Positions 1 through 64,000 of a stretch of 64,000 bases of DNA are shown piece after piece. The DNA is taken from positions 384,001 to 448,000 of the forward strand of contig CAWJDT010000001.1 of assembly GCA_963841735.1 (NCBI GenBank), read 5' to 3'. Every line of letters starts with the position of its first letter. Position 1 is the stretch's first letter. The translations under genes were made by a program, and so were the position numbers. Under the pieces are notes generated by a model. The model ran no database searches. It saw only the letters and a list, made by a program, of their open reading frames with translations, and was not told where the DNA came from. This DNA comes from an uncultured Actinomycetes bacterium. Lineage in GTDB: Bacteria; Actinomycetota; Thermoleophilia; RBG-16-64-13.

Positions 1-462
1 ACCGGTCTGCCGAACGTGCTCCGCCAGCACTATGCTCACTGCCACTGCGAGGTTGAGGCTCTCCGTCTCGCCCGCCAGGGGGATGGTGAGCTCTGCGTCA
101 CAGGCGGCTGAAACGTCAACCGGGAGGCCACGATCTTCCGACCCAAAGACGAGCAGATCGCCGGGCCGAAAGGTGAAGTCGAATAGGGAAGGCGCCTCCG
201 GTGATGAGGTCAGGACTATGCACCGTCCATCATGTTGCCCAAGAAAGTCGAGGGGATCGAGAACCATTCGCCATTCCACCTTGAAGAAGGCCCCCGCCGA
301 CACGGTTCGCAGCCGCTGGCTGTACGACTTGCCGTAGCGATCACGGATCAGCCGATTGGGGTCGAAGACACAGCATGACGATACGCCGAACGCTTCGAGC
401 GTTCGCGCGATCACGCAGACGTTGGTGAAGTCCTGAGGCGCGTGGAGGAGGACCTCGGGCAT
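1..462 (-). CDS. SpoU/TrmH-family RNA methyltransferase (3' end beyond window)
   Basis: Manual translation from ATG at 462: MPEVLLHAPQDFTNV...LLVFGSEDRGLP...LTIPLAGETESLNLAVA, the SPOUT motifs; absent from the ORF track because it runs off the edge. Confidence 0.85.
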   Translation of the reverse strand, partial: MPEVLLHAPQDFTNVCVIARTLEAFGVSSCCVFDPNRLIRDRYGKSYSQRLRTVSAGAFFKVEWRMVLDPLDFLGQHDGRCIVLTSSPEAPSLFDFTFRPGDLLVFGSEDRGLPVDVSAACDAELTIPLAGETESLNLAVAVSIVLAEHVRQTG

Positions 463-463
463 G

Positions 464-1030
464 CTAGGGAACACAGATCTCATAGTCGCCGAACTCGGCG
501 ATTTCTGTGTCAAGGTCACGTGGCTCGGTCACATAGAATGACGCCGGTCGCCCGTCAACATCTGCGACAGCCTCACCGTGGGGGACCTCTGCGAGCATGG
601 TGAAGAAGCTGACTTGGGCATCGTTGTACTTGACATGCAAACAGACAAAGTCGTCCGCCGCCAGTCGATGTTCCGCTATCCTGCGGTTCAGTTCATTCTT
701 GCGGTGCAGAGCAACAGCCAAATACAAAGGCTTTGTCTCTGGATCACCGATAAACAGGAACTCCTCGTTGTCAGGATGCGTGCCAAAGGCCGCGAAGGTC
801 GAGCTGTTGACGGTCACCGTGATGAGCTTGTGCGGTCCATGGGAAACGTGGGACTCATAGACCGATTCTGCAAGGGTCTCACCCCGTTGCGCGGGGAGTT
901 CATGGTGATTGGGACACAGTCGGATGATCAGCCCTCTATCCTCCAGGTCCTGCATGACATCTTCGGTCATCTCGACGGGCCTGAGCAATAGTCGCTCCGT
1001 CATCTCTACGAATGACACATCCGAAGCCAT
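464..1030 (-). CDS. Hypothetical protein, possible cupin/ureidoglycolate lyase-like fold
   Basis: ORF MASDVSF with purine-rich RBS; HPDNEE and VPHGE resemble cupin metal motifs. Confidence 0.6.
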   Translation of the reverse strand: MASDVSFVEMTERLLLRPVEMTEDVMQDLEDRGLIIRLCPNHHELPAQRGETLAESVYESHVSHGPHKLITVTVNSSTFAAFGTHPDNEEFLFIGDPETKPLYLAVALHRKNELNRRIAEHRLAADDFVCLHVKYNDAQVSFFTMLAEVPHGEAVADVDGRPASFYVTEPRDLDTEIAEFGDYEICVP

Positions 1031-1183
1031 GACCCCGCCTTTCCTACCATGTTGCACACAAGCCAACTCTACTAGGTCCCCAGCATTCGCGCCTGCGCGA
1101 ATGCTTCGACCTGAGATAATCTGCCCAGCGCGAAGACCAACGAGGTCAGGTACTCCGGTCAATGAAAGGAAGGCGATCGACAG

Positions 1184-1723
1184 ATGCGATCCATATGCCG
1201 CATTATTCTGCTGGCTGCTGCCATCGTACTGGCGTGTGCCACGCTGTTCGGTTGCGGTGGTGGAGACGGTCAGAGCGACCTCAGTGTGGCGACGACCGTG
1301 CAGGACGAGAGTGCCGGAACGGACTCAACCCAGAACGGGGCACAGACTGGGGCACAGGCCGAGACGGAGGTCGCCGGCATGCCCGCCGAGTTCCCAGCCG
1401 ATGTCCCGGTCCACCCGGGCACTGTGACCGCATACGACCCCATGGTAGTGACCGAGTCCACGACCGTCCATCAGCTCACGGTCGAATCGGTGGCTTCATT
1501 CGATAACGTCATCGAGTGGTACAAGACGCAGCTTCCCGCGGGCTGGTCGGTAGGGTTTCTCGAGGAGTCCGGCGACGGCGGCAGTCGCGAGGGCAAGGTC
1601 GCCCTCAACGGCGGCAACTACGCACCCGCTAGTTCGAGCGGATTGGGCGGCGGCGTGCTCATCGGCGTATTCGAGGGAGACAAGACGGAGATCGTCGTCA
1701 CAGTCACCGCGATGGCGCCGTAG
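1184..1723 (+). CDS. Putative lipoprotein
   Basis: Signal peptide with LFGC lipobox, Ser/Thr-rich linker, PAEFPADVPVHPG motif. Confidence 0.75.
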   Translation: MRSICRIILLAAAIVLACATLFGCGGGDGQSDLSVATTVQDESAGTDSTQNGAQTGAQAETEVAGMPAEFPADVPVHPGTVTAYDPMVVTESTTVHQLTVESVASFDNVIEWYKTQLPAGWSVGFLEESGDGGSREGKVALNGGNYAPASSSGLGGGVLIGVFEGDKTEIVVTVTAMAP

Positions 1724-1741
1724 CCGATCGATCAGGCCTCC

Positions 1742-2230
1742 TCAGAGCGGCCTTGTGTAGAAGAGTGAGCCGCCGGTGCTTTCGCCGTATACAGCTTGGG
1801 TGAAACCCGCCTTGGCGTAGACCGCCCGGGCCCTTTCGTTGTCGTCCTGGACCTCAAGAGTGACTTTGCAGCACCCAAGCTCAGTGGCCTTGCGGGCCAC
1901 CCCGTCAAGCAGCAGTCGCCCTATCCCCTGTCCCCGATGCGTGGGCAGCACAGCCAGATCGTGGATGTTGACGAGAGGCCGCGCGGCGAAGGTCGAGAAG
2001 CCACGAAAGCAGGTCGCGATGCCAACGGCCTTGGCCTCCACGTACGCCAGCAGGATAAGAACCGTAGGCTGGGCCCGCAACCCCGGCACCAGAAGCTCTA
2101 GGACGTCCGGAGAAAGCGGTCCGCCATTCCCCATCGCGTCTAGCGCGTAGGCAGCCGTCATGGCGACCACGTCTCGCTGGTGATCGACGCGATCCAAGTC
2201 TGCTTCAACGATTTCGACCCGCTGTTTCAT
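1742..2230 (-). CDS. GNAT family N-acetyltransferase
   Basis: HDLAVLPTHRGQGIG acetyl-CoA motif; LEV...N..A..VY.K.GF. Confidence 0.9.
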   Translation of the reverse strand: MKQRVEIVEADLDRVDHQRDVVAMTAAYALDAMGNGGPLSPDVLELLVPGLRAQPTVLILLAYVEAKAVGIATCFRGFSTFAARPLVNIHDLAVLPTHRGQGIGRLLLDGVARKATELGCCKVTLEVQDDNERARAVYAKAGFTQAVYGESTGGSLFYTRPL

Positions 2231-2263
2231 TCCCCGGCCTCAGTGTCCATAAGACGACAAGGG

Positions 2264-2410
2264 TCAAGCGCGCCCGGATGGCGCGTCGCCTACGCCCTCT
2301 TGCCGGCCGTCGGCCGCAAAGCCCTCGTGAAACCCAGGATGTCCCACCACGCGCCCATCCTCCTCAGCGATGGCGTCGACATCGGCGCTCGTTTCACTTC
2401 TGATGCGCAT
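2264..2410 (-). pseudogene. Internally deleted YhbS-like GNAT remnant
   Basis: MRIRSETSADVDAIAE-EDGRVVGH-PGFHEGFAADG joins start, middle and end motifs of this family in only 48 aa. Confidence 0.65.
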
Positions 2411-2423
2411 CTTGGCCAGCACG

Positions 2424-2810
2424 CTACTCCGGCACGCGCTCCCGACGCACTTCCACGAGACGATTGGCTGCGTCCACAAACGCGATCCGAGGCTGCCAGG
2501 CCCGGGCCTCTTGGTCGTCAAGCTGCACGAAGCAGGCGATGATCACGATATCGCCGACCTTCACGTGATGAGCCGCGGCCCCGTTGATGCAAACCACTCC
2601 GGAACCTCGGGGACCGGCAATCGCGTAGGTGGTCAGGCGTGCGCCGCTGGTGACGTCCCAGATGTCAACGGCCTCATACTCAAGGATGCCCGCGGCAGCG
2701 AGCAGGTCCGCATCGACGGTGACGCTGCCCTCGTATTCCAGATTGGCCTCAGTGACCGTGGCGCGGTGGATCTTGCCACCTAGCATGGTTCTTCTCATGT
2801 ACTTCTCCAT
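2424..2810 (-). CDS. panD: Aspartate 1-decarboxylase
   Basis: KIHRATVT...YEGSVTVD...TYAI...INGAAA signature. Confidence 0.97.
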
Positions 2811-2890
2811 ACCGAATCCCCACCCACAAGGCGAGTGCTCGGTGCCAATGTGTTAACCGCGGAAGCCTACCACGCGAAGGCGTATCCCAA

Positions 2891-2954
2891 CGAGATCTGG
2901 TGCTGTTTGGACGGGATCATGCGGACCACTGGGGTTTGAGTCTCAGGCCGGGAG
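2891..2954 (+). repeat. Dispersed ~70 bp L-motif, copy 1
   Basis: GAGATCTGGTGCTGTTTGGACG-N21-TGAGTCT, matches nine other copies. Confidence 0.75.
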
Positions 2955-3602
2955 TCAGCCAAGCCCCCGCAACTCTTCCACAAGCACGACGCCGGCCGAA
3001 GTGCCCAGGCGGGTGGCCCCGGCCTCTATCAACGCCAGCGCCGTCGCCAGGTCGCGAATACCACCGGCGGCCTTGACGCCCGTGTTCGGGCCGACGGCCG
3101 CCCGCATCAGGCGCACGTCGGCCACCGTCGCCCCCGCCGTGCCAAACCCGGTGGAGGTCTTCACATAGTCGGCGCCCTGAGCGACCGCCATCCGGCAGAC
3201 CGATTCCTTTTCGACGTCGGTGAGGTAGCAGGTCTCCAGGATCACCTTGCTGATCACTCCAGCCGGCCGACAGGCCTCCACCATGTCGGCGATCTCCCGG
3301 CCGACAAGACCGGCATCCCCGGACTGCAGGGCGCGCACGTTGATGACCATGTCGATCTCGCCGGCGCCTTTCTGGATGGCGTCGCGTGTTTCGAAAGCCT
3401 TGACCTCACTGGTGTTCTGTCCCAGCGGAAAACCGATCGCCGCGCCCACACGCACCGGGCTGCCGGCCAGCAGCCGCACGCACACGGTCACTTCGGCCGG
3501 ATTGACAGCCACCATGGCGAAGTTGTAGCGCAGGGCTTCCTCGCACAATCTCTCGATGTCCTGCGCCGTGCCGAACGCCTTCAAAAAGGTATGGTCGATC
3601 AT
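2955..3602 (-). CDS. deoC: Deoxyribose-phosphate aldolase
   Basis: IDHT, GFPLG, EIDMV, KVILET, VKTSTGF, KAAGGIR motifs; exact start uncertain. Confidence 0.95.
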   Translation of the reverse strand: MIDHTFLKAFGTAQDIERLCEEALRYNFAMVAVNPAEVTVCVRLLAGSPVRVGAAIGFPLGQNTSEVKAFETRDAIQKGAGEIDMVINVRALQSGDAGLVGREIADMVEACRPAGVISKVILETCYLTDVEKESVCRMAVAQGADYVKTSTGFGTAGATVADVRLMRAAVGPNTGVKAAGGIRDLATALALIEAGATRLGTSAGVVLVEELRGLG

Positions 3603-3654
3603 CGCGGCCAGGGTCTGGGGTGTGGCGCGAGTCGGCTTCAGATGTCCATGCTCT

Positions 3655-4630
3655 TCACTCCTGGTGCGCCAAAAACTCCAACGCTTCCTGCGCGGTAGGC
3701 AGAGCGGGGATGGCGCCTTTGCGGGTGCAGGTCAGCGCACCCACCGCCACGGCATACCGCAGCGCCGAGCCTACCACCTCGGGGCTGACTCCGGCCAGGG
3801 AACCGAGACGTTTCCATTCGGGCAGCAGGCGTGTGATCATCGCCGCCACAAAGCCGTCGCCGGCGCCGGTGGTCTCGATCACCTCCACCCCAAAGGCGGG
3901 CTGCTCGATCCAGAAGTCGCCGTTAGTGGCGATCGCGCCGCGCTCACCCCGGCTGATCACCAGCAGTTGCACGCCCTGCGCCAGCACGACCTCGGCCCCG
4001 CGATGCAGGTCGGTCTCACCGGTGGCCACCAGCCACTCTTCTTCGCTGATCTTCGCTAGTTGGCAATGGCGAAAGCCATCCCTGATGACAGCCTGGGCCT
4101 GTTCCACCGTAGGCCAGAGCGTCGGGCGGTAGTTGGGGTCATAGCTGATCATCAACCCGTTCGCCCGAGCCATTTCCTAGAGCCTTGCGCTGCGCCGAGG
4201 CGATCGGCTCCTCGGTGAACCCTATCGAGCCGAAGTGGAAGCAACGCACCCCTTCGAGCAGCTCGGAACCGATCTCCGCCGGCGCAAGCAACATGTCAGC
4301 CCCAGGGTTGCGGTAGAAACACAGATCCTTGTGTCCGTCGTCCCACACCGCCACAAAGACCGAGGTCGTGCGTGCACGCTGGTCGACCAGCAGAACGCGG
4401 GTGTCCACGCCGTCGGCCTCCAGGCTCTGCCGCAGGTAGACCCCAAACGGATCGTCTCCTACCTTGCCGACGAACCCGGCGGAAAGGCCCAGGCGTTGCA
4501 GTGCCACAGCCACATTGGCCGGAGCCCCGCCGGGAGCCTTGATGAACCCCGGCGCATCCGCCAAAGAGACATTCGCCTGAGTCGAGACGAATTCGACCAG
4601 CAGCTCTCCCATGCAGACGACTTCAGGCAT
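3655..4630 (-). CDS. PfkB-family carbohydrate kinase (frameshift near 4175, likely sequencing error)
   Basis: GGAPANVA...GKVGDDPFG in one frame; YDPNYR and TTGAGDGF in the next. Confidence 0.88.
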
Positions 4631-5006
4631 GGTCGGCCCTGGGCCGATACTCCACGTGGGGCAGACCCAAGAAGTGAGCGTCCTGCGTCCAAAGCGTCGC
4701 ATTCTCTGAGCGCGCGGTTGCCAGGATGATGGAGTCGGCCATGGCAAGTCCTGTTTCGAGCGATAGCCGGGCGGCTTCGAGCGCAAGGCTTGCCGTGAGA
4801 TCTACCACCCGCCCCTGTACCATCACCGCCGCGGCATCGAGCGCGGTCGCCTCGTCCTTGATCTGGCGGATGCGCTTGAAGACCTCATAAACTGTCAGCG
4901 ACGGCACGACCGCGGCCTCCGGCGACTCGATGACGCCGGCGAACTCCGACGCGTTCTCACCGTCGGCGAAGTACTCCAACCAGGCCGAGGAGTCGACTAC
5001 GTTCAC
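4623..5006 (-). CDS. vapC: VapC PIN-domain toxin
   Basis: VVDSSAWLEY...MADSIILATA...LWTQD. Confidence 0.92.
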   Translation of the reverse strand: MNVVDSSAWLEYFADGENASEFAGVIESPEAAVVPSLTVYEVFKRIRQIKDEATALDAAAVMVQGRVVDLTASLALEAARLSLETGLAMADSIILATARSENATLWTQDAHFLGLPHVEYRPRADHA

Positions 5007-5212
5007 CCGCGGTCGTTCTCGTCGCGCATGACGCGCGTGTCGAGCCCGCGCAGCACTCCACGCAACTCGCTGGCCAGGCGCACCGGCAGGAACTCGATGC
5101 GATCGCCGTACGCGAGAGCCTGGATCTTCTGACCAGGCACTAGGCCGAGCTGCTCACGGATGGCCTTGGGGATAACAACCTGGAACTTGGGCGAAATGGT
5201 GACAGTCTCCAC
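5003..5212 (-). CDS. AbrB/MazE-family antitoxin
   Basis: GTG start after GAAGGAGG; TVTISPKFQVVIPKAIRE; overlaps vapC start. Confidence 0.9.
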   Translation of the reverse strand: METVTISPKFQVVIPKAIREQLGLVPGQKIQALAYGDRIEFLPVRLASELRGVLRGLDTRVMRDENDRG

Positions 5213-5387
5213 CGACAGACCTCCTTCGTCATACGGATAGTCTATCGATGGCGTCGCCGTCTTGCAATGTGGCTCGGGCTGAATAGAAAGAACCCTATGG
5301 ATCACAGCAGGTACTGCCCGAGAGTCTGCGCCCTGAAGCGCTAGAGACTCTGGTACTTCAGTCTGAACTTGGCACCCGTTAGAGCTT

Positions 5388-6192
5388 CTACACCCGCCCC
5401 ACCGCCTTGAAGAACGTGTAGCAGAACGTACCGTCGTCTTCAGCCGTACGATACAGGTCTCTGATGCCCTGGTCGAAAACGGCAGCATCCACGAGACCCT
5501 CCGCGATGGCCGTCTCACGCACGCCCTCGATCATAGCCGTGAACGTCTTTTTGGTGAACCCGTCCACTAACTGCGGCCTGCTCGCATCGACGTACACCAT
5601 GCGCGGCGACACCCGGACCTCCCCATAGCCGGCGGCCGCCAGCAGCGGATACAACGACCTCCCGATAAGTGCGTCGCCGCCCGCGCGCGACTGCAGCTCG
5701 ATGAGGCACCCGATGGCGATATGAGCAGCTTCGCTCTCGGGGTAGAAGTAGGCAGAACCGTGGTCGCCTTCGATCACCGTGAGGGTGCCGCCTGGCCGCA
5801 ACAATCCCTTGAGCTTCGCCAGGGCCGATCCCGGCTCTCGCAGATGCTCCAGGACGAAGCAGACGAACACGTGGTCAAACGATGCCGGTTCAAAAGACAG
5901 AGCGAAGATGTCACCCTGCTGGAACCGCACGTTGGAGAGACCCGCTGCCGTGACTTTGCGTTCGGCTTCCGCGAGCGACGCCTGGGAGATGTCGACGGCC
6001 ACGATGAAGGCTCCCGGACTGTTGGCGGCCAGGGTCACCGTCTGCGCGCCGACTCCACAGCCGGCCTCCAGAACGCGGCAGCCCGCCGGGAAGACGGTGT
6101 CCGCATGCAGCAGCTCGGCCAGAGTGGCCGCCTGGTCCTGCAGACGCATGCTGCTCCCGGGAGTCGTAGCCGTGGACGTACTTGTGGGTCAT
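5388..6192 (-). CDS. Class I SAM-dependent methyltransferase (frameshift near 6150)
   Basis: MTHKYVHGY then RLQDQA...VLEAGCGVG motif I. Confidence 0.85.
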
Positions 6193-6200
6193 GAGTCTAT

Positions 6201-6270
6201 CTTTTCAGAATCTGGAATTTTTTGGACGGAGTCTTGTGGCCAACTGGGTGTGAGTCTCGGTCGGGGCCCG
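6201..6270 (+). repeat. L-motif copy 2
   Basis: TTTTCAGAATCTGG...TTTGGACGG...GTGAGTCT, abutting the last attC of integron 1. Confidence 0.65.
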
Positions 6271-6279
6271 TCGGAGACT

Positions 6280-6372
6280 GTCTAACGACTGCAGCCGGTC
6301 AGCCGCGCCCGTTGGCCATGGTAAGCCATGCAGTAGGCAACGCAGGATGTCGGCTGCAGGCGCTGGTTAGAA
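6280..6372 (-). repeat. attC site
   Basis: Minus strand TTCTAAC CAGCGCCTGCAGCCGAC...GCGGCTGACCGGCTGCAGTC GTTAGAC, just downstream of the ParE gene. Confidence 0.85.
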
Positions 6373-6383
6373 CTACGCTGCGT

Positions 6384-6680
6384 TCAACCACGATCGCCCC
6401 AGTAGCCAGGGCGCCGCCTGTGATGCGCGACGGCCGAGACATGCACTGCCATACCGTCGAACCAGTACAGGATTGAATAGGGAAATCGGCTGACAACGCG
6501 CTTGCGTGTCTCGCCCAGCAGAATCGGGAATGCGTTTGGATTGTCGGCTACATCAAGGAGTGCAGCCTGCGCAGCATCGAGAAACGCGGTCCCGAGCCCG
6601 AGCTGTTCAAGGTCGTAGAAATCGGCTGCCTCGTTCAGTTCGCGGAAGGCACCAGGCTCGAACAGCACCTCATGGGTCAT
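6384..6680 (-). CDS. RelE/ParE-family toxin
   Basis: A..EL.EA.DFY...GLG..F; RFPYSILY; AVAHHRRRPGYW. Confidence 0.9.
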   Translation of the reverse strand: MTHEVLFEPGAFRELNEAADFYDLEQLGLGTAFLDAAQAALLDVADNPNAFPILLGETRKRVVSRFPYSILYWFDGMAVHVSAVAHHRRRPGYWGDRG

Positions 6681-6901
6681 GCGCGAGCAGCCCGCGCCTT
6701 CGCGAACACCTCGTCCATTGGGATGGGGATTACCCTGCCACCTTGGCCGTCCGCACGTCGGCGCTCAGCTTCCTCGAGCCACAGACGCTCAACCTCGGGC
6801 TCGGGTAGATCATCCAGGCTCTCTAGAAGCTCCCGGGCCAGATCCGCTCGTATCGAAGGATCGAGCCGCAGAGCCTCACGCTTGAGTTCGTCGATAGTCA
6901 T
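6677..6901 (-). CDS. Addiction module antitoxin (TIGR02574-like)
   Basis: EALRL...RADLA.ELLESLD...WLEEAERR. Confidence 0.88.
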   Translation of the reverse strand: MTIDELKREALRLDPSIRADLARELLESLDDLPEPEVERLWLEEAERRRADGQGGRVIPIPMDEVFAKARAARA

Positions 6902-6978
6902 GGCATCTCACCTCGCAACGGAACCTACGCACCCCACAATGATACCGCCGACGACTGGCGCTGACACTCCAACGTTAG

Positions 6979-7042
6979 TTCCAACGATTCAGCGCGTCAG
7001 CCGCGCCCGTTGGCCATGGTACTCCATGCAATAGACAACGCC
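6979..7042 (-). repeat. Truncated attC (3' half), paralogous to attC 6280-6372
   Basis: Shares GTCAGCCGCGCCCGTTGGCCATGGTA with 6298-6323; ends GTTGGAA on minus strand. Confidence 0.7.
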
Positions 7043-7100
7043 GGCAGAAGAGAACGTCCCCGTCAGAGAAGGTGTTGCGATTCACACTTGAACTCACAAT

Positions 7101-7160
7101 GGCTAACGTCGAGCCGATCAGCTGCCAGCTTCGCTGGTCTGCTGCACCGGCTTGTTAGGC
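7101..7160 (-). repeat. attC site (60 bp)
   Basis: GCCTAAC AAGCCGGTGCAGCAGACC...GCAGCTGATCGGCTCGAC GTTAGCC on minus strand. Confidence 0.9.
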
Positions 7161-7399
7161 ATCGGTTGCCTATCTCCTTCGTCAGGCTCAACGTCGGGCA
7201 CCTTGCCCATCGCACGCTCGAACCTACCACGGTCGCCACGGGCCGCACGCTCCTGAAGATAGTCTACGGTCATTAGCGCCGACATCTTCTCGGCTAGCGC
7301 TGTAGTGATCAACTGGTTGATGGATACGTCCTCAGACTTGGCAAGTTCACGCGCCTTTCTATGGAGTGACTCCGGCAGACGTAGACTGATGGTGCTCAT
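7118..7399 (-). CDS. RHH/HicB-like antitoxin
   Basis: MSTISLRLPESLH...VSINQLITTALAEKMSAL. Confidence 0.88.
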   Translation of the reverse strand: MSTISLRLPESLHRKARELAKSEDVSINQLITTALAEKMSALMTVDYLQERAARGDRGRFERAMGKVPDVEPDEGDRQPMPNKPVQQTSEAGS

Positions 7400-7821
7400 G
7401 ACCGACCTCCGATCCTTCCCAAGAACTCGCCGGGGGTGACCGCCTCTATCCCGAAGCGCTCGACCTCCACGAAGTCCTTCATGTTGTGCGTGACGATGAT
7501 GCCGCATCCCGCCTCGACGGCCAGTTCGAGCACATGGTCATCGCGCGCATCTCGGAGGACCGGCCGCCAGAGGAAGTGGATCTCTTGTAGATGGGCGACG
7601 CTACACAAGTAGTCGATGACATCGTCGACTTCCTCAGGCTTGAGCCCCGTCGCCTCGGGCATGCGCTTCGCGGCATCCTCATACTCGACCACCAATGGGA
7701 CCGAGAGAGTGATCTCGAACCGCGTCCCTCCGACCAGCATCAGAAGCCGATGCGAGGCGCCCCGGCGTGACCGAAGTGCAGAGATGAAAACGCTAGTGTC
7801 GATGACAACGCGTGGACCCAT
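7396..7821 (-). CDS. PIN-domain toxin (PIN_3-like)
   Basis: VVIDTSVFISAL...LRDARDDHVLELAV...IVTHNMKDF. Confidence 0.9.
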   Translation of the reverse strand: MGPRVVIDTSVFISALRSRRGASHRLLMLVGGTRFEITLSVPLVVEYEDAAKRMPEATGLKPEEVDDVIDYLCSVAHLQEIHFLWRPVLRDARDDHVLELAVEAGCGIIVTHNMKDFVEVERFGIEAVTPGEFLGRIGGRS

Positions 7822-7875
7822 AGCGGTATCGTATAAGATACCAGCCCTTGAGTCAACACGGGCTGACCCCCGTAT

Positions 7876-7905
7876 GCCTAACAATAGTTATCTGGTCTGT
7901 GTAAC
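7876..7905 (-). other. Putative attI site of integron 1
   Basis: Minus strand GTTACACAGACCAGATAACTATT-GTTAGGC; core GTTAGGC is complementary to GCCTAAC of the attC closing the first cassette. Confidence 0.65.
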
Positions 7906-8043
7906 TCCACCGACACAACATCTGGTTGTCGGCATAACTCCGGCTGCGATTCTCAAGACAGCCCCCCTGGTCGGCATACCGAGCGGTTTCTGAGACCAAG
8001 ACGCCCGCGCGATCTTGGGTTTATGCAGACTGTATGTGCCGCC

Positions 8044-8208
8044 CTACAACCTGTCAAACAGGCTGCTGCGGACTCACTGGCCGCCGTGGGCGAGCACGGG
8101 GGGGGTTACGCACGGTGGTGAGCACGTCCTTGTAGCCGAGGAGCTCCTGTGTGGTCCGGGTATTGCAGCCCGCCTCCAGCAGATCAGTAGCACTTCACCG
8201 CGCGTCAG
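8044..8208 (-). pseudogene. intI: Integron integrase remnant 1
   Basis: LTRGEV / ATDLLEAGCNTRTTQELLGYKDVLTT...VLAHGGQ*VRSSLFDRL* matches the IntI C-terminus ([26 protein letters not shown]...GVRSPLD). Confidence 0.8.
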
Positions 8209-8252
8209 GGGGCGCCTACCGGCGCCGAAGGGAACAGCACAAGATCTTGCCA
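8208..8252 (+). repeat. R-motif (GGCGCC hairpin + AACAGCACAAGATCTTG)
   Basis: Similar to 19976-20025 and 57935-57990; core is the inverse of the L-motif. Confidence 0.65.
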
Positions 8253-8358
8253 AATCGTCGACGGTCGCCGTCGCGCCCCGAGTGGCCACCCCTGCAACCC
8301 GGCTCGCGGTGCAACCGCCCCAGCCCCGTTCTACAACGGCGCCGAGAGCCGTCTCGGC

Positions 8359-8592
8359 CTACATTCTCGCCCACTCGCGCAGACGCCCACCTACGAACGG
8401 CTTGCCGAACAGGGGCGCAAACACGCAGACATCGAACGCACCCGCCAATAGCGGCACCAGACCGACGGCGAACATCACCCAGCCTCGCCATCCGCCGACC
8501 ACCAACAACCCCAAGCCGATCAAGAGTAGACCGGCCACGACCCGCACGGCCCTTCCCGCGGTTGAGGCCAGGAAACCAAACAGTATCTTCAT
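8359..8592 (-). CDS. DUF2892/YgaP-like membrane protein
   Basis: GRAVRVVAG...GLVPLLAGAFDVCVFAPLFG. Confidence 0.8.
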   Translation of the reverse strand: MKILFGFLASTAGRAVRVVAGLLLIGLGLLVVGGWRGWVMFAVGLVPLLAGAFDVCVFAPLFGKPFVGGRLREWARM

Positions 8593-8666
8593 GTCGCTCT
8601 CCTTAAGGGTGTTAGTCTGCAAGGATTATTCCGTTGAGGCGCTTAATCAAACGTGCAGGAGCACTC

Positions 8667-9635
8667 ATGAGAGCCATGGTCTACAAACGGTACGGCCCAC
8701 CCGAGGTCCTGCATCCGGCTGAAGTGGAGAAGCCGGTGCCTCGGGACGACGAGGTGCTCATACGCGTTCGGGCCAGCACCGTGTCGGCCCCGGACTTCCG
8801 CTGCCGCAGCTTCACCGTGCCCCGCACGTATTGGGTCCCCGCCCGCCTCGCCCTGGGCGTCTTCAGCCCCCGGCGGCCGATACTCGGCGCCGAACTCTCC
8901 GGCGAGATCGTGGAGACAGGCAAAGCTGTGACCAGGTTCAAGAAGGGCGACCAGATCTTCGCCGCCACCATCGGTAGATTCGGCGGCTACGCCGAGTATG
9001 CGTGCCTGCCCGAGAACGGCGTGATTGCCCTCAAGCCAGCCAACATGACCTACGAAGAAGCCGCAGCGGTGCCCATAGGCGCCCGCGCGGCGCTCCACTT
9101 TCTCCGCAAGGCCGACATCCAGCCCGGCCAGAAGGTGCTTGTCTACGGGGCCTCGGGCAGCGTCGGCACCTTCGCCTTGCAACTAGCCAAGTACTACGGG
9201 GCGGAAGTCAGCGCCGTGTGCAGCGGCGCGAACCTTGAACTGGTGCGTTCGCTGGGCGCCGACAAGGCCGTCGACTACACCACGCAGGACTTCGCCGCGC
9301 AAGGCCCCATCTACGACGTCATCTTCGTGGCGGTGGACAAGGCCAAGTTCGCCGACTGCCTGCGCGCGCTCAAGCCGGGAGGTATCTTTCTGGACGCCAC
9401 CACGCCGGTGCGCACCCCGCGCATGCGCTGGGCGGCACTGACCGGCGGCAAGACCATAGTCACCGGTGAGCACCCGCCCGCGACGGCCGACGACCTGGTG
9501 TTTCTACGCGGCCTGATCGAGCAGGGCAAGCTGCGCTCAGCTATCGACCGGACCTACCCGCTGGAGCAGATAGTCGAAGCCCACCGCTACGTGGACCTCG
9601 GGCACAAGAAAGGCAACGTGGTGGTGACGGTCTAG
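8667..9635 (+). CDS. MDR-family NAD(P)-dependent oxidoreductase
   Basis: YGPPEVL, VLVYGASGSVG, GHKKGNVVV. Confidence 0.92.
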   Translation: MRAMVYKRYGPPEVLHPAEVEKPVPRDDEVLIRVRASTVSAPDFRCRSFTVPRTYWVPARLALGVFSPRRPILGAELSGEIVETGKAVTRFKKGDQIFAATIGRFGGYAEYACLPENGVIALKPANMTYEEAAAVPIGARAALHFLRKADIQPGQKVLVYGASGSVGTFALQLAKYYGAEVSAVCSGANLELVRSLGADKAVDYTTQDFAAQGPIYDVIFVAVDKAKFADCLRALKPGGIFLDATTPVRTPRMRWAALTGGKTIVTGEHPPATADDLVFLRGLIEQGKLRSAIDRTYPLEQIVEAHRYVDLGHKKGNVVVTV

Positions 9636-10393
9636 GCGGGCTCCGCGGGCTCAACGACCTTCACGCCCCTGATCACGAGCCACAATCCCAGCCCGACTTC
9701 CGCAACGAAGCTCAGGACGAACCCCGGGTACTTGATTGCAGGATGGGACGGCAGTAGTAGGGCCTGGCAGAACCAGATCAGCTCGGCCACCCCGTCGATC
9801 AGCAGAAGCACGCCGAGGAACCTGGGGAGAGACTTGGACTTGTAGACCAGATAGCCGAGCGGAAACAACCACGTGCCGAAAAACAGCTGAGCCGTGACGA
9901 AACCCGTCTTGTAGAGGCTGATGGACAGGTAGGAGAGTCCCTCCAACTGCGCCGCCGAGTATGCCTGCATCTGGCCCACGCCGTCTCCCATCAACAGCGC
10001 GGCAATGAGCGGGAACATGCTTGCGCACTGTATGGCCACACCTATTGCGTTGAGCACCAGAAAGAGCAGCGCCAGCTGCCGGTTCACCGGCCGCAGAAGC
10101 ACGTAGAGACCCCAGGCGGCCATGAGAAAGAGGAACGCCGACAGAAACGCTACGACAAGGCCAAAACGGAACAACAAGGCATGCGTGGTGATCGTCTCGT
10201 AGACGTCCTTGTCGCCACCCATCCCGATATGCCCCAGCAGGCCGGCAAGCACCGAGGCCAGGACGAACGCGAGGTAGAAGGCACCGGTGATCCTGGCCAT
10301 CCTTGGTTGCGACAGCTGACCGGCAAGGTTTGAAGACACCGCGACCCCTCCTTCGGTGGCTGAACGCCGTAGCACCGCAGGCAACTGTATCAC
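9632..10393 (-). CDS. DUF4386 membrane protein
   Basis: ARITGAFYL, LYVLLRPVN..LALLF, FFGTWLFPLGYLVYKS; true start probably ~10340. Confidence 0.8.
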   Translation of the reverse strand: MIQLPAVLRRSATEGGVAVSSNLAGQLSQPRMARITGAFYLAFVLASVLAGLLGHIGMGGDKDVYETITTHALLFRFGLVVAFLSAFLFLMAAWGLYVLLRPVNRQLALLFLVLNAIGVAIQCASMFPLIAALLMGDGVGQMQAYSAAQLEGLSYLSISLYKTGFVTAQLFFGTWLFPLGYLVYKSKSLPRFLGVLLLIDGVAELIWFCQALLLPSHPAIKYPGFVLSFVAEVGLGLWLVIRGVKVVEPAEPA

Positions 10394-10482
10394 CGGCGCC
10401 TAGCGCTAACCTGGCCCCGCGGCGCAGCAAGCGGCGCTCCCCAGACAGAAAGGGGCGCCTTTCGGCGCCCCGGTGCCCGCGC

Positions 10483-11000
10483 CTAGTCGCAAGCCAGTGC
10501 CGACTTGTTGAATCCTTTTGCTATCAACCACACGGCCAGGACCATCTCCTGAAGAGCTATGGGGATGTTGAGCACGGAATTGACCGTTGAGAAACCGAAG
10601 TCCTGGGTGAATCCGGAGTATATGGTCGCCACCAGCGACAGCGAGGCCGCGACAAACCCGAACACCCAATCCCGCACCGCAAGCAGCGCGTCTCCGGTAG
10701 TCTGAAACGAGAACACGGTAGCGGAGCCGGCGGCCAGAGAATCTTGGCCCACACTCAGCAGCGCAAGCATGCTGAGCGTCCCGATGAGGACGAACATCCC
10801 TTCGACCACTCTGCCGGCCACGGATCCAAGAGCTAGGGCTCGGTTGTGCCTCCTAAGCACCGGATACGGCGCTATGGCGATGCCGGCGCCGGAGACGGCC
10901 CAAATGAACTCGATGAGCGCTCCGAGAACGACGCGGCTGTCGTGTGCGGCCGACTTGGCAAGGTAGTCTGACCCATCGAGGAGCGAGCTTGTCGAAAGGG
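10483..11000 (-). pseudogene. DUF4386-like fragment (5' and internal deletions)
   Basis: IAIAPYPVLRRHN..LALG...R.VEG, PIALQEMVLAVWLIAKGF; no start. Confidence 0.65.
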
Positions 11001-11003
11001 CGC

Positions 11004-11756
11004 TTAGGGGACCGCGTTGACGACGACCGGGAGACCGCCCCTCCACCGGTCCCACAACTGCGGGTCTTGCACCAGTTCGCACATGAAGTGCGCAACGTTG
11101 GCCATGTTGGTGCTGTCGGGGCGAAAGAGACTGCTCACCAGGCCGTCGTGCAGGGAATACTCAGTGACTGCGCCCTCCCGGAGTGTGTCCGGACGCACCG
11201 CCACCCACTCCACGAACGGGTTGGCCGTCCCGATGCCGCGGCACAGGAAGTCGGCCGCTCTCTGGTTATCCTTGGACGGAGGGACCAGACCGCGCAACGC
11301 GACCAGCACTACCTTCTCGAACCACCCGCGACGCGCGTCGCGGCCCGCCGGCTTATTGACCGAGACGCTGCTCATGAGGATGTACTTCACCGGCTTGGCG
11401 GGTTGCACTGCCTCGATAGCCCAGCAGATCCTCGTCGCGGCCCGCGTGACCAGGTCGCGCGGTGAGCCGAACACGCCCTTGAGCGTGATGTTGTGGCCCA
11501 GGCACGAAACGACCGCGTTACACCCCTGCACCAAATCCCGCAGACGGTCATCCGGGAGCGCCAGCAGATCGGCCTCGACCACCGCGAACCCAGGGTCGGC
11601 GGAGACTCCCGCGGGCAGCCGGTCGGCCGACCGCACGATAGCCCGGACATTCACACCGCGCTCCAAGAGCTGCGTGAGGACCAGCCCTCCGGTGCGGCCG
11701 GTGCCGCCCAGCAGAAGTACCGTGGGCTGCTCCACACGGGCGCCGATCGTCTTCAT
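11004..11756 (-). CDS. NAD(P)H-binding (NAD_binding_10) oxidoreductase
   Basis: LLGGTGRTG Rossmann motif; WVAVRP. Confidence 0.85.
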   Translation of the reverse strand: MKTIGARVEQPTVLLLGGTGRTGGLVLTQLLERGVNVRAIVRSADRLPAGVSADPGFAVVEADLLALPDDRLRDLVQGCNAVVSCLGHNITLKGVFGSPRDLVTRAATRICWAIEAVQPAKPVKYILMSSVSVNKPAGRDARRGWFEKVVLVALRGLVPPSKDNQRAADFLCRGIGTANPFVEWVAVRPDTLREGAVTEYSLHDGLVSSLFRPDSTNMANVAHFMCELVQDPQLWDRWRGGLPVVVNAVP

Positions 11757-11977
11757 GACCTCTCCTCTGGATACTGGAATACGTCGTCAATCGGTACACC
11801 GAACACCCCTGCTATACGGAACGCCATCTCGAGCGAAGGGGAATAGCGGCCCTGCTCTATTGCGATGATGGTCTGCCTGGTCGCGCCCACCCGGTCGGCC
11901 AGCTCCGACTGTGTCATCTCACCCGCCGCAAACCGGAGCGCGCGGATGCTGTTGGTGACTCTTGTCGGCTTAACCAT
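11753..11977 (-). CDS. XRE-family HTH regulator
   Basis: MTQSELADRVGATRQTIIAIEQGRYSPSLE. Confidence 0.9.
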   Translation of the reverse strand: MVKPTRVTNSIRALRFAAGEMTQSELADRVGATRQTIIAIEQGRYSPSLEMAFRIAGVFGVPIDDVFQYPEERS

Positions 11978-11979
11978 GG

Positions 11980-12432
11980 CTAATAGCCCCTGCGATAGAA
12001 CACGATCTTGGCCGCCGCCGACGCCAGCGACCCGATCAGCAGGAACAGGAAGAGTGCGTTGGCGATCCAGAACTGGTCTTGGCGCCACATCGCCAGCGCA
12101 AGAGCCACCACCACGCCCACCGAGGAGACGTAGTAGCCCACGAGCTCGCCACGCCTATCGATCCCGACGTCCCGCTCATCCTCGCGGTCGATATCCTTGA
12201 CCAACCCTTCTCCCTTGATCTCCGCCGAGATGGCCGTGCCGATAGCCATGACGATGGTGCCGATGATGCTTGCGACGATCGTCGCCCCGATGGCGCCGAT
12301 CATCCACCACTTGTAGTCGATCTCACCGACGGCACCGCCGTTGAGCCTGGCGCCCACCACCGCGAAGTAGACCGCACCCACCGCGACAGAGACCAGCGCG
12401 CTGACCCACGCCATCTTCTCCTTGAAAGTCAT
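11980..12432 (-). CDS. Membrane protein (DUF2178-like)
   Basis: Four hydrophobic segments and DERD motif; coupled to XRE gene. Confidence 0.75.
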   Translation of the reverse strand: MTFKEKMAWVSALVSVAVGAVYFAVVGARLNGGAVGEIDYKWWMIGAIGATIVASIIGTIVMAIGTAISAEIKGEGLVKDIDREDERDVGIDRRGELVGYYVSSVGVVVALALAMWRQDQFWIANALFLFLLIGSLASAAAKIVFYRRGY

Positions 12433-12494
12433 TCCACGCCTCCCGATGTCTAGAATGTTTGACATCGTGAGTGTAAAGCAGTACGAACCTGCTG

Positions 12495-13013
12495 TCAAGT
12501 ATCTTTTACTTCCCTCGCGGCGAGGCGCTTACGCATCGTCCAGGCGTTGTCCATATCGGCGTGGTGCTCGAAGCCGAGACCGCGATACAGGTGCACCGCG
12601 GGGTTGTCGCATTCCACGCTGAGCGACAGAGACCGGACACCCTGCTCCGCCGCCAGCGCGAGCAGGCGGGTCATGAGCGCCGTCCCGACGCCCTGCCGAC
12701 GATAGCCCGGATCGACGCCAAGGCCGATCTCGGGAGTCGCGTCGTCGATGAAACCATAGGAGTGCAGCGACTCGGTCCAGCGCCGATACCAGGCGGCGCC
12801 GATGGCGCGCCCGCGGGCTTCGGCGATCACGGCTGTGTCACCGGGCCGGCCCCAGCCGGCGAGCAGGTAGGCCTGGCCGCTGGACTCGATGAACGCAAGC
12901 GGCGACTCCCAGCCGCCGGCCCCACGCCAGTCGAGAGCGTGGGCGAGAGCCGCCCGGAGGGCCGGCAGATCCGCTTCCGCGGCAGCGCGAACGGTGAACT
13001 TGACGTCACTCAC
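12495..13013 (-). CDS. GNAT acetyltransferase
   Basis: YGFID..TPE.GLGV.P.YRRQGVG, LSLSV..DNPA..LY. Confidence 0.85.
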   Translation of the reverse strand: MSDVKFTVRAAAEADLPALRAALAHALDWRGAGGWESPLAFIESSGQAYLLAGWGRPGDTAVIAEARGRAIGAAWYRRWTESLHSYGFIDDATPEIGLGVDPGYRRQGVGTALMTRLLALAAEQGVRSLSLSVECDNPAVHLYRGLGFEHHADMDNAWTMRKRLAAREVKDT

Positions 13014-13196
13014 GGCGCTCCTTGCCCATCTCCTCCAGAATGATCGCCGCTGTCTGAAACCAGACCCGACCATCCTATATTGCACGAACAAGTCGACGCG
13101 AAACCCAGAGCGTTCCGTTGGTACTGAACCCACGGGAAGGGTACCATCGGAGCTGAAGGTAATAGGCAAACACTCGGCCTAGGAGCGACGCGAGTA

Positions 13197-15467
13197 ATGC
13201 ATCAGACCACAGAAGATGGGTTTCAGGTACACAAGATGGGTCTTTGGTCGCCTGGGCCTGGATGCCACGGCGGCTGCGGAGCCAAGATCTATACCAAAGA
13301 CGGTCAATTCGTCAAGGTAGAGGGGGACGAGGATCATCCCTATCATCAGGGCAGGCTCTGTCCCCGCGCCCTGGCGCTGAAGCAGTATATCCACCACCCT
13401 GACCGCCTCCGCTACCCGGTCAAGCGTGTGGGCGAGCGCGGCTCGGGCAAGTGGGAGCGCATCAGCTGGGATGAGGCGCTGGACACCTGCGAATCTCGCA
13501 TGCGCGAGATTCGCGACAAGTACGGCGCCGAGAGCATGATCTTCGGCCAGGGCACCGGCCGCGACTCGGGCGGCCCCATCATCTTTCTGGCCTACGCCTA
13601 CGGCAGTCCCAACTGGACGCTCTTCGGCCTCTCAGGCATCGCCTGCTTCACCCCGCGCCTGGCCGCGTGCTTCCAGGTCATGGGCGACATGACCTTCCCC
13701 GACGCGGCGCAGTTCTTCCCCCAGCGCTACGCCGACCCGGACTGGAAGTGTCCCGAGCTGATCCTCAGCTGGGCCCGCAACCTGCAGGGAAGCCAGTGTG
13801 CCGACCACTACTTCAGCGGTCACTACGTCGTCGACATGATGAAGCGCGGGGCGAAACTCATCGTGGTCGACCCCTACAACGGCTGGGAGGTCGGGCGCGC
13901 CGAACTCTGGCTGCGCATCCGGCCGGGCACCGACGGCGCTCTGGCCCTGGGCATGATCAAGGTCATCATCGAGGAGAAACTCTACGACAAGGAGTTCGTC
14001 GAGAAGTGGACCTTCGGCTTCGACAAGCTGAAGCAAGAGGTGGCCAAGTACTCGCTCGACGAGCTCTCGCAGATAACCTGGATCCCCACGGAGAAGATCG
14101 TGAAGGCCGCGCGCATGTACGCAGCCGCCAAGCCGGCACAGATGCGCTTCGGCCAGCCGCTGGACTCCAACGCAGAGGCAGTCGCCACGGTCCACGGCCT
14201 GGCCAGCCTGTGGGCGCTCACCGGCAACATCGATAACCCCGGCGGCAACGTCATCTCGCGTCCGCCCTTCGGTGTCACCGTCTACCCGTACTCCACCGAA
14301 GAGGTCATCCAACTCTACGGCCAGGAGTTCGTCGACAAGATGAACCAGAAGCGCATCGGCGCCGACAAGTACCCGCTGGTGAAGAACTTCCGCTCCTGGG
14401 CCATGTCCGACGACGTGCTCGAGCAGATGGAGACCGGCAAGCCCTATCCCATCAAGGGCCTCTGGTGCCAGACCAACAACTTCCTCGCCGGCACCGCCCA
14501 GGATCCGCGCCGCCACTACGAAGCCGTGCGCAAGCTGGAGTTCAACGTCGTGGTCGACCCCTTCATGACCCCGACGGCGCAGGCCATCGCCGACATCGTG
14601 TTGCCGGCGGCCGCCATCACCGAGAAGGACTCGGCCTTCACCACGGGCGTGCCCTGCAACCCCATTTACAAAGTGGCCGAGACCGAAGAAGCGCGCATGG
14701 ACTGGGAGATCAACTTCGAACTCGCCAGGCGCCTGAACCCGGAGGCCGTGCCGTGGCCCAACGTCCGCGCGCTGTTCGATCAGCGCCTGTCGGTCACCGG
14801 CCACACCTTCGATTCGCTTGTGGAGGCCGGCTACGTCATGGCGCCCAAGGGCGATGCCACCACCCCCTACCATCGCCACGAGAAGGGTCTGCTGCGCCCC
14901 GACGGCCAGCCGGGCTTCCGTACGCCTTCGGGCAAGTTCGAGTTCTACAGCCAGAAGTTCGAGGAATACGGTCTGAATCCGCTGCCGCACCACGTGGAGC
15001 CCATCGAGAGCGAGGTCAGCACTCCCGAGATACACAAGGAGTACCCGCTGATAATGATCACCGGTCGCCGTGTGGGCGTCATGTTCCACTCCGAGCACCG
15101 CATGATCCCCTGGCTGCGCGAGATCAACCCCGATCCGCAGATTGAGATCCACCCCGACACAGCCACCAAGTACGGCATCAAAGACGGAGACTGGGTCCTC
15201 ATCGAGGGCACCCACGGCAAAGCCAAGCGCAAGGCGGTCATAACCCCCTTGACGCACCCCGACATCGTGCTCTGCCAGCACGGCTGGTGGATCCCCGAGG
15301 CCAAGTACGAGGGTGACGGCAATCCCTACAAGGTCTGGGATATCAACGTCAATCAGCTGATCCCCATGGGCAAGAACAGCAAGTCTGGTTTCGGCGGCGC
15401 CTTCACCAAGACGATGCTCTGCAAGATCTCCAAGGTGAAGGAAGGAGAGGAAGTCACCTATGTCTAG
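13197..15467 (+). CDS. Molybdopterin oxidoreductase catalytic subunit (acetylene hydratase/catechol dehydroxylase-like clade)
   Basis: PGCHGGC...LCPR Fe-S motif, PGTDGALA, ADIVLP, FRTPSGK, C-terminal MGD-binding domain. Confidence 0.92.
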   Translation: MHQTTEDGFQVHKMGLWSPGPGCHGGCGAKIYTKDGQFVKVEGDEDHPYHQGRLCPRALALKQYIHHPDRLRYPVKRVGERGSGKWERISWDEALDTCESRMREIRDKYGAESMIFGQGTGRDSGGPIIFLAYAYGSPNWTLFGLSGIACFTPRLAACFQVMGDMTFPDAAQFFPQRYADPDWKCPELILSWARNLQGSQCADHYFSGHYVVDMMKRGAKLIVVDPYNGWEVGRAELWLRIRPGTDGALALGMIKVIIEEKLYDKEFVEKWTFGFDKLKQEVAKYSLDELSQITWIPTEKIVKAARMYAAAKPAQMRFGQPLDSNAEAVATVHGLASLWALTGNIDNPGGNVISRPPFGVTVYPYSTEEVIQLYGQEFVDKMNQKRIGADKYPLVKNFRSWAMSDDVLEQMETGKPYPIKGLWCQTNNFLAGTAQDPRRHYEAVRKLEFNVVVDPFMTPTAQAIADIVLPAAAITEKDSAFTTGVPCNPIYKVAETEEARMDWEINFELARRLNPEAVPWPNVRALFDQRLSVTGHTFDSLVEAGYVMAPKGDATTPYHRHEKGLLRPDGQPGFRTPSGKFEFYSQKFEEYGLNPLPHHVEPIESEVSTPEIHKEYPLIMITGRRVGVMFHSEHRMIPWLREINPDPQIEIHPDTATKYGIKDGDWVLIEGTHGKAKRKAVITPLTHPDIVLCQHGWWIPEAKYEGDGNPYKVWDINVNQLIPMGKNSKSGFGGAFTKTMLCKISKVKEGEEVTYV

Positions 15468-15792
15468 AAAAGGCATATTGATCGACTACGACTACTGCAC
15501 AGGCTGCCACTCCTGCGAGGTGGCCTGCAAGCAGGAGCACGACTACCCGGTCGGCAAGGGCGGCATCAATTTGGTCGAGATCTTGACCGAGAAGCCGGAT
15601 AAGAGCTACCGAATCGACTACATCCCCTTCACCACCATGTACTGCGACCTATGCGCTGCACGGACCTCAAAGGGCGAGCAGCCCGCCTGCGTGAAGCACT
15701 GTCAGGCCTTCACCATGACCTACGGCGATGTGGCCGACTTGGCCAAGATCATGGAAAAGAAGCCGCACTGCGTGCTGTTCACGCCTCGCTAG
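15460..15792 (+). CDS. 4Fe-4S ferredoxin subunit
   Basis: CTGCHSCEVAC and CDLC...PACVKHC. Confidence 0.9.
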   Translation: MSRKGILIDYDYCTGCHSCEVACKQEHDYPVGKGGINLVEILTEKPDKSYRIDYIPFTTMYCDLCAARTSKGEQPACVKHCQAFTMTYGDVADLAKIMEKKPHCVLFTPR

Positions 15793-15818
15793 AACGCAGC
15801 CGATAGCCTGCCAATAAG

Positions 15819-15858
15819 AACAGGCCCGCCCCGAAACTGGGGTGGGCCTGTTTGCTTT
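15819..15858 (+). terminator. Rho-independent terminator
   Basis: AACAGGCCCGCCCC...GGGGTGGGCCTGTT followed by TGCTTT. Confidence 0.75.
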
Positions 15859-15879
15859 GCGCTCGGCTGTCCTGCGCAC

Positions 15880-15966
15880 GAACACGAGTGCCCCGCAGTC
15901 CATCCCACAGGGTGCGATCAACTCCGCCGTTAGCGAATCGGGATTCGCTGGTGCTGCATCCGCCAT
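15880..15966 (-). pseudogene. DUF3795-like N-terminal fragment (truncated cassette)
   Basis: MADAAP...ELIAPCGMDCG directly after an attC. Confidence 0.55.
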
Positions 15967-15990
15967 TGCTGTCCCCGCTCCATCAGTTGC

Positions 15991-16062
15991 ACCCAATGTC
16001 AAAGCTCACCTGCCACAATGGAGCGCTGCGGAATTGCGGTCAGGTGCAGCGCCTAGTTAGCT
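15991..16062 (-). repeat. attC site (R' mutated)
   Basis: AGCTAAC TAGGCGCTGCACCTGACC...GGCAGGTGAGCTTTGAC ATTGGGT on minus strand. Confidence 0.75.
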
Positions 16063-16070
16063 GGTGAGCG

Positions 16071-17303
16071 CTACATCTTCTCATCAAGGACTTTTCCCTT
16101 CTCGACATGATAAAGAGAAGGAATCACTTTCTGAAATTCCGCGACGTAATCCTCTTTCTTGATCCCTCTTCTGCGTTTAGCGTCCCGGGCGAATTCGAGA
16201 AATCCTTCGATGACTGTGGGGTCAACGGAGTCAGGTGACTGCTGGATGATCCCGACGGCGTTAAACCGATCCAGATTGAGCATATCCTCAGGGCCATGGA
16301 ATTCCTCCAAGACCTTTTCACCGGTTGTATCGCTTGCGGCGAAGTAACAAGGCCACTTCTTCTTTGGCAACAACTCGTTGATCCGGGATCGTGCTTCATC
16401 CTCTGAAGAACATTCGTACGCCTCATAGCCGAATTCGTTGAGAGTCTTCGCCGCGATCTCGAAGAATGTCCTTTCTTGAAGATTGCCGAGTTTTGGGAAG
16501 AAGACGTCGGCGTTTTCTCCCAAGACACACCCGAGGATACAAAGCTGGCCCGCCTCCTCGTGTGAAATGAAGTATCTCTTGACGTCCTTGGGGCCAGCAA
16601 GCGGTTGGCGCTTTTGGATCCGCATAAGAAATCCGAACGGCAAGCTCCCGTTTGAGAATGCGACGTTGGCGAAACGTGCAGTTGAGAAAGGCTGGCGTTC
16701 GGAGCGCAGCAGCAATACCTTTTCCATCACCATCTTGCTGGCGCCCATGAGATTCGCTGGGTTCACCGCTTTGTCCGATGAGACGGAGAAAAAATTGACA
16801 GCTGGTCGAGGGAGTTCTTGAAGAAATTCGTCCAGAAACAGTACATTGGTATCAACCATGCGCATCAAGCAGTAGACGTCTTTTTCCGAACGAACGTGCT
16901 TCATGGCGGATAAGTTGAAGATGTAATCAAACGGCTCGGATTCCTGGAAATAGCGGATGAACTCCGAACTCCCGAGACCGATGGGAAGCTCGGCAAACTC
17001 ATCGGGCACGTCGAACTCGCGCGAGGAACGGAGATCGCGGACAATTTCCACCAGACCGTTTTCATTGAGATCGAACAGCATGAGACTTCGCGGTGAGAAT
17101 TGTAGGAGACTCTTCACGACCGACGAGGCGATGGAACCGGCAGCACCGATGATCGCCACTCGGCGCCCCTGCAAGCGCTCAAGTAGGGTGTCTCTATTAT
17201 CTTCGATGTCCGCGGCGAATAGCGATAGTTCCCGACCTGTGGCAGCTCGTTCAAACTTCGAGATAGCATGGAGCGTCGGCAGAAGCATTCCTCCTCCTTG
17301 CAC
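16071..17303 (-). CDS. UDP-GlcNAc 4,6-dehydratase-like polysaccharide biosynthesis protein (Polysacc_synt_2)
   Basis: GAAGSIA, LSAMKHVRSE, VSSDKAVNPANLMGASK, RFANVAFSNGS, GEK; visibly lower GC. Confidence 0.9.
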   Translation of the reverse strand: MQGGGMLLPTLHAISKFERAATGRELSLFAADIEDNRDTLLERLQGRRVAIIGAAGSIASSVVKSLLQFSPRSLMLFDLNENGLVEIVRDLRSSREFDVPDEFAELPIGLGSSEFIRYFQESEPFDYIFNLSAMKHVRSEKDVYCLMRMVDTNVLFLDEFLQELPRPAVNFFSVSSDKAVNPANLMGASKMVMEKVLLLRSERQPFSTARFANVAFSNGSLPFGFLMRIQKRQPLAGPKDVKRYFISHEEAGQLCILGCVLGENADVFFPKLGNLQERTFFEIAAKTLNEFGYEAYECSSEDEARSRINELLPKKKWPCYFAASDTTGEKVLEEFHGPEDMLNLDRFNAVGIIQQSPDSVDPTVIEGFLEFARDAKRRRGIKKEDYVAEFQKVIPSLYHVEKGKVLDEKM

Positions 17304-17321
17304 TGCGTAGTACTTCGACCC

Positions 17322-17386
17322 AGCTAGCGTTCGTCCGCGGCTTCACCGGCAAGCGAAGCGCCGTCCGATGCAAGCCGCTGTTGCGA
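17322..17386 (-). repeat. attC site (degenerate)
   Basis: TCGCAAC AGCGGCTTGCATCGG...CCGGTGAAGCCGC...GCTAGCT; core matches AGCTAAC of the next attC. Confidence 0.7.
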
Positions 17387-17396
17387 AAGCCAGCAT

Positions 17397-17819
17397 CTAC
17401 TGCTGCTCGGCCCTGAGGGCGGCCAGGAACTCAGCAGGGCTGAACACCGGCAGTTCGGAAGCTGCGAAACCCTTTGCATCCCGCGTCACGATCGCCACTG
17501 CTCCGGACCTGCGCGCTGCCTCATGGAGCACGGCATCCTCGAAGTCCCCGAAGCCACTATCGAGGGCATCCCGCAACACGTCGCGGTCCACACAGGCCAC
17601 GTCGAAGATCATGAGCAACTTGCGAATGTGCTCCGTAGCGACCGAGGTTCCGACCGCCTTGGATGCAAGACAGTTGATGGTCGTCACAGTCGTAGAGCAG
17701 ATGACTCCTTCGAGACGACCGTCATCCACCAAGCTCATGACCTGCTCAGCCGCGCCGACATAGGGCTCACGGGCGAGCAGATGGTCAAGCACCACGTTCG
17801 TATCAAGAAGCACCTTCAT
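17397..17819 (-). CDS. PIN-domain toxin
   Basis: VLLDTNVVLD...DFEDAV...IVTRD. Confidence 0.9.
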   Translation of the reverse strand: MKVLLDTNVVLDHLLAREPYVGAAEQVMSLVDDGRLEGVICSTTVTTINCLASKAVGTSVATEHIRKLLMIFDVACVDRDVLRDALDSGFGDFEDAVLHEAARRSGAVAIVTRDAKGFAASELPVFSPAEFLAALRAEQQ

Positions 17820-18052
17820 AGATACTTCTCTTCAAGATGACGCTTGTAGTCGGATGCGTCCAAGCCAGAGCCGGCTAGAACGCCGCGAAGTGACCGGACG
17901 CGAGGAGTCGCGTCAATATCACCAGCCTCGGTCTCGATGAGGGCGAAGAAGTCCGCGACCAGTTGCGAGATGGATCTGCCCGACTCCGCCGAGTGGCGCT
18001 TGGCGCTCGTGATCAGCCTATTGTCAAGACGAAGTGTGAGTTTGGTGTTCAT
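17816..18052 (-). CDS. DUF6364-family RHH antitoxin
   Basis: MNTKLTLRLD...AK..S...G.SISQLV...YKRHLEEKY. Confidence 0.88.
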   Translation of the reverse strand: MNTKLTLRLDNRLITSAKRHSAESGRSISQLVADFFALIETEAGDIDATPRVRSLRGVLAGSGLDASDYKRHLEEKYL

Positions 18053-18359
18053 AGAATCCCTCCTGACGTATACCACTGAGCCATATTATACGTCACTGCG
18101 GTTCCGAGGCAACACGACGGCCGTGGTCTTCCCGACAATGCTTGCCCAGTATGAATAACTCGACCGCCGCAGCACCTCGGTGTCTGTGTAACAACGGTCT
18201 CGAGCTTCAAGACACCCCCACAATGCGACGTTCCGCGTGCTTTCGCGGCGGTTGCCGCCTCCCGTAGCGTCGTGAATATGCAGACTTCCATGAGAAGCCG
18301 GCCGGTGTCAAGAGCGATTCTTGGGTTGCTTCTTCCTCCTCTGCTCGGTTTCTATCATC

Positions 18360-18560
18360 CCTCTTCCGCCGCGAAGAGCCAAGACCACGGCCACGCTTCC
18401 ATTCGCACTTTTTGTCGGGAACCTATGGCGGGACCCGGTGCACGTTGGGGTCCGGCCGGGGGAAGCGCTGCTATCTGTATAGCGGCCTTGGGGACGGCAC
18501 CGGGTTGGTGTCGTTCTGTACGGCCGAGTCTGTGTGCGCAGTCGCTTTCACCCTGGGCGG
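18360..18560 (-). ncRNA. Putative bridge/seek RNA of the IS1111 element
   Basis: 3' non-coding region contains TATACAG and CAGAC (target matches) and ATGGAAG (donor match) within stem-loops; boundaries approximate. Confidence 0.65.
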
Positions 18561-18653
18561 TTGGTCTTTTTGCTGGTCTCCTGCGATGGGTTCACCCGCC
18601 GGTCTTCCTTGGTTATCGATCCTTCCCGTCGGCATCTCTCATCTTCACCGCTC

Positions 18654-19736
18654 CTAGGTGGTGGGCGCAGTCTCGCCGCGGAGCCGGACGTTGCGCAGTG
18701 GCTCGTAGACCTCACCGGTCCTCCAGAGGTGCAGGAGGAGCACCGAGAGCTTGCGGGCCACCGCCACTACCGCTCGCTTCTTGCCCCGCTTGCCGCCCTG
18801 CGCGGCCAAGGCAAGACCCCAACGCCTGAGATCCGAGTCCGGGCCGAAGGGCCCGAGGATGTAGTGGGCGGCGCTCACGAGGAGCCAGCGCAGGTGCTCG
18901 TCCCCGGCTTTGGTGATGCGCAGCTGAGGCTCCAGGGAACCGGAGCTTGCCTGCCGGGGCCTGAGGCCGAGATACGAGCCCACCGAGCGGCACTTGGGGA
19001 AGCGCTCGGGATCTTCCACGGTAAGGACATAGACTGTGGCCGTAAGCGTGCCCACGCCGGGCACCTGGGAGAGAAGCGCGGTCTCTGGGTAGCGCTCCTT
19101 GGCCATGTCTTCGATCTTCTGATCGAGAGCGCGGATCTCATCGGAGATGTTCTGGATGACGGTGAGGACCGGAGCCAGGGCGGGAGCGAGCTCCTCGGGG
19201 ACACACGGCCCGGCCTTTTGGGCAAAGACGTCGCTCGCGCAGGTGGGCAGGCGGCTGCCCAAGGACTTCGTGCAGCCGCGGGCATGACTGATCAGACGGG
19301 TGCGAGCCCTGACCAGGGCATTGCGACTGCGCACAAGCGCGAGGTCGGACTGGGTCTCGGCTCTCCGATGGGTGAGGGGGGCCAGCAGCTCCGGGTCCAG
19401 ACGACCGACCCGGGCCAGGTACTCGGCGTCCACCCGGTCTGACTTCGAGTCGTTCTGGTAGATGAAGCGGAGCTTGCGGGGATTGGCCACGACAACGTCG
19501 TGTCCAAGTTCGGAAAGCAGACGGCTAACCCAGGGGGAGTGGGTGCCGGCCTCGATCACGATGCGTAGCGGATCCGCCCCGGAGAAGCGGCGACGCAAGG
19601 CTTCCGGCTTGGTCGTCACCCGGCCCTCCTCGGTCACCTCGCCCGCTTCGTCGAGCACACAGATCTGACAACAACGGTCGCTCAGATCGAGACCCACGGT
19701 CACCTTCGCTTGCTCGGTGGTGCTAGCATCGCACAT
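18654..19736 (-). CDS. IS110-family transposase/recombinase
   Basis: GLDL, IEAG, KSDRVDAE (DEDD RuvC domain), VPGVG, YLGLRP.QASSGS catalytic Ser motif. Confidence 0.95.
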   Translation of the reverse strand: MCDASTTEQAKVTVGLDLSDRCCQICVLDEAGEVTEEGRVTTKPEALRRRFSGADPLRIVIEAGTHSPWVSRLLSELGHDVVVANPRKLRFIYQNDSKSDRVDAEYLARVGRLDPELLAPLTHRRAETQSDLALVRSRNALVRARTRLISHARGCTKSLGSRLPTCASDVFAQKAGPCVPEELAPALAPVLTVIQNISDEIRALDQKIEDMAKERYPETALLSQVPGVGTLTATVYVLTVEDPERFPKCRSVGSYLGLRPRQASSGSLEPQLRITKAGDEHLRWLLVSAAHYILGPFGPDSDLRRWGLALAAQGGKRGKKRAVVAVARKLSVLLLHLWRTGEVYEPLRNVRLRGETAPTT

Positions 19737-19838
19737 GGCTGGCCTCCTTCATTTGGGCCCACGAGCCCGACTCTGATTGGGGACCTCACGGTACTCCGGG
19801 GGAGGTCGGCCTTCTCATCCCATCTGTATATGCCCGCC

Positions 19839-19960
19839 CTACAGGGAGTCAAGCGGGCTGGGCACGCCTTAGCCGCCTCGGTCGTAGATCATGGTCGTGT
19901 AAACGCTTTCGTGTCCCAGAACCTGTGGCGACCTACGTGCTTGACGATGCGCTCCGCGCC
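19839..19960 (-). pseudogene. intI: Integron integrase remnant 2
   Basis: RIVKHVGRH / VLGHESVYTTMIY / DRGG*GVPSPLDSL*: IntI C-terminal motifs with internal deletions. Confidence 0.8.
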
Positions 19961-19975
19961 CCCGGAGGAAAGGAA

Positions 19976-20025
19976 GGGGCGCCTTTCGGCGCCCAAAGGA
20001 AACGAATCAGGATTTGCCCAGAGCC
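19976..20025 (+). repeat. R-motif
   Basis: GGGGCGCCTTTCGGCGCCCAAAGGAAACGAATCAGGATTTGCCCAGAGCC, near-identical to 57935-57990. Confidence 0.8.
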
Positions 20026-20075
20026 TCGGCGGTAGTCGTCACGCCCAGAGTCGCGGCCCTACAGCTCGGCCGCGC

Positions 20076-20522
20076 TCACCGTGCAGCCGCCGCGCCCTCT
20101 ACGACCACGCGTTGATTCGCGCTCTGCTTCCGCCACGACCATGCGTAGCCCATGACGAACAACATGGTGGCGATCTCGACGATCGCGAAGAAGGCGTAGA
20201 AGAGAGTCACTCCGCCTTCGGTCAGCGACCAGGTGAGAAGTGCTATGTGCACGATGGCGGCGCCGATGTTGGCCCGGCGATTCCACACATCGGGCAACAC
20301 CCGCGACAGAAGCACCATGGCTATGGATGTCTCCATGATCACGGCGAAGAAGAGTATGGCCCCGGCGCTCATATCCACCGTCCCTTTCATCGCCGGATCG
20401 AAGGAGAGGCCGAAGATATCGGCGTAGAGGTAGTTGAGAACCATGAACACCCATAGCGTCGAGAGCATCACCCTTCTGTCTTTCCACACCGAACGCCTGT
20501 TGCCTGAGTCGCTGCTTGCCAT
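20076..20522 (-). CDS. DUF6326-like membrane protein
   Basis: LSTLWVFMVLNYLYADIF...MVLLSRVL...NR.ANI. Confidence 0.8.
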   Translation of the reverse strand: MASSDSGNRRSVWKDRRVMLSTLWVFMVLNYLYADIFGLSFDPAMKGTVDMSAGAILFFAVIMETSIAMVLLSRVLPDVWNRRANIGAAIVHIALLTWSLTEGGVTLFYAFFAIVEIATMLFVMGYAWSWRKQSANQRVVVEGAAAAR

Positions 20523-20543
20523 CGTCAAACCCTCCTGTTACAT

Positions 20544-20590
20544 ACTTACGTTGTAAGTCTCTGTTCGCATGGTACACTTACACCGTAAGT
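20544..20590. promoter_or_regulatory. Two TetR-type operators
   Basis: ACTTAC-N3-GTAAGT palindromes at 20544 and 20576 between divergent genes. Confidence 0.8.
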
Positions 20591-20612
20591 CTGTCAAGCA
20601 AAGGACCATCAC

Positions 20613-21281
20613 ATGTCAGCACGGCGCCAACCTGGATCGGAGCCCCGGGCTCCTTTGAACAGAGAGAGGGTGTTGAGGGCCGCCATCGGTCTCGCGGATG
20701 ACGAAGGCATGGATGCGCTGACCATGCGCAGACTCGGTGAGCGACTGGGCGTGGAGGCTATGTCGCTCTACAACCATGTCGCCAACAAGGAAGACCTCCT
20801 GGTCGGCATGGGCGACATCATCTTGGGCGAGATCGAACTGCCGGCGGAAGACGTCGACTGGAAGACGGCCATGCGCCGCCGAGCCGTCTCGGCTCGCGAC
20901 GTGTTCGTAAGCCACCCCTGGGCGGTCGTCTTGGTAGACACGCGCGCGCATCCCGGCCCAGCGGCGCTTCGCTACGCAGACTCGGTGCTTGGGTCTCTGA
21001 GAAGGGGCGGCTTCACGCCCAACATGGCCGCGCGCGCCTTCTGGGTGCTCGATAGCTACGTCTACGGGTCCGCGCGGCAGCAGTCGAATGTGCAGCTCCA
21101 GGAGGCGGCCGACCCCACGAGCGCGCAGGCAACACGAGAGCTTCCCCCCGATACCTACCCTTACCTCGTGGAGACGGCCCTCAGCTACACAGCGGAACCC
21201 GGTTGGAACACCGAGGATGAATTCGAGTTCGGCCTGGAGATGATCCTCGAAGGCCTTGAGCGCCGCCTGGGCGCCGAGTAA
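20613..21281 (+). CDS. TetR/AcrR-family regulator
   Basis: LTMRRLG..LGVEAMSLYNHVANK HTH; TetR_C FEFGL. Confidence 0.93.
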   Translation: MSARRQPGSEPRAPLNRERVLRAAIGLADDEGMDALTMRRLGERLGVEAMSLYNHVANKEDLLVGMGDIILGEIELPAEDVDWKTAMRRRAVSARDVFVSHPWAVVLVDTRAHPGPAALRYADSVLGSLRRGGFTPNMAARAFWVLDSYVYGSARQQSNVQLQEAADPTSAQATRELPPDTYPYLVETALSYTAEPGWNTEDEFEFGLEMILEGLERRLGAE

Positions 21282-21376
21282 CCGGCGCCACAGCCGGAGC
21301 CGCCGAGTAGCCAGGCGTCCGGGCGACGGGGCAACCGAGGCCCAGCCGACCCGACGGCCGAGCGACCCACTCGCGC

Positions 21377-22342
21377 CTACTCCACGGTCAGAACGACCTT
21401 GCCCTGGTGGCGCCCTTCGCCGAAGTACCGCATGGCCTCCGCCGCTTGGCCCAGCGTGTAGCGACCGTCCACCACGGGCCTGACTTTGCCGGTTTCGACG
21501 AGCCCGGTCATGTATCCCAGGTCCTTGTTCGGCTTTAGGCCGACCACGCGCACCCGCTTCTTGTGCGCCATCGCGACCAACGGCCCCAGCAGCGCGACTT
21601 CAGCGAGCCGGCCCAACGAGCCCCCGACCGTGACGTAGGTACCGCCGGGGCTGAGCGCGCGCAGGTAGGCGCGAAGCGGCCGGTTGGTCTTGACGTCCAG
21701 GATCAGGTCGTACTGCTGCCCCGTGCTGGTGAAGTCCTGTTGCGCGTAGTCGAGCACGTGGTCGAAGCCCAGCGACCTCAGCATGTCCAGTTTGGCGGAG
21801 CTGTCGACGCCGGTGGTCTCCGCCCCGTACAGGCGGGCGATCTGGATGGCAAACGTGCCTACGCCGCCACCCGCTCCGTTGACCAGAAGTTTCTGCCCTT
21901 GGCGAAGCTGCCCTATGTCTAGCAGGCCCTGTACGGCGAGCATCGCCGCCTGCGGTATCGCGGCAGCTTCTTCGAAGGTCAGGCCTGCCGGCTTCGGAGC
22001 GAGCTCCGTTTCGCGAGCGCACGCGTACTCGGCGAAGCCACCCCAGCGGCCGCTTACATCGCCGAACACCTGGTCGCCCAGCTGGAACCGCTTCGTGTCC
22101 TTGCCGACTGCTTCGACTACACCCGCGATATCGGAGCCGAGGATCTGCTTCTTTGGCTTCCACAGACCGAACATCATCCGGTTCACGAAGGTGGCGCCTT
22201 GAAGGCCCTGCCAGTCCCAATCGTTGATGGCAACGGCGCGGACTCCCACCAGGACCTCGTCATCCTTGGGGATGGGCTTCGCTACGTCCCGCGGTTCGAG
22301 ATACTCAGCCCTGCCGTACCTGGTGAACACGATGGCTTTCAC
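21377..22342 (-). CDS. MDR-family NAD(P)-dependent oxidoreductase
   Basis: ILGSDIAG, VNGAGGGVG, GRHQGKVV. Confidence 0.92.
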   Translation of the reverse strand: MKAIVFTRYGRAEYLEPRDVAKPIPKDDEVLVGVRAVAINDWDWQGLQGATFVNRMMFGLWKPKKQILGSDIAGVVEAVGKDTKRFQLGDQVFGDVSGRWGGFAEYACARETELAPKPAGLTFEEAAAIPQAAMLAVQGLLDIGQLRQGQKLLVNGAGGGVGTFAIQIARLYGAETTGVDSSAKLDMLRSLGFDHVLDYAQQDFTSTGQQYDLILDVKTNRPLRAYLRALSPGGTYVTVGGSLGRLAEVALLGPLVAMAHKKRVRVVGLKPNKDLGYMTGLVETGKVRPVVDGRYTLGQAAEAMRYFGEGRHQGKVVLTVE

Positions 22343-23571
22343 GGGCTCAGCCAGTTCGTATCACGCTGAAGAAACATGTCAGACAGTCGCCTGTAGGCCC
22401 ACCCCGGGGGAGTGGCGGTTCCTTCATAACCCGCCAGATCCTGCATTGCGGCAATCTCTTCAGAAGTAGCCTTGGGAGCAGGGAACTCCAGCACCAACAC
22501 CGCCCGGCCAGATTCCTGTCGCACGTAGTAGCGCAGGCCGGTCCCGTTCGACGGGGTGAGCATCTCGGCGAAGGAGCGCCCCGAAAAGGATGGATAGGCC
22601 GCCAGGCGCTCCAACAGGACGGGAGCCGTCGCCTCGGCCGATTCGGCATCGCGATAGACGAGGCCCAAACGAGCGATCTGTTCATCACCGGTCACGACAT
22701 CAGCCAGGACAAGCAGTTCAAAGGTGGGCGCTATGTTCAGCGCCATGGTCAGACCGGCGATAGTCGCCTGCAAGACATCGGCATCCTCACCTACCGCGTT
22801 GACGGCAGCCCGATAGCCAGGGGCGTCTGCCAGGTTGGGCACTGTTCCCGCCACCGCGCCCGCATGCGCCAACACCAATTCCAGGTCGGCCGAAGACATC
22901 AGCAGATCGTCGCTGATGATCATCGGCTGGCGCCGTCCCAGCTCCCCGCCGAACGGGTTCTCCACCACTCTGTATGACAAGTCTATTCGAAGGCCGTCCT
23001 CCGGATCTTTCCCCGAGCACCAGACTGTCACTCCGTCGAAGTCCTTCGGTGCCAAGCCTATGTTGGCTTGGTAGGCGGTGCGGATGGCGTCCGCGTCGAA
23101 GCTGCCGGCCAACATCAAGCCGTCGCTGGGCGGTACACCGAACTGGACTGCTTGGTCGACCTCAAGCGGGCTGAACCCGACCGCTGCCGGCCCGGTTTCC
23201 ATCCCGGCTTGCCAGTATCGGCTGTATGACCAGGCGATCCCTCGAAGTAGAGCCCACCAGACCTTGTGGGCTTCGTCGGCCTCCGAGATACCAGCAAACT
23301 CCTGGGCATCCGCTGGGCGGGTGGCATGGTAGGCGGAATCCATGGCGGAGTAGTCCACGAAGTAGATGAATCCCTCAGTCTGACTGATGGGGTCTTCCGG
23401 GATGCCCGCCAGCAAAGATAGTAGCGGCGTAGTGCTGGACGTCGGACCGGGGCTAGGTGTCGGAGCCGTACTGGGTGTGTCCGCCATCTTGGCTCCGCAA
23501 GATGTGCAAACGAGAGCAACCAACAGCAACACAACGCCTAGAACATGCAGGACTCGGGGGTTCGCCTTCAT
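22339..23571 (-). CDS. Putative lipoprotein
   Basis: Signal peptide with TSC lipobox-like site, Pro/Thr linker. Confidence 0.7.
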   Translation of the reverse strand: MKANPRVLHVLGVVLLLVALVCTSCGAKMADTPSTAPTPSPGPTSSTTPLLSLLAGIPEDPISQTEGFIYFVDYSAMDSAYHATRPADAQEFAGISEADEAHKVWWALLRGIAWSYSRYWQAGMETGPAAVGFSPLEVDQAVQFGVPPSDGLMLAGSFDADAIRTAYQANIGLAPKDFDGVTVWCSGKDPEDGLRIDLSYRVVENPFGGELGRRQPMIISDDLLMSSADLELVLAHAGAVAGTVPNLADAPGYRAAVNAVGEDADVLQATIAGLTMALNIAPTFELLVLADVVTGDEQIARLGLVYRDAESAEATAPVLLERLAAYPSFSGRSFAEMLTPSNGTGLRYYVRQESGRAVLVLEFPAPKATSEEIAAMQDLAGYEGTATPPGWAYRRLSDMFLQRDTNWLSP

Positions 23572-23669
23572 ATCCTATGCCCCCATTCTTTTGGTGCCAG
23601 GGACTTCCGCCGTTCACTTCATATCATAAGGCGAAAGCGCGCGGGCGCCGACCTGGTGGAGAGCCGACT

Positions 23670-24815
23670 TCACACCCGGATGCACGCCACGTAATGCCCT
23701 GGGCTTATCTCTCTGGTCTCGGGCATGGCCTCGCTACAGGCCGGGATGGCCACGCTGCAGCGCTCATGGAAAGGACAACCCGCGGGCGGGTGTAAGGGAC
23801 TCGGTACTTCGCCTGTCAAGACGATACGCTCCCTGGTCTGCTCCACCTCCGGGTCAGGCACCGGCACGGCCGAGAGCAAGGCCTTGGTGTAGGGATGCAA
23901 GGGATGGTCGCAGAGCTCCCGGGCCGGAGCGGTCTCTACGATATGACCCAGATACATCACCGCGATGCGGTCGCTCACGTGCCTGACCACGGCCAAGTCG
24001 TGAGCGATGAACATGTAAGACAGGTCCTGGAACTTGGCCTGCAGGTCTTTAAGCAGGTTGATCACCTGGGCCTGGATAGATACATCCAGGGCCGAGATGG
24101 GCTCGTCGCAGATGATCAAGGTGGGACCACAGGCCAGGGCCCGGGCGATGCCTATGCGTTGCCTTTGCCCGCCGGAGAACTCGTGAGGGAAACGACCGGC
24201 CATAGAGGGATCCAGCCCCACGATGCGCATGAGCTCGTCCACTCTGGCTCTGCGTTCGGCCTTGTTGGGTATGAGCTTGTGCGCTCGGATGGGCTCCCCG
24301 ATGATAGATCCTGCGGCTTGGCGGGGATCCAGCGAGCCATAGGGGTCCTGGAACATGTAGGCCATCTTCTTGCGCAGAGGCTTCATCTGCCTCTCGGTGA
24401 GATGGCTGATGTCCCTGCCTTCGAAGAGGATCTTGCCGGCGGTTGGTTTATGAAGACGGATGATGGCGCGGCCTACCGTGGTCTTGCCGCAACCACTCTC
24501 TCCAACCAGGCCCAGGACTTCGCCCCTTTTGAGCGTCAAACTGACCCCGTCGACGGCTTTGACATCGGCTACTTTGCGGAGCAGCAGGCCGCGCAGCACG
24601 GGGAAGTAGACCTTGAGGTCTTTTACCTCTAGAACTAGGTCGCTGTCGCCGTGCCCAAGCGAGCCCCGGCCGTGTCTTTGCGCGTCTTTGTCGTGGGCTC
24701 GGCGGGCTCTGCGGCTCGGGCGGAAACCCAGCCTCAAGGAGCGCTCGCCGCGGCCCTTGTCCTCGCCGCGGTCATGGCGGCGTTCACCCTTGCCGAGGCT
24801 CTTTTCGGGCTTCAC
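23670..24815 (-). CDS. Oligopeptide-type ABC ATPase (OppF-like)
   Basis: [21 protein letters not shown]-terminal Cys motif; long charged N-terminal extension. Confidence 0.93.
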
Positions 24816-25801
24816 TTCGCCACCCCTTCCGGGTTCACATAGCAGCGGGTGCAGTGGGCCTCACCCACGGACTCAAGCTCGGGCCAGGGGTCGCACTGAC
24901 AGCGCTCCACCGCATAGGTGCAGCGGGGCAGGAAGGCGCACTTGCCCGTCATGCGGCCCAAGTTGGGGGGCAGGCCCGGGATGGCTTCCAGCCGGCGGCC
25001 CTCCCCTTCGTCTATGCGCGGTACGCAGCGCAGTAGGCCGATGGTGTAGGGATGCCGGGGACGGGCGAATACTTCTTTGCAGGTGCCGCTCTCTACGATG
25101 CGTCCCGCGTACATGATGTAGAGGGTCTGGGCGTAGCGGGCCACCACTCCTAGGTTATGAGTCACGATGACCAGCGAGGAGTTGAACTTGGCCACCGCCG
25201 CCACCATCATCTCCAGGAGCTGGGCCTGGGTGGTGACGTCCAGGGCGGTGGTGGGCTCGTCGGCGATGACCAGTCTCGGGTTACAAGAGAGGGCCATGGC
25301 GATCATGGCCCTCTGGCGCATGCCGCCGCTGAACTGATGCGGATAGTCGCCCAGGCGGGTCTCGGCGTTGGGGATGCCTACCATCTCCAGGAGCTCGGTC
25401 GCCCGGGCTTTGGCTTCTTTCTTGTTCATCTTAAGATGCAGCTCCGGCATCTCGGTTAACTGCCGGCCGATGGTTAAGACCGGGTTAAGCGAGGTCATGG
25501 GCTCCTGGAAGATCATGGCTATCTTGCCGCCTCTGACCGAGCGCATCTCGGGGCCGTTGGCCTCATAGGCCATGAGGTCGCGGCCTTCAAAGAGGATCTC
25601 GCCTTGCGTGATCTTGCCGGGGGGACGGATGAGGCGCATCACCGAGAGCTGGGTGACCGACTTGCCGCAACCCGACTCGCCTACCACGCCTACGATCTCT
25701 TGCTCACGGATGGTAAAGGAGACATCGTCGACGGCCTTTACCAGGCCGTCGTCGGTGCGGAACTGGGTGTGCAGGTTCTTTACTTCTAGGAGGGGGGTCA
25801 T
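24812..25801 (-). CDS. Oligopeptide-type ABC ATPase (OppD-like)
   Basis: [26 protein letters not shown]. Confidence 0.94.
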
Positions 25802-26720
25802 CTAGAGCGTCCCCCGCAGGCGGGGGTCAAGCGCGTCGCGCAGGCCGTCGCCCATCATGTTGAAGCCGAAGACCAAGAGCGCGATCCCCACCCCGGGGAA
25901 AAGAGCCAGCTGAGGCGCTCTGGTCAGAAACTGTCGTCCCGTATCGATCATGCTGCCCCAAGCAGCCGTTGGGGGGCTGATCCCCGCCCCCAAGAAGCTC
26001 AGTCCCGCCTCGGCCATTATCATCGCTCCCATAGATACTGTCATCATCACCAGGCACGGCGCCAGGGCGTTCGGGTAGACATGCCGAAACATGATCCATG
26101 GGTTGCTGACCCCGGCGCTGCGGCTGGCAAGCACATAGTCGTTCTGCTTGACGCTCATAGTCTGAGCGCACATCATGCGGCACTGTCCCGGTACGACGCC
26201 CACTGAGAGGGCGATTATCACGTTCTTCAGACCCCCACCCAGCACCACCGAGATGACAAGCGCAAGCACTATCAGAGGAACCGCCATCAAGGTGTCGGTG
26301 AGGCGCATGATAATGGTGTTGACCCAGCCGCCGAAATAGCCGGCCGTCAGGCCCAGCAGCTGGCCGATTATCGCCCCCAAGAACACGGCGCACACCCCGA
26401 CGATGAGAGCGGTACGAGCCCCATAGATCCAGCGGCTGAGCAGATCCCTGCCCACTTCGTCGGTGCCCAGCCAGTGCTCACTGCTGGGGCTGGCCAACTT
26501 GGCCAAAACATCGGTCTCGTAGGGATCATGGGGCGCGATCAACGGAGCGAACGACGGCCACTAGGATCATCAACACTAGAACGGCCAGACCCACCACCGC
26601 TAGTTTGCGCCTCCAGAATACGCGGACGACCCGCTTCCATTCCGGCAGCAGTGCCGGGACTTCCTCGTCTATGGGACGCGGGCATCCGACCTCAGCAGCC
26701 ATGCTCACCCTCACTGGCAT
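25802..26720 (-). CDS. ABC permease (OppC-like; frameshift ~26545)
   Basis: HWLGTDEVGRD, EAGLSFLG, GDGLRDALDP; N-terminus in adjacent frame. Confidence 0.88.
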
Positions 26721-26743
26721 CCAAGAACCGCAACGCTACACTC

Positions 26744-27706
26744 CTATCTATAGCTTTGACGTATGCGCGGATCCAACCACGCGTACGCCACATCGACGAT
26801 GATGTTCACTGCGACGATTATGCAGGCCATCAGGAGGACCACCCCTTGTACGGCTTGGTAGTCCCTTCCGTTGATCGCCTCGGAGAGCATGCCCCCGATA
26901 CCGTCGATGGCAAAGACGTTCTCCACCAGCACTGAGCCTCCAAGCATGAAACCCACTTGGATCCCCAAGGTTGTGACTACCGGTATCAGCCCGTTCTTTA
27001 GCAGATGCCGCTTTACGATGATCCTCTCCGTCAACCCCTTGGACCAGGCAGTGCGGATGTAATCCTGGTGGGAGACCTCGAGCATGCTCGAACGCGCTTG
27101 CCGAGTCTGCGCAGCCAGGCCGAAGAGGGCAAGGGACAACACGGGCATGATCAGATGCTTGACATGCGATCCGAAGTCCTCGAAGGGGGACACGTACCCG
27201 GGAAACACATCAAGCCAACCCAATTTGTTGGCGAAGATGTACATGAGCACGATCCCCACCCAGAAGTTGGGCAAGGTGATGCCCAAGTTGGCGAGCACGC
27301 TTACCGTCGTATCCTGCCACTTGCCCCTTCGTATGGCCGCGATGATCCCAAAGAAGGGGCCTACGATACTGCTGATGAGTATGGCGAGAACCGCCAGATT
27401 CAAAGTCACCGGGAACGTCTTCGCGATCCGGGTGCCCACCTCGTCTCCAGAACTGATGGAATACCCCAGGTCTCCTTTGACTGCGCCACCCAACCAGCGA
27501 AAGTACTGCTGGATCAGGGGTTCATCGAGGTGGAATTCCTCTCTGAGTTGGGCTATCTCTTCCTCGCTGTAGGAGGTAGCCGTGTCTCCGAGGTACAACC
27601 TGATCGGATCGCCCGGCAACAGCCGCATCAAAAAGAAAATCAGCACAGTGACAAGTAATATGACGATGACGGCCTGGATCAGGCGACGAAGGATGTAGGT
27701 TGTCAC
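26744..27706 (-). CDS. ABC permease (OppB-like)
   Basis: YILRRL, PGDP, DYIRTAWSKGL, DPRIR. Confidence 0.93.
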   Translation of the reverse strand: MTTYILRRLIQAVIVILLVTVLIFFLMRLLPGDPIRLYLGDTATSYSEEEIAQLREEFHLDEPLIQQYFRWLGGAVKGDLGYSISSGDEVGTRIAKTFPVTLNLAVLAILISSIVGPFFGIIAAIRRGKWQDTTVSVLANLGITLPNFWVGIVLMYIFANKLGWLDVFPGYVSPFEDFGSHVKHLIMPVLSLALFGLAAQTRQARSSMLEVSHQDYIRTAWSKGLTERIIVKRHLLKNGLIPVVTTLGIQVGFMLGGSVLVENVFAIDGIGGMLSEAINGRDYQAVQGVVLLMACIIVAVNIIVDVAYAWLDPRIRQSYR

Positions 27707-27762
27707 GTTGACCTTCCGGATACGTTTCCTAGAGACCCCACCAAGGCGCGGGACCGCCCAGC

Positions 27763-27798
27763 GGGCGCTACCCTGGCATCACTGCCAGGGTAGCGCCC
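27763..27798. terminator. Perfect 16-bp hairpin after solute-binding gene (mRNA stabiliser/attenuator)
   Basis: GGGCGCTACCCTGGCA-TCAC-TGCCAGGGTAGCGCCC. Confidence 0.7.
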
Positions 27799-27848
27799 CA
27801 ACACGGCTCGACCCCCATGCATAGAGCTCAAATCAGCGGCTGCGCGTC

Positions 27849-29540
27849 TCAGTCCTGGCTCAACCATATGCGCTCGACTGGGTACTCGCCGCTGTCGTAC
27901 ACACACCACACGTTGTCACGAACCTCAGGAGCTATGGCTATGTTGCCAACCAGCGCATAGAGCGGCGTCACCAGGGCGTAGTCGTCTATGGCCATCTTGT
28001 TCAGCTGTCGGTACAGGGCGTACCGCTGATCGAGATCGGTCTCGACCAACATGGTCCTGTACAGCTGGTTGAACTCATCCGGTATGAAGATGTGGTTGCC
28101 AAACTGATAGGCATCCTCGCTGAAGTAGGTCTTCAGCATGCTCGAGTACTCCACCGCGGGGTTGTAGGACAAGGACATGGCGCCCAGACCTTCCCAGCCT
28201 TTGGAGTTCATGGCGCTCCAAGTCGCGAAGTCCACCGGCCTCAGACTCACCTCGATGCCTACTTTGTCCAAGTTATCCTTCACCACAGTGAAAACTTGGT
28301 CGTAGTCCTCGGCCGAGAGATAGGTCAGTTCCGGCTTCCACGGGTTATCTGGAGTAATACCCACCTCTGCCAGCAGCTCCATCGCCTTCGTCGGGTTGTA
28401 GGGGTAGCCTACAATGTCGTCGTTCCAGGCTGCCTGCTGCCACCCCGCCTCGCCCGGGATGGCGAGTTGATTGGTGGGGTCGACGAAACCCTCGTACACT
28501 CCGGCTACGATGGTGGGCACGTCGATGGCGTAGCTTATGGCCTGACGCACCCTGATGTCGTTGTAGCGTGGATCGAGGTTGTCGGTGCTTATGGCCAATG
28601 TGTTCAGGGCCATGATGCGGCTCTGCAGGGTTCCACCAGCGGCCTCAAGCTCCGCGCTGTCGGTGAAATTCGCACCGTACATTATCTGACCCTCGCCGTT
28701 GAGGAACGCCGTCTTCCTACTCTGGTAGTCGGCGATGACCACGATCTTCACGGCATCCAGATACGGCAGACCTTCCTGCCAGTAATCATCGTTGCGCACG
28801 AAAGTCAGCTCAGAGGGAAACTTGTATTCCTGGAGCTTGAAGGGCCCTGTGCCCACCGGGTTCCTCTTGATCTTGACCGCACCGTACTCATCGTAGGCAG
28901 CCGGGGAGGTCATCTTGCCGCAACCCGACGGGTTCAGCCTCTGCACCAGGAGGGGGTCGGGCTCCGAGAGAGTCAGGCTAATGGTGTAGGTATCCAAGAC
29001 CTCGATGTTGGTCACAACGTCGAGGTCGGTCTTCGCACCATCTATCTGCATCTGCAGGTTCCACTTGGCCGCCTCAGCGTTGAAATCGGTGCCGTCGTGG
29101 AACCTCACGCCTTCCCGCAAGTGGAAGGTGACCTCTGTGAAGTCGGCATTGTATTCCCAACTGGTGGCCAGCTGAGGAACGGGGTTCCCATCCGGGTTTA
29201 TGCCAACGAGATTCTCAACGGCAAAACGAGCTGCCTGGAAATCCATGAAGCGGGTAGGTTCCCACCAAGCCCCGAAGTTGCTCGGTCCGTATTGGTGGAG
29301 TATCACCAAAGTCCCACCGTACTGCGGCGTCTCTCCGCTGGCAGGACCTTGCGGACCCTCCAGAATGGACCGGGGCACATCATCCGTTACAGAGGCACCG
29401 GTAGTGCCCGTAGCAACGGTAGTGGTGACGCCATCGTCAGTAGTGGAAGTTTCATCCTTCCCACAACCGACCGCCAGCGCCGCCAACATCGCCACCGCCA
29501 GGAGACACCCCAGCAGAACCAACCATCTTCTTGACTTCAC
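27849..29540 (-). CDS. ABC substrate-binding lipoprotein, family 5
   Basis: AVGC lipobox, LREGVRFHDGT, PVGTGPF, VRQAISYAID. Confidence 0.93.
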   Translation of the reverse strand: MKSRRWLVLLGCLLAVAMLAALAVGCGKDETSTTDDGVTTTVATGTTGASVTDDVPRSILEGPQGPASGETPQYGGTLVILHQYGPSNFGAWWEPTRFMDFQAARFAVENLVGINPDGNPVPQLATSWEYNADFTEVTFHLREGVRFHDGTDFNAEAAKWNLQMQIDGAKTDLDVVTNIEVLDTYTISLTLSEPDPLLVQRLNPSGCGKMTSPAAYDEYGAVKIKRNPVGTGPFKLQEYKFPSELTFVRNDDYWQEGLPYLDAVKIVVIADYQSRKTAFLNGEGQIMYGANFTDSAELEAAGGTLQSRIMALNTLAISTDNLDPRYNDIRVRQAISYAIDVPTIVAGVYEGFVDPTNQLAIPGEAGWQQAAWNDDIVGYPYNPTKAMELLAEVGITPDNPWKPELTYLSAEDYDQVFTVVKDNLDKVGIEVSLRPVDFATWSAMNSKGWEGLGAMSLSYNPAVEYSSMLKTYFSEDAYQFGNHIFIPDEFNQLYRTMLVETDLDQRYALYRQLNKMAIDDYALVTPLYALVGNIAIAPEVRDNVWCVYDSGEYPVERIWLSQD

Positions 29541-29677
29541 GACCCCTCCTTCTCTGGAACCTTAGTGAGTCTGGCTTCTCTCTGTTCAACCCGCTCATCG
29601 AGTCCTGCCACGCCGGGCATTCTTCCCTGTGCATCTGGAGCGACAGCCCGCTCAGCAGCAAGCCGAGCCGTCCGATA

Positions 29678-29689
29678 GTTAACGTTAAC
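29678..29689. promoter_or_regulatory. LacI-type operator candidate
   Basis: GTTAACGTTAAC palindrome upstream of the ABC operon. Confidence 0.5.
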
Positions 29690-29778
29690 ATCGTGGCATA
29701 CTCTGGACGTAACCGCAAGCCGCCACGTGTTCTGACGTGAGCCTGCCAGCCTACTTTGGGCTGCGTACAGGGCGCTTC

Positions 29779-32355
29779 TCAAGTGACCTCGATCTCCGCG
29801 GATAGGCGGAGGTCGCGCGAGGAGCGACCGACATGGGCCACATACTTGCCCGGCTCCACCCGCCAGCCACCGCACGTCCAGTGCCGGAAGCTCGTAGCCG
29901 GCACGGTCACGGGCACTGCCACTTCCTCACCGGGAGCGACGCTTGCCATTGCGAACCCTGCCAGCCACCTCAGTGGCCTCTCGACCTCGCTCTCAGGCTT
30001 TGACAAGTAGACCTGCACCGTCTCGCGTCCCGTTCGTACGCCCGTGTTCCGCACGCGCACCACAATGACACTCTCCCCAGCACCGGCGCCTTCGCAAACC
30101 GGCGCATCCACCGGCGCGTCGACTGCCACGTAATCCCAGGTGGTGTAGCCCAGACCGTGGCCGAACTCATACTGGGCCGCGCGGCCTCCACGGTCATAGC
30201 CGCGATAGCCCACGAAGAGGCCTTCACTATAGAGAAGCGTGCCGTCGACCGGCTTTACCGGAGCCACGCCGCATTCGTCGCGCGGCCAAGTCATGGGGAG
30301 CCGGCCCCCCGGTTCTTGCTCACCAAACAAGACGTCGGCCAAGGCGTTGCCGAGCTCCTGTCCGGGGAGCCACGCAAGCAGGATCGCGGGGACCTCCTCG
30401 GCCCACGGAAGGATCACCGGACCGGCGGCGTTCAGCACCACGATGGTGCGCGGATTCGCCTCTACTACCCGTCTGACCAGCTCATCTTGACGGCCGGGTA
30501 ACCCGAGACTCGGGCGATCGATCCCCTCTGCGTCGGCGTTGGAGTCATTGCCCAGCACCACGATCGCCGCATCTGCAGCTCTGGCGAAGGCGACGGCCTT
30601 TTCCAGCTCCTCCTCCTCGTCCCCGAAGGGGGTTGCCAACCTGATCTGGAACATAGAGAGAGGGCTGCCCGGCCTGAACGTGCCGACCTCGTGCGTGATC
30701 TCGATGTCGACACCCTGGCCCTGGTCCAACTCGACGCTGCACATACGCTGGGGCGGAAACGTAAAGCCTTCGGTGATATCGGCGCCGGGACGCAGCTTGT
30801 GATGCACCTCAAAGGCCTGCTGGCCATCAAGGCCAAACCGGTAGTGCCCGACTCCCGAGATCCCAACCGAGTGCGTCCCCGACTCCTGCGCCACTATCCG
30901 GCCGGTCACCCTCACCCAGGCGATGGCAGCCGTGTCCACTCCAGTTGCGAAATGCACCGTCCAGGCGAACTCCCCTGTGTTCCTCCGCTCACTCGCCAGC
31001 ACCACGCCGTCCCCGTCGAGGAAGTCGACCCTTACCCCTTCACCATCGTCGTCGGCCTGTCGCAGCCACGGGGCCCGGGCTATCGCGTGCCATTTGAAGG
31101 GCCGTACGCCCTCTGCGAACAGCAACCGCACTCCATCGCTCAGGGCCCCGGATATGCCTTCCAGAGGCGAGACGACGTGCACCGGGTAGACCTTGGCGCT
31201 TCCGCCGCCGTTGGCGCGGCCCTCTTGGCAGTTGGGGCCGATGACCGCGATAGACGACAATGCCTTCCTGTCAAGCGGCAACAGCTGTTCGGTGTTCCGG
31301 GCCAGGACGAAGCTCGCTGCCGCGGCAGCCCGCAGATCGCGGGCCTCACCGGCCTTGTCGCGTAGCGGAGCCGGTGCTTTGCCCGGAAACCCCTCCAGTG
31401 CACCGCAGCGGTAGGCCAGCCGCAGCAACCGGACGATCTTGTCGTCCAGAGTGGCTTCTGCCAACTCTCCCCGCCCCACTGCCTCTTTCAGCAGCTCGTT
31501 CCACGGCCCCCTGGGTCCGCCCTTGGGCCAAGGCATCGCGATGTCGAGCCCACCCGCGGCAGCAGCCACGGTGGGCGGCGTCGCCAAGAAGTCCGACATC
31601 ACCAGGCCGTCAAAGCCCCATTCTTCCTTGAGCACATCGCGCAGCGTGTGGCTTTCGCTCATGGACTCGCCGTTCACCAAGTTGTACGACGACATGACCA
31701 GCCAAGGCTCCGCCTCGCGGACGATGATCTCGAACGGAGTCATATAGACCTCGCGCATGGTCCGCTCGTCAACCACGACGTCGGCGGTCATACGCTCTGT
31801 CTCACTGTCGTTGGCGACGAAGTGCTTGACGGTGGCGGCAACGCCCGTCTTTTGCAGACCCCGTACGTAGCCGGCCCCCAGGCGACCGGTCAGCAGCGGG
31901 TCTTCACTGAAGTACTCAAAATGCCGGCCCGCGTATAGGCTGCGCTGTAGGTTGACGCACGGCGCAAGTGAGATGTCCACGCCCTTTTCGCGGGCATCAT
32001 GGCCCATGATGGCGCCCATGCGCTCCACCATGTCTTCATCCCACGTAGCACCGAGAGCCGAGGAACAGGGGATGTTCTGCGAAGGATCGCGCTCATCCCA
32101 ATGCCTGCCCCGCACACCGGACGGGCCGTCCGACACAACAAGCTCTTTGAGTCCGATCTTGGCTAGAGAACGCAGCCGAGAGAAATCGGGAGCCGTCAGC
32201 AGCTGTATCTTCTCCTCGAGCGTGAGCGAGGCCACGCGTTCGGCGATGGCAGATGCCAGCTCCTGATCCGGCTCGCCCGCTCCCACGCCCCCGGGGAGGA
32301 CACTTCGCACACCGCCCAAGCTATCTCCTTCTCCGGCCCGCGCCTTTGCCGTCAA
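29779..32355 (-). CDS. GH3 beta-glucosidase with PA14 and Fn3-like domains
   Basis: SDGPSGVRG, EYFSEDP, KHFVAND, VMSD nucleophile, PGGRLPMTWP, FGHGLGYT. Confidence 0.94.
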   Translation of the reverse strand: MTAKARAGEGDSLGGVRSVLPGGVGAGEPDQELASAIAERVASLTLEEKIQLLTAPDFSRLRSLAKIGLKELVVSDGPSGVRGRHWDERDPSQNIPCSSALGATWDEDMVERMGAIMGHDAREKGVDISLAPCVNLQRSLYAGRHFEYFSEDPLLTGRLGAGYVRGLQKTGVAATVKHFVANDSETERMTADVVVDERTMREVYMTPFEIIVREAEPWLVMSSYNLVNGESMSESHTLRDVLKEEWGFDGLVMSDFLATPPTVAAAAGGLDIAMPWPKGGPRGPWNELLKEAVGRGELAEATLDDKIVRLLRLAYRCGALEGFPGKAPAPLRDKAGEARDLRAAAAASFVLARNTEQLLPLDRKALSSIAVIGPNCQEGRANGGGSAKVYPVHVVSPLEGISGALSDGVRLLFAEGVRPFKWHAIARAPWLRQADDDGEGVRVDFLDGDGVVLASERRNTGEFAWTVHFATGVDTAAIAWVRVTGRIVAQESGTHSVGISGVGHYRFGLDGQQAFEVHHKLRPGADITEGFTFPPQRMCSVELDQGQGVDIEITHEVGTFRPGSPLSMFQIRLATPFGDEEEELEKAVAFARAADAAIVVLGNDSNADAEGIDRPSLGLPGRQDELVRRVVEANPRTIVVLNAAGPVILPWAEEVPAILLAWLPGQELGNALADVLFGEQEPGGRLPMTWPRDECGVAPVKPVDGTLLYSEGLFVGYRGYDRGGRAAQYEFGHGLGYTTWDYVAVDAPVDAPVCEGAGAGESVIVVRVRNTGVRTGRETVQVYLSKPESEVERPLRWLAGFAMASVAPGEEVAVPVTVPATSFRHWTCGGWRVEPGKYVAHVGRSSRDLRLSAEIEVT

Positions 32356-32391
32356 ACTTCGAACCGACCTATTTGTATGCCGGCCGCACTA

Positions 32392-32412
32392 TTTGTTGCA
32401 CGATACAACAAA
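32392..32412. promoter_or_regulatory. ROK-family operator candidate
   Basis: TTTGTTG-N7-CAACAAA between ROK gene and GH3 gene. Confidence 0.65.
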
Positions 32413-32469
32413 AGGGCCGACGCATCAAGGCACAGGCCCCTCAGTCTGTAAGAACAATCTACAAATGGA

Positions 32470-33741
32470 CTACCCGTGAGGGAGCGCGCGCCGCCCGCCA
32501 AGGGCTCGACTCTCCACAAACGGGACGAGGAAGGGATCAGCACACACAGCCCGCAATGCCAGCGAAGCTGCGCCTCGAACGGCCGCATATGCCCCCAGTT
32601 GGGAGCCGACGACGTCGACGTGGGAGTGTCCCGTCAAGAAGGCCCGTCTCTCCAGCTCGGCGCGAAGCGGACCGCTCAACCACGGCAAGAGCGGGGAGTA
32701 GATTCCACCGAGAACGACTGTGTTGGGGGCGAACAGGTTCACAACTGTCGCGCAGGCAAGACCGAGTGCAGTACCCGCGTCCTCCAGAGCCGACAAAGTC
32801 GCCGCATCGCCCCTCCGTGCACTCTGGACGAGCATCGACATTCCTCCGTCCGGCAGCGCGACGCTGGTACCGATGACAGTTTCGACCCCAGCCGCCCTCA
32901 ACAGGGCCTCCTGACCGACCTTCTGCTCAAGACAACCGCGCGATCCACAAGAACAAGGAGGTCCATTAGGATCGACGGTGATGTGGCCGATCTCTCCCCC
33001 AAGCCCGCTACCGGAGCGCAACAACTCACCATCTACCACCAAGGCGCCACCGACGCCTATCTCGCCAGAAATGCGGACGAAATCTCCCCAGGCTTGTCCT
33101 TGGCCATGTGAGAGCTCGGCCAGGGCGGCAAGGTTAGCCTCGTTCTCCACGGTGACGTAGTGCTGAGGACGTCCAAGACGGCGTCCTACCTCCTCCGCAA
33201 GTGAAAGGGGACCCCAGCCAAGATTCGGCGCCGTCAGCAGCAGCCCGCTGGCGGTGTCCACGAGCCCGGGAACGGCGAGCGTAGTCCCTACGGCGATGAG
33301 GCCCTCGCCTTCGACACTGTCCAGCGCCCGACGGCCCAGGTCTGCGAGCGCGTCGAGAACCGCGTCTACCGGGACCTTGCGGTTGTCGTGCCGAAGAAAC
33401 TGCTCGTAACGAACGTTGCCGGTGAGATCGAGCACGCAGGCGGCGAGGTAGTCCACATTGATCTCCAAACCGAGCGCCACCACGGTGGTGTCGGAGACCG
33501 CGACCAGGCGTCCCGGCCTTCCCACGGTGCCCGGCCTCTCCAGGTCGCGCTCCAGGAGCAGCCCACGAGCTATGAGCTCGCCGACGAGACTCGACACTGT
33601 CGACCTGGTGAGTCCAACCGCTTCAGAGAGGCCGGCTCGCGAGCGCGGGCCGTTGTCCATCGCCTCCCGCAGCACAAGAGCAAGGTTCTGCCGGCGGATG
33701 CTCCGCTGTCCCGCCCGCCCTGGCTCCGCAGAGTGCGTCAT
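32470..33741 (-). CDS. ROK-family transcriptional regulator
   Basis: N-terminal HTH, ENEANLAALAE, GEIGH..V...G..CSCGSRGCLE. Confidence 0.93.
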   Translation of the reverse strand: MTHSAEPGRAGQRSIRRQNLALVLREAMDNGPRSRAGLSEAVGLTRSTVSSLVGELIARGLLLERDLERPGTVGRPGRLVAVSDTTVVALGLEINVDYLAACVLDLTGNVRYEQFLRHDNRKVPVDAVLDALADLGRRALDSVEGEGLIAVGTTLAVPGLVDTASGLLLTAPNLGWGPLSLAEEVGRRLGRPQHYVTVENEANLAALAELSHGQGQAWGDFVRISGEIGVGGALVVDGELLRSGSGLGGEIGHITVDPNGPPCSCGSRGCLEQKVGQEALLRAAGVETVIGTSVALPDGGMSMLVQSARRGDAATLSALEDAGTALGLACATVVNLFAPNTVVLGGIYSPLLPWLSGPLRAELERRAFLTGHSHVDVVGSQLGAYAAVRGAASLALRAVCADPFLVPFVESRALGGRRALPHG

Positions 33742-33880
33742 GGCGATAACCACCACCCCATCCTTGTCCACTCGGGCCACCTGCCCGATGCCCGCCACAA
33801 TATCCTAATCGCGGCGCCGCGCACAGCGTTTATCGCGACCGTGAACATCGTGGCCGCGAACGGAGGGAGGCTGCGAATCT

Positions 33881-33955
33881 CTCTTCAAATTCTGGCGCTG
33901 TTTGGACGAAACACTACGGGCACGCAGGCGGTGAGTCTTGGCGCGGGGAGCCAGC
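33881..33955 (+). repeat. L-motif copy 3 (left edge of hotspot)
   Basis: CTTCAAATTCTGGCGCTGTTTGGACG...GTGAGTCT. Confidence 0.8.
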
Positions 33956-34043
33956 TAGACCTCCCGGCCAGGCATGCCGGGACGCCAGCCTAGAACCTAA
34001 GATGCACTGAGGTGCGGAACCGAAGTCGTACGGTTTCCTGATC

Positions 34044-34145
34044 ATGAAAGTACGTGACGTGATCAGACTGCTTCTCGACGACTGATGGTTCATGGTCGCC
34101 CAATCCGGAGGCCACCGAACAAGCCGGAATCGAGGTGGAGCGGCG
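34044..34145 (+). pseudogene. hicA: HicA toxin remnant
   Basis: MKVRDVIRLL..*WF.V.QSG.HR, homologous to 51851; stop and deletion. Confidence 0.75.
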
Positions 34146-34376
34146 ATGAGAACCTTCGTGCTCGTCATAGAAGATGCGGGCAAGAATTACTCCGCTTACG
34201 CTCCGGAAGTGCCGGGTTACGTGGCCACAGGCTCATCGGAGAAAGAGGCCGAGGCGAACATGCGCACCGCGCTCGAGCTACACCTCAAGGGCATGCAGGG
34301 AGATGGCCTCCGGGTCGAGTCTCGTGACGTATTCGTGCGGCGAATACGGGTCGGTTCCGCCCGGCGAGCTTCGTAG
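34146..34376 (+). CDS. hicB: HicB-family antitoxin
   Basis: IEDAGKNYSAYAPEVPGYVATG. Confidence 0.85.
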   Translation: MRTFVLVIEDAGKNYSAYAPEVPGYVATGSSEKEAEANMRTALELHLKGMQGDGLRVESRDVFVRRIRVGSARRAS

Positions 34377-34853
34377 TCGGTCCGCTGTGTCAGCGACCCG
34401 ACTTGTTCCAGGGGGCCGCAGCGACAAGCCCAGCGTGCCAGGATAGCGGCTCCCTAGAGGACGCCCGCCCCGTACAAGGCGATGAAGACCACCGCGACCG
34501 CCAACAGCGCTAGGCCCCCCTTGAAGCCCGGCGTGCTGTCGCGCAGCCCCAGCCACCGCCACTTCCATATGGCCTCGCGCTGCCTCTTGCGCAGCTGCTC
34601 CCGCCGCTCACTCACCTGACGACTCCTTGCCGAAGGGCACTAGCCTACTCGTCGGCGCGTGGTGCCCGCGGCTTTAGCGAGGCGGCGCCGGCCGCCGACG
34701 TTCCGCGAGCTTCTGGTCGTCGACGGATCGTCGTTGGCGCTGCTCCGTGTGATCCCGAACCTGCCCTCGACGAGTTCAGCGGGGCCCTCGAGGGAGACGA
34801 TGCTCATTTGCACCGCCGTGTCGATGGACAACTTGGGCATGGGCAGTGGGCGC

Positions 34854-35216
34854 TCACGCTGGGGCGAGCAGGTCGGCCAGCAGTTCACGCGCCTCGTCAG
34901 CGTCGCCGGCGGCGACCTGCAGCTTGGCGGGACCGGTGATGAGGTTGAAACCGGTCCCGAAGCAACCGGCGCCGAAGAGATCCTGGATGCCCTCGCCTTG
35001 CACCATGAAGGGTATCTCGGCGGACTGGAGGAGCGACTTGGCGATGGCCATCAGGCCGGGGTCGCCGGTGGCCAGAACGGTCACGAGCGGAGCAGGCAGC
35101 CCGGACCGGCGCCCCAACTTAGGCTCAGGCGGCAGCTGTTCGACCAGGGGCACCATACAGTCGGAACAGCGCGTGCAACCGGGGACGTACTCAGCACGGC
35201 ACTTGGGACAGTACAT
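34854..35216 (-). CDS. Zinc-ribbon + DUF2007-like protein
   Basis: MYCPKCRAEY...CSDC; IAKSLLQSAEIP; LQVAAGDADEARELL. Confidence 0.8.
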   Translation of the reverse strand: MYCPKCRAEYVPGCTRCSDCMVPLVEQLPPEPKLGRRSGLPAPLVTVLATGDPGLMAIAKSLLQSAEIPFMVQGEGIQDLFGAGCFGTGFNLITGPAKLQVAAGDADEARELLADLLAPA

Positions 35217-35242
35217 TTTAAACGCCTCGCTCAGCGCCGCGG

Positions 35243-36052
35243 CTATTCACCGGCGGTGCCTATGCGTTTGTTGGAGCTTCTTCGCGCCTCCGCGTCGTCA
35301 CGCGTTACGGTTACCCCCTCGTAGGCGATGAAATCGTCAAAGTCGACCTTGACCCTGAAGCGATCTTTGAGATACCTGCGTTCCTTGGGAACGATCGCGA
35401 CGAGCACTTCGTGTGTCTCCAGGTCGCCTTTTTGGAACGAACCGAACCAAACACGTGGTCTGCAAATCATGTTGACACTGTCGAGGCGCCTTTCAAACTG
35501 AAAGTGCCACTCGTTGTCCTTCTCTCCGATGTTTCTTTGAAAGACTGCGAGCTTGTTCCCACGAGAGACACTATCGCTAGAAACATGAACTGTGAGCGGA
35601 CAACCGAACAATGACCAGTACACCGGTTCTGGTGTCTCAATGACAATGCGAGCATTCTGCACTGGTTCAACATCAAAAGAGGCGAGCAACTCCCTAAGAC
35701 CCGTGTGGTAGTCGCTTCTGAAGTCGGCGTACCTTTTGCCGCGAAGAAAGGCGGGGATATCGCAGTCTTCCGCCAGAAGCGGCAGCACCATGGTGCTGCC
35801 GGACTCTATCTCGTCGTGGAACTTCGTACACCATTCACGCTGAACCCAGTTGGACCGTATGGCTTTCTTTGTCAGCCAAACCGCCACGAAATCGCAATGC
35901 TCGATCCCGTCCTGAAGCTTCTGAACGATGACATCTCCAAGACGGATCTCGTACTCATCAAGCCAAACGTCGATGCCATGGGCGCGCAGATCTGCGGCAA
36001 GGCGTCTGACGGAGTTCTTGTCCACACTCGAATGACTTAGGAAGATCTTCAT
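35243..36052 (-). CDS. TIR-domain protein
   Basis: IFLSHSS.DK, VWLDE.EI..GD, S.WVQRE, IP.FL..K.YADF; lower GC. Confidence 0.88.
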   Translation of the reverse strand: MKIFLSHSSVDKNSVRRLAADLRAHGIDVWLDEYEIRLGDVIVQKLQDGIEHCDFVAVWLTKKAIRSNWVQREWCTKFHDEIESGSTMVLPLLAEDCDIPAFLRGKRYADFRSDYHTGLRELLASFDVEPVQNARIVIETPEPVYWSLFGCPLTVHVSSDSVSRGNKLAVFQRNIGEKDNEWHFQFERRLDSVNMICRPRVWFGSFQKGDLETHEVLVAIVPKERRYLKDRFRVKVDFDDFIAYEGVTVTRDDAEARRSSNKRIGTAGE

Positions 36053-36370
36053 CTCTTGTGTCTAGTCACCGGAGCGAACTCATCGGGATGCTGCCGGGAG
36101 CACTCTTCGAAAGTGCCGATGAGGGCCGGCACGCCGTCGCCCGGAGTGTAGGGCTGCCTGCCCATGAGACGATCGAAGAAACCCATATCTCCCCCTTGCC
36201 GTATTCCGACTATCCGACCTGGTGATCGGCCTCACCAACCGGTGGTGGCGTCTCTTTGTAGCACGAATCGCGGACTACTCGCCGGCCCGCACTTCTTGCG
36301 ACGAGACTCTCGAACAGGCTGGGTGAGGCCGCCTTCACCCGTGCGGTCGACGTAGGGGGAGGTCACGTGT

Positions 36371-36440
36371 CTCTTTTCAAGATCTGGTGCTGTCTGGACT
36401 GGGTGGTGCGGGGGCCGGCGTCGGAGTCTCGGCGCGGGGG
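36371..36440 (+). repeat. L-motif copy 4
   Basis: CTTTTCAAGATCTGGTGCTGTCTGGAC...GGAGTCT. Confidence 0.8.
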
Positions 36441-36599
36441 CTGACTACGCCTGAAGGGTGGCCGCGAAGGCAGCTGGGGTCGCTACTTCGCACCAGGGTC
36501 GGACCGCCTCAGCGAGTCACCTGTCACCGCTGATCAGCACGCAGCGCCGCGTCAAAGGTCAGCCTCGGCCGCCGGCACAATGCGGCGCTGCGGAACCCA

Positions 36600-38030
36600 T
36601 CATCGGCCGCCGGCAGGAACTTCTGCGGTGGGATTGTAGGCCCACGTGTCGTTGATACAGGTCCAATACTGGCCGTTGTCGTAGTCTCCTCCGAACATGA
36701 TCACCCGTCCGGAGGATGCGGCGTAGATCATCGCTTGGCCCTTGCGACGGGGCGGCAGTGCCCCTGGCGGGTCGAGGTCGGTCCAGGCGTTGGCGGCCGG
36801 GTCGTAGGCCCAGGTGTCGTTGAGCATGCCGGCGAGAACGTCGTCGCGATCTCCCCATCCCCCAAAAACGATCACCCGCTTGGTGGAGGAGTCGTAGACC
36901 ATCGAATGGCTGCGGCGCCCGGCCGACGGTGCCTCCAGCGGCTCGAGGTCGGTCCAAGCGTTGGCGGTCGGGTCGTAGGCCCAGGTGTCGTTGAGAAGGG
37001 CGCCGGTACCGGCCTCTCCTCCGTACATGATCACTCGACCGGAGCGGGGGTCGTAGACCATCGCCTGCTGCCAACGGGCAGAGGGAACGGCGCCAACGGG
37101 GTCGAGGTCGGTCCATTTGTTGGCGGTCGGATCGTACGCCCAGGTGTCGTTGAGGCAGCCGCTTTCGTCGGAGCCTCCGAACATGATCACCTGGCCCGTG
37201 GAAGGGTCGTAGACCATCGACTGGCACCAGCGCGCGGAGGGAACTGCGCCAACAGGGTCGAGGTCGGTCCATTTGTTGGCTGTGGGGTCGTACGCCCAGA
37301 TGTCGTTGAGAAGTTCGCCGGTACCATCGAGGAGGGTGCCGGTAGTGTCCTCTCCTGCAAATACGATCACCCAGCCGGCGGAAGGGTCGTAGACCATCGA
37401 TTGGCACCTGCGCGCAGCCGGGGCGGCACCGGCGGGATCGAGGTCGGTCCAGGTGTTGGTGGCTGGGTCGTAGGCCCAGGTATCGTTGAGGTAGTCGGAT
37501 CCGCCGGACCCTCCGAACATGATCGCGCGGCCGGTGGAAGAGTCGTAGACCATCGAATGAGAGGCGCGCGCGAGCGGCAGCTCCACCGATGGGTCCTCGG
37601 ACGGGTTCAGCACCCGCGAGTTGAGTTTGGTCCACGTGTTTGCGACCGCCGGTGGGATGGTAGTGGTAGTCGCGCCGGTCGTAGTGGTCTTCGCAAGGCC
37701 GGTCGAACCGTCTCCCCGCAAGAAGCCGAAGTACACACCAAGTACAGCGCCGACCAGTATCAGCGCAGCTAGAGGAACAATCCAGAAGAGGTGGCGGCGA
37801 CCAGGATGGGCAACGTGTGCGGAGACCGCCGCCGGAAGAAGCCCGGAAATCTGGGCGGCAGGAAGCCAATCGGGAAGCGCCGGGTTCCACACCAAGTCGC
37901 TGGGCGTCAGCGTTCCGGCCTGTGCCACCAAGGAGAGTTGCTCCCACGTGACCGGACCGGTCTGGTGCCGAGAGGAAGTGTCCCCCTTGAGGTAGTACCA
38001 ATCTGAGGCCGTCAAGTCCGCGTTCGTCAC
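36600..38030 (-). CDS. Membrane-anchored Kelch-repeat protein with N-terminal GYF_2 (DUF4339) domain
   Basis: WYY...GP......L....LVW...L.DW; TM helix; six MVYD..VIMFGG..LNDTWAYDP repeats. Confidence 0.85.
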   Translation of the reverse strand: MTNADLTASDWYYLKGDTSSRHQTGPVTWEQLSLVAQAGTLTPSDLVWNPALPDWLPAAQISGLLPAAVSAHVAHPGRRHLFWIVPLAALILVGAVLGVYFGFLRGDGSTGLAKTTTTGATTTTIPPAVANTWTKLNSRVLNPSEDPSVELPLARASHSMVYDSSTGRAIMFGGSGGSDYLNDTWAYDPATNTWTDLDPAGAAPAARRCQSMVYDPSAGWVIVFAGEDTTGTLLDGTGELLNDIWAYDPTANKWTDLDPVGAVPSARWCQSMVYDPSTGQVIMFGGSDESGCLNDTWAYDPTANKWTDLDPVGAVPSARWQQAMVYDPRSGRVIMYGGEAGTGALLNDTWAYDPTANAWTDLEPLEAPSAGRRSHSMVYDSSTKRVIVFGGWGDRDDVLAGMLNDTWAYDPAANAWTDLDPPGALPPRRKGQAMIYAASSGRVIMFGGDYDNGQYWTCINDTWAYNPTAEVPAGGR

Positions 38031-38135
38031 AGGTCCCCCCTGATGCTGGGCCCGACACTCCACCCAGTATATCCGGGTCTAGTCGACCCTGCCGGTTCGA
38101 CCAGCCAAGCTGGCGATCGACGGGCTGGAGCGGCG

Positions 38136-38210
38136 ATGAGACCCTTTGCGATTCCCATAGAAGACGCGGGCAAGAACTACTCCGCCTACGCTCCAGAAGT
38201 GCCGGGTTGC
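38136..38210 (+). pseudogene. HicB N-terminal fragment
   Basis: IEDAGKNYSAYAPEVPG, near-identical DNA to 34146. Confidence 0.7.
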
Positions 38211-38281
38211 GGGAGGCGCGGGGTGCGAGTCTTGGCTCAGGGTCGGCCGGGCCTCATGCCCCGCTGCTATACCCCCTATGC

Positions 38282-38698
38282 TCAGGCGCGGCCAGCACGG
38301 ACCTTGGCGGTCTCTTCAAGGGCGAGAGCCATGGCCTCATCCTCGCTGAGCCCCGAGTCGACCCCGGCTCGTGCCAAGATCTCCTGCGCGCTGCCGATGA
38401 CACGCCCTATGTCGGCGCTGGTCGCCCCCAGGGCAAGCAGGGACCGCACCATCAGGTCCAACGATACCGACAGATCCGCGGCTTCCATCTTCGCCACCCG
38501 CGATTGGCTGGACCCCAGATGCTCCGCGAGCGCCGTCTGGGTCCAGCCCCGGGCTTGTCGAAGCTCCCGAAGCCGCTTGGCCAGGCCCAACCTGATCTCG
38601 ATGAAGGCGGCCTCTTCCGGTGTTAGACCGAGAAAGTCGGCGGCGTCACCGACCCACCAACCGGCGGCTTCGAGTTCCCTCCTTCTGCTCTCTTGCAT
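38282..38698 (-). CDS. XRE-family HTH antitoxin (C-terminus apparently chimeric)
   Basis: LEAAGWWVGDAADFLGL...TQTALA..LGSSQSRVAKME; toxin remnant upstream (38700-38790). Confidence 0.75.
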   Translation of the reverse strand: MQESRRRELEAAGWWVGDAADFLGLTPEEAAFIEIRLGLAKRLRELRQARGWTQTALAEHLGSSQSRVAKMEAADLSVSLDLMVRSLLALGATSADIGRVIGSAQEILARAGVDSGLSEDEAMALALEETAKVRAGRA

Positions 38699-38842
38699 CA
38701 GCTTCTCCCTATCGAGCCCAGCAGACGATCGTAGCTGCCGAGCCGCCTCTTGCAGGCCTCGATGACCGACGTGGGCGTGGCCCTAGTAGTCCTGCAACCA
38801 CACGAGTGGCTTGTCTGGGCGCGATTCAGACATAACCAGTCT

Positions 38843-38858
38843 ATGTCAGATATGACAT
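38843..38858. promoter_or_regulatory. Palindromic TA operator candidate
   Basis: ATGTCA-GATA-TGACAT. Confidence 0.55.
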
Positions 38859-39004
38859 GGGAGCAACCTCGTAGCAGGGGAGCTGTGCGAGCCGTGCCGC
38901 GGCAGATTGTGCCGAAGAAGTCGGGAAAGAGGTCTAGGCCTTCAGGCTGAGTCTGGCGAGGCCACCTTCACCTGCTGCCGTCCACATGGGGGGTGGTCAT
39001 GTGA

Positions 39005-39110
39005 CTCTTTTCAAGATCTTGTGCTGTTGGGACGGTGTTGTGCGGGCCCACGGGATGTGAGCCTGAGCCCGGGATCCAGCCACCTTTCGACCGGCGGCGC
39101 TACTGCGCCC
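39005..39110 (+). repeat. L-motif copy 5
   Basis: CTTTTCAAGATCTTGTGCTGTTGGGACGG; extension CCAGCCACCTTTCGACCGGCG shared with copy 10. Confidence 0.85.
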
Positions 39111-39180
39111 CATCACCCCGTGGCTGGCCATACTCCAACCAAAGACGGAGCCGGCGACAATGGGAGTCCAGTACTTTTAC

Positions 39181-39262
39181 TTCCCAGATAGCCTTGGACT
39201 AGATTCCCAAATAGCCGGAGTGGCTTTTCCCAATTAGCCGGGGTACAATTTCCCAGTCAGCC
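39181..39262 (+). repeat. Four TTCCCANNNAGCC direct repeats with 23-bp period
   Basis: Starts at 39181, 39204, 39227, 39250. Confidence 0.85.
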
Positions 39263-39272
39263 GACCAAGGGA

Positions 39273-40535
39273 GTGCCGACAACCATGACAGCGCCCTCCA
39301 GCCCGATCCAACGACTACTCGCGCCACGGTTGAGCGCCGCGCTCGCCGACACGCCCGTCGTCCTCATCCATGGTGCTCGTCAGAGCGGCAAGACAACGCT
39401 CGCGCGGATGGTCGGCGAGCCCCTGGGATACGCCTATTTGTCGTTTGACGACGATGCTGTTCTTCAGGCGGCATCGCGCGACCCAATCGGCTTCGTCGGA
39501 GAACTGCCTCCGCGTGTCATCTTGGACGAGGTCCAGCGCGTCCCTGCGCTGTTCACTTCACTCAAGGCTGAGGTGGACCGGCGGCGTCTACCGGGGCGTT
39601 TCATTCTCACGGGGTCGGCAAACGTCCTGCTTGTGCCTGCGCTCGCGGATTCTCTCGCGGGTCGGATGGGCATGCTGAGGCTACATCCCTTCGCGCAGAG
39701 TGAACTGACCGGCCAGGGGCAAGGGTTCTTGAATGATCTCTTCGCGGGCCGGTTTGCCACCCGTGTCGTGGAGCGGCTGGGCGAGGAGTTGGCTCAGCGG
39801 ATCGTGGCCGGCGGATACCCGCCTGCGCTTGAGCGACGCACGGCCGCACGACGTGGCGCTTGGTACCGAGACTACGTGGACACACAAATACAGAGGGACG
39901 TGCGTGATCTATCCCGCATCCGGTCGCTGGAGATACTCCCGCGTCTTCTGGCTGTGGCCTCCGCCAACACCGCCCGCCTGTTGAACGTCAGTGAGCTGGC
40001 CGGGCCCTTCTACGTCGACCGGCAGACGATCCACGATCACATGGTGCTGCTCGAGGGCGTGTTCCTTCTTCAGCGTCTTCAACCCTGGTTCACAAACCGG
40101 CTATCGCGGCTGGTCAAGACACCGAAGCTGCACATGGGCGACACTGGAGTCGCGTGCGCTCTCCTGGGCGTGCAGGCGCCCGACCTGCAGCAGGATAGGG
40201 CTCTTCTTGGATTCCTTCTTGAGACCTTTGTGCTGCAAGAACTCCAGCGCCAGGCGAGTGGACAAGGGGAACACCACGCGTTCTTCCACTTCCGCGATCG
40301 TTACGACCACGAGGTGGACATCGTCATTGAGCGCGGCGCGTCCGCGGTGGCGGGCGTGGAAGTGAAGGCGGCGGCGACCGTCACCGACAGTGACTTCCGC
40401 GGGCTTCGACGACTCAGTGAGGCCGCGGGTGACCGTTTCTCTCACGGAATCGTCCTGTACGACGGCACAGCTATTGTGCGGTTTGGCGAGAAGCTCCATG
40501 CGGTGCCCATTCGCACCCTTTGGGAGACCTACTGA
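39273..40535 (+). CDS. AAA_14 ATPase with DUF4143 domain
   Basis: GARQSGKT, LDEVQ, LTGSA, GGYP, K.PKL...DTG, EVDIV, EVK. Confidence 0.92.
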   Translation: MPTTMTAPSSPIQRLLAPRLSAALADTPVVLIHGARQSGKTTLARMVGEPLGYAYLSFDDDAVLQAASRDPIGFVGELPPRVILDEVQRVPALFTSLKAEVDRRRLPGRFILTGSANVLLVPALADSLAGRMGMLRLHPFAQSELTGQGQGFLNDLFAGRFATRVVERLGEELAQRIVAGGYPPALERRTAARRGAWYRDYVDTQIQRDVRDLSRIRSLEILPRLLAVASANTARLLNVSELAGPFYVDRQTIHDHMVLLEGVFLLQRLQPWFTNRLSRLVKTPKLHMGDTGVACALLGVQAPDLQQDRALLGFLLETFVLQELQRQASGQGEHHAFFHFRDRYDHEVDIVIERGASAVAGVEVKAAATVTDSDFRGLRRLSEAAGDRFSHGIVLYDGTAIVRFGEKLHAVPIRTLWETY

Positions 40536-40647
40536 CTGCGAGCAGCGTGATAGGGCGGAGTCTGCCCCGGTGACGGTTACCAGGGACTCCTCACTCGACG
40601 GCGTCCAGCTGACTCGCCCTACTCAGAGAAGTAGTCGGCGTCGATCG

Positions 40648-40717
40648 CTTCAAGATTTGGTGCTGATCGGCCGGGGTCGTGCGGCAGACGGGGGGCGTGA
40701 CTCTCAGACCGGGAGCA
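40648..40717 (+). repeat. L-motif copy 6
   Basis: TTCAAGATTTGGTGCTG...GTGACTCT. Confidence 0.7.
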
Positions 40718-40719
40718 AG

Positions 40720-41550
40720 CTACACGTGGCATCTGGCCTTGTAGGCCCAGCAAATCTGCTCCAGCATGGTACGAACACCTGGTCTGCTCCCGTCGCGAGC
40801 GCAGCAGCGCACACAGGCATCCGCCAGGGTCAGGGAGCCGTCCTGTCCCGTGGAGCCACCGAGCACCGGCAGCCACGAACCCTCGCCCTGCGGCACGTTC
40901 ACCTCGGCCACCGAGCCATCGCGCCGCGTCACCCGAGTCTTGCCCGCGGGAGCATTGCGCACGCACGTGATGGTGGGATAGGTCACCAGCTCCCCGAAGG
41001 TATCCTCGGGCACCAGGTGGATAGCTCACATGGGGCCGGGCCGCCGCAGCGGACCGGCGCTGTCCACGTAGAGATACTTCTCGGGCGTGATGAACACCAG
41101 CCGGCCCCCGGGAGCCAGACCGGCGAGCGCCTGCTCGAAGAAGAGCATGTACAGGTCGAACCGGCCGCGTGCCGTCGCGAAACCGGCCCGGTAGTGCTGC
41201 TTCTCGGCCTGCGACAACCCCGTGATGGCCACGTAAGGGGGATTGCCGCCGATGAAGTCGTACTCCCCGGGCTCGCTCAGCAGATAGTCGGCGTGGCGTA
41301 TCTCGACAGCAGGGTGCCCATCGAACTTGCAGCGCAGTACGGTCACATGGCGAGGGTCGGACTCCACCCCGGTGACTCGAGGCACAGGGAGGTCGCGCGT
41401 CGCGCACCAGCGGATGATCCCCTCGATGAAGGCTCCGGCGCCGCATCCAGGATCGAGCACGCGGTCATGCGAACCGGGCGGCCGCTCGCGGAACAGCAGC
41501 TCGACCATGCCGTCGACGGTCTCGGTCGGTGTCGGAACGAATCCCTTCAT
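40720..41550 (-). pseudogene. Eco57I/TaqI-like N6-adenine DNA methyltransferase (fragmented)
   Basis: VLDPGCGAGAF, GNPPY, DLYMLFFE, LVFITPEKY; broken afterwards. Confidence 0.85.
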
Positions 41551-41640
41551 AGTGAGTCCATCGTACACGACGGAGTGGACGGGGCTGCGAGCGACTGCCC
41601 TCTCACGGACCACGGCCGTGGACGTAGGGAGGCCGTCAGG

Positions 41641-41710
41641 CTCTGGTCAATATCTGGCGTTGTTTGGACGGGGTGACGCGGGAGACGTGGGGTGAGTCTG
41701 AGCGCGGGCG
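41641..41710 (+). repeat. L-motif copy 7
   Basis: GGTCAATATCTGGCGTTGTTTGGACGG...GTGAGTCT. Confidence 0.75.
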
Positions 41711-42056
41711 ATCAGATACGGGACCAGCAACAGCGACGACCCAGTGGTGGTGGTGATCATCATCATCATCCTGCCGACGACTTGTTGATGATGATGATGT
41801 TCTTGGTGGTGGTTGTGGTGGTGGCGACGACGGCGTTGCGCGTCATCATGACGATGGCGATGACATCCTCGCGGTTATCCTTGATGCATGAGCTTTGGCC
41901 AACCCCGCAATGATTGCGGGGTTTGTTGCGGGATAGCCCGGAGGCGGCCAATTCCTCTCCCGTATCACGCAATGATTGCGGGTCCCTTTGCGCGAAATGG
42001 ACGAAACCAAGTGGACATGACCCGACAACCCTGGTTCCGACTCAGGGCGAAACACC

Positions 42057-43550
42057 TCATGTCAAAACGACCTCATAGCGCGTGGCGGGCCCTGAACCAG
42101 AACGCCGGAGCAATCCTAGCTCCGCCAAATGCCCCAGGTGGTACAGGGCGGCTCGGTCGCTCAGACTCATGGCCTCAGCGTACGATCGGGTCGTGACCAA
42201 CTCCTGCTGAGTGATCCACTGCCACCCCCGCAGCTCTGAATCACTTAGGGTCTTGGCCACGTGTTCTTCCAGCCCTCTCACTGCTGATTCGGCAAATCGG
42301 TAGAGCGTGAGGGCAAGATAAGGAGGTTCCCACCTGAATCGTGGCAAAGGTAGCGAGAACTCTACAGCTCCGTCCCTTAACGAGCCGAGGCCAAGGCCTT
42401 GTTCTTCCGCCATCCCCATGCGGGCAAACACAAAGTGAAGCACCGGGTTGCGGCTCAATGTGGGCGCGGAAAACTTCTGCATCTGCTCCAAGGTGATAGG
42501 AGGCGTCGGCGCTCCGGGGCTTCGGATCACAATGATGTCCGAATCAATAGCAATCTGGCACTTCGCGCCTTCAATGGAATAGTCGCGATGAATCAATGCG
42601 TTGACGACCGCTTCTCGGATCATTTCGAAAGGTAGTGCAGAGCGTTCAACTCTCTGCGTCCGGGTCCTCTCGAACACGTTCGGGAGCTTGTTCCGCAACC
42701 ATTGTTCGAGCAACTCCGGTATGAGCACCGCAGGCTCGTCGAACTCCTCCCGCTCCTTGTCACCGTTCGGGTAGGCTATCGAAGCTAGGAGTCCGGCCTG
42801 ACGCATCGCCCGACGAGGCTCCTTGCCAAAGAGCAACATGCCAAAGCCCGTCGGAACCATTCCGGCCGCCTCTTCCTTCAATAGGCCCTGCTGCAGTAGG
42901 CGCCGCTTGAACTCCGGTGAATCGGCAGATTCCGCGATTCCGGCGCGGCTGCGATACACCTCGATGGCTTCCGCAGAGAAGTCCGCCATAACCCCGGCCT
43001 GAAGCGGGTTCTCCAGAGGCGACAGAACAATCGCGGCGGACTCCATCTTTGCCTCGACCGCCCGCTCGTTGGCCTGCCTCAAGAATTCCTCGTTCTCCCT
43101 TTCGATGATGACCTGCAGGTCCCGGTCGAACATGTGAACCTCGATCCCGCTGGTCTCCAGGTACTGGATCCCCTTTCTAGCGACCTTGGGATCCGGGTCC
43201 TGAATGCCGACCCACACTGCCTTGAGTCGAGCAAGGCAAATGCGCTCGGCGCAGCAGACCTTGGGATTTCGTCGCGCACCTGGTGCGCACGGCTCTAGTG
43301 TGGCGAAGAGCGTTGACCCATCGAGTTTGGCGTCGCGGTTCTTCCGCTCCAGCAGAGTGAACTCCGCATGGTCCCCTTGACGCAGCTCGCCGCGGTAGGC
43401 TGTGTCGATTGTTCCATCAGCTCTTACCAGCACAGCCCCGACCCTGGGAGTGGCCTTGCCGTCGGATCGTGGTTCCTGCACAGAGTGGCGCATGACCTCG
43501 ACGGCGAGCTCCATCATCTCCCGCGGACTGAACCCTCCCTTGGCGTTCAC
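42057..43550 (-). CDS. Cytidine-deaminase-like domain fused to RecG-C/HATPase_c_4 and wHTH
   Basis: HAE and TLEPC...C zinc motifs; REAVVNALIHRDY, SPG, SRNP, EEQGLG; C-terminal HTH. Confidence 0.85.
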   Translation of the reverse strand: MNAKGGFSPREMMELAVEVMRHSVQEPRSDGKATPRVGAVLVRADGTIDTAYRGELRQGDHAEFTLLERKNRDAKLDGSTLFATLEPCAPGARRNPKVCCAERICLARLKAVWVGIQDPDPKVARKGIQYLETSGIEVHMFDRDLQVIIERENEEFLRQANERAVEAKMESAAIVLSPLENPLQAGVMADFSAEAIEVYRSRAGIAESADSPEFKRRLLQQGLLKEEAAGMVPTGFGMLLFGKEPRRAMRQAGLLASIAYPNGDKEREEFDEPAVLIPELLEQWLRNKLPNVFERTRTQRVERSALPFEMIREAVVNALIHRDYSIEGAKCQIAIDSDIIVIRSPGAPTPPITLEQMQKFSAPTLSRNPVLHFVFARMGMAEEQGLGLGSLRDGAVEFSLPLPRFRWEPPYLALTLYRFAESAVRGLEEHVAKTLSDSELRGWQWITQQELVTTRSYAEAMSLSDRAALYHLGHLAELGLLRRSGSGPATRYEVVLT

Positions 43551-43596
43551 TGGTTCAACCTCTCCCCCCATGTGCCGGCACAGCGAGTTCGTACTT

Positions 43597-43746
43597 CGCG
43601 CACCAGCGGATGATCCCCTCGATGAAGGCTCCGGCGCCGCACACCGGATCGAGCACGCGGTCATGTGGACCGGGCGGCCGTTCGCGGAACAGCAGCTGGA
43701 CCATGGCGTCGACGGTCTCGGGCGGTGTCGGAACGAATCCCTTCAT
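43597..43746 (-). pseudogene. Second 5' fragment of the DNA methyltransferase
   Basis: MKGFVPTPPETVDAMVQLLF...VLDPVCGAGAFIEGIIRWCA. Confidence 0.8.
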
Positions 43747-43893
43747 GGTGAGTCCATCGTACACGACGGAGTGGACAGTCCGGCGGATGTGGCCTTGGTC
43801 TGCGCGCCGACGGAGCACAGAGCTCGAACAACTCAGTCTCCGCTGGACCTGGGGCGGTTCACTTGGCCGGTCCGTGGAACCGGTGAGCCGGGG

Positions 43894-45156
43894 CTAGTAG
43901 GAGTAGCCCCAGACACGGCGTATGGGTGAGATGAATCCTGGAAGGCCAGTCTCCTCCTCGACTGTCTCGCCCAATAGTGTGAGACCAAGAAACCGTCTGA
44001 CCGGCGTGAACAGGTACAGCAGACGCCCGTCAGCTGAGGCAGCCCACACAACGAGCCCTTCCCCCGCGCTGGACTTCTTGGCGAGAGGCAGAGGCTGTCC
44101 CATACGATCCCAGCGGTCAAGTTGTTGGGTCCACGCCTCCGACATGAAGACCAGCCCGTCGACACCCTCGGCAGCCACTTCCTTCGCTACTTCATGCCAG
44201 AAGAAGTACTTGTCCGTCTGATTTCCGAAGTATGTCGAAATCATCTGCCAGCTCTTCTCAGGATGGTGCAACCACAAGAGGGTGGTGTGGTATCCATCAG
44301 TCCTCATCAAGTGTCGAGCTTGGGGAAGGAGCGCACGAGCGAACTCAAGGGGGTCATCTGGGTTGTCAGTGTGGCTCATGCGCGACGTTCCGTACCGCTT
44401 GACTACCTTCTGCTTGAAATCAGGGTCCTCTAGGCAATTCGGCGCGTCCCTAGTCACGAGTCCTTTCTCTTCAAAGGTCGTTGGGTCAACAACAATCTGG
44501 TAGTCATCCTCGGTCAGAGCAGGGCAACTATTGGGGATTGCCTTGACGATCTCGCCTGGTGGAGGAGTCGCCTTCCCTGCCACTCGGGCTTCGAAGTCAA
44601 GCACCAGCAGAACCATTATGTGGAGAAGCTCGCGCAGGGCGGCAAGAATCTCCTGGTCTGGGAGCGTGTCGACTTCCCAATGGCGCTCAACAATCAGCGT
44701 GGAGCCCTCCAACTGCTCGGCGGGGGTTGACTCTGCAACGACCGAGACGGCCTGTTGCGTTGTCAAGCACGGGGGCAGACTAAGGCTCGTCTTGAATGGG
44801 CACAAGTAGGAGTTGACGAGTGTGACGGTCGCGCGGCTGCTTGGAGCCAGACCTTCCTTCTTCACAACTCGGTTGCGCGCCTCGATGGCCCACTTGGCAG
44901 TGGAGTTGGCGCGAAGCAGCGACTGCCATGGTTCATACCACTGTTCGAAGTCAGACAGTTCCTTCTTGTTGGCTTGTACTCTGAAGGTGATGTTGCGTAG
45001 GTCCTGTATTAGGGTGTTGAGTGAGAATATGAACTCGCGGGGGTCGTGGTAGTTCCGACGGCATTCATCGAAGTAGTAGGTGGCCTTGTCCAGGACTTCC
45101 CTTACGCTGGAGACAGCCTCGGGCCTTTGGCTGCCCACGCTTCGCTTCTTGCTCAC
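43894..45156 (-). CDS. Hypothetical protein, possible HEPN-like N-terminus
   Basis: ~420-codon ORF with lower GC; helical N-terminus with ARNRVVK. Confidence 0.7.
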   Translation of the reverse strand: MSKKRSVGSQRPEAVSSVREVLDKATYYFDECRRNYHDPREFIFSLNTLIQDLRNITFRVQANKKELSDFEQWYEPWQSLLRANSTAKWAIEARNRVVKKEGLAPSSRATVTLVNSYLCPFKTSLSLPPCLTTQQAVSVVAESTPAEQLEGSTLIVERHWEVDTLPDQEILAALRELLHIMVLLVLDFEARVAGKATPPPGEIVKAIPNSCPALTEDDYQIVVDPTTFEEKGLVTRDAPNCLEDPDFKQKVVKRYGTSRMSHTDNPDDPLEFARALLPQARHLMRTDGYHTTLLWLHHPEKSWQMISTYFGNQTDKYFFWHEVAKEVAAEGVDGLVFMSEAWTQQLDRWDRMGQPLPLAKKSSAGEGLVVWAASADGRLLYLFTPVRRFLGLTLLGETVEEETGLPGFISPIRRVWGYSY

Positions 45157-45387
45157 GAGCAACTCACCAGACTGCTCCCCCGCTTGCCAGCATGACTCAC
45201 TGAGACAACGAGACCCATCGTGCTGCAAAGAAACTACGCTCCGGCGCAAGGGTGGTCAAGTGGAATGCACTGCGAGCCAAACTGCGGTCTCTTGACACGG
45301 TGCGCGGCGTGGTCTGAATTCGACATCACCGCGGCAAGTGGCGCACCTCACCGCCCGGGCACCCGACTGAGACCAGAGGCAGCTCAG

Positions 45388-46315
45388 CTACAACTCGTCC
45401 GGCAACCCCTTCAACTCCGCCATGGAGAACACCGGCCCGTCCACGCACACATACTTGGGCCCGACGTTGCAGCGGCCGCAGATGCCTATGCCGCACTTCA
45501 TCCTCTTCTCGAGGGTGGTATAGGTCTGCTCGGGCGTGAAGCCTAGCTTCTCGAAGCTGATCAGGGCGAACTTGATCATGATGGGCGGACCGCAGGTGAT
45601 GGCTATGGTGTTGGCCGGGTCGGGGTTCATGCGCTCCAAGACCGTCGGCACCATGCCCACGTCGCACTGCCAGCCGTCGCACTCGCGGTCGATGGTGAGC
45701 ACCAGCTCGATGTCCTTGCGCTTCTGCCACTCCTCCACGTCATACCAGTAGGTGAAGTTGGTGGGGTGCGTCGCGCCGTACAGGATGGAGATGCCGGCGT
45801 AGTCGGCGCGGTGTTCCAGGGTGTATTCGATGGTGGCCTGTGACTCGTTTCGAAACGAAGCCGCGGCCGCCTAGTTCACGCCGGACGGCACAATACCACG
45901 TCCTCAGTCGCGCCAATAGCTCCGCTATTGACGCTCCTTGCGTCCTTGTCTTGCGCTTGCCCGGCGTGTCCCTGACGGCCGAGCGTCACTTCGAAACGAG
46001 TCTTGGAGCGCTGCCGAACCGATGCCGCCCAGGACGTAGAGGATCCTCTTGCCCTTCCAGGCCTCCACCGGGAAGCCGCAGCCCATGGGGGCGCGGATGC
46101 CCACCTTGTCGCCCTCGGACAGGTTGTGTAGAGCCTTGGTGACCTCGCCGGCCTTCATCACTGAGAACTGGATGAACTCCTTCTCGCTGGGCTTGGAGCT
46201 GATGGCGAAGGTCGACTCGCCTATTCCGAAGATACCCAGCTGGCCCACCTGGCCGGGGGCGAAGGTGAACTTCTCCTGCACGGCGGGATCGTCGAAGCGC
46301 ATGCGGAAGGTCTTG
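45388..46315 (-). pseudogene. Duplicated 3' part of flxA-like gene, interrupted by a MITE
   Basis: Near-identical to 58046-58808 with mostly synonymous changes. Confidence 0.92.
45841..46003. mobile_element. MITE (~160 bp)
   Basis: GACTCGTTTCGAA...TTCGAAACGAGTC terminal IRs; absent from the intact paralog. Confidence 0.85.
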
Positions 46316-46352
46316 CGCGAACCATATACAGGGTTGGAGAGACACCGCGAGT

Positions 46353-46425
46353 CTCTTTTCAAGATCTGGTGCTGTTTCGACGAGTAGTGCGGGCAGCGGG
46401 GCGGTGAGTCTTCGCGCGGGGGGTA
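46353..46425 (+). repeat. L-motif copy 8
   Basis: CTTTTCAAGATCTGGTGCTGTTTCGACG...GTGAGTCT. Confidence 0.85.
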
Positions 46426-46479
46426 GCCGCACAGGCCTTGGCTTACAATAGCGTCCCTTGAACACCCGCTGTGTGCAGG

Positions 46480-46760
46480 CCATCGGACCGATCTAGGACA
46501 AACCGTGCCTTCTCAACCCTCAGCATCTCAAAGGGGGTCATGGGCTTGATGCCCATGCCAATGCACACGTTCGGGATCTTGATCTTCTTCACGCTCTGAG
46601 CCGGCACTTCGTGCGTCACCACTGTGTGCCCGTGCGCGAGTGCCTGCGCGACGAGGTAGAAGTCGGCGGCCTGCAAGAACGTCGTGACGGCGGCTGGGTC
46701 GTAACCCTGTTGGCTGGCCCACGAACTGCCTCGTACTCTCCGTCCACGTCGATGCCCGGG
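46480..46760 (-). pseudogene. DUF4411 (PIN-like) C-terminal fragment
   Basis: FLQAADFYLVAQA...VVTHE...KKIKIPNVC...PFEMLR. Confidence 0.75.
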
Positions 46761-46814
46761 GTGTTGTCCCGCGCGACGCGGGGCGGGTTCACGTTGTCGA
46801 TGTACATTCGAGGT

Positions 46815-46913
46815 CGAGCACCCGGTCATCCGGTCCGGGCGGCCGTTCGCAAAACAGCAGCGCGACCATGGCGTCGACGGTCTCGGGGCGGTGTGGGGAA
46901 CGAATCCCTTCAT
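46815..46913 (-). pseudogene. Third 5' fragment of the DNA methyltransferase
   Basis: MKGFVP / PETVDAMVALLF.ERPPGPDDRVLD. Confidence 0.75.
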
Positions 46914-47072
46914 AGTGAGTCCATCGTGCACGACGGAGTGGACGGTTCGAGGGCTGTGGCCTTAGTCTGCGCGCCGATAGGGCACAGAACTCAAACAACT
47001 CAGTCTCCATTAACCCTGCGGTTCACTGCTGGACGCGGGCGAACTTGATCACGATGGGCGGGCCCCCGCCGG

Positions 47073-49395
47073 TCAGGGTTCGCGGGCATGAAGCAGGCCA
47101 AGGGCAACAGTCACCACGACCGCGACGAGCACAAAGGCAAATGGCGTATAGCCGAACCCCGCGATCTCGGGGAGTCCGGTGTCGTGGGCGAACGCCAGCC
47201 CGGCGATCGAAGCAACCGTGATCGCCCCGGTGACCGGGAGGAATGCAGCCGTGCCCGTGACCACCCGCCGGGCGGGTGTCCGGCCGGACCTAACCATGAG
47301 CAGCCGAAACTCCCGTTCTTCAGAAACAAGCTGGAATCCCAGAGCGACGGCCATCAGGGCCACGAGCAGTGCCGCTCCGTAGCCGAGCATCTGCGAAAAC
47401 GCATAGAAGCCGCCATCCTGGTAGCCGGCGTCGATATCGATGAACGCCGCCGGCGCAATGGACCTGGCGAGGCCTTCCAGCTGACCCTGATCGGCCGCGG
47501 ACAAACTGGTGAAGTCGAGCAGCGCGATATCTCTCAGCTCATTGGGCTGACCTCCATAGCGGGCGAGGCTGTCAACCACAGCGTCCGGAAACCCCCCGCC
47601 ACCGCCCAGTAGTGAGGTCGGCACGGCGGCGACCGTGGCCAACGGGGTGAGCTCTCCCTCGCGCAGCCGGGCTATCACAACTTGCCCGTTCTCGATGAAG
47701 GACGGGTCTGCAAGGACGGAGTGCTCCTCCGGACGAGCATCGATCGTCCAGACTTCGGCCGGCTCGCCGATGGAGCCCCAGGTCGAGCCGTTCTCAATAG
47801 TAAGCTCGGCATCAAGGCCGGCGAGGATACGCTCCTCGTCAAGCGGCGGCAACATCGCTTCAACGGCCCGAGCGATGGACGGTCTGACAACGAGAAGACC
47901 CGTAGAGTCAAAGCGGGTTGACATCTCGTTGCCGGAGTTGGCATCAGCCAGCTGCCGCAGGACCTCGAGAGTGGTAACTTCTCGCACGGCCAGCGAACCC
48001 GCGGGCTGGAACGGACGATACCAGGCCTCCTCGATCTTGCTCCCGTGGGCGTACTCCGTCGCGGCGATGCTAGCCGCGAGAGCGATGACAGTCAGTATGA
48101 GAATAGCGGGCAGCGCCCGCTTTGAGCGCTGCCTATGGACGTATGCCAACGCGCGCAGTCTGGACCGTCGTGTCGCGGCCGCAAGCGCGACCGGGATGGC
48201 GAGTGATATCGCGGCTGAGCCGGTGAGCGCGAGCCACCAGTTGATGTCGGCGTACTCACGCGAACGCGGAAAGGCCACCATAGCCACGCCGGCGCAGCAC
48301 AGTACCAGCGCGATCCAGCCAGTTGCGCGCGGCAGTGGCCGTCTTCGTAGCGCTCGCTCGACAGCGGGTCGTCGCGCCGGAAGCACCGGAAGCAGGAGCG
48401 CGACGCACACGAGAACGAGGACGAAGATAGCTGTGGCCGGCCGTAGATCGAAGGGAACATCAAGCCAGCGCATACCCCACGGCCGCCCCGAGAGCCGCGG
48501 CGCCAGAAGAAACGTGAGCGCAACAACTATCCACCCTGCAAACGCGCCACACGCCGCCGAAAGCGCGCACGCCACAGAAACCACAGCTCCGGCCTGGCGC
48601 TCTCGCATTCCCGCTGCCACCAGCCCGCGATGCTCCACTGAGACCCCGGAATTGAACAGCATGACCAGAAAGGCGAACAGGCATGCCGCGATCACCAAGA
48701 ACGCCGGCCTGAAGTACGCGGACGAAACCCAACGGGCCTTGGTCGATCACCTCTGCCGCGAGCATCGTCTCAAAATCGGCCGAGTTGGCCGTGTAGCCTG
48801 AATCGCCCAGATACTCCGGTATGTCATTGACAAGCCACGCCGTAGGTTCATCCACGGTGGGGCCGGCAAGGCCGGCGATGGCAGCCCACTGGGGGCGCGT
48901 GGGCAGCACAAATATGCCCACTACTTCGAACACCTCGGCACCGATCTGTACCTGGTCCCCCACCGATACCGCCAGTCTGGCCGCGGCGGTTTCCGAGAGC
49001 GAGACCTCGCTTGCCGAGGAGGAGTGACTACCCGACACGAGCAGGCCAAACTCGGCGACGCGGGAATCGGCCGAGAAGGCGTCCAAGCCCACCCGGGAGC
49101 GGCCGACATCAGCGGAGCGGCCGCCTGCGTTGACTCGAACCTCGTCGGTCTGCACAGCGACGGCGCCTGTCACAGTGGGGACGGCTTGATCAGGGACTAT
49201 CTGAAGTCGGAACCCGCGATAGGTGGACTCTACCGACGCCCGCGTCTGTTGCAGCGTAGTCGAGTACGACATGTCCGCCACGGCAAACGCGGCAGCTAGG
49301 CACGTGGCAACGATCGCCACACCGAGGCAACGGAGCCGCTGCCAACCCATCAACCCCCAGGCCAGGCGGCAGACACGAGGCCAAATGCGGGTCAT
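47073..49395 (-). CDS. FtsX/MacB-like ABC permease (frameshift ~48700)
   Basis: N-terminal TM, periplasmic-like domain (LAVSVGDQV..VVGIF), two TM clusters; coupled to ATPase. Confidence 0.7.
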
Positions 49396-50036
49396 TGGAC
49401 CGCGCTCGTCACTCGACCATCACGGATGTGGACTACGCGATCTGCCAGACCAGATACCAGAGGATCATGCGTCGCCACCAAGACGCCCACCTGGTGCGTT
49501 CGGGCGATCTCGACGAGCAGTCTGCCGATCTGGACACTGTTGTCCGCGTCGAGCGATCCGGTCGGCTCATCGGCCAACAGGTAACGCGGGCGCGTCGCGA
49601 CCGCTCGGGCTATCGCCACTCGCTGCTGCTCTCCGCCCGACAGGTGCACCGGGAGTTCCTTCATCTTGTCTGACAGCCCCACCGCCTTGAGTGCGCGATC
49701 AGAGCGGTCGGCGATGTCCTGAGGGCCGATCCGCTCAAGCAGCTCTACCGCGAGCGACACGTTGGCGTGAGCGTTGATAAACGGTACAAGCCGGTAATCT
49801 TGGTATATCCGAGCCAGCCCCCGCGTGCGCTGCTTGCCCCCCACCCGTTCGCCGTCGATGGTCACTTCTCCGTCGAAGCCGGGAAGATCACCCGAGAGAA
49901 CTCCGAGGAGCGTCGACTTGCCCGATCCCGAGGGACCAACCAACGCAGTGACCTCGCCCTCGCGCACGCACAGCGAAATGCCCCGCAAAACAGGAGCTGT
50001 CCCATATGCGAACTGCACGTTCGACGCCTGAATCAC
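49392..50036 (-). CDS. ABC ATP-binding protein (LolD/MacB type)
   Basis: GPSGSGKST, LSGGEQQRVAIARA, ADEPTGSLD, ATHD. Confidence 0.93.
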   Translation of the reverse strand: MIQASNVQFAYGTAPVLRGISLCVREGEVTALVGPSGSGKSTLLGVLSGDLPGFDGEVTIDGERVGGKQRTRGLARIYQDYRLVPFINAHANVSLAVELLERIGPQDIADRSDRALKAVGLSDKMKELPVHLSGGEQQRVAIARAVATRPRYLLADEPTGSLDADNSVQIGRLLVEIARTHQVGVLVATHDPLVSGLADRVVHIRDGRVTSAVQ

Positions 50037-50131
50037 CAGAGACCCCCCTTGCTATTGGCGCAGATCCGGTACGGCCCACGATAGCAGCGGAGGTGCCGCG
50101 CCGTCGGCGGCGCGGCACCTCCACAGGTGGG

Positions 50132-50458
50132 CTACAAGCCTGAGAGTTGGAGTGAAGGCGTACCGTCAACGCTGCTTTCGCCTGACTGATACGTCACATT
50201 CAGGGCCGTGAACCACACGGTCGCTTTGTCAGGCCAATTGTTCACGGTGTAGTAGCCCCGGGCTTTCGTGTCGGCGTTCAGTGAGTACGCTTTGGCCTTC
50301 ACGCTGTACTTGTCCGGCGACCAGGAGACGACACGCTTGACCTCCCACGCCGTTCCGCTCCCCCCAATGCCCAGGGCGGGTACGGAGATGACCAAAGCAC
50401 AAACCCCAACCAACGCCACAGCCAACGCGATCCTCAGTTTCCCGCGGAGGTGTTTCAT
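50132..50458 (-). CDS. Small secreted protein
   Basis: Sec signal peptide (VPALG) followed by ~80 aa aromatic-rich mature part. Confidence 0.7.
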   Translation of the reverse strand: MKHLRGKLRIALAVALVGVCALVISVPALGIGGSGTAWEVKRVVSWSPDKYSVKAKAYSLNADTKARGYYTVNNWPDKATVWFTALNVTYQSGESSVDGTPSLQLSGL

Positions 50459-50881
50459 TCTTGCGACTCCAGTCTACTCGATGACTTCAGCTGCCTTTGG
50501 CGCCCTTTTGCGCAGTGGCGGAAACGCCAGAGTGGGCCGCCATTTGATGCGCGCCTTGTACCCACGGCAAGACCGATAGCTCGATAGGCCCCCCCTTTCA
50601 GATTGCCTGGCATATGTCGGAGCCCTACCGGCCGTCTCGCCGCGCCTTCCGGCGTGGCTTCCTCCGCCAGCGCCCTACCCTCATATATGTCCGGCAGGCG
50701 CAAAACTGTGCCTTCCGACAATCGTGACCCACACGAGAGAGCCGCGTTTTGCGTGGATTCGCCGCTGCAGTTGGCTGTGAGAGCCGCCAGGACGGACTGG
50801 CGTCCGACAACCAGCGAGACTGGCCGTCCGCCACTGCTCGGCATTCCCAAAGGGCAAGGGTGGCGCCTCTCGGCGCCAGGT

Positions 50882-50985
50882 CTACCCGGCCACGGCGCGA
50901 GCAAGGACCTCTGCGTTCAGCCGGTCCCGCAGGGCGTCCGGGGCCACATCGAGGTCGTAGTCAGCCTGGAGCCCAAGCCAGCAGC
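50882..50985 (-). pseudogene. HigA-like antitoxin C-terminal fragment
   Basis: WLGLQADYDLDVA.DAL.DRL..EV. Confidence 0.55.
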
Positions 50986-51031
50986 ATCTGACTCCGTAGG
51001 ACTTTAGTTGGACTCTGGCGCGGAAAGAGCG

Positions 51032-51097
51032 TGCAAGATCTTGTGCTGTTCTGGCGCGGTTTATTGGCCGGCCGGGACGCGAGCCTTAGCCCTCGCG
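51032..51097 (+). repeat. L-motif copy 9
   Basis: GCAAGATCTTGTGCTGTTCTGG...GCGAGCCT. Confidence 0.65.
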
Positions 51098-51129
51098 CAA
51101 CTCACACCATTGCCAAGCTGACGCCGTTC

Positions 51130-51640
51130 GTTCTGCTACTCCACCTTGAGCTCGACTCGTGGTCGATCATCAGTTCCGCGAGCTTCTGGCCGTCGATGAG
51201 GGCGATCTTGTTGTCGATCTTGCCGACGTAGTCGCGCGCTTCGGCCGAGAAGCACGAGGTGGTGATCATGATCCCCTTCTTGGAGCTGGTTTCAGAACGA
51301 AGCCTTCGCCACCCGGCGACATACGGCCGCCGAGTCCGCGCTCAGCGGAGGGATCCGTCGTCCTCGGTCGCGCCCGTAGCGCCGCTACGAACGCTCCCTG
51401 CGTCCTTGGCCCTCTCGCGCCGATCGCATCCTGATGGCGGGGCGTCATTCTGAAACGAGTTCTTGGCCCGGATGTAGATGATGTCCGGCCCCTGGCGATC
51501 CTTGTTGATGATGCCGTCGATATCTTCATCGCCGCTGCGCCCGATGGCCCGGCCCGCGTCCTGGCGGCTGCCTCCGTAGCCCATCTTGAGCAGCAACTCC
51601 ACGACGAGTCTCTCGAGCAGGCTGGGCGAGACCGCACTTG
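51130..51640 (-). pseudogene. mrr: Mrr restriction endonuclease fragment interrupted by a MITE
   Basis: ERLVVELLLKMGYGGSR.DAG.A.GRSGDE.IDGII; KGIMITTS.FS.EARDYV..I..KI.LIDG. Confidence 0.8.
51283..51462. mobile_element. MITE (~180 bp), same family as 45841-46003
   Basis: GAGCTGGTTTCAGAA...TTCTGAAACGAGTTC; shared AACGAAGCC and TGCGTCCTTG internal motifs. Confidence 0.75.
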
Positions 51641-51671
51641 CCTGTGCCGAGTACGTCGGGGGTGTCACGTG

Positions 51672-51780
51672 TCTCCGTTCAAGATCTGGTCCTGTTTGGA
51701 CGGTGTTGTGCGGGGACGCGTGTTGTGAGTCTGTGTCCAGGAGCCAGCCACCTTTCGACCGGCGACGCTGCCGCACCCTT
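51672..51780 (+). repeat. L-motif copy 10
   Basis: TTCAAGATCTGGTCCTGTTTGGACGGTGTTGTGCGGG...GTGAGTCT. Confidence 0.85.
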
Positions 51781-51850
51781 CGCTCCTAGGCTGGTCATAC
51801 TCCACCCTAAGGCGGAGCCGGCGACAGGATGCGACAAGTAGGGTATCTTC

Positions 51851-52051
51851 ATGATGAAGGTACGAGACGTGATCAGGCTGCTTTTCGAAGATGGCTGGTT
51901 CCAGGTGAGCCAGTCGGGAAGCCACCGCCAGTTCAAGCACCCAACCAAGGCCGGCCGGGTGACAATCGCCGGCAAGCCGGGACACGAGATCGCACCGGGG
52001 ACGCTGCGCAGCATTGTGAGACAAGCCGGCATCAAGGTAGGACAACCATGA
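51851..52051 (+). CDS. hicA: HicA toxin
   Basis: DGW..V.QSGSHRQFKHP.K.GRVTI...GTLRSI.RQAG. Confidence 0.92.
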   Translation: MMKVRDVIRLLFEDGWFQVSQSGSHRQFKHPTKAGRVTIAGKPGHEIAPGTLRSIVRQAGIKVGQP

Positions 52052-52275
52052 GAACAGTCGCGATAATCATCGAAAGAGCAGGTCGCAACTACTCTGCCTA
52101 CGCCCCCGAAGTCCCCGGCTGCATAGCCACCGGAGCGTCGGCCAAGGAGGCCGAGGACAATATGCGGAGCGCCCTCGAGCTTCACCTGAAGGGCATGGCA
52201 GAGGACGGCCTCGAAATCGTGTCTGATGACGTCGTGGTACGAAAGGTCACACTGGCAACCAGGTGTAGAGAATGA
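52048..52275 (+). CDS. hicB: HicB antitoxin
   Basis: IIERAGRNYSAYAPEVPGCIATG. Confidence 0.9.
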   Translation: MRTVAIIIERAGRNYSAYAPEVPGCIATGASAKEAEDNMRSALELHLKGMAEDGLEIVSDDVVVRKVTLATRCRE

Positions 52276-53390
52276 CAGATGCCGAGGGTGCATGGCTTGA
52301 CGCACTGATAGCCTCGAAGGAAGACGAGCACCTCGAGTTCAAGGAGGCCAAGAACCACTTCGACTTCGAGAAGCTCGTCAAGTACTCGCGGCCCTAGCGA
52401 ACGAGGGTGGTGGCCACACTGTGCTTGGTGTGACGGACGTCCGCCCGCGCAAAGTGGTAGGGACCACCTACTTCAACCCCGTGGAACGCACCACCGCTGG
52501 TCTGGTCCAACGACTCCACCTCAAGATCGAATGCACCGAAGTGGCTCACGCTGGCGGTAGGGTTCTTGTGTTCACTGTGCCCCCACATCCTGTCGGGCTT
52601 CCTATCGAGTACAAGGGAGCCTACTGGATGCGAGGCGGGGAAGAACTAACTCCGATGACGCCCGACCTTCTGTGCCGGATCTTCTCAGAAGCCAGTGTGG
52701 ACTATTCGTCGGAGGTCTGCAGTAGGGCTAGTCTGAAAGACCTCTCTGATACGGCGATTACTACCCTTCGGGTGCGTTGGGCCGCGAGGTGCACCAACCG
52801 GAACATACTGGATGCTTCCAAGGATCAGCTACTGGAGGATTTGGGGCTACTTACGGATGGGGCAGTAACCATCGCAGCTCTCGTACTGTTGGGTAGTCAG
52901 GATGCACTTCGGCGCTACCTCCCACAAGCCGAAGTCGTCTTTGAGTACCGTGCGAGCGAGTCATCACTACCATTCCAGCAACGACGGGAGTATCGCGAGG
53001 ACTTTCTGTCCTTTGGCGAAGACCTATGGGAGACCATAAACCTGCGCAATGAGATCTACCAGTACCAAGAAGGCTTGTTCATGCGCGAGATCCCGACATT
53101 CAACGAGGCCGTCGTTCGTGAGGCTGTGCTTAACGCTATCAGCCATCGCGACTATCGTCTCGCTGAGTCCATCTTTGTACGCCAGTACCCCCGCAAGCTC
53201 GAGATTGTGAGTCCAGGCGGATTTCCTCCGGGAATCGAAACGTTCGAACATCCTATGGCGCCAGTCTCCCCGCAACCGGAGGATTGCCGAAGTGCTTGCC
53301 AAATGCGGCCTCGTGGAACGGTCCGGACAAGGCGCGGACCGGATGTTCGAGGAGTGCGCGAAGGAGAGCAAACCATTCCCAAGAATCCGC
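52272..53390 (+). pseudogene. AlbA_2 (Schlafen-like) + HATPase_c_4 protein, frameshifted and 3'-truncated
   Basis: EHLEFKEAK, ALANEGGG, LGVTD; REAVLNAISHRDY, SPGGFP. Confidence 0.8.
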
Positions 53391-53570
53391 GTAAAGAATC
53401 AGCGCCCCGATGGGGTACCCCCGGACCAATGAGGCGACCAACTGCATCTTCTGGTCATCTGACCATACCGGCGTGCGCTGGAACCTGGGAATCTCCACGA
53501 TGAACTCGCCGGCGTGGTTACGCGCATCCACCAGTTCTCGAACCTCATGCGTGCGCTGCTGTGTGCCCAA
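53390..53570 (-). pseudogene. DUF262 N-terminal fragment
   Basis: IPRFQR..VWS....QLV.SL.RGYPIGALIL. Confidence 0.7.
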
Positions 53571-53761
53571 GTCAGAACCCCTTCACTCAAATGCGTCCCG
53601 AAGCCACTCGACTCACGCTAGCACACAGGGGGGACGGCATCCGTTGGGCGGCCCGAGTTCGGCTCGAAGACGTTGCCCAAGTCGAAGCTCAAGCAGCCGC
53701 ACCCGTGCCTTCCTTCTCGTACCACGCCTGGTCAGGCTGTCTTGAGAGTGCAGTTCGGTGA

Positions 53762-53815
53762 CGATGCCACACTTCACGCGTTTCTCGAAGGCGGTGTAGG
53801 TCTGCTCGGGGGTAA
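53762..53815 (-). pseudogene. Short third copy of flxA 3' segment
   Basis: TPEQTYTAFEKRVKCGI vs TPEQTYTTLEKRMKCGI. Confidence 0.75.
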
Positions 53816-55554
53816 GGTAGTCCAACGCCCTTGATAGTCGGGGCCGTCTGACTTCGGCTTGGTACGCGGCTCATCAATCTGAATCGTCAGCGGAATTGGG
53901 AAGTCGGCACCGATGATTGCTGCTTCTCCGGGCCGCAGATTGGGTAGAAATGCGGAGGCCGCACGATCAATCTCCCCGCAGGCGCGCTCCACCACTTCGC
54001 GGTCGCTGTCGTTGGTCAGCCGATGCACAATCAGTGTGCCCATTTGGCTGAGCACCCCCTCTGTGATATCACGAGGGCGTTGGCTCGCAAGACAGATATT
54101 TAGACCGTACTTGCGGCCTTCTTTGGCGATCAACTCGAAAGCATCCAGCTTGGCCGCGTAGTCCTCGGCCCCAATTTGTCGGCCCAGGAAGTTGTGGGCC
54201 TCGTCTACCATGACGAGCGTCGGTCGGTCTCGAAACGTACCCGCCCTCGCTTTTGTCAGCAGGTGACGGCCAATGACATTCGCGATGATCTCGCGCGCAT
54301 GATACTCATAACCGATGCCCCCCATGCAAATCCGCAGAAGCCTCACGTCTCGGGCAACGAACTCGTCGATTAGGGAGGCTCACCCGGCGCTCGATCAGCA
54401 TCGAAGACACACTCAAATGCCGGAGATGTCAGGACTGCGTTGATACGCGAGAATAGCCGCGAGACAGTTCGCATAGCTTCCGTCGTCAGGTCCGCCCCAT
54501 CTTGTCGAATCCGGCGCCCTCGAATTCCCCCCATTCGGCCACACGCATTCCTGCTCGATCTGGGCCACCAAGTGGCAGACATCAAATGGCTGTCGCGGGT
54601 CGTCAAGCAGCGACGAAACCTCCGGGGCCAGCTCAGCATCCAAAACCGGCTGCTTGAGTTGATCGTGCTTGCGAATCTTCCCGTCGGGTGCAAGATCGGG
54701 CCGAATCGTTGCTAGTCGCAAGCTCCTCATGGCCGCCCGCAACTTCGGCCCCTGCACCTTCCCAGCAGGCTCAAACAGCGCCACGAAGTCCGATTCCAAG
54801 AAGCTCGTCGGCGGGAGGGAACACGCCACCGAACTCTGACCCTTTTCGAACGGCTCGCCCAGATGACAGTGGGAAATCCCATCACCGTCGAACTTTCTGT
54901 ACTCCCCGGTGGCGTCAATCAGAATAAGTTTCGCCTTGTGCCTGATGCATTCCTCGATGATTCGCGCCATGGTCCAACTCTTACCGCCCCCTGTCGTCCC
55001 CAGAATCGCGCAGTGACGTCCGAACAGGCGCTCTGGCTTCACGGAGACGAGACTTTCGTGGGCAGCGTCAATCGCCCCAGATTCAGAGTGACTGGTTCGT
55101 CGCCAACTCCCTCTGGCTCCATCAGTCTAGGCAATAGCGCGATGAATCGATGAGGCGCTGCGTAGATGCGATCCCCGAGACGCGGGTAGGCATCAACGCC
55201 CGGGGTGACCAGCAGGTCATCCATACGAATTGAACCGAGAAGCTGGACTTGTCCCAGTGCGTCCAAATCGCTGCTGCCAACGAAATCGCGCCCGACAGAG
55301 CGGCGCTCCGGTTCGTGAAGACGAATCTCCTTGATACGGCCCAGGAGCACGCTGCGCTGTCCTTCTATCAAAACGAATTCGCCGACCTCGCCACGCCCAT
55401 ATCGCCCGCCAGCGAAATGGGCACCGCTGGGCTGACCAGCCTCGCTTAGGTTGACGCCTACCGTCCATGCGGTCACCGAACACGCGACACCGAGGAACAG
55501 TTCAGGACGAAGAAGCCCCTTGGGAAAGGCTTGGTCAATGTCGAGCTTGCTCAC
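53774..55554 (-). CDS. herA: HerA/DUF87 ATPase (split by frameshifts ~55040 and ~54400)
   Basis: HAS-barrel-like N-terminus; RHCAILGTTGGGKS; VDEAHNF; IAKEGRKYG; ASQRP. Confidence 0.85.
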
Positions 55555-56738
55555 GGTTCCCTCGCCACGCTTCTGATTGCTTGCACAAGAGCGTCCGCGG
55601 GCGTCAGCGACTTCAAATCAGGGAGCATCGGGGCAAAATCCTCGAATGACGCTTCTACAAACCAAACGTCCTCGCCGCGCGCGCCAAGTTCGAAAAGGCG
55701 CTTCCAGTACCGATTGCCGTTGGTCTCGTTGGCCCTCGCCTGAGGATCCACCACGACAAGTCGCAAGTGCGGATTTGACTCCACCGCGGCCAACAGCGGT
55801 TCGGCCAGATGATTGTCATTAAAGCCGAAGCCGAGAGCGAGGAGACAGGTGCTCGGTTCGCGAACCGCGGCGAGGTATTGCGCCATTGCCTCGAGATGGG
55901 GCTGAACGAAGCTCTGCTGATATTTCCCGATTGCCGGATAGATCAGGCAGGCCTCCGCAGGTGTTGGTCTTTGTTCCTCGTAGATCGTTCCGTCATCACG
56001 CCTTGCCCAGTTGACCGATCCATGTAGCTTGTACAGTATGAACACCCCCTCAAGGTAGTGCCCAAGATCATCACTGGTGCGCGGCCGTCGGATAATGTCG
56101 TAGGTGAAGAAGCGCGGATCGTAGCGGCGAGGAGCGGCGAAAGAGAATCCGTCCAGCGCAACCCCGCCCAACTCAGCGGCGGCGCGTTCAAAGCACAGGT
56201 CATAGTTCGTGGTGAACACCCGCAGACGCTGATCTCGGACCCGGCGACGGGAGAGCCGGTGAAGAAGGGTCTTGTGAGTCCCAAGGAGAGTTGGGTCAAG
56301 AAACGCCGTGCACTCATCGAGAATCACCTGCTTGCTTGACTCGAGGAACTTGCTGACCACCGAATCCTGCTTGACCTGTAGGAAGGCTTCAACCTTGGAC
56401 AGAAAGAGTTCGATGTCGTGATTCGTAAGATCATGGTTGACCTTCTCAGCCACCGCTTTCGCGCTCGCTGTCGCCGCTTCACCGACTGCGCCATTCCACA
56501 AATCCATCATTGAGGGACCACCGGCAGCGCGCGAACACCCACACCCGGCGAGGACGACAAGGTTCCGCATCTGCACGGAAGCGAGGAGCACATTCTTTAT
56601 GTCATCTTGGGCCCGGCGGACCTCATCGCGCGCATTGTCGTTGGCGTCAGGAACCTTCAATCCACGCCAATGGTCGGTGCCTGGTGCTCGAAATGCGGGC
56701 TGTTCTGGCCCCTGTTCTGCTGCCGACATGTTCCCCAA
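55551..56738 (-). CDS. SIR2-like (SIR2_2) protein
   Basis: VLAGCGCS, FTTNYD, YKLHGSVNW, GFGFNDNH. Confidence 0.9.
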   Translation of the reverse strand: MGNMSAAEQGPEQPAFRAPGTDHWRGLKVPDANDNARDEVRRAQDDIKNVLLASVQMRNLVVLAGCGCSRAAGGPSMMDLWNGAVGEAATASAKAVAEKVNHDLTNHDIELFLSKVEAFLQVKQDSVVSKFLESSKQVILDECTAFLDPTLLGTHKTLLHRLSRRRVRDQRLRVFTTNYDLCFERAAAELGGVALDGFSFAAPRRYDPRFFTYDIIRRPRTSDDLGHYLEGVFILYKLHGSVNWARRDDGTIYEEQRPTPAEACLIYPAIGKYQQSFVQPHLEAMAQYLAAVREPSTCLLALGFGFNDNHLAEPLLAAVESNPHLRLVVVDPQARANETNGNRYWKRLFELGARGEDVWFVEASFEDFAPMLPDLKSLTPADALVQAIRSVAREP

Positions 56739-56817
56739 CTCCTATTTCCGCTTCCTACACCCCCCGGGACTTGCGTGGACCATCGTCGCAAACCCGGCTC
56801 GAGCACAACGGGCCAAT

Positions 56818-56890
56818 CCCAAACGTGAGCGGCTTACGTGCATCGCAGCAACCATGCGGCAGAGCGGATTGCTCCATGAGCTTGTTCGAC
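56818..56890 (-). repeat. attC-like site
   Basis: GTCGAAC AAGCTCATGGAGC...GCCGCTCAC GTTTGGG, just after the stop of 56909-57691. Confidence 0.55.
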
Positions 56891-56908
56891 ATCAGCGGGT
56901 GGGGTGAG

Positions 56909-57691
56909 CTATGTGCCATCTTGAGCGAGAATGTCGTCCTCTTGGTCTGCGTCAATGACGTCCTCGACTTGGCCAGTCTTGAGTTGGATTTGTGCCTGAT
57001 GAAGCGAGTTCGCGTAGTACTCTTCTGCGGCCTTCCATGATCGGAAGATGCGACATCTAATCTTTGACACGAAGATCTGCGGTTCCAGGGCGAGGAACAG
57101 ACCCGTGGTACTGGCAATGCTATCGAAAATCCGTCGTCGGAGTGGGTGATCGTGGGGAAGAAGGCCAGGATTGAAATTGTCAAACACGAAGTTCCTAATC
57201 GACTCTTTCACTCCCCGCCAAATGCACGCTTCCACCTCAACCGTCTTCTTTGTAGCCCTCTTGTCATACTGCAGGGGTGGACCAGCAGCGTTCATTTCCT
57301 TGAGCAGAGCTTTGGAGCCTTCGAAGAAGAGTGATTCCGAAATCAGCACCACGTCAACGTCAGATGTCTCCGCGAATGGCTGACCGAACTTGTGCGCAGA
57401 CGGGCTGAATCCCAGCCGAGCGCTGCCCACAATGCACACGTCTTGCGAACCCAAGCCAAACTCAGAGGCGACCTGTTCCTTGAAGATGATGTACTTCATG
57501 GGACTGCTGTGAAACACGAATGGAGTTCCGTCGAGAAGAAAGACCCGCGCGAGGATTTGATGATGATCCAAGCCGACTACCAGAGAGCGGAAGACCTCGG
57601 CTTCGGGAATCCCCCCGGCCTTAATGGCACTGAGGAGTTTCGCTTCCTCACCTTGCTTGTGACCGCCCTCAGCTGCCATCGCCACCCTCAA
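56909..57691 (-). CDS. Pol-beta-superfamily nucleotidyltransferase-like protein
   Basis: IVGSARLGFS...SDVDVVLIS (GS + DxD motif). Confidence 0.7.
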   Translation of the reverse strand: MRVAMAAEGGHKQGEEAKLLSAIKAGGIPEAEVFRSLVVGLDHHQILARVFLLDGTPFVFHSSPMKYIIFKEQVASEFGLGSQDVCIVGSARLGFSPSAHKFGQPFAETSDVDVVLISESLFFEGSKALLKEMNAAGPPLQYDKRATKKTVEVEACIWRGVKESIRNFVFDNFNPGLLPHDHPLRRRIFDSIASTTGLFLALEPQIFVSKIRCRIFRSWKAAEEYYANSLHQAQIQLKTGQVEDVIDADQEDDILAQDGT

Positions 57692-57934
57692 TTGCCATCG
57701 CCATCGCCTCCACCGTCGGCCAAATAGTGGCCATCAGCCCTGCGCGAGCCAACCGGGGCAACACTTGGCGCCTACACACCACCCGTCCCGAGTCTCATGG
57801 TGCCCCCCTCCAGCGTGACCGAAGCGTGGCGCGGGAACTGGGAACACTCACCGCAGTTTCATGACTATACAGACTGTATCTGTCGCTCCACGGCGCGTCA
57901 AGCCGCTACGTAGACCCTACCTCTCAAAGAATGA

Positions 57935-57990
57935 GGGGGCGCCTTTCGGCGCCCCCAAAGGAAACGAACAAGGATTTGACCAGAGCCCGG
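57935..57990 (+). repeat. R-motif (right edge of hotspot)
   Basis: GGGGGCGCCTTTCGGCGCCCCCAAAGGAAACGAACAAGGATTTGACCAGAGCC. Confidence 0.8.
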
Positions 57991-58045
57991 CGGTTGAACG
58001 TCGACTCCGGGCGTCGCACCAAGAGGCGGGTGTACCTGGCCGCCC

Positions 58046-58951
58046 CTACAACTCGTCCGGCAACCCCTTCAACTCCGCCAGCGAGAACACCGGCCCGTCC
58101 ACACAAACGTACTTGGGCCCCACGTTGCACCGCCCGCAGATCCCAATCCCGCACTTCATGCGTTTTTCGAGGGTGGTGTAGGTCTGCTCAGGCGTGAATC
58201 CCAGCTTCCCGAAGCTGATGAGGGCGTACTTGATCATGATGGGTGGGCCGCAGGTGATGGCTATCGTGTTCTCGGGCTTCGGAGCCATGCGCTCCAGCAC
58301 CGTCGGCACCATGCCCACGTCGCACTGCCATCCGTCGCACTCGCGGTCGATGGTGAGCACCAGCTCGATGTCCTTGCGCTTCTGCCACTCCTCCACGTCA
58401 TACCAGTAGGTGAAGTTGGTGGGGTGTGTCGCGCCGTAGAGGATGGAGATGCCGGCGTAGTCGGCGCGGTGCTCCAGGGTGTATTCGATGGTGGCCTTAA
58501 GAGCCGCCGAGCCGATGCCGCCCAGGACGTAGAGGATCCTCTTGCCCTTCCAGGCCTCCACCGGGAAGCCGCAGCCCATGGGGGCGCGGATGCCCACCTT
58601 GTCGCCCTCGGAAAGGTTGTGCAGGGCCTTGGTGACCTCGCCGGCCTTCATCACCGAGAACTGGATGAACTCCTTCTCGCTCGGCTTGGAGCTGATGGCG
58701 AAGGTCGACTCGCCTATGCCGAAGATGCCCAGCTGGCCCACCTGGCCGGGGGCGAAGGTGAACTTCTCCTGCACCGCCGGATCGTCGAAGCGCATGCGGA
58801 AGGTCTTGATGGTCGGGGTCTCCTCGATGATCTTGACCACCGTGGCGATCTCGGGCAGGTAGGAGTTGCCGGCCAGCTTGCCGGCGCGAGCGGTCGTCGC
58901 CCCAGGGGTCACGTCGCCGATGGTGAGGCGGGTCTTGCCGTTGGCGGCCAT
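58046..58951 (-). CDS. flxA: FAD/NAD(P)-binding subunit (FlxA/AsrB-like)
   Basis: F.PGQ, GGIG.A, CGPPIM, MKCGIGICGRC, VCVDGPVF. Confidence 0.88.
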   Translation of the reverse strand: MAANGKTRLTIGDVTPGATTARAGKLAGNSYLPEIATVVKIIEETPTIKTFRMRFDDPAVQEKFTFAPGQVGQLGIFGIGESTFAISSKPSEKEFIQFSVMKAGEVTKALHNLSEGDKVGIRAPMGCGFPVEAWKGKRILYVLGGIGSAALKATIEYTLEHRADYAGISILYGATHPTNFTYWYDVEEWQKRKDIELVLTIDRECDGWQCDVGMVPTVLERMAPKPENTIAITCGPPIMIKYALISFGKLGFTPEQTYTTLEKRMKCGIGICGRCNVGPKYVCVDGPVFSLAELKGLPDEL

Positions 58952-60151
58952 CTAGCCCTCCTTCCCGTCGGTCGGGGCGGGCGCGGTCGGCGCCGCTCCG
59001 GCGGGCGTCGCGCCGCTCGCACGCCGGCGCGCAGTCCGCCACGGTGCGCACCGGGTCGCCGCCGCGGTGTCCGTCGCACCCGGCGCCCCCATCACCCGCA
59101 CCACCTCGCGGATATCGATGCGCGTCGGGCAGTGCATGATGCAGCGACCGCAGCCCGAGCAGAGCAGGCTGTCGTATTTGTCGGGGTAGTACCAGAACTT
59201 GTGGCTGAAGCGGTTGCGGAACCGGTTCGACTTTGCCGCCCGCGGGTTGTGGCCCGAGGTCTCCTCGGTGTAGAGGGGATTGAAGCAGTTGTCCCACACC
59301 CGGTAGCGGTCGCCGGTGCTCTCCACCAGGGAGTCGTTGATGCTGAAGCAGTAGCAATTGGGACACACGTAGGTGCAGGTGCCGCAGGAGATGCAGCGCA
59401 TGCCCAGGTCGTGCCAGTTCTGGTGCGCGATGTTGTCGTGCAGGTTGTCGCGGATGCCGTCGAGCGCGAAGGGCACGTCCACCTTGGTGGTCGCCTTGAC
59501 CTTCACCTCGGCCGCCGCGGCGGTCTGAGCTTCGGTGGCGTCGGCGAGCACCGCAGATGCCGCCGCCAGCGCCGCCTCGCCCTTCTCGGTGAAAGCCTCC
59601 ACCGTGAAGCCGCCCTCCACCTGGGTGAAGAGCGCGTCCACGCCTTCGTGCCCGGCCGGACAGCCGCCGATGGCCGTGCAGAAGCACGTCGAGCGCGGGT
59701 CGCGGCAGGTGAGCGCCAGCAGCGTGGTCGCCTCCCGCCGGGCGTTGTACAGCGGGTCGAAGTAGAAGCCGCCGTAGCCGCCGAACACCTGGTCCATCTG
59801 CACAAAGCCGCGGGCGTCGCAGGGGCGCAGGCCGAAGATCACCTGGGCCGGGGCCTCGTTCAGGGCTTCCACCGCCACCGTCTCGTGGGGGATGGCCGCC
59901 TCGCCCTCGGCGCCCTCAGGATCCGGTGCCATCTCGTAGCCGAACTTCAGATAGGTCTCGGTCTGCAGGAACACGCACTCCTTGGGCGACTGCTTGGCCA
60001 GCAGCACGTCCAGCTCGACGTCCTTGCCCTCCGCCCAGGGCTGGAACTGCACCACGCCGTCGGTCTTGATGGGCGCCACCACGCGCGCCTCTTGCGCGAG
60101 AGCCTTCAGGAAGGCCGGCAGCTGCATCAGAGACAAGAATTTGATCGCCAT
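58952..60151 (-). CDS. flxB: 4Fe-4S subunit (FlxB/AsrA-like)
   Basis: RPCD, CFC, CISCGTCTYVCPNCYC, CSGCGRCIMHCP. Confidence 0.88.
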   Translation of the reverse strand: MAIKFLSLMQLPAFLKALAQEARVVAPIKTDGVVQFQPWAEGKDVELDVLLAKQSPKECVFLQTETYLKFGYEMAPDPEGAEGEAAIPHETVAVEALNEAPAQVIFGLRPCDARGFVQMDQVFGGYGGFYFDPLYNARREATTLLALTCRDPRSTCFCTAIGGCPAGHEGVDALFTQVEGGFTVEAFTEKGEAALAAASAVLADATEAQTAAAAEVKVKATTKVDVPFALDGIRDNLHDNIAHQNWHDLGMRCISCGTCTYVCPNCYCFSINDSLVESTGDRYRVWDNCFNPLYTEETSGHNPRAAKSNRFRNRFSHKFWYYPDKYDSLLCSGCGRCIMHCPTRIDIREVVRVMGAPGATDTAAATRCAPWRTARRRASGATPAGAAPTAPAPTDGKEG

Positions 60152-60162
60152 CGTCCCTCCTC

Positions 60163-61130
60163 TCAGTCGCCGAATTGGTCGGTCAGGTCGAACACCTGGA
60201 ACACCGGCTTCTCACCGAGCTTGGTGCCCGGTTCAAAGCCGAACATGTCGTAGATCTCCTTGTTCATCTTGCGGTGCAGCAGCGACAGCGGGATCTCCAC
60301 CGGACAGGCCCGGTCGCAGGCTCCGCACGACGGGCAACGGCCGGCCACGTGGAACATGTGCACCATCTGGAACAACAGGTTCTCCTTGGTGCCCACCTTC
60401 TGGCTCACCAGCTCCGGCTGACGCGAGCGGTTGACGCACTTGTCCCAGCACACGCACACCGGGCATACGTGGATGCAGGCGAAGCAGCGCACGCAGGTGG
60501 AGTAGACGCTCTCCAGCACCTGCTGCTTGGCGTCGTCGGAGAGGGTCTCGTAGACGGAAGATGTCGCTCCAGTCGGGCTTCGTGTGCTCGCGGTCGGGCT
60601 CGGGCACCAGCGGTCCGGCCACGTCGTCCGCGTAGATGGCGTTGGGGTAGCGGCAGGTACTGCACACATCGAGCAGCATCCCGTGTTTGGGAAAGTCTTT
60701 CGTCTCCCCTTGCCTGGTGGTGACGGTCACGGTGTCTCCGGAGCTGGAGATGTCCACCAGTTCGTCCGCGAACTGCTTCTCCAGCTTGCGCCGGTCGACG
60801 ATGCCGTCACAGGGCACTCCCACCACGTACAGCTTCGCCTTGTCTACCAGCTCCTCCTGGAGCAGCGCCACCAGGGTGCGGCTGTCGCATCCCTTGACGC
60901 AGAGGCCTATCTTGGCATCGACAGGGTCGGGCATGTTGCGTTTGATGAAGGTCACCAGGTTGTGGTGGCACAGATCGTTCCAAACAAGTTGCTCCACCTG
61001 GGCCGGGTCTTTCACAAACGCCGGGATGACCTCCGAAGCGTTGTGACCCTGTTTCCAACCGATGAAGTAGTCCACGCGGCCGTCGGTGAGCGCCTTGGCG
61101 GCGAACTCGCGGATGTGGTCTTCGTCTCAC
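60163..61130 (-). CDS. flxC: 4Fe-4S subunit (FlxC/FrhB-like; frameshifts)
   Basis: KGCDSR, GVPC.G, CVRCFACIHVCPVC, H.AGRCPSCGACDRACP. Confidence 0.8.
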
Positions 61131-61630
61131 AGGGCCCTCCCTTCACGAGGGCCGAGCTTCTCCACGCCGGCCACGAACTCGGTGACCACCTTCTGCCAGC
61201 GCTGGCCTTCGGAGGCCGAGACCCAGGTCCACTTGAAGCGCTCCTTGGGGATGCCCAGGTGGTGGATCATGCGCTCCAGCAGTTCGAACTTGCGCCGGGC
61301 GTAGTAGTTGCCTTCGGAGTAGTGGCAGTCACCGGGATGGCAGCCGCTGATGAGCACGCCGTCGGCGCCTTTCTCGAAGGCCTTGAGGGCGAACAGCGGG
61401 TCGATGCGTCCCGTGCAGGGCACCCGGACAAGGCGCAGGTTGGGCGGCTGCTTGAAACGGCCGACACCGGCGGTGTCGGCGCCGGCGTAGCTGCACCAGT
61501 TGCAGACGATGCCGATGATCTTGACCGGACGGTCGCCGGCCGCAGAGCGCCGGAGGCGCCGGGCGTCGCGGCCGCCTGGTGCGGCCCCCGAAGCGGCGCC
61601 GCTGGCTTGAGTTGTCGTTGTTTCAGCCAT
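61127..61630 (-). CDS. flxD: MvhD/FlxD 2Fe-2S subunit
   Basis: CNWCSYAGAD, PCTGRIDP, GCHPGDCHY..GN, WVSASEG. Confidence 0.9.
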   Translation of the reverse strand: MAETTTTQASGAASGAAPGGRDARRLRRSAAGDRPVKIIGIVCNWCSYAGADTAGVGRFKQPPNLRLVRVPCTGRIDPLFALKAFEKGADGVLISGCHPGDCHYSEGNYYARRKFELLERMIHHLGIPKERFKWTWVSASEGQRWQKVVTEFVAGVEKLGPREGRAL

Positions 61631-61632
61631 CT

Positions 61633-63614
61633 TCACCGCCTTCCTGTTGTTGATGGTTGGAGGACTTCTTCGATCTGGTCCAGGATGGCATCCGTGGGGA
61701 AGCCCTTCAGCGCGATGCAGTTGACCGGGCAGGTGGCCACGCAGACGCCGCAGCCCTGGCAGACCGTCTCGATCACGTGGCTCTTGAACTCGCCGTTGCG
61801 CTGCTCCTGCTTCTCGGGAGCGCTGAACGGGCAGACCTCGATGCACTTCCAGCACGACACACAGTTCTTCTGCTCGACTATGGCGATCATGGGGCTGGTC
61901 TTGAGCTTGTCGTGCGACAGCAGGCCGACGACCTTGGAAGCGGTGCCGCTCGCCTGGGCCACCGTGGCCGGGATGTCCTTGGGCGCCTGGCAGGCGCCGG
62001 CCAGGAAGACGCCGGCGGTATTGGTCTCCACGGGGCGCAGCTTGGGATGGCCCTCTTTGAGAAAGCCAAACTCGTCGTAGCTGATGTTGAGCTTCTGGGC
62101 CAGCTCTTTGGCGCCGGGAGCGGCCTGGATGCCGGTGGCCAGCACCACCAGGTCGGCGGCGATCTCCACCTGCTCGCCCAGCAGGGTGTCCGACCCGCGC
62201 ACCATGACCTTGCCGTCCTGCTCGTAGAGCTTGGAGACGCGGCCCCGCACGTACTTGACGCCATACTCCGTCTGCACGCGCTTGATGAACTCCTCGTAGC
62301 CCTTGCCGGTAGCGCGGATGTCGATGTAGAACACGTAGACCTCGGTGCCCATGCCCACATGGTCTTTGGTCAGCAGCGCCTGCTTGGCCGTATACATGCA
62401 GCACACGCTGGAGCAGTAGGGCCGGTTCACCGATTCGTCCCGGGAGCCCACGCACTGGATGAACACCACCGTCTTCGGGTCTTCGCCGTTGGAGAGACGG
62501 TGCACGTGGCCGCCGGAGGGGCCGGAGGCGTTCAGCATCCGCTCGTACTGCAGTCCGGAGATGACGTCCTTGATCTTGCCCGAGCCGTATTCGTGGTAGT
62601 GCTCTTCCCAGGGGAAGACGTCCAGGCCGGTGGCCACCACGATGGCGCCGAACTTCTTCTCGACTATCTCTTCCTTCTGGTCGTAGTCGATGGCGTCGGC
62701 GGGACAGACCTTCTCGCACACCCGGCACTTGCCCTGGGTGAACCAGCGGCAGTAGTCCACCTGGATGGCGGCCCGCTTGGGCACCGCCTGCGGGAAGGGG
62801 ATGTAGATGGCCTTGGTGGGCTCCAACCGGACGTTGAACGAGTCGGGAGCTTTCGCGGGACATTTTTGAACGCAGAGTTCGCATCCGATGCACTTGGTCC
62901 AGTCGACCATGGAGGCTTTCTTGCGGATATCCACGGTGAAGTTGCCCACATAGCCGGCGACTTTGTCGATCTCGCAGTAGGCCATGAGCGTGATGTTCTC
63001 GTGCTGGGCACAGTCGACCATGCGCGGAGTGAGGATGCAGGCCGAGCAGTCGATGGTGGGGAAGGTCTTGTCGAGCTTGGCCATGACCCCGCCGATGGTG
63101 GTCTCCTTCTCGACGATGGTGACCTTGAGGCCCGCGTCGGCCAGATCGAGCGCGGCCTGGATGCCCGCGACCCCGCCGCCGATGACCAGCACGTCTTTGT
63201 TGACCTCCACCTCGTTGGCCCAGAGAGGCTCGAGCTGGCGGGCCTTGGCGACGGACATCTTGATGATGTCCCAGGCCTTCTCGGTGCCCACCGGCTTGTC
63301 TGGGTGGATCCAGGAGCAGTGCTCGCGGATGTTGGCCATCTCGAACAGGTAGGGGTTGAGACCGCCCTTGTCGACGCAGCGCCGGAAGGTGACCTCGTGC
63401 ATGTGTGGCGAGCAGGCGGACACGACCACCCGGTCGAGCTTCTTGTCTTGGATGGCCTTCTGGATGGCGGCCTGCCCGGCTCGGAGCAGGTGTACAGATG
63501 TTCTCGGAGTGGACGACGTCCTTGAGGCTGAGGGCCCGCTTGGCTACCTCGGCCACGTCGACGGTGCCGGCGATATTGCGTGCCGCAGTGGCAGACGAAG
63601 ACTCCTATCCTCAT
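61633..63614 (-). CDS. hdrA: Heterodisulfide reductase subunit A (5' frameshifts)
   Basis: MRIGVFVCHCG, ANIREHCSW, DKTFPT.DCS.CI, QCVGSRD, YCS.VCC, H.KLRP. Confidence 0.93.
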
Positions 63615-64000
63615 GGCGCCACCTCCGCGTCCGTGCCGGGCGTGGCTCCGGAGCCACTGGCGCCGCTGGGGTCGGCGCCGCGGCCGCGCGGCGGCCTTGG
63701 CGGCCCGCGCCGCCTCCTTGGCGGCGCGCGCCGCCTCCTTGGCAGCCTTCTCCGCAGCCTTGCGCTCTTCCTCAGCCTTGACGACGGCCGCCTCGGCGAC
63801 CACCCGCTTGATCAGCGGCTCGGGGTCGACCACGTTCTTGTTCAGTTGCACGTCGGCGGCGCTGAGGCCCAAGGCCAGGCCCAGCACTTGCGACAGGTAG
63901 AAAATGGGCACCTTGTAGTCGGTGCCCAGGAAGCTGTTGATCTGCGCCTGCTTCAGATCGAGGTTGACGTGGCAGAGCGGGCAGCACACCACGATGGCCT
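63610..64000 (-). CDS. hdrB: Heterodisulfide reductase subunit B, C-terminal part
   Basis: CCPLCHVNLD..Q...P.FYLSQVLGLALG; 5' end beyond window. Confidence 0.8.

What the first reader, a model, noticed from the sequence alone, without database searches (positions are those of the whole stretch)
18277..19835. IS1111-type bridge recombinase apparently programmed to target a conserved integron box downstream of intI
Seen: removing the IS at its duplicated core (AG on the minus strand) restores CATATACAGTCTGCATA about 10 bp after the stop of intI remnant 2. The same box is present and unoccupied after intI remnant 1 (CATACAGTCTGCATA, 8022-8036) and near 57.9 kb (GATACAGTCTGTATA, 57866-57880). The IS 3' non-coding region carries TATACAG (18475-18481) and CAGAC (18528-18532), matching the left and right target flanks, and ATGGAAG (18396-18402), matching the donor end. 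Established: IS110/IS1111 elements use bridge/seek RNAs with target- and donor-binding loops, and an IS1111 subgroup targets attC. Inference: this element's RNA guides it to an intI/attI-proximal integron motif rather than attC, so it would be an RNA-guided parasite of integron platforms.
Basis: partly seen in the sequence, partly recalled or inferred. Interest (0 to 1): 0.85.

Follow-up and report, generated by a model that had tools for sequence, protein, structure and literature searches.

The report
RNA-guided insertion sequence targeting integron platforms
This is a mobile element of the IS1111 type whose own small RNA steers it into one short, conserved sequence just after integron integrase genes, a new target for a known kind of RNA-guided jumping gene.

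Summary
Window 18287-19823 (minus strand) is a 1537-bp IS1111-family element with a DEDD/Ser transposase, a 367-nt 3' non-coding region and subterminal inverted repeats. It is flanked by a duplicated AG.

The genome holds five copies, 99.9-100% identical. Their flanks are only 58-96% alike. All five sit in the same box, TATACAG|TCTG, 8-15 nt after the stop of an integron integrase gene or its remnant.

No exact 11-mer is left unoccupied (0.41 expected by chance). The two empty boxes in the window each carry one mismatch.

Eleven related IS from other phyla share the ends and an RNA scaffold but have different targets. A 90%-identical IS on a metagenome contig sits at the same integrase-adjacent box and carries a compensating guide change.

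The box lies between the integrase stop and an attI-like site of an "inverted-integrase" integron. It is not in the true attC sites, which are unoccupied. It overlaps a promoter-like TTGAC-N17/18-TACAGT that the insertion splits.

This is a new member of a known kind, of moderate interest. Nothing was tested experimentally.

The parts
18287..19823 (-). IS body (1537 bp), IS1111 family. One copy of the core dinucleotide AG (CT on the + strand) lies at each junction, at 18285-18286 and 19824-19825.
   Evidence: Five copies in the genome are 99.87-100% identical, and the boundaries are defined by where the copies stop being alike.
18654..19736 (-). Transposase / bridge recombinase, 360 aa, with an N-terminal DEDD RuvC-like domain and a C-terminal Ser domain.
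   Evidence: PF01548 at 2e-17 and PF02371 at 1.5e-18; aligns to ISCro4 (9t56, E 1.4e-11) and IS621 (8wt6, E 2.7e-10), with GLDLS, IEAG, SDRVDA and SSGS at the catalytic positions. GLRPRQASSG motif.
18383..18566 (-). Predicted seek/bridge RNA scaffold in the 3' non-coding region. It has an outer helix, a target-binding arm and a donor-binding arm.
   Evidence: scaffold conserved in 11 IS, with helices supported by covariation.
18527..18536 (-). Target guide T (RNA CACACAGACU). Its 3' six nt, CAGACU, are complementary to the top strand AGTCTG (core plus right flank).
   Evidence: It lies between helix P1 (5' strand 18538-18546) and helix P2.
18475..18482 (-). Target guide B (RNA CUAUACAG). UAUACAG equals the left flank plus core, so it would pair with the bottom strand.
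   Evidence: It lies between the P2 3' strand and the P1 3' strand (18464-18471).
18396..18403 (-). Donor guide (RNA AAUGGAAG). It equals the right IS end CATGGA plus the core AG.
   Evidence: AUGGAAG is found at the homologous position of the scaffold in 9 of 11 aligned relatives.
18444..18451 (-). Opposite side of the donor loop (RNA ACCCCAAC). It is partly complementary (5 of 7) to the left IS end ATGGGAT.
   Evidence: for its position. The complementarity was counted by eye and is weak.
18306..18311 (-). TTGACA near the right end, a candidate -35 of a junction promoter formed on the excised circle (TTGACA-17-GAAGAT).
   Evidence: The TTGAC is conserved at this place in 7 of 8 relatives aligned. 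The promoter role is an inference by analogy to ISEc11 Pjunc (cited in PMC11187229).
19826..19832 (-). Left half of the target (CATATAC on the minus strand).
18277..18284 (-). Right half of the target (TCTGCATA on the minus strand).
19836..19945 (-). intI remnant 2, the degenerate 3' end of an integron integrase gene with an internal stop.
   Evidence: It is too short for TIGR02249 to detect.
18131..18192 (-). Degenerate attI-like region downstream of the IS (GTTACACAGAC ... GTTATTCATAC-TGGGCAAGCATT-GTCGGGA).
   Evidence: by comparison with the intact platforms. The attI labels are by recalled analogy to attI1.
17397..18076 (-). First cassette after this platform, a DUF6364 antitoxin-like gene plus a PIN toxin-like gene.
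   Evidence: PF19891 at 2e-19 and PF13470 at 2e-24.
8020..8038 (-). Unoccupied box 1 (CACATACAGTCTGCATAAA). It has one mismatch to guide B at the distal position.
8029..8057 (-). Promoter-like site TTGACA-17-TACAGT (10 of 12). The -35 lies in the last intI codons and the -10 in the box.
   Evidence: The same geometry appears in L040. No such site is called at the occupied site.
8039..8191 (-). intI remnant 1.
   Evidence: TIGR02249 E 6.1e-4 at window 8114-8191; 153 nt at 74% identity.
57866..57882 (-). Unoccupied box 2 (CAGATACAGTCTGTATAG), nearly a perfect palindrome. It has one mismatch to the guides in either orientation.

Best explanation
An active or recently active IS1111-family insertion sequence. 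Its transposase is a DEDD/Ser bridge recombinase. Its 3' non-coding region encodes a seek/bridge RNA with two internal loops.

In the target loop, the 5' side (..CAGACU) pairs with the top strand of AG+TCTG and the 3' side (UAUACAG) pairs with the bottom strand of TATAC+AG. Together they specify the 11-bp site TATAC-AG-TCTG, with crossover at the AG core. In the donor loop, AAUGGAAG matches the right IS end plus the core.

The specified site is a conserved, nearly palindromic box. It lies 8-15 nt after the stop codon of integron integrase genes in this organism's family, upstream of an attI-like site. These integrons have intI and the cassettes pointing the same way (the 'inverted integrase' type).

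The element therefore lands between intI and attI, always co-oriented with intI. It has filled every exact site in the genome.

Shown here: the anatomy, the site specificity, the guide-target covariation, and that the target is not attC.

Inferred: that the RNA is made and bound; that the box is the -10 of the cassette promoter and/or an IntI-binding repeat; that insertion uncouples that promoter from the cassettes; and that tnp and RNA are expressed by read-through from intI.
For: Family. Both Pfam domains are present. The catalytic residues align to IS621 and ISCro4. The non-coding region is 367 nt at the 3' side of tnp against 87 nt at the 5' side, and subterminal repeats ATGAGAAG(G)CCG are present.

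Specificity.
- 5 of 5 copies are at the box.
- The copies are 99.87-100% identical, while the upstream 150 nt are 58-86% alike and the downstream 150 nt 58-96% alike.
- Both full-length intI genes (485.6 and 455.3 bits against a cut-off of 265) have the IS directly after their stop.
- 0 intact exact 11-mers remain (0.41 expected), and all 15 one-mismatch sites are empty.

RNA.
- 11 IS from at least 6 phylum-level labels share the ends and the scaffold but have different targets.
- Helices: 89.7% of cells are paired against 28-44% in slid controls, 9 pairs have double changes against 2-6, and 0 of 500 shuffles reach the observed values on 4 of 5 measures.
- Guide T against its own right flank gives a mean longest exact run of 7.0, against 2.85 for other elements' flanks (11 IS, permutation p<1e-5). 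Guide B against its own left flank gives 5.6 against 2.9 (9 IS, p=6e-5).
- The order, with T 5' of B, is the IS1111 rule stated in PMC11187229 (section 9, read).

Independent event. L075 is a metagenome contig carrying an IS 90.3% identical over 1542 nt. It sits after an intI 3' end at TTTATACAG|..|TCTGCCCATG. Its guide T, CAGGCAGACT, matches 8 nt of its own flank, where the window's guide CACACAGACT would match 6.

Target is an integron-platform feature.
- 12 of 15 unoccupied intI 3' ends from same-family genomes carry the box at the same place, and 6 of 15 carry the exact 11-mer.
- The >=80% consensus is CTTGACG.....TAG.GC..C.TATACAGTC.G..TA over 13 natural sites.
- Paralogous platforms diverge right after GTT of ..ATTGTTAGGC, as expected of an attI crossover point.
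- True attC hairpins in the C6 integron are unoccupied and lack the motif.

Promoter-like site. TTGACA-17-TACAGT and TTGACG-18-TACAGT are called at empty sites. None is called at the occupied site.
Against: - There is no expression or activity evidence. The laid runs are assembled contigs only. Contigs from two RNA libraries cover the non-coding region of 90-99% relatives, but DNA carry-over cannot be excluded.
- Rfam gives no hit in the window.
- The single-sequence fold of the whole non-coding region is not unusually stable (z -1.47).
- The matches in this element are short: 6 + 7 nt sharing the 2-nt core.
- Some relatives fit poorly. Saltatorellus guide T gives a run of 3, and Acidobacteriota and Bryobacteraceae guide B give 3. 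One off-diagonal pair reaches 8.
- The 5' side of the donor loop matches the left end at only 5 of 7.
- The right half of the box plus a GTTATGCAGAC about 85 nt downstream form a 9-11 bp inverted repeat. It folds with a terminal stem in this genome (z -2.1 to -3.3), so an attC-like nature of the target is not excluded.
- TTGAC is constrained by the P-L-D codons of intI, so its conservation does not by itself argue for a promoter.
- Three downstream flanks are 90-96% alike, so not all five insertions need be fully independent.
Confidence: 0.85

Rival explanations
1. The element belongs to the known IS1111-attC group, or simply behaves like it. Under this reading the box is the 5' (R'') end of a degenerate attC-like hairpin that follows intI, so this is ordinary attC targeting.
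For: The right half of the box, GTCTGCATAAC, and GTTATGCAGAC about 85 nt downstream are inverted repeats of RYYYAAC/GTTRRRY type. The stretch folds with a 10-bp terminal stem in this genome. IS1111-attC elements insert near the 5' end of attC (PMC3001079, discussion passage read).
Against: - True attC sites of the same integron (C6 28466-28406 and 27849-27760) are unoccupied and lack the 11-mer.
- In 4 of 8 platforms folded, the terminal repeat does not pair, and z ranges from -2.1 to +0.9. A real 61-nt attC gives z -5.6.
- The interior is a conserved multi-branch sequence, not one long imperfect hairpin.
- The orientation is sense to the cassettes, whereas IS1111-attC elements are antisense (PMC3001079).
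- The best transposase identity to any plasmid-borne IS110-family gene is 37%.
- The closest relatives found (47-61% identity) target non-integron repeats.
Confidence: 0.1
2. The five copies arose by duplication or homologous recombination of a whole intI-end/IS/attI block. Under this reading there is no targeted insertion, and the motif matches in the non-coding region are chance.
For: Three downstream flanks are 90-96% alike. The genome holds seven platform copies or remnants.
Against: - IS copies are 99.87-100% identical while most flanks are 58-69% alike.
- The unoccupied platforms show the uninterrupted site.
- An independent event is seen in L075, with a compensating guide change.
- Guide-target covariation holds across 11 IS.
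Confidence: 0.02
3. Site choice is mainly protein-directed. The transposase, or IntI bound at the box, would recognise the palindrome, and the RNA would play only a minor role.
For: The box is a near palindrome (TATACAG-T-CTGYATA). It is an inverted copy of the attI segment GTTGGGCAGACTGGATA, which is typical of protein-binding sites. The RNA matches are short.
Against: Relatives with near-identical ends and 47-61% identical transposases use unrelated, non-palindromic targets, and these track their loop sequences. RNA guidance has been shown experimentally for four IS1111 members (PMC11187229, abstract and sections 8-10 read).
Confidence: 0.03

Closest known systems
IS1111 family seekRNA / bridge-RNA elements (ISEc11, ISPa11, ISKpn4; IS621 as the IS110-group paradigm)
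   Same: - DEDD + Ser transposase.
- Long non-coding region 3' of tnp.
- Subterminal inverted repeats with short terminal extensions.
- A 2-nt core duplicated at the junctions.
- An RNA with a target loop and a donor loop.
- The top-strand match lies 5' of the bottom-strand match, as reported for IS1111 members (PMC11187229 sections 6 and 9; PMC11208160 section 12 passages).
   Different: The target is new. The transposase is distant from the solved ones, with only the C-terminal domain aligning well. The specific scaffold GCGACUGCG..GCAGCGCC / UGCAC..GUGCG-AAUGGAAG defines a clade spread over several phyla. I did not find this clade named in any call.
IS1111-attC group (ISPa21, ISPst6, ISKpn4, ISPa25)
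   Same: They are IS1111-family elements that home to integrons by site-specific insertion in one fixed orientation, and they can fill an integron with several copies.
   Different: Those elements insert inside attC sites of cassettes, near the 5' end and antisense to cassette transcription (PMC3001079). This one inserts once per platform, between the intI stop and the attI-like site, sense to intI and the cassettes, and leaves true attC sites alone. Its relation to that clade was not tested with reference sequences. Supplementary Fig. 7 of PMC11187229, which shows the ISKpn4/ISPst6 target matches, could not be seen.
Group IIC-attC introns
   Same: They are another class of RNA-guided mobile element that homes to a conserved integron sequence (PMC3001079, abstract and discussion).
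   Different: They work by a different mechanism (retrohoming ribozyme), have a different target (attC) and have a different orientation.

Membership tests
IS110/IS1111 superfamily | Transposase with a DEDD_Tnp_IS110 domain and a Transposase_20 domain | tested here: met
   PF01548 at 2e-17 (residues 14-155) and PF02371 at 1.5e-18 (residues 220-291).
IS110/IS1111 superfamily | Catalytic D-E-D-D and C-terminal Ser conserved | tested here: met
   in the alignment to ISCro4 and IS621, GLDLS/GIDVS, IEA/MEA, SDRVDA/TDAVDA and SSGS/ESGS line up. The residue numbering of IS621 is recalled, not taken from a call.
IS1111 group | Longer non-coding region downstream of tnp | tested here: met
   18287-18653 is 367 nt at the 3' side, and 19737-19823 is 87 nt at the 5' side. 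The criterion is from PMC11187229 section 6 and PMC11208160 section 12.
IS1111 group | Subterminal inverted repeats of 7-17 bp | tested here: met
   ATGAGAAGGCCG at the left and CGGCTTCTCAT at the right, set in 5 and 3 nt from the ends. They are conserved in relatives.
IS1111 group | GL-P----S(t)G motif in the C-terminal domain | tested here: met
   GLRPRQASSG. The criterion is from PMC11187229 section 6.
IS1111 group | seekRNA with the top-strand match 5' of the bottom-strand match, covarying with the target | tested here: met
IS1111 group | RNA is made and binds the transposase; a circular intermediate forms | not testable with these tools
   Only assembled contigs were available.
IS1111-attC group | Insertion inside attC sites of cassettes | tested here: not met
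   the insertion lies between the intI stop and the attI-like site, and true attC sites are unoccupied and lack the 11-mer. Caveat: the target borders an attC-like inverted repeat.
IS1111-attC group | Antisense to cassette transcription | tested here: not met
   tnp is on the same strand as intI and the cassette ORFs in all five copies. The criterion is from PMC3001079.
IS1111-attC group | Transposase inside the monophyletic ISPa21/ISPst6 clade | not tested
   No reference sequence was at hand. Indirectly, the best identity among plasmid-borne genes is 37%.
Integron (neighbouring platform) | IntI-type tyrosine recombinase | tested here: met
   TIGR02249 scores 485.6 and 455.3 bits against a cut-off of 265 for the two intact genes. 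The window holds remnants only.
Integron (neighbouring platform) | An attI with a GTTRRRY crossover, followed by cassettes ending in attC | tested here: inconclusive
   Paralogous platforms diverge after GTT of GTTAGGC, GTTAGAC or GTTGGGC. Toxin-antitoxin cassettes and two hairpin attC sites are seen in contig C6. No recombination data exist.

The most novel reading that the evidence does not exclude
A second, independent lineage of IS1111 elements has evolved to parasitise integrons. It does so not at the cassette sites but at a conserved regulatory or recombinase-binding box of the platform itself. The box would be the -10 of the cassette promoter of inverted-integrase integrons and also an inverted copy of part of attI. 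By splitting TACAG|T, the element would disconnect the cassette array from its promoter and from intI. It would place its own promoterless transposase and guide RNA under read-through from intI, so that it is expressed when the integron is induced.
Probability: 0.3. Interest if true: 0.65.

Novelty: new member of a known kind. Interest (0 to 1): 0.5.

Why it matters
Integrons are the main gene-capture platforms of bacteria, and the only IS known to home to them (the IS1111-attC group) hits the cassette sites. This would be a natural bridge-RNA element aimed at the platform between intI and attI, in a little-studied inverted-integrase integron lineage from uncultured soil bacteria.

It offers three things:
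- a clean natural example of guide-target co-variation, both across the clade and in a 90% sister element;
- a pointer to a conserved but uncharacterised integron element, the post-intI palindrome with promoter-like geometry, which would be worth testing as Pc or as an IntI site;
- a compact clade of bridge recombinases with a shared scaffold and many natural targets, useful for comparative work on guide rules.

The mechanism itself is not new.

Tried and rejected
- Rfam at gathering thresholds on the whole window gave no hits.
- A single-sequence RNA fold of the whole non-coding region was not informative (z -1.47). The comparative alignment was needed.
- A first scan for attC-like R'/R'' motifs used the wrong spacing and gave only background. 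A second, simple R''/R' scan found two convincing attC sites in contig C6 and none after the window's toxin-antitoxin cassette. No proper attC model was available.
- ssDNA folding of the stretch from the box to GTTATGCAGAC was inconsistent across 8 platforms, so it neither proves nor excludes an attC-like nature.
- Public runs: the best share of words was 0.20, all runs are Logan contigs, no piece spans the element, and no circle junction or empty-site joint was seen. The three listed joints have short sides and probably come from other organisms. Cover of the non-coding region in two RNA libraries is not proof of transcription. No habitat claim is made.
- G018 locus L007 is only a degenerate fragment of the IS 3' end, not at an integron. 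G020 locus L008 lacks the 5' part.
- The junction pattern was found in 1 of 401 sampled genomes of the phylum, the window's own. The non-coding region matched weakly or partly in 7 of 40 relatives, with no full copy.
- In the metagenome scan, 18 of 19 hits were distant IS (<=67% identity over short parts, or no alignment) that merely share ATACAG at the left flank. They are not counted for or against the integron claim.
- Literature: searches for 'IS1111-attC', 'IS1111'+'attI'+'integron', 'bridge RNA'+'IS110'+'integron' and 'seekRNA' listed no paper describing an IS110/IS1111 element targeted to an intI-proximal or attI site. This covers only the held library. Tetu & Holmes 2008 and Post & Hall 2009 were not held, so their contents are known to me only through citing passages.
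- The organism's taxon was not determined.
Full report
What is there. The finding's coordinates hold a 1537-bp insertion sequence on the minus strand (body 18287-19823). It reads CATATAC[AG]ATGGGATGAGAAGG ... GGCTTCTCATGGA[AG]TCTGCATA. One ORF of 360 aa (18654-19736, minus) carries the two Pfam domains of IS110-family transposases (PF01548 at 2e-17, PF02371 at 1.5e-18). It aligns to the solved ISCro4 and IS621 recombinases with the D-E-D-D and Ser positions conserved. The long non-coding region is 3' of the gene (367 nt against 87 nt). Subterminal inverted repeats are present, and the C-terminal motif is GLRPRQASSG. These are the features that PMC11187229 (section 6) and PMC11208160 (section 12) use to separate IS1111 from IS110 elements.

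Copies and insertion sites. The genome (2.82 Mb, 8 contigs, 89.7% complete) holds five copies. They are 99.87-100% identical to one another, while the 150 nt upstream are 58-86% alike and the 150 nt downstream 58-96% alike. All five interrupt the same sequence in the same orientation. An integron-integrase model (TIGR02249) finds two full-length genes above its cut-off, and each has an IS copy starting 7-8 nt after the end of the match. Three further copies follow 3' remnants of such genes. The window's own copy follows a remnant of about 100 nt with an internal stop. The one at 8022-8038 follows a 153-nt remnant. For the one at 57866-57882, BLAST finds no integrase similarity.

Chance. The 11 bp that the RNA would specify, TATACAGTCTG, is expected 0.41 times in this genome. 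It occurs five times, each time split by the IS, and never intact. Fifteen one-mismatch sites (16.3 expected) are all empty. They include both empty boxes of the window, which carry a change at the most distal left position. They also include three sites inside the attI-like regions on the other strand.

The RNA. Transposase relatives (47-61% identity) were found in genomes labelled Acidobacteriota (7 copies), Bryobacteraceae (5 copies), Planctomycetota, Saltatorellus, Desulfocapsaceae, Actinomycetes and others, and in same-family genomes. They share the ends AG|ATGG(G/A)ATGAGAAGGCC ... TTGAC..GGCCTTCTCATGGA|AG but sit in quite different sequences, none of them integron-related. Their 3' non-coding regions align into one scaffold:
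- GCGACUGCG, then about 10 variable nt, then CGGCC ... GGCCG, then about 8 variable nt, then AUAGCAGCGC;
- followed by ACCCCAAC-GUGCAC ... GUGCG-AAUGGAAG.

RNAalifold and my own pair count support an outer helix, P1, P2 and P4. 89.7% of cells are paired, against 28-44% when partners are slid. Nine pairs show changes on both sides, against 2-6. 0 of 500 shuffles reach the observed values on four of five measures.

ATGGAAG lies in the 3' side of the second loop.

Across elements, the 5' variable stretch is complementary to that element's own right flank. The mean longest exact run is 7.0, against 2.85 for other elements' flanks (11 elements, permutation p<1e-5). The 3' stretch equals that element's own left flank plus core: 5.6 against 2.9 (9 elements, p=6e-5). 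Having the top-strand match 5' of the bottom-strand match is the order reported for IS1111 seekRNAs (PMC11187229, section 9).

Weak spots: three elements fit poorly on one side, one unrelated pair scores 8, and the 5' side of the donor loop matches the left end only 5 of 7.

An independent case. A scan of metagenome contigs for the left junction gave 19 loci. Eighteen are distant relatives elsewhere. One, L075, carries an IS 90.3% identical over 1542 nt. It follows the 3' end of an integrase gene at TTTATACAG| and is followed by |TCTGCCCATG. Its 5' guide reads CAGGCAGACT, an 8-nt match to its own flank, whereas the window's guide (CACACAGACT) would match 6. This is a second insertion at the same kind of site, with a compensating guide change. 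The junction was not found in 400 other sampled genomes of the phylum.

What the target is. Downstream of the box, in the direction of intI, each platform has the following elements in order:
- about 85-100 nt of spacer;
- GTTATGCAGAC;
- a second GTTnnGCAGAC;
- then TGGATAAG-CATT-GTTAGGC.

Paralogous platforms are alike up to GTT and diverge after it. What follows are toxin-antitoxin cassettes, and in contig C6 two hairpin attC sites. I read this as an attI with accessory repeats, by analogy to attI1 (recalled, not tested), in an integron whose integrase points the same way as its cassettes. That would be the 'inverted integrase group' mentioned in PMC3575428.

The box is therefore between intI and attI. 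It is a feature of the platform, not of this genome alone:
- 12 of 15 unoccupied integrase 3' ends from other genomes of the family carry it at the same place, and 6 of 15 carry the exact 11-mer.
- TATACAGTC is the best-conserved non-coding block.
- Related ACAG-A/T-CTG palindromes follow intI in other families of the class (inspected by eye, not counted).

Two properties hint at function:
- Together with the TTGAC of the last integrase codons, the box forms a promoter-like TTGAC(A/G)-17/18-TACAGT at empty sites. The insertion splits TACAG|T, and no such site is called at the occupied locus.
- Its reverse complement, GTTATGCAGACTGTATA, resembles the attI segment GTTGGGCAGACTGGATA, so it may bind IntI.

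Both readings are inferences.

Not attC? The true attC sites are unoccupied and lack the motif. The element is sense to the cassettes, whereas IS1111-attC elements are antisense and sit inside attC (PMC3001079, discussion). The best identity to any plasmid-borne IS110-family gene is 37%. Against this, the box's right half and the first GTTATGCAGAC form a 9-11 bp inverted repeat. It folds with a terminal stem in this genome but not consistently in relatives. I could not run an attC model or place the transposase against ISPa21/ISPst6. I therefore keep 'attC-like target' as a 10% rival.

How it most likely works. Transcription through the element yields an RNA from about 18383-18566. There is no promoter-like site inside the element, so transcription plausibly comes by read-through from intI or from a TTGACA-17-GAAGAT promoter formed on the excised circle. 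The RNA binds the recombinase. Its donor loop holds the joined ends and its target loop holds TATAC-AG-TCTG, and strand exchange at AG inserts the circle. The family's mechanism has been shown experimentally in other members (PMC11187229, PMC11208160). For this element it is inferred from anatomy and covariation.

Verdict. The kind of element and its mechanism are known, and integron-homing IS1111 elements are known. What is new is the target (the platform rather than the cassette site), the lineage and the host integron type. I rate it a new member of a known kind, of moderate interest.

Noticed in passing
G000 contigs C1 (392k, 402k, 442k, 810k, 1356k), C5 (150k) and C6 (30k); window 8.0, 19.8 and 57.9 kb: A 2.8-Mb genome carries seven integron platforms or platform remnants. 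Two have an intact intI. All have intI pointing the same way as attI and the cassettes, and the cassettes seen are mostly toxin-antitoxin pairs. It is not explained why so many decayed platforms persist.
   Followed up: partly
window 8029-8057 (-); L040 1482-1511 (-): A promoter-like TTGAC(A/G)-17/18-TACAGT has its -35 in the last codons of intI (P-L-D) and its -10 in the conserved box. It is a candidate cassette promoter of this integron type.
   Followed up: partly
L003 (G000:C1:812.1-812.3k) and paralogs; sites C1:812271, C1:1357714 and C5:149858: The box is an inverted near-copy of an attI-internal segment (GTTATGCAGACTGTATA against GTTGGGCAGACTGGATA). The attI-internal copy differs from the IS target by one base and is unoccupied.
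   Followed up: partly
L091-L107 (other families of the same class): Integrases of other families in the class are also followed by co-oriented attI-like sites (..CTGCATAATCNTTGTTAGGC). They often have an ACAG-A-CTGC palindrome right after the stop, which is the same box with the central base flipped.
   Followed up: no
L019-L025 (Acidobacteriota MAG); L026-L031 (Bryobacteraceae MAG): Sister IS lineages are multicopy (7 and 5 copies). They target repeated hairpin-like sequences, ..TCTCCCGACCGAAGGG-AG-GGAGGAGGTTCGCGCCGCGGGAGCG and ..-AG-CCGCGACCGTGAGGGAGCG, probably REP-like repeats.
   Followed up: partly
L009 (G023:C34): This copy has AG at the 5' junction but AA at the 3' junction, and its 5' guide ends in UU rather than CU. 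It may be a natural core variant or a post-insertion mutation.
   Followed up: no
window 7828-7856 (-): A second promoter-like site (TTGACT-17-TACGAT) lies just upstream of the PIN-like first cassette after the empty platform. The cassette appears to carry its own promoter.
   Followed up: no
window ~19965-19995 and ~57935-57960: The same GC-rich hairpin (GGGCGCC-GAAA-GGCGCCC) precedes both intI remnant 2 and the 57.9-kb box. The two sites may be paralogous segments.
   Followed up: no
L007 (G018:C9): A degenerate fragment of the IS 3' end (84% identity over about 110 nt) lies in a non-integron context in a same-family genome. It is a relic of an older invasion.
   Followed up: partly
window 18281-18571, runs X19 and X20: Contigs from two metatranscriptome libraries cover the non-coding region of 90-99% relatives. 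One has different letters at 18533-18534, in the distal part of the 5' guide. This is too weak to call expression.
   Followed up: partly

Follow-up and report, generated by a model that had tools for sequence, protein, structure and literature searches.

The window, a stretch of 64,000 nucleotides from the genome of an uncultured actinomycete (G000; relatives are likewise given G numbers), holds ten copies of a short sequence, E, distributed among the genes and features listed in Table 1. The genes flanking these copies include those for TIR, Kelch/GYF, AAA-DUF4143, a methyltransferase (MTase) fragment, a deaminase-ATPase and an ABC module, as well as Mrr, HicAB, ROK, panD and SAM-MTase. All ten copies, described in an earlier note as co-oriented, were recovered by repeat search, MAFFT and nhmmer, all on the + strand and within 5 nt of the earlier coordinates; c51032 is the most diverged. 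Partial duplicates of host genes flank cargo here; one of them, from the pyrK-like gene, is split by a 165-nt MITE-like insert. By location alone, an IS110-family element and an integron-integrase remnant also fall within the region spanned by E copies.

Table 1. E copies (c) and other features of the window
Feature	Position	Strand	Context	Basis
c2889	2891..2951	+	between DeoC-like stop (2955-3602, -) and panD start (2424-2810, -)	nhmmer, Pfam
c6204	6204..6265	+	between ParE toxin end (6384-6680, -) and SAM-methyltransferase start (5388-6149, -)	nhmmer, Pfam
c33884	33884..33947	+	left island edge; head: ROK regulator start (32470-33798, -); tail: hicAB-like genes (+)	nhmmer, Pfam
c36376	36376..36437	+	head: ~57-nt Mrr gene 5' remnant, then TIR gene (35243-36052, -); tail: Kelch/GYF gene end (36600-38063, -)	nhmmer, Pfam
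c39010	39010..39072	+	head: Mrr 5' remnant and HTH gene (38282-38698, -); tail: ~90 nt hicA-upstream relic, then AAA-DUF4143 module (39181-40536, +)	
c40649	40649..40712	+	105 nt beyond AAA-DUF4143 stop; flanked by two gene ends	
c41646	41646..41707	+	32 nt upstream of Eco57I-type MTase fragment (41026-41613, -)	
c46358	46358..46419	+	abuts new start of duplicated pyrK-like 3' part (45388-46362, -)	
c51032	51032..51092	+	upstream of ABC/MacB/DUF4411 block (46443-50904, -)	Pfam
c51678	51678..51740	+	head: Mrr restriction-endonuclease start ~12 nt away (GTG near 51657, -); tail: hicAB-like genes (+)	nhmmer, Pfam
Duplicated pyrK-like 3' part	45388..46315	-	91-96% identical to 58046-58808; MITE-like insert at 45840-46006	
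IS110-family element and decayed integron-integrase 3' remnant	18135..19960	-	IS110 18135-19901; remnant ~19860-19960	

Architecture of E

E is about 65-85 bp long, with nhmmer cores in the window of about 61-64 nt by the coordinates given for each copy. Two conserved boxes, CAAGATCTGGTGCTGTTKGGAC and GTGAGTCT (boxes A and B), enclose a variable spacer of near-fixed length, and a weaker third box can be read by eye in the tail. In the window copies this third box is AGCCA/AGCTAC, about 20 nt beyond GAGTCT, and these copies share some 10-35 nt more on the head side. Box A with at most three mismatches occurs at six sites in the window, against none in 100 dinucleotide shuffles.

Across 67 copies, a set that excludes those in dnaE, mean column identity was 0.81 in box A, 0.66 in the spacer and 0.82 in box B, and 0.50 in the first tail columns. 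The distance from GGAC to GAGTCT was 24 or 25 nt in 64 of the 67 (23 nt in two, 26 nt in one), so that the earlier description of an N(20-22) spacer within about 70 bp was about right. The difference between boxes and spacer counts in favour of E as a site, because passive copies would be expected to decay uniformly. Conserved boxes around a spacer of fixed length and variable sequence point to a protein-bound DNA site, as had been claimed from the window copies.

It is highly improbable, in our view, that E has no function and is simply intergenic or gene-upstream sequence that was duplicated together with parts of genes as the islands were built. On this reading its complementary strand, being C-rich and unstructured, might also load Rho. 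Some copies do lie within longer repeats (a DUF362 5' part plus E, about 580 nt; an Mrr 5' remnant plus E), and the E+ strand, which is unstructured, contains 42% G against 22% C, which would make RNA of the complementary sequence rich in C. However, the box and spacer pattern and the fixed spacer length are held across 12 genomes and metagenome contigs, most copies have nothing but E in common, with sharp edges, and on the tail side of 21 of 53 copies no gene reads towards E, leaving nothing for it to terminate there.

RNAalifold gave 0 pairs on both strands of 18 copies, and single-stranded DNA folding of the window copies gave z-scores of -0.65 to +2.07 (10 of 10), whereas a true attC of G000 folds (z = -3.32, with 0 of 200 shuffles equally good). 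Thus, having no fold on either strand, E probably acts as a duplex, and its identification as attC was rejected. We also rejected E as a dif site, as it lacks the ATAA-N6-TTAT core of the chromosomal dif of G000; as a tRNA-derived site, as the window contains no tRNA and nhmmer matched 0 of 48 tRNA genes; and as a CRISPR repeat or Rfam RNA. The earlier exclusion of attC, REP and CRISPR repeats stands. The possibility, raised in the earlier note, that E is a decayed IS end or coding remnant was not borne out: searches matched it to no tRNA or Rfam family and to no phage, plasmid or IS end.

Distribution and orientation

A profile scan of the genome and its relatives, as the earlier note had advised, recovered copies absent from that note: a second G000 cluster of seven (C1:1523577-1563638), a lone copy at C1:303011 and, within dnaE, further E-like copies. 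Two defence/TA islands of G000 carry 18 intergenic copies, and the genome has about 20 in all, clustered rather than dispersed. E was also found in 11 of 15 sister genomes, which are kin and make counts across genomes non-independent. It was present too in G023, which belongs to a different genus, and at five of seven metagenome loci. In the relatives and metagenome contigs copies were clustered among TA and defence genes in every case. Spacing between copies is irregular, from 646 to 20,027 nt with a median of about 2.5 kb.

An E-like stretch of 60 nt lies in frame in the hypervariable linker of DnaE in G000 (two copies), G001, G012 and G014, and the peptide that it encodes is missing at that position from G013, G005 and G018. 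Similarity between the dnaE and intergenic copies ends at the E edges (x = 3-65, where x is position along E), and as the two kinds of copy have just these ~60 nt in common, the intergenic ones are not pieces left at random from dnaE. All this, together with two sharp edges in many unrelated contexts, would suit a miniature insertion, mobile but non-autonomous and with no terminal inverted repeats, that lands in island intergenic DNA, and once in frame in the dnaE linker, and whose own ends produce the junction pattern. We nevertheless regard such an element as distinctly unlikely. Terminal inverted repeats are lacking, an end-to-end hairpin occurs in 0 of 10 copies, and inspection by eye shows no relation between head and tail. 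We noticed no target duplication, and no orthologous sites differ by E alone among the loci compared. Additionally, G000 has only its ~20 copies, grouped in few islands, and no IS91 or Y1 HUH transposase.

Gene context, assessed with a crude ORF caller for 60 of 72 copies, placed 54 between called genes, four in dnaE and two within over-long ORF calls, which supports the earlier claim that E sits at boundaries of unrelated cargo. Head and tail neighbours of the 54 were (start, end) in 23, (end, start) in 12, (start, start) in 9 and (end, end) in 9; gene starts and ends stood at 33:21 on the head side (54 copies) and 21:32 on the tail side (53 copies). Of 36 pairs of adjacent copies within 20 kb of each other, 31 were co-oriented (binomial p = 1.3e-5), bearing out the co-orientation first noticed in this array. 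E is antisense to genes in the window cluster, and sense in the second G000 cluster and in G012. One G000 cluster has E on the lagging strand and the other on the leading strand, so polarity to replication is not fixed between the two. Thus, co-oriented neighbours with variable polarity to genes and replication suggest that orientation is set by local history, and by analogy this may resemble the outcome of integration at an existing site.

We rejected the idea that E is simply a promoter or a terminator, because its polarity to genes varies and 9 of the 54 copies have convergent gene ends on either side. It is also rather unlikely that E is some other regulatory DNA carried with accessory genes, either an operator or activator-dependent promoter (a mobile promoter) or the site of a genus-specific regulator or silencer, in which case its junction placement would merely reflect where gene units start. 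A DNA-binding regulator acting with polymerase would select for conserved boxes at fixed spacing, several of the head-side gene starts are 5-85 nt away (ROK, panD, MTase, Mrr, DUF362), and those on the tail side are often 100-170 nt off (hicAB, BrnT, OLD-TOPRIM, DUF6036). Box B (GAGTCT) retains the A in position 2 and the T in position 6 that a -10 element requires at the least. E-Mrr and E-DUF362 pairings recur in other genomes and one metagenome contig, and promoter reuse upstream of unrelated genes has been described (PMC3575422). However, a promoter would be useless between two gene ends, and the start-to-end ratios are near the even split assumed as a baseline for random intergenic sites. 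A sigma-70-type scan found 0 promoter-like sites in 33500-52000 against a shuffle average of 2.7, and the spacing between boxes A and B is unlike that of a -35/-10 pair. Regulation also leaves unaccounted for both the tendency of neighbouring copies to point the same way, whatever the direction of the genes, and the switching of flanks at E edges.

Breakpoints at and away from E

We found that left and right flanks of E assort independently between genomes. Long head-side homologies end at x = 58-66 in 7 of 11 pairs and at x = 58-92 in 10 of 11, these pairs being partly non-independent (DUF362 copies in 5 of 11), and long tail-side homologies start at x = -53 to +10 in 10 of 10; the breaks are at both E edges rather than at a single crossover point. 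In a three-way alignment, G004 tracks one G000 copy across E and then the flank of another, switching at x ~78-82, in the tail box. At an amidohydrolase-E-MBL locus G004 has a different 2.8-kb stretch directly after GAGTCT, and the head edge of c51678 is where G004 homology begins. At c41646, E and the orthologous head flank on the MTase side are common to G000, G013 and G001, and three different sequences follow past the tail. Two spacers from the same array resemble each other more (0.642, 74 pairs) than two from different arrays (0.534, 2137 pairs), a difference reached by 0 of 1000 label shuffles. A mosaic copy in G009 combines a head like that of c41646 with a spacer and box B like those of c33884.

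The AAA-DUF4143 module, the one module common to two genomes (G000 and G009, 88% identity), has its limits elsewhere: homology breaks off some 90 nt before the left E is reached and, at the other end, at the stop codon, both outside E, and E copies were not co-transferred with the module between these two genomes. Further island breakpoints away from E include those of the aldo-keto-reductase 5' duplicates, one at x ~150 at c39010, and that of a 5.7 kb hicB-to-pyrK stretch absent from G004. The comparison of filled and empty loci that had been proposed yielded no pair with a clean crossover, and no target duplication or circular form of E-bounded DNA was seen, in the genomes compared. That E ends mobile modules therefore stays plausible, favoured by the assortment of flanks but not by the limits of the AAA-DUF4143 module. 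Stacking of modules in tandem, also claimed, is part of the picture, but the island mosaic owes much to partial host-gene duplications ending away from E.

A candidate recombination joint

The earlier note had looked to a recombinase or transposase linked to the copies. No integrase, serine recombinase or transposase was found in the annotated arrays (two G000 clusters, 11 loci in relatives and two metagenome contigs), and no candidate enzyme has a distribution matching that of E across genomes. An integron integrase is present in 7 of 15 sister genomes and was not found in the E-bearing G002, G004, G008, G014 and G023. Homologues of the one large serine recombinase occur in 2 of 15 sister genomes, none of them close to an E.

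E behaves like a protein-recognised recombination joint outside the described classes. We tentatively favour, at somewhat less than an even chance, the view that it is a joint for accessory DNA (TA, restriction and other anti-phage genes) served by an enzyme in trans. A protein would read E as a double-stranded site of ~65-85 bp through boxes at fixed distances, and a recombinase whose gene lies elsewhere in the genome or has been lost would pair two such sites. One-sided exchange between them would leave a whole E in each product, with incoming DNA carrying, or lying beside, an E in the same direction. We propose that same-direction arrivals of this kind would let co-oriented arrays accumulate and adjacent copies grow alike. 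The involvement of a recombinase is an inference, as would be any choice of enzyme or of the point in E at which strands cross.

Integron arrays also contain co-oriented repeats that split the chromosome into accessory-gene units, many of them TA, with repeats more similar within an array than between arrays. Their recombinase may be absent from the array and act in trans, and attC clusters without an integrase are termed CALINs (PMC4889954). Unlike foldable attC sites, E forms no hairpin and lacks the R''/R' inverted pair; its units are irregular (0.65-20 kb), often with several genes in either direction, and the G000 integrase does not track E across genomes. The real G000 integron, with canonical attC sites, lies elsewhere and has nothing in common with E.

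Plasmid dif (pdif) modules of Acinetobacter, often carrying TA or resistance genes, are bounded by short duplex sites acted on by XerC/XerD (PMC13141974, PMC12907356). As with E, the modules contain no recombinase, and a housekeeping enzyme encoded elsewhere serves them. E differs in lacking the ATAA-N6-TTAT core and in having several boxes over 65-85 bp rather than 28 bp. Additionally, pdif sites alternate in orientation, whereas E copies are mostly direct repeats.

In tandem islands built by integrase accretion at tRNA genes or gene ends, direct repeats of one site likewise separate foreign blocks beside core genes, and displaced pieces of target genes pile up (here dnaE, pyrK-like, DUF362 and aldo-keto reductase). 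E, by contrast, is not tRNA-derived, its arrays have no integrase at either end, and the duplicated gene pieces at its islands, of 0.3-1.6 kb, end mostly away from it. Reused promoters and BOX, MIRU and REP sequences are also short, conserved and intergenic beside unrelated genes, and pneumococcal BOX elements share with E a modular box structure. Unlike these, E varies in its polarity to genes, folds neither as RNA nor as DNA, is not tandem and is limited to variable islands rather than genome-wide.

The same islands are also shaped by insertion of cargo with flanking partial host-gene duplicates of 0.3-1.6 kb. E alone leaves such insertion unexplained, and single-crossover homologous recombination of circles is possibly the route. 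In the variable islands of this actinomycete genus, E may be the joint at which accessory segments are exchanged or added.

Copies, architecture and setting of the junction repeat

The junction repeat E is well defined and genus-wide, belongs to no described site class and lies at the joints of defence islands. It spans about 65-85 bp and is made up of box A, a variable spacer, box B (GAGTCT) and a weaker tail box. The earlier note had placed it at ten window positions on a single strand, and all ten copies were recovered by repeat finding, MAFFT alignment and an nhmmer profile, all on the plus strand (E+, head to tail). Box A with up to three mismatches occurs at six plus-strand sites in the window and at none in 100 shuffles. 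The scan that the note had suggested, run as iterated nhmmer searches and with a covariance model of sequence alone (R1, from 18 copies) on the full genome and on relatives, returned further copies, giving about 20 in the source genome G000 (2.82 Mb in 8 contigs, 63% G+C, 89.7% complete), of which the window covers C1:384001-448000.

The anatomy of E was taken from 67 copies outside dnaE, drawn from G000, 11 relatives and 5 metagenome contigs. Two conserved boxes enclose a variable spacer of near-fixed length, as the note had described: both boxes are better conserved than the spacer (table), and in 64 of the 67, GGAC and GAGTCT stand 24 or 25 nt apart. Some 20 nt beyond box B comes a weaker third box (AGCCA, AGCTAC or GATAC), and 10-35 nt ahead of box A are common to the window copies. 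RNAalifold gave no consensus pairs on either strand for 18 copies, and as single-stranded DNA none of the ten window copies folds better than its shuffles (z from -0.65 to +2.07). The lack of a conserved fold, together with boxes at fixed distances, indicates that E is a site in duplex DNA whose contact regions are conserved. This box and spacer pattern is of the kind that a bound protein selects for. As conservation at fixed distances would not survive passive copying, there is only a slim chance that E is a passive copy or a Rho-loading stretch (base content of the E+ strand, 42% G and 22% C).

According to our own codon-based ORF caller, a crude one, the copies of E are intergenic. Both clusters in G000 are toxin-antitoxin and defence islands by Pfam, with HicAB, PIN, ParE, BrnT/A, HigB/A, AbiE, TIR, Mrr, methyltransferases (MTases), HNH, deaminase-ATPase, OLD-TOPRIM, AAA-DUF4143 and SIR2-HerA as cargo, and with ROK, GH3, panD, a pyrK-like operon, DUF362, aldo-keto reductase and dnaE as bordering core genes. 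Among relatives and metagenome contigs, E likewise stands among toxin-antitoxin and defence genes. Two further elements in the window share a G+C-rich hairpin and a conserved 37-nt tail, each just past the stop codon of one of two unrelated minus-strand genes; the tail starts like the head of E (GGGCAAATCCTG, minus strand).

The E family is present in 15 of the 41 genomes searched, G000 counted. Eleven of 15 sister genomes of the genus carry it (two with a single match each, one weak), and the four blanks say little because these assemblies are highly fragmented (170-370 contigs). Outside the genus, G023, from another genus, has six matches and two other genomes have single weak ones. A strict IUPAC pattern proved too strict, with one match beyond G000 in 60 relatives, and the covariance model was used instead. 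When a degenerate pattern was run on 185,579 species genomes, it returned 32 loci, mostly single chance matches in unrelated phyla, the E-type matches being in MAGs titled 'uncultured Actinomycetes'. The portions of the literature covered contain no description of the motif or of non-attC cassette arrays in Actinomycetota.

Locations of E, its parts and associated features (C, contigs of G000; L, excerpted stretches with their own coordinates; bare positions refer to the window)
Feature	Location	Remarks
Box A (CAAGATCTGGTGCTGTTKGGAC)	model positions 4-26	mean column identity 0.81
Spacer	model positions 27-49	mean column identity 0.66
Box B (GTGAGTCT)	model positions 50-57	mean column identity 0.82
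First tail columns	model positions 58-65	mean column identity 0.50
E copies, window		10 copies
E copies, second cluster	C1:1523577-1563638	7 copies
E copy, single	C1:303011	1 copy
E copy, C5		1 copy, weak, diverged
E-like stretches in dnaE, G000	C1:1574196-1574255; C1:1579295-1579354	2 copies
E-like stretches in dnaE, other	L045:4137-4192; L046:1971-2029
IS110-family element and integrase remnant	18135-19960 (-)
Hairpin and tail pair	19975-20030; 57937-57990
SIR2-like and HerA/DUF87 genes	53774-56738 (-)	adjoining, the latter apparently split into two frames; between hicB and pyrK-like gene; absent from G004
MITE-like repeat	45843-46008; 51298-51466; 57706-57826	140-165 nt
MTase 5' pieces	41381-41589; 43577-43785; 46805-47021	Eco57I type, 200 nt, 85-92% identity
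pyrK-like duplicate	45388-46315 and 58046-58808	up to 4 copies in G010
Duplicate-flanked loci	L001:5422-9362; L049:3581-7686; C1:1566268-1580570
intI, true integron	C1:809235-810572 (L056:6235-7572)
intI, second	C6:31559-32533
Control attC	L056:10126-10216
Chromosomal dif	C4, about 205585-205612 (L158:1490-1530)
ICE-like block	L105:4724-11663 (C5:260724-267663)
Large serine recombinase	C5:265839-267593	584 aa

Separate histories of the two flanks

Neighbouring copies of E are mostly co-oriented, with 31 of 36 pairs less than 20 kb apart pointing the same way (p = 1.3e-5), whatever the direction of the genes. We compared the flanks of 60 copies, 1.5 kb per side, all against all. Among the resulting pairs, which are partly redundant, 11 long head-side homologies (5 of them DUF362 copies) cross E and end at position x = 58-66 along it (seven), 81-92 (three) or 119 (one), and all ten long tail-side homologies start at x = -53 to +10. 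One such switch is resolved by a three-way alignment, in which a copy upstream of DUF362 in G004 tracks G000:1526700 from the gene through E and then, within the tail box (x about 78-82), passes to the flank of G000:1523576 for 1.5 kb. At the amidohydrolase-E-MBL locus, gene and E are common to G000 and G004, and directly after GAGTCT come 2.8 kb of other genes in G004 versus 105 nt in G000. Similarly, a flank consisting of an MTase 5' part plus E is common to G000, G013 and G001 (the last copy decayed), and three different sequences lie beyond its tail.

Exchange also appears to have left traces within E. One copy in G009 is a mosaic of a head like that of the window copy c41646 and a spacer and box B like those of the window copy c33884. 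Spacer likeness is 0.642 within arrays versus 0.534 between them, a difference reached in none of 1,000 label shuffles. Together, these comparisons say that the two sides of E have separate histories and that E stays intact in the products, just what would come of reciprocal exchange between a pair of sites. The earlier note's view of E as a marker of cargo boundaries is borne out, in that flank switches map to its edges and the sequences beyond differ between genomes.

The note had gone further and taken E for the end of mobile modules stacked in tandem, a claim that agrees with the switches at the edges of E but not with the limits of the AAA-DUF4143 module or with the many island breakpoints that lie away from E. 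This module is common to G000 and G009 (88% identity) and has E on both sides in both genomes, but its homology ends about 90 nt short of the left E and at its own stop codon. Filled and empty loci, from which the note had expected the crossover or a target duplication to be located, were compared, and neither a clean empty site nor a target duplication was found; nor was a circular form or deletion product. At the amidohydrolase-MBL and panD loci, where empty sites were sought, the synteny of distant relatives is lost right at the gene ends.

In G000 (both copies), G001, G012 and G014, a hypervariable linker of DnaE also contains an E-like stretch of 60 nt in frame; G013, G005 and G018 lack the peptide there. 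Between the dnaE and intergenic copies, similarity is confined to E itself. This in-frame stretch, present in some genomes and missing in others, is the main support for reading E as a small insertion element, which we consider quite improbable.

Known site classes and candidate enzymes

The core sites of attC are R'' (RYYYAAC) and R' (GTTRRRY), in inverted arrangement. Box A holds GTTTGGAC or GTTGGGAC, which agree with this consensus at no more than six of seven positions, and no inverted partner occurs within 150 nt. A control attC folds at z = -3.32, below the whole range of E. It comes from the true integron of G000, which comprises intI, an IS110 element and attC sites of the form GTCTAAC...GTTAGC, and in which the nhmmer profile of E has no match. 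Copies of E are only about 60-90% alike and stand 646-20,027 nt apart, unlike the near-identical repeats at regular 25-50 nt of a CRISPR array. Both distinctions, from attC hairpins and from CRISPR repeats, had been drawn in the earlier note and hold.

Other site classes fit no better. Sites of the dif and pdif type comprise a XerC arm, a 6-nt centre and a XerD arm in 28 bp. E lacks the ATAA-N6-TTAT core of the chromosomal dif and has only TCAAG in common with the XerD arm; this dif, one of only two ATAA-N6-TTATG matches in the genome, is of typical actinobacterial form with a ATAATGTGCATTATG core. A tRNA-derived att site was rejected, as the window has no tRNA and no nhmmer match to E coincides with the 48 tRNA genes or the single tmRNA gene that ARAGORN finds in G000. 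Also rejected was a MITE or IS end: the ends of E are unpaired in all ten folded copies (target duplications were sought by eye only), and IS110 copies end in other sequences. No IS91 or Y1 HUH transposase was found in G000, the PF04986 blank being weak because none of 14 control genomes matched either. The known IS end that the note had named as its counter-case can be set aside, as no IS likeness was found and E has no match in viral contigs (scan) or in phage and plasmid records (BLAST). The whole window has no Rfam match at gathering score, which with the missing consensus structure speaks against a structured RNA or riboswitch. A replication-polarity signal (KOPS- or Chi-like) was dismissed because the two clusters stand oppositely to the leading strand, E+ being on the lagging strand in one and on the leading strand in the other (origin near 680 kb by GC skew).

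E might instead be a regulatory site carried with acquired genes, for which the nearest analogue is the reused promoter, as far as the available part of its description goes (PMC3575422). E has no fixed polarity to genes, and we regard a regulatory role as unlikely. In the 54 intergenic copies, the head-side neighbour gene starts at E in 33 and ends there in 21, the tail-side neighbour starts in 21 and ends in 32, and nine copies lie between two convergent gene ends. Relative to the genes, E+ runs antisense in the window cluster and sense in the second cluster and the G012 array. Polarity so mixed speaks against a promoter or a terminator. Between 33500 and 52000 there are no sigma-70-type promoter-like sites with -35 and -10 hexamers 16-18 nt apart, and the spacings of boxes A and B are unfit for sigma-54 and ECF promoters, judged by eye against consensus sequences.

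No integrase, serine recombinase or transposase occurs in any annotated E array, so that a recombinase or transposase linked to intact copies, for which the note had suggested looking, is absent there. Elsewhere, G000 encodes tyrosine recombinases (one Xer-type, at C4:87966, and a split second), two island integrases beside tRNA genes, integron integrases (two intI genes, fragments, and a remnant in the window) and one large serine recombinase. The integron integrase is a poor candidate for the enzyme of E, as its distribution does not track E: of the 15 sister genomes, 7 gave an IntI match, and 5 genomes that carry E gave none (some of these are incomplete assemblies). The stop codon of the serine recombinase gene is followed, after 23 nt, by the diverged copy of E; this enzyme was rejected, with homologues in 2 of 15 sister genomes and E in none of the seven homologous loci examined.

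The ICE-like block of C5 holds a coupling protein, relaxase, methylase, HTH protein and the serine recombinase, whose gene end is overlapped by a tRNA-like 3' fragment. The IS110-family element in the window is one of five in the genome, another being inside the true integron, and is directly adjoined by a decayed 3' remnant of an integron integrase, which suggests that the front end of an integron has died in, or moved to, the island region.

In function, arrays of E resemble integron cassette arrays and CALINs (PMC4889954) and the dif modules of Acinetobacter plasmids (PMC13141974, PMC12907356), to the extent that the available parts of these papers describe them: accessory modules are delimited by short sites, with the enzyme encoded elsewhere. 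Unlike attC, E has no hairpin or R boxes, and unlike dif it has no dif-like core. Of the undescribed cassette or island system proposed in the note, the placement of E outside known site classes stands, but no recombinase, circle or deletion product came to light. We tentatively read E as a protein-recognised recombination joint served in trans, at a little under an even chance.

Duplicated core-gene pieces and island turnover

Throughout the genus, direct repeats of core-gene parts, 0.3-1.6 kb long and in up to four copies per locus, often stand on both sides of the cargo. Besides the pyrK-like duplicate, these include dnaE 3' pieces (four in G000, three in G014), DUF362 5' and 3' pieces and aldo-keto reductase 5' pieces. 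The DUF362 repeat stops right at the tail of E, and the aldo-keto reductase repeat leaves E outside. Such duplicates look as if circles with part of the target gene on them had been integrated repeatedly by single crossover, and this mode of insertion may be the more important process in these islands.

The window holds two other repeat families. A dispersed MITE-like repeat, with more than 12 copies in G000 and dozens in the sister genome G005, splits the duplicated pyrK-like piece with one of its copies. The 5' piece of an Eco57I-type methyltransferase is present three times; the deaminase-ATPase and DUF4411 reading frames begin within its second and third copies, so that two unrelated genes have a borrowed 5' end in common.

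If E is a recombination joint, a recombinase encoded elsewhere in the chromosome would recognise a duplex site of 65-85 bp with several boxes and no fold, and toxin-antitoxin and anti-phage modules would be gained, exchanged and stacked between core genes with no mobile-element gene travelling along. A homology-driven insertion mode would work alongside, leaving the 0.3-1.6 kb duplicates of dnaE, the pyrK-like gene, DUF362 and the aldo-keto reductase. That the genus has a gene-shuffling system of its own, uniting this duplex site, an in-trans recombinase possibly of no known family and the homology-driven mode, is conceivable, if somewhat doubtful.

Defence and toxin-antitoxin islands turn over fast, and the routes by which they gain and lose genes are mostly unexplained where no integrase or transposase lies nearby. 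E is a sequence-defined joint kept in at least 12 related genomes, and is located where islands differ between relatives. Finding a protein that binds E would open a testable route to a cassette system in Actinomycetota whose recombinase acts in trans, and could also provide tool builders with a new duplex recombination site. Should E prove regulatory instead, it would show clearly how a single control element is placed over many acquired genes that are otherwise unrelated.
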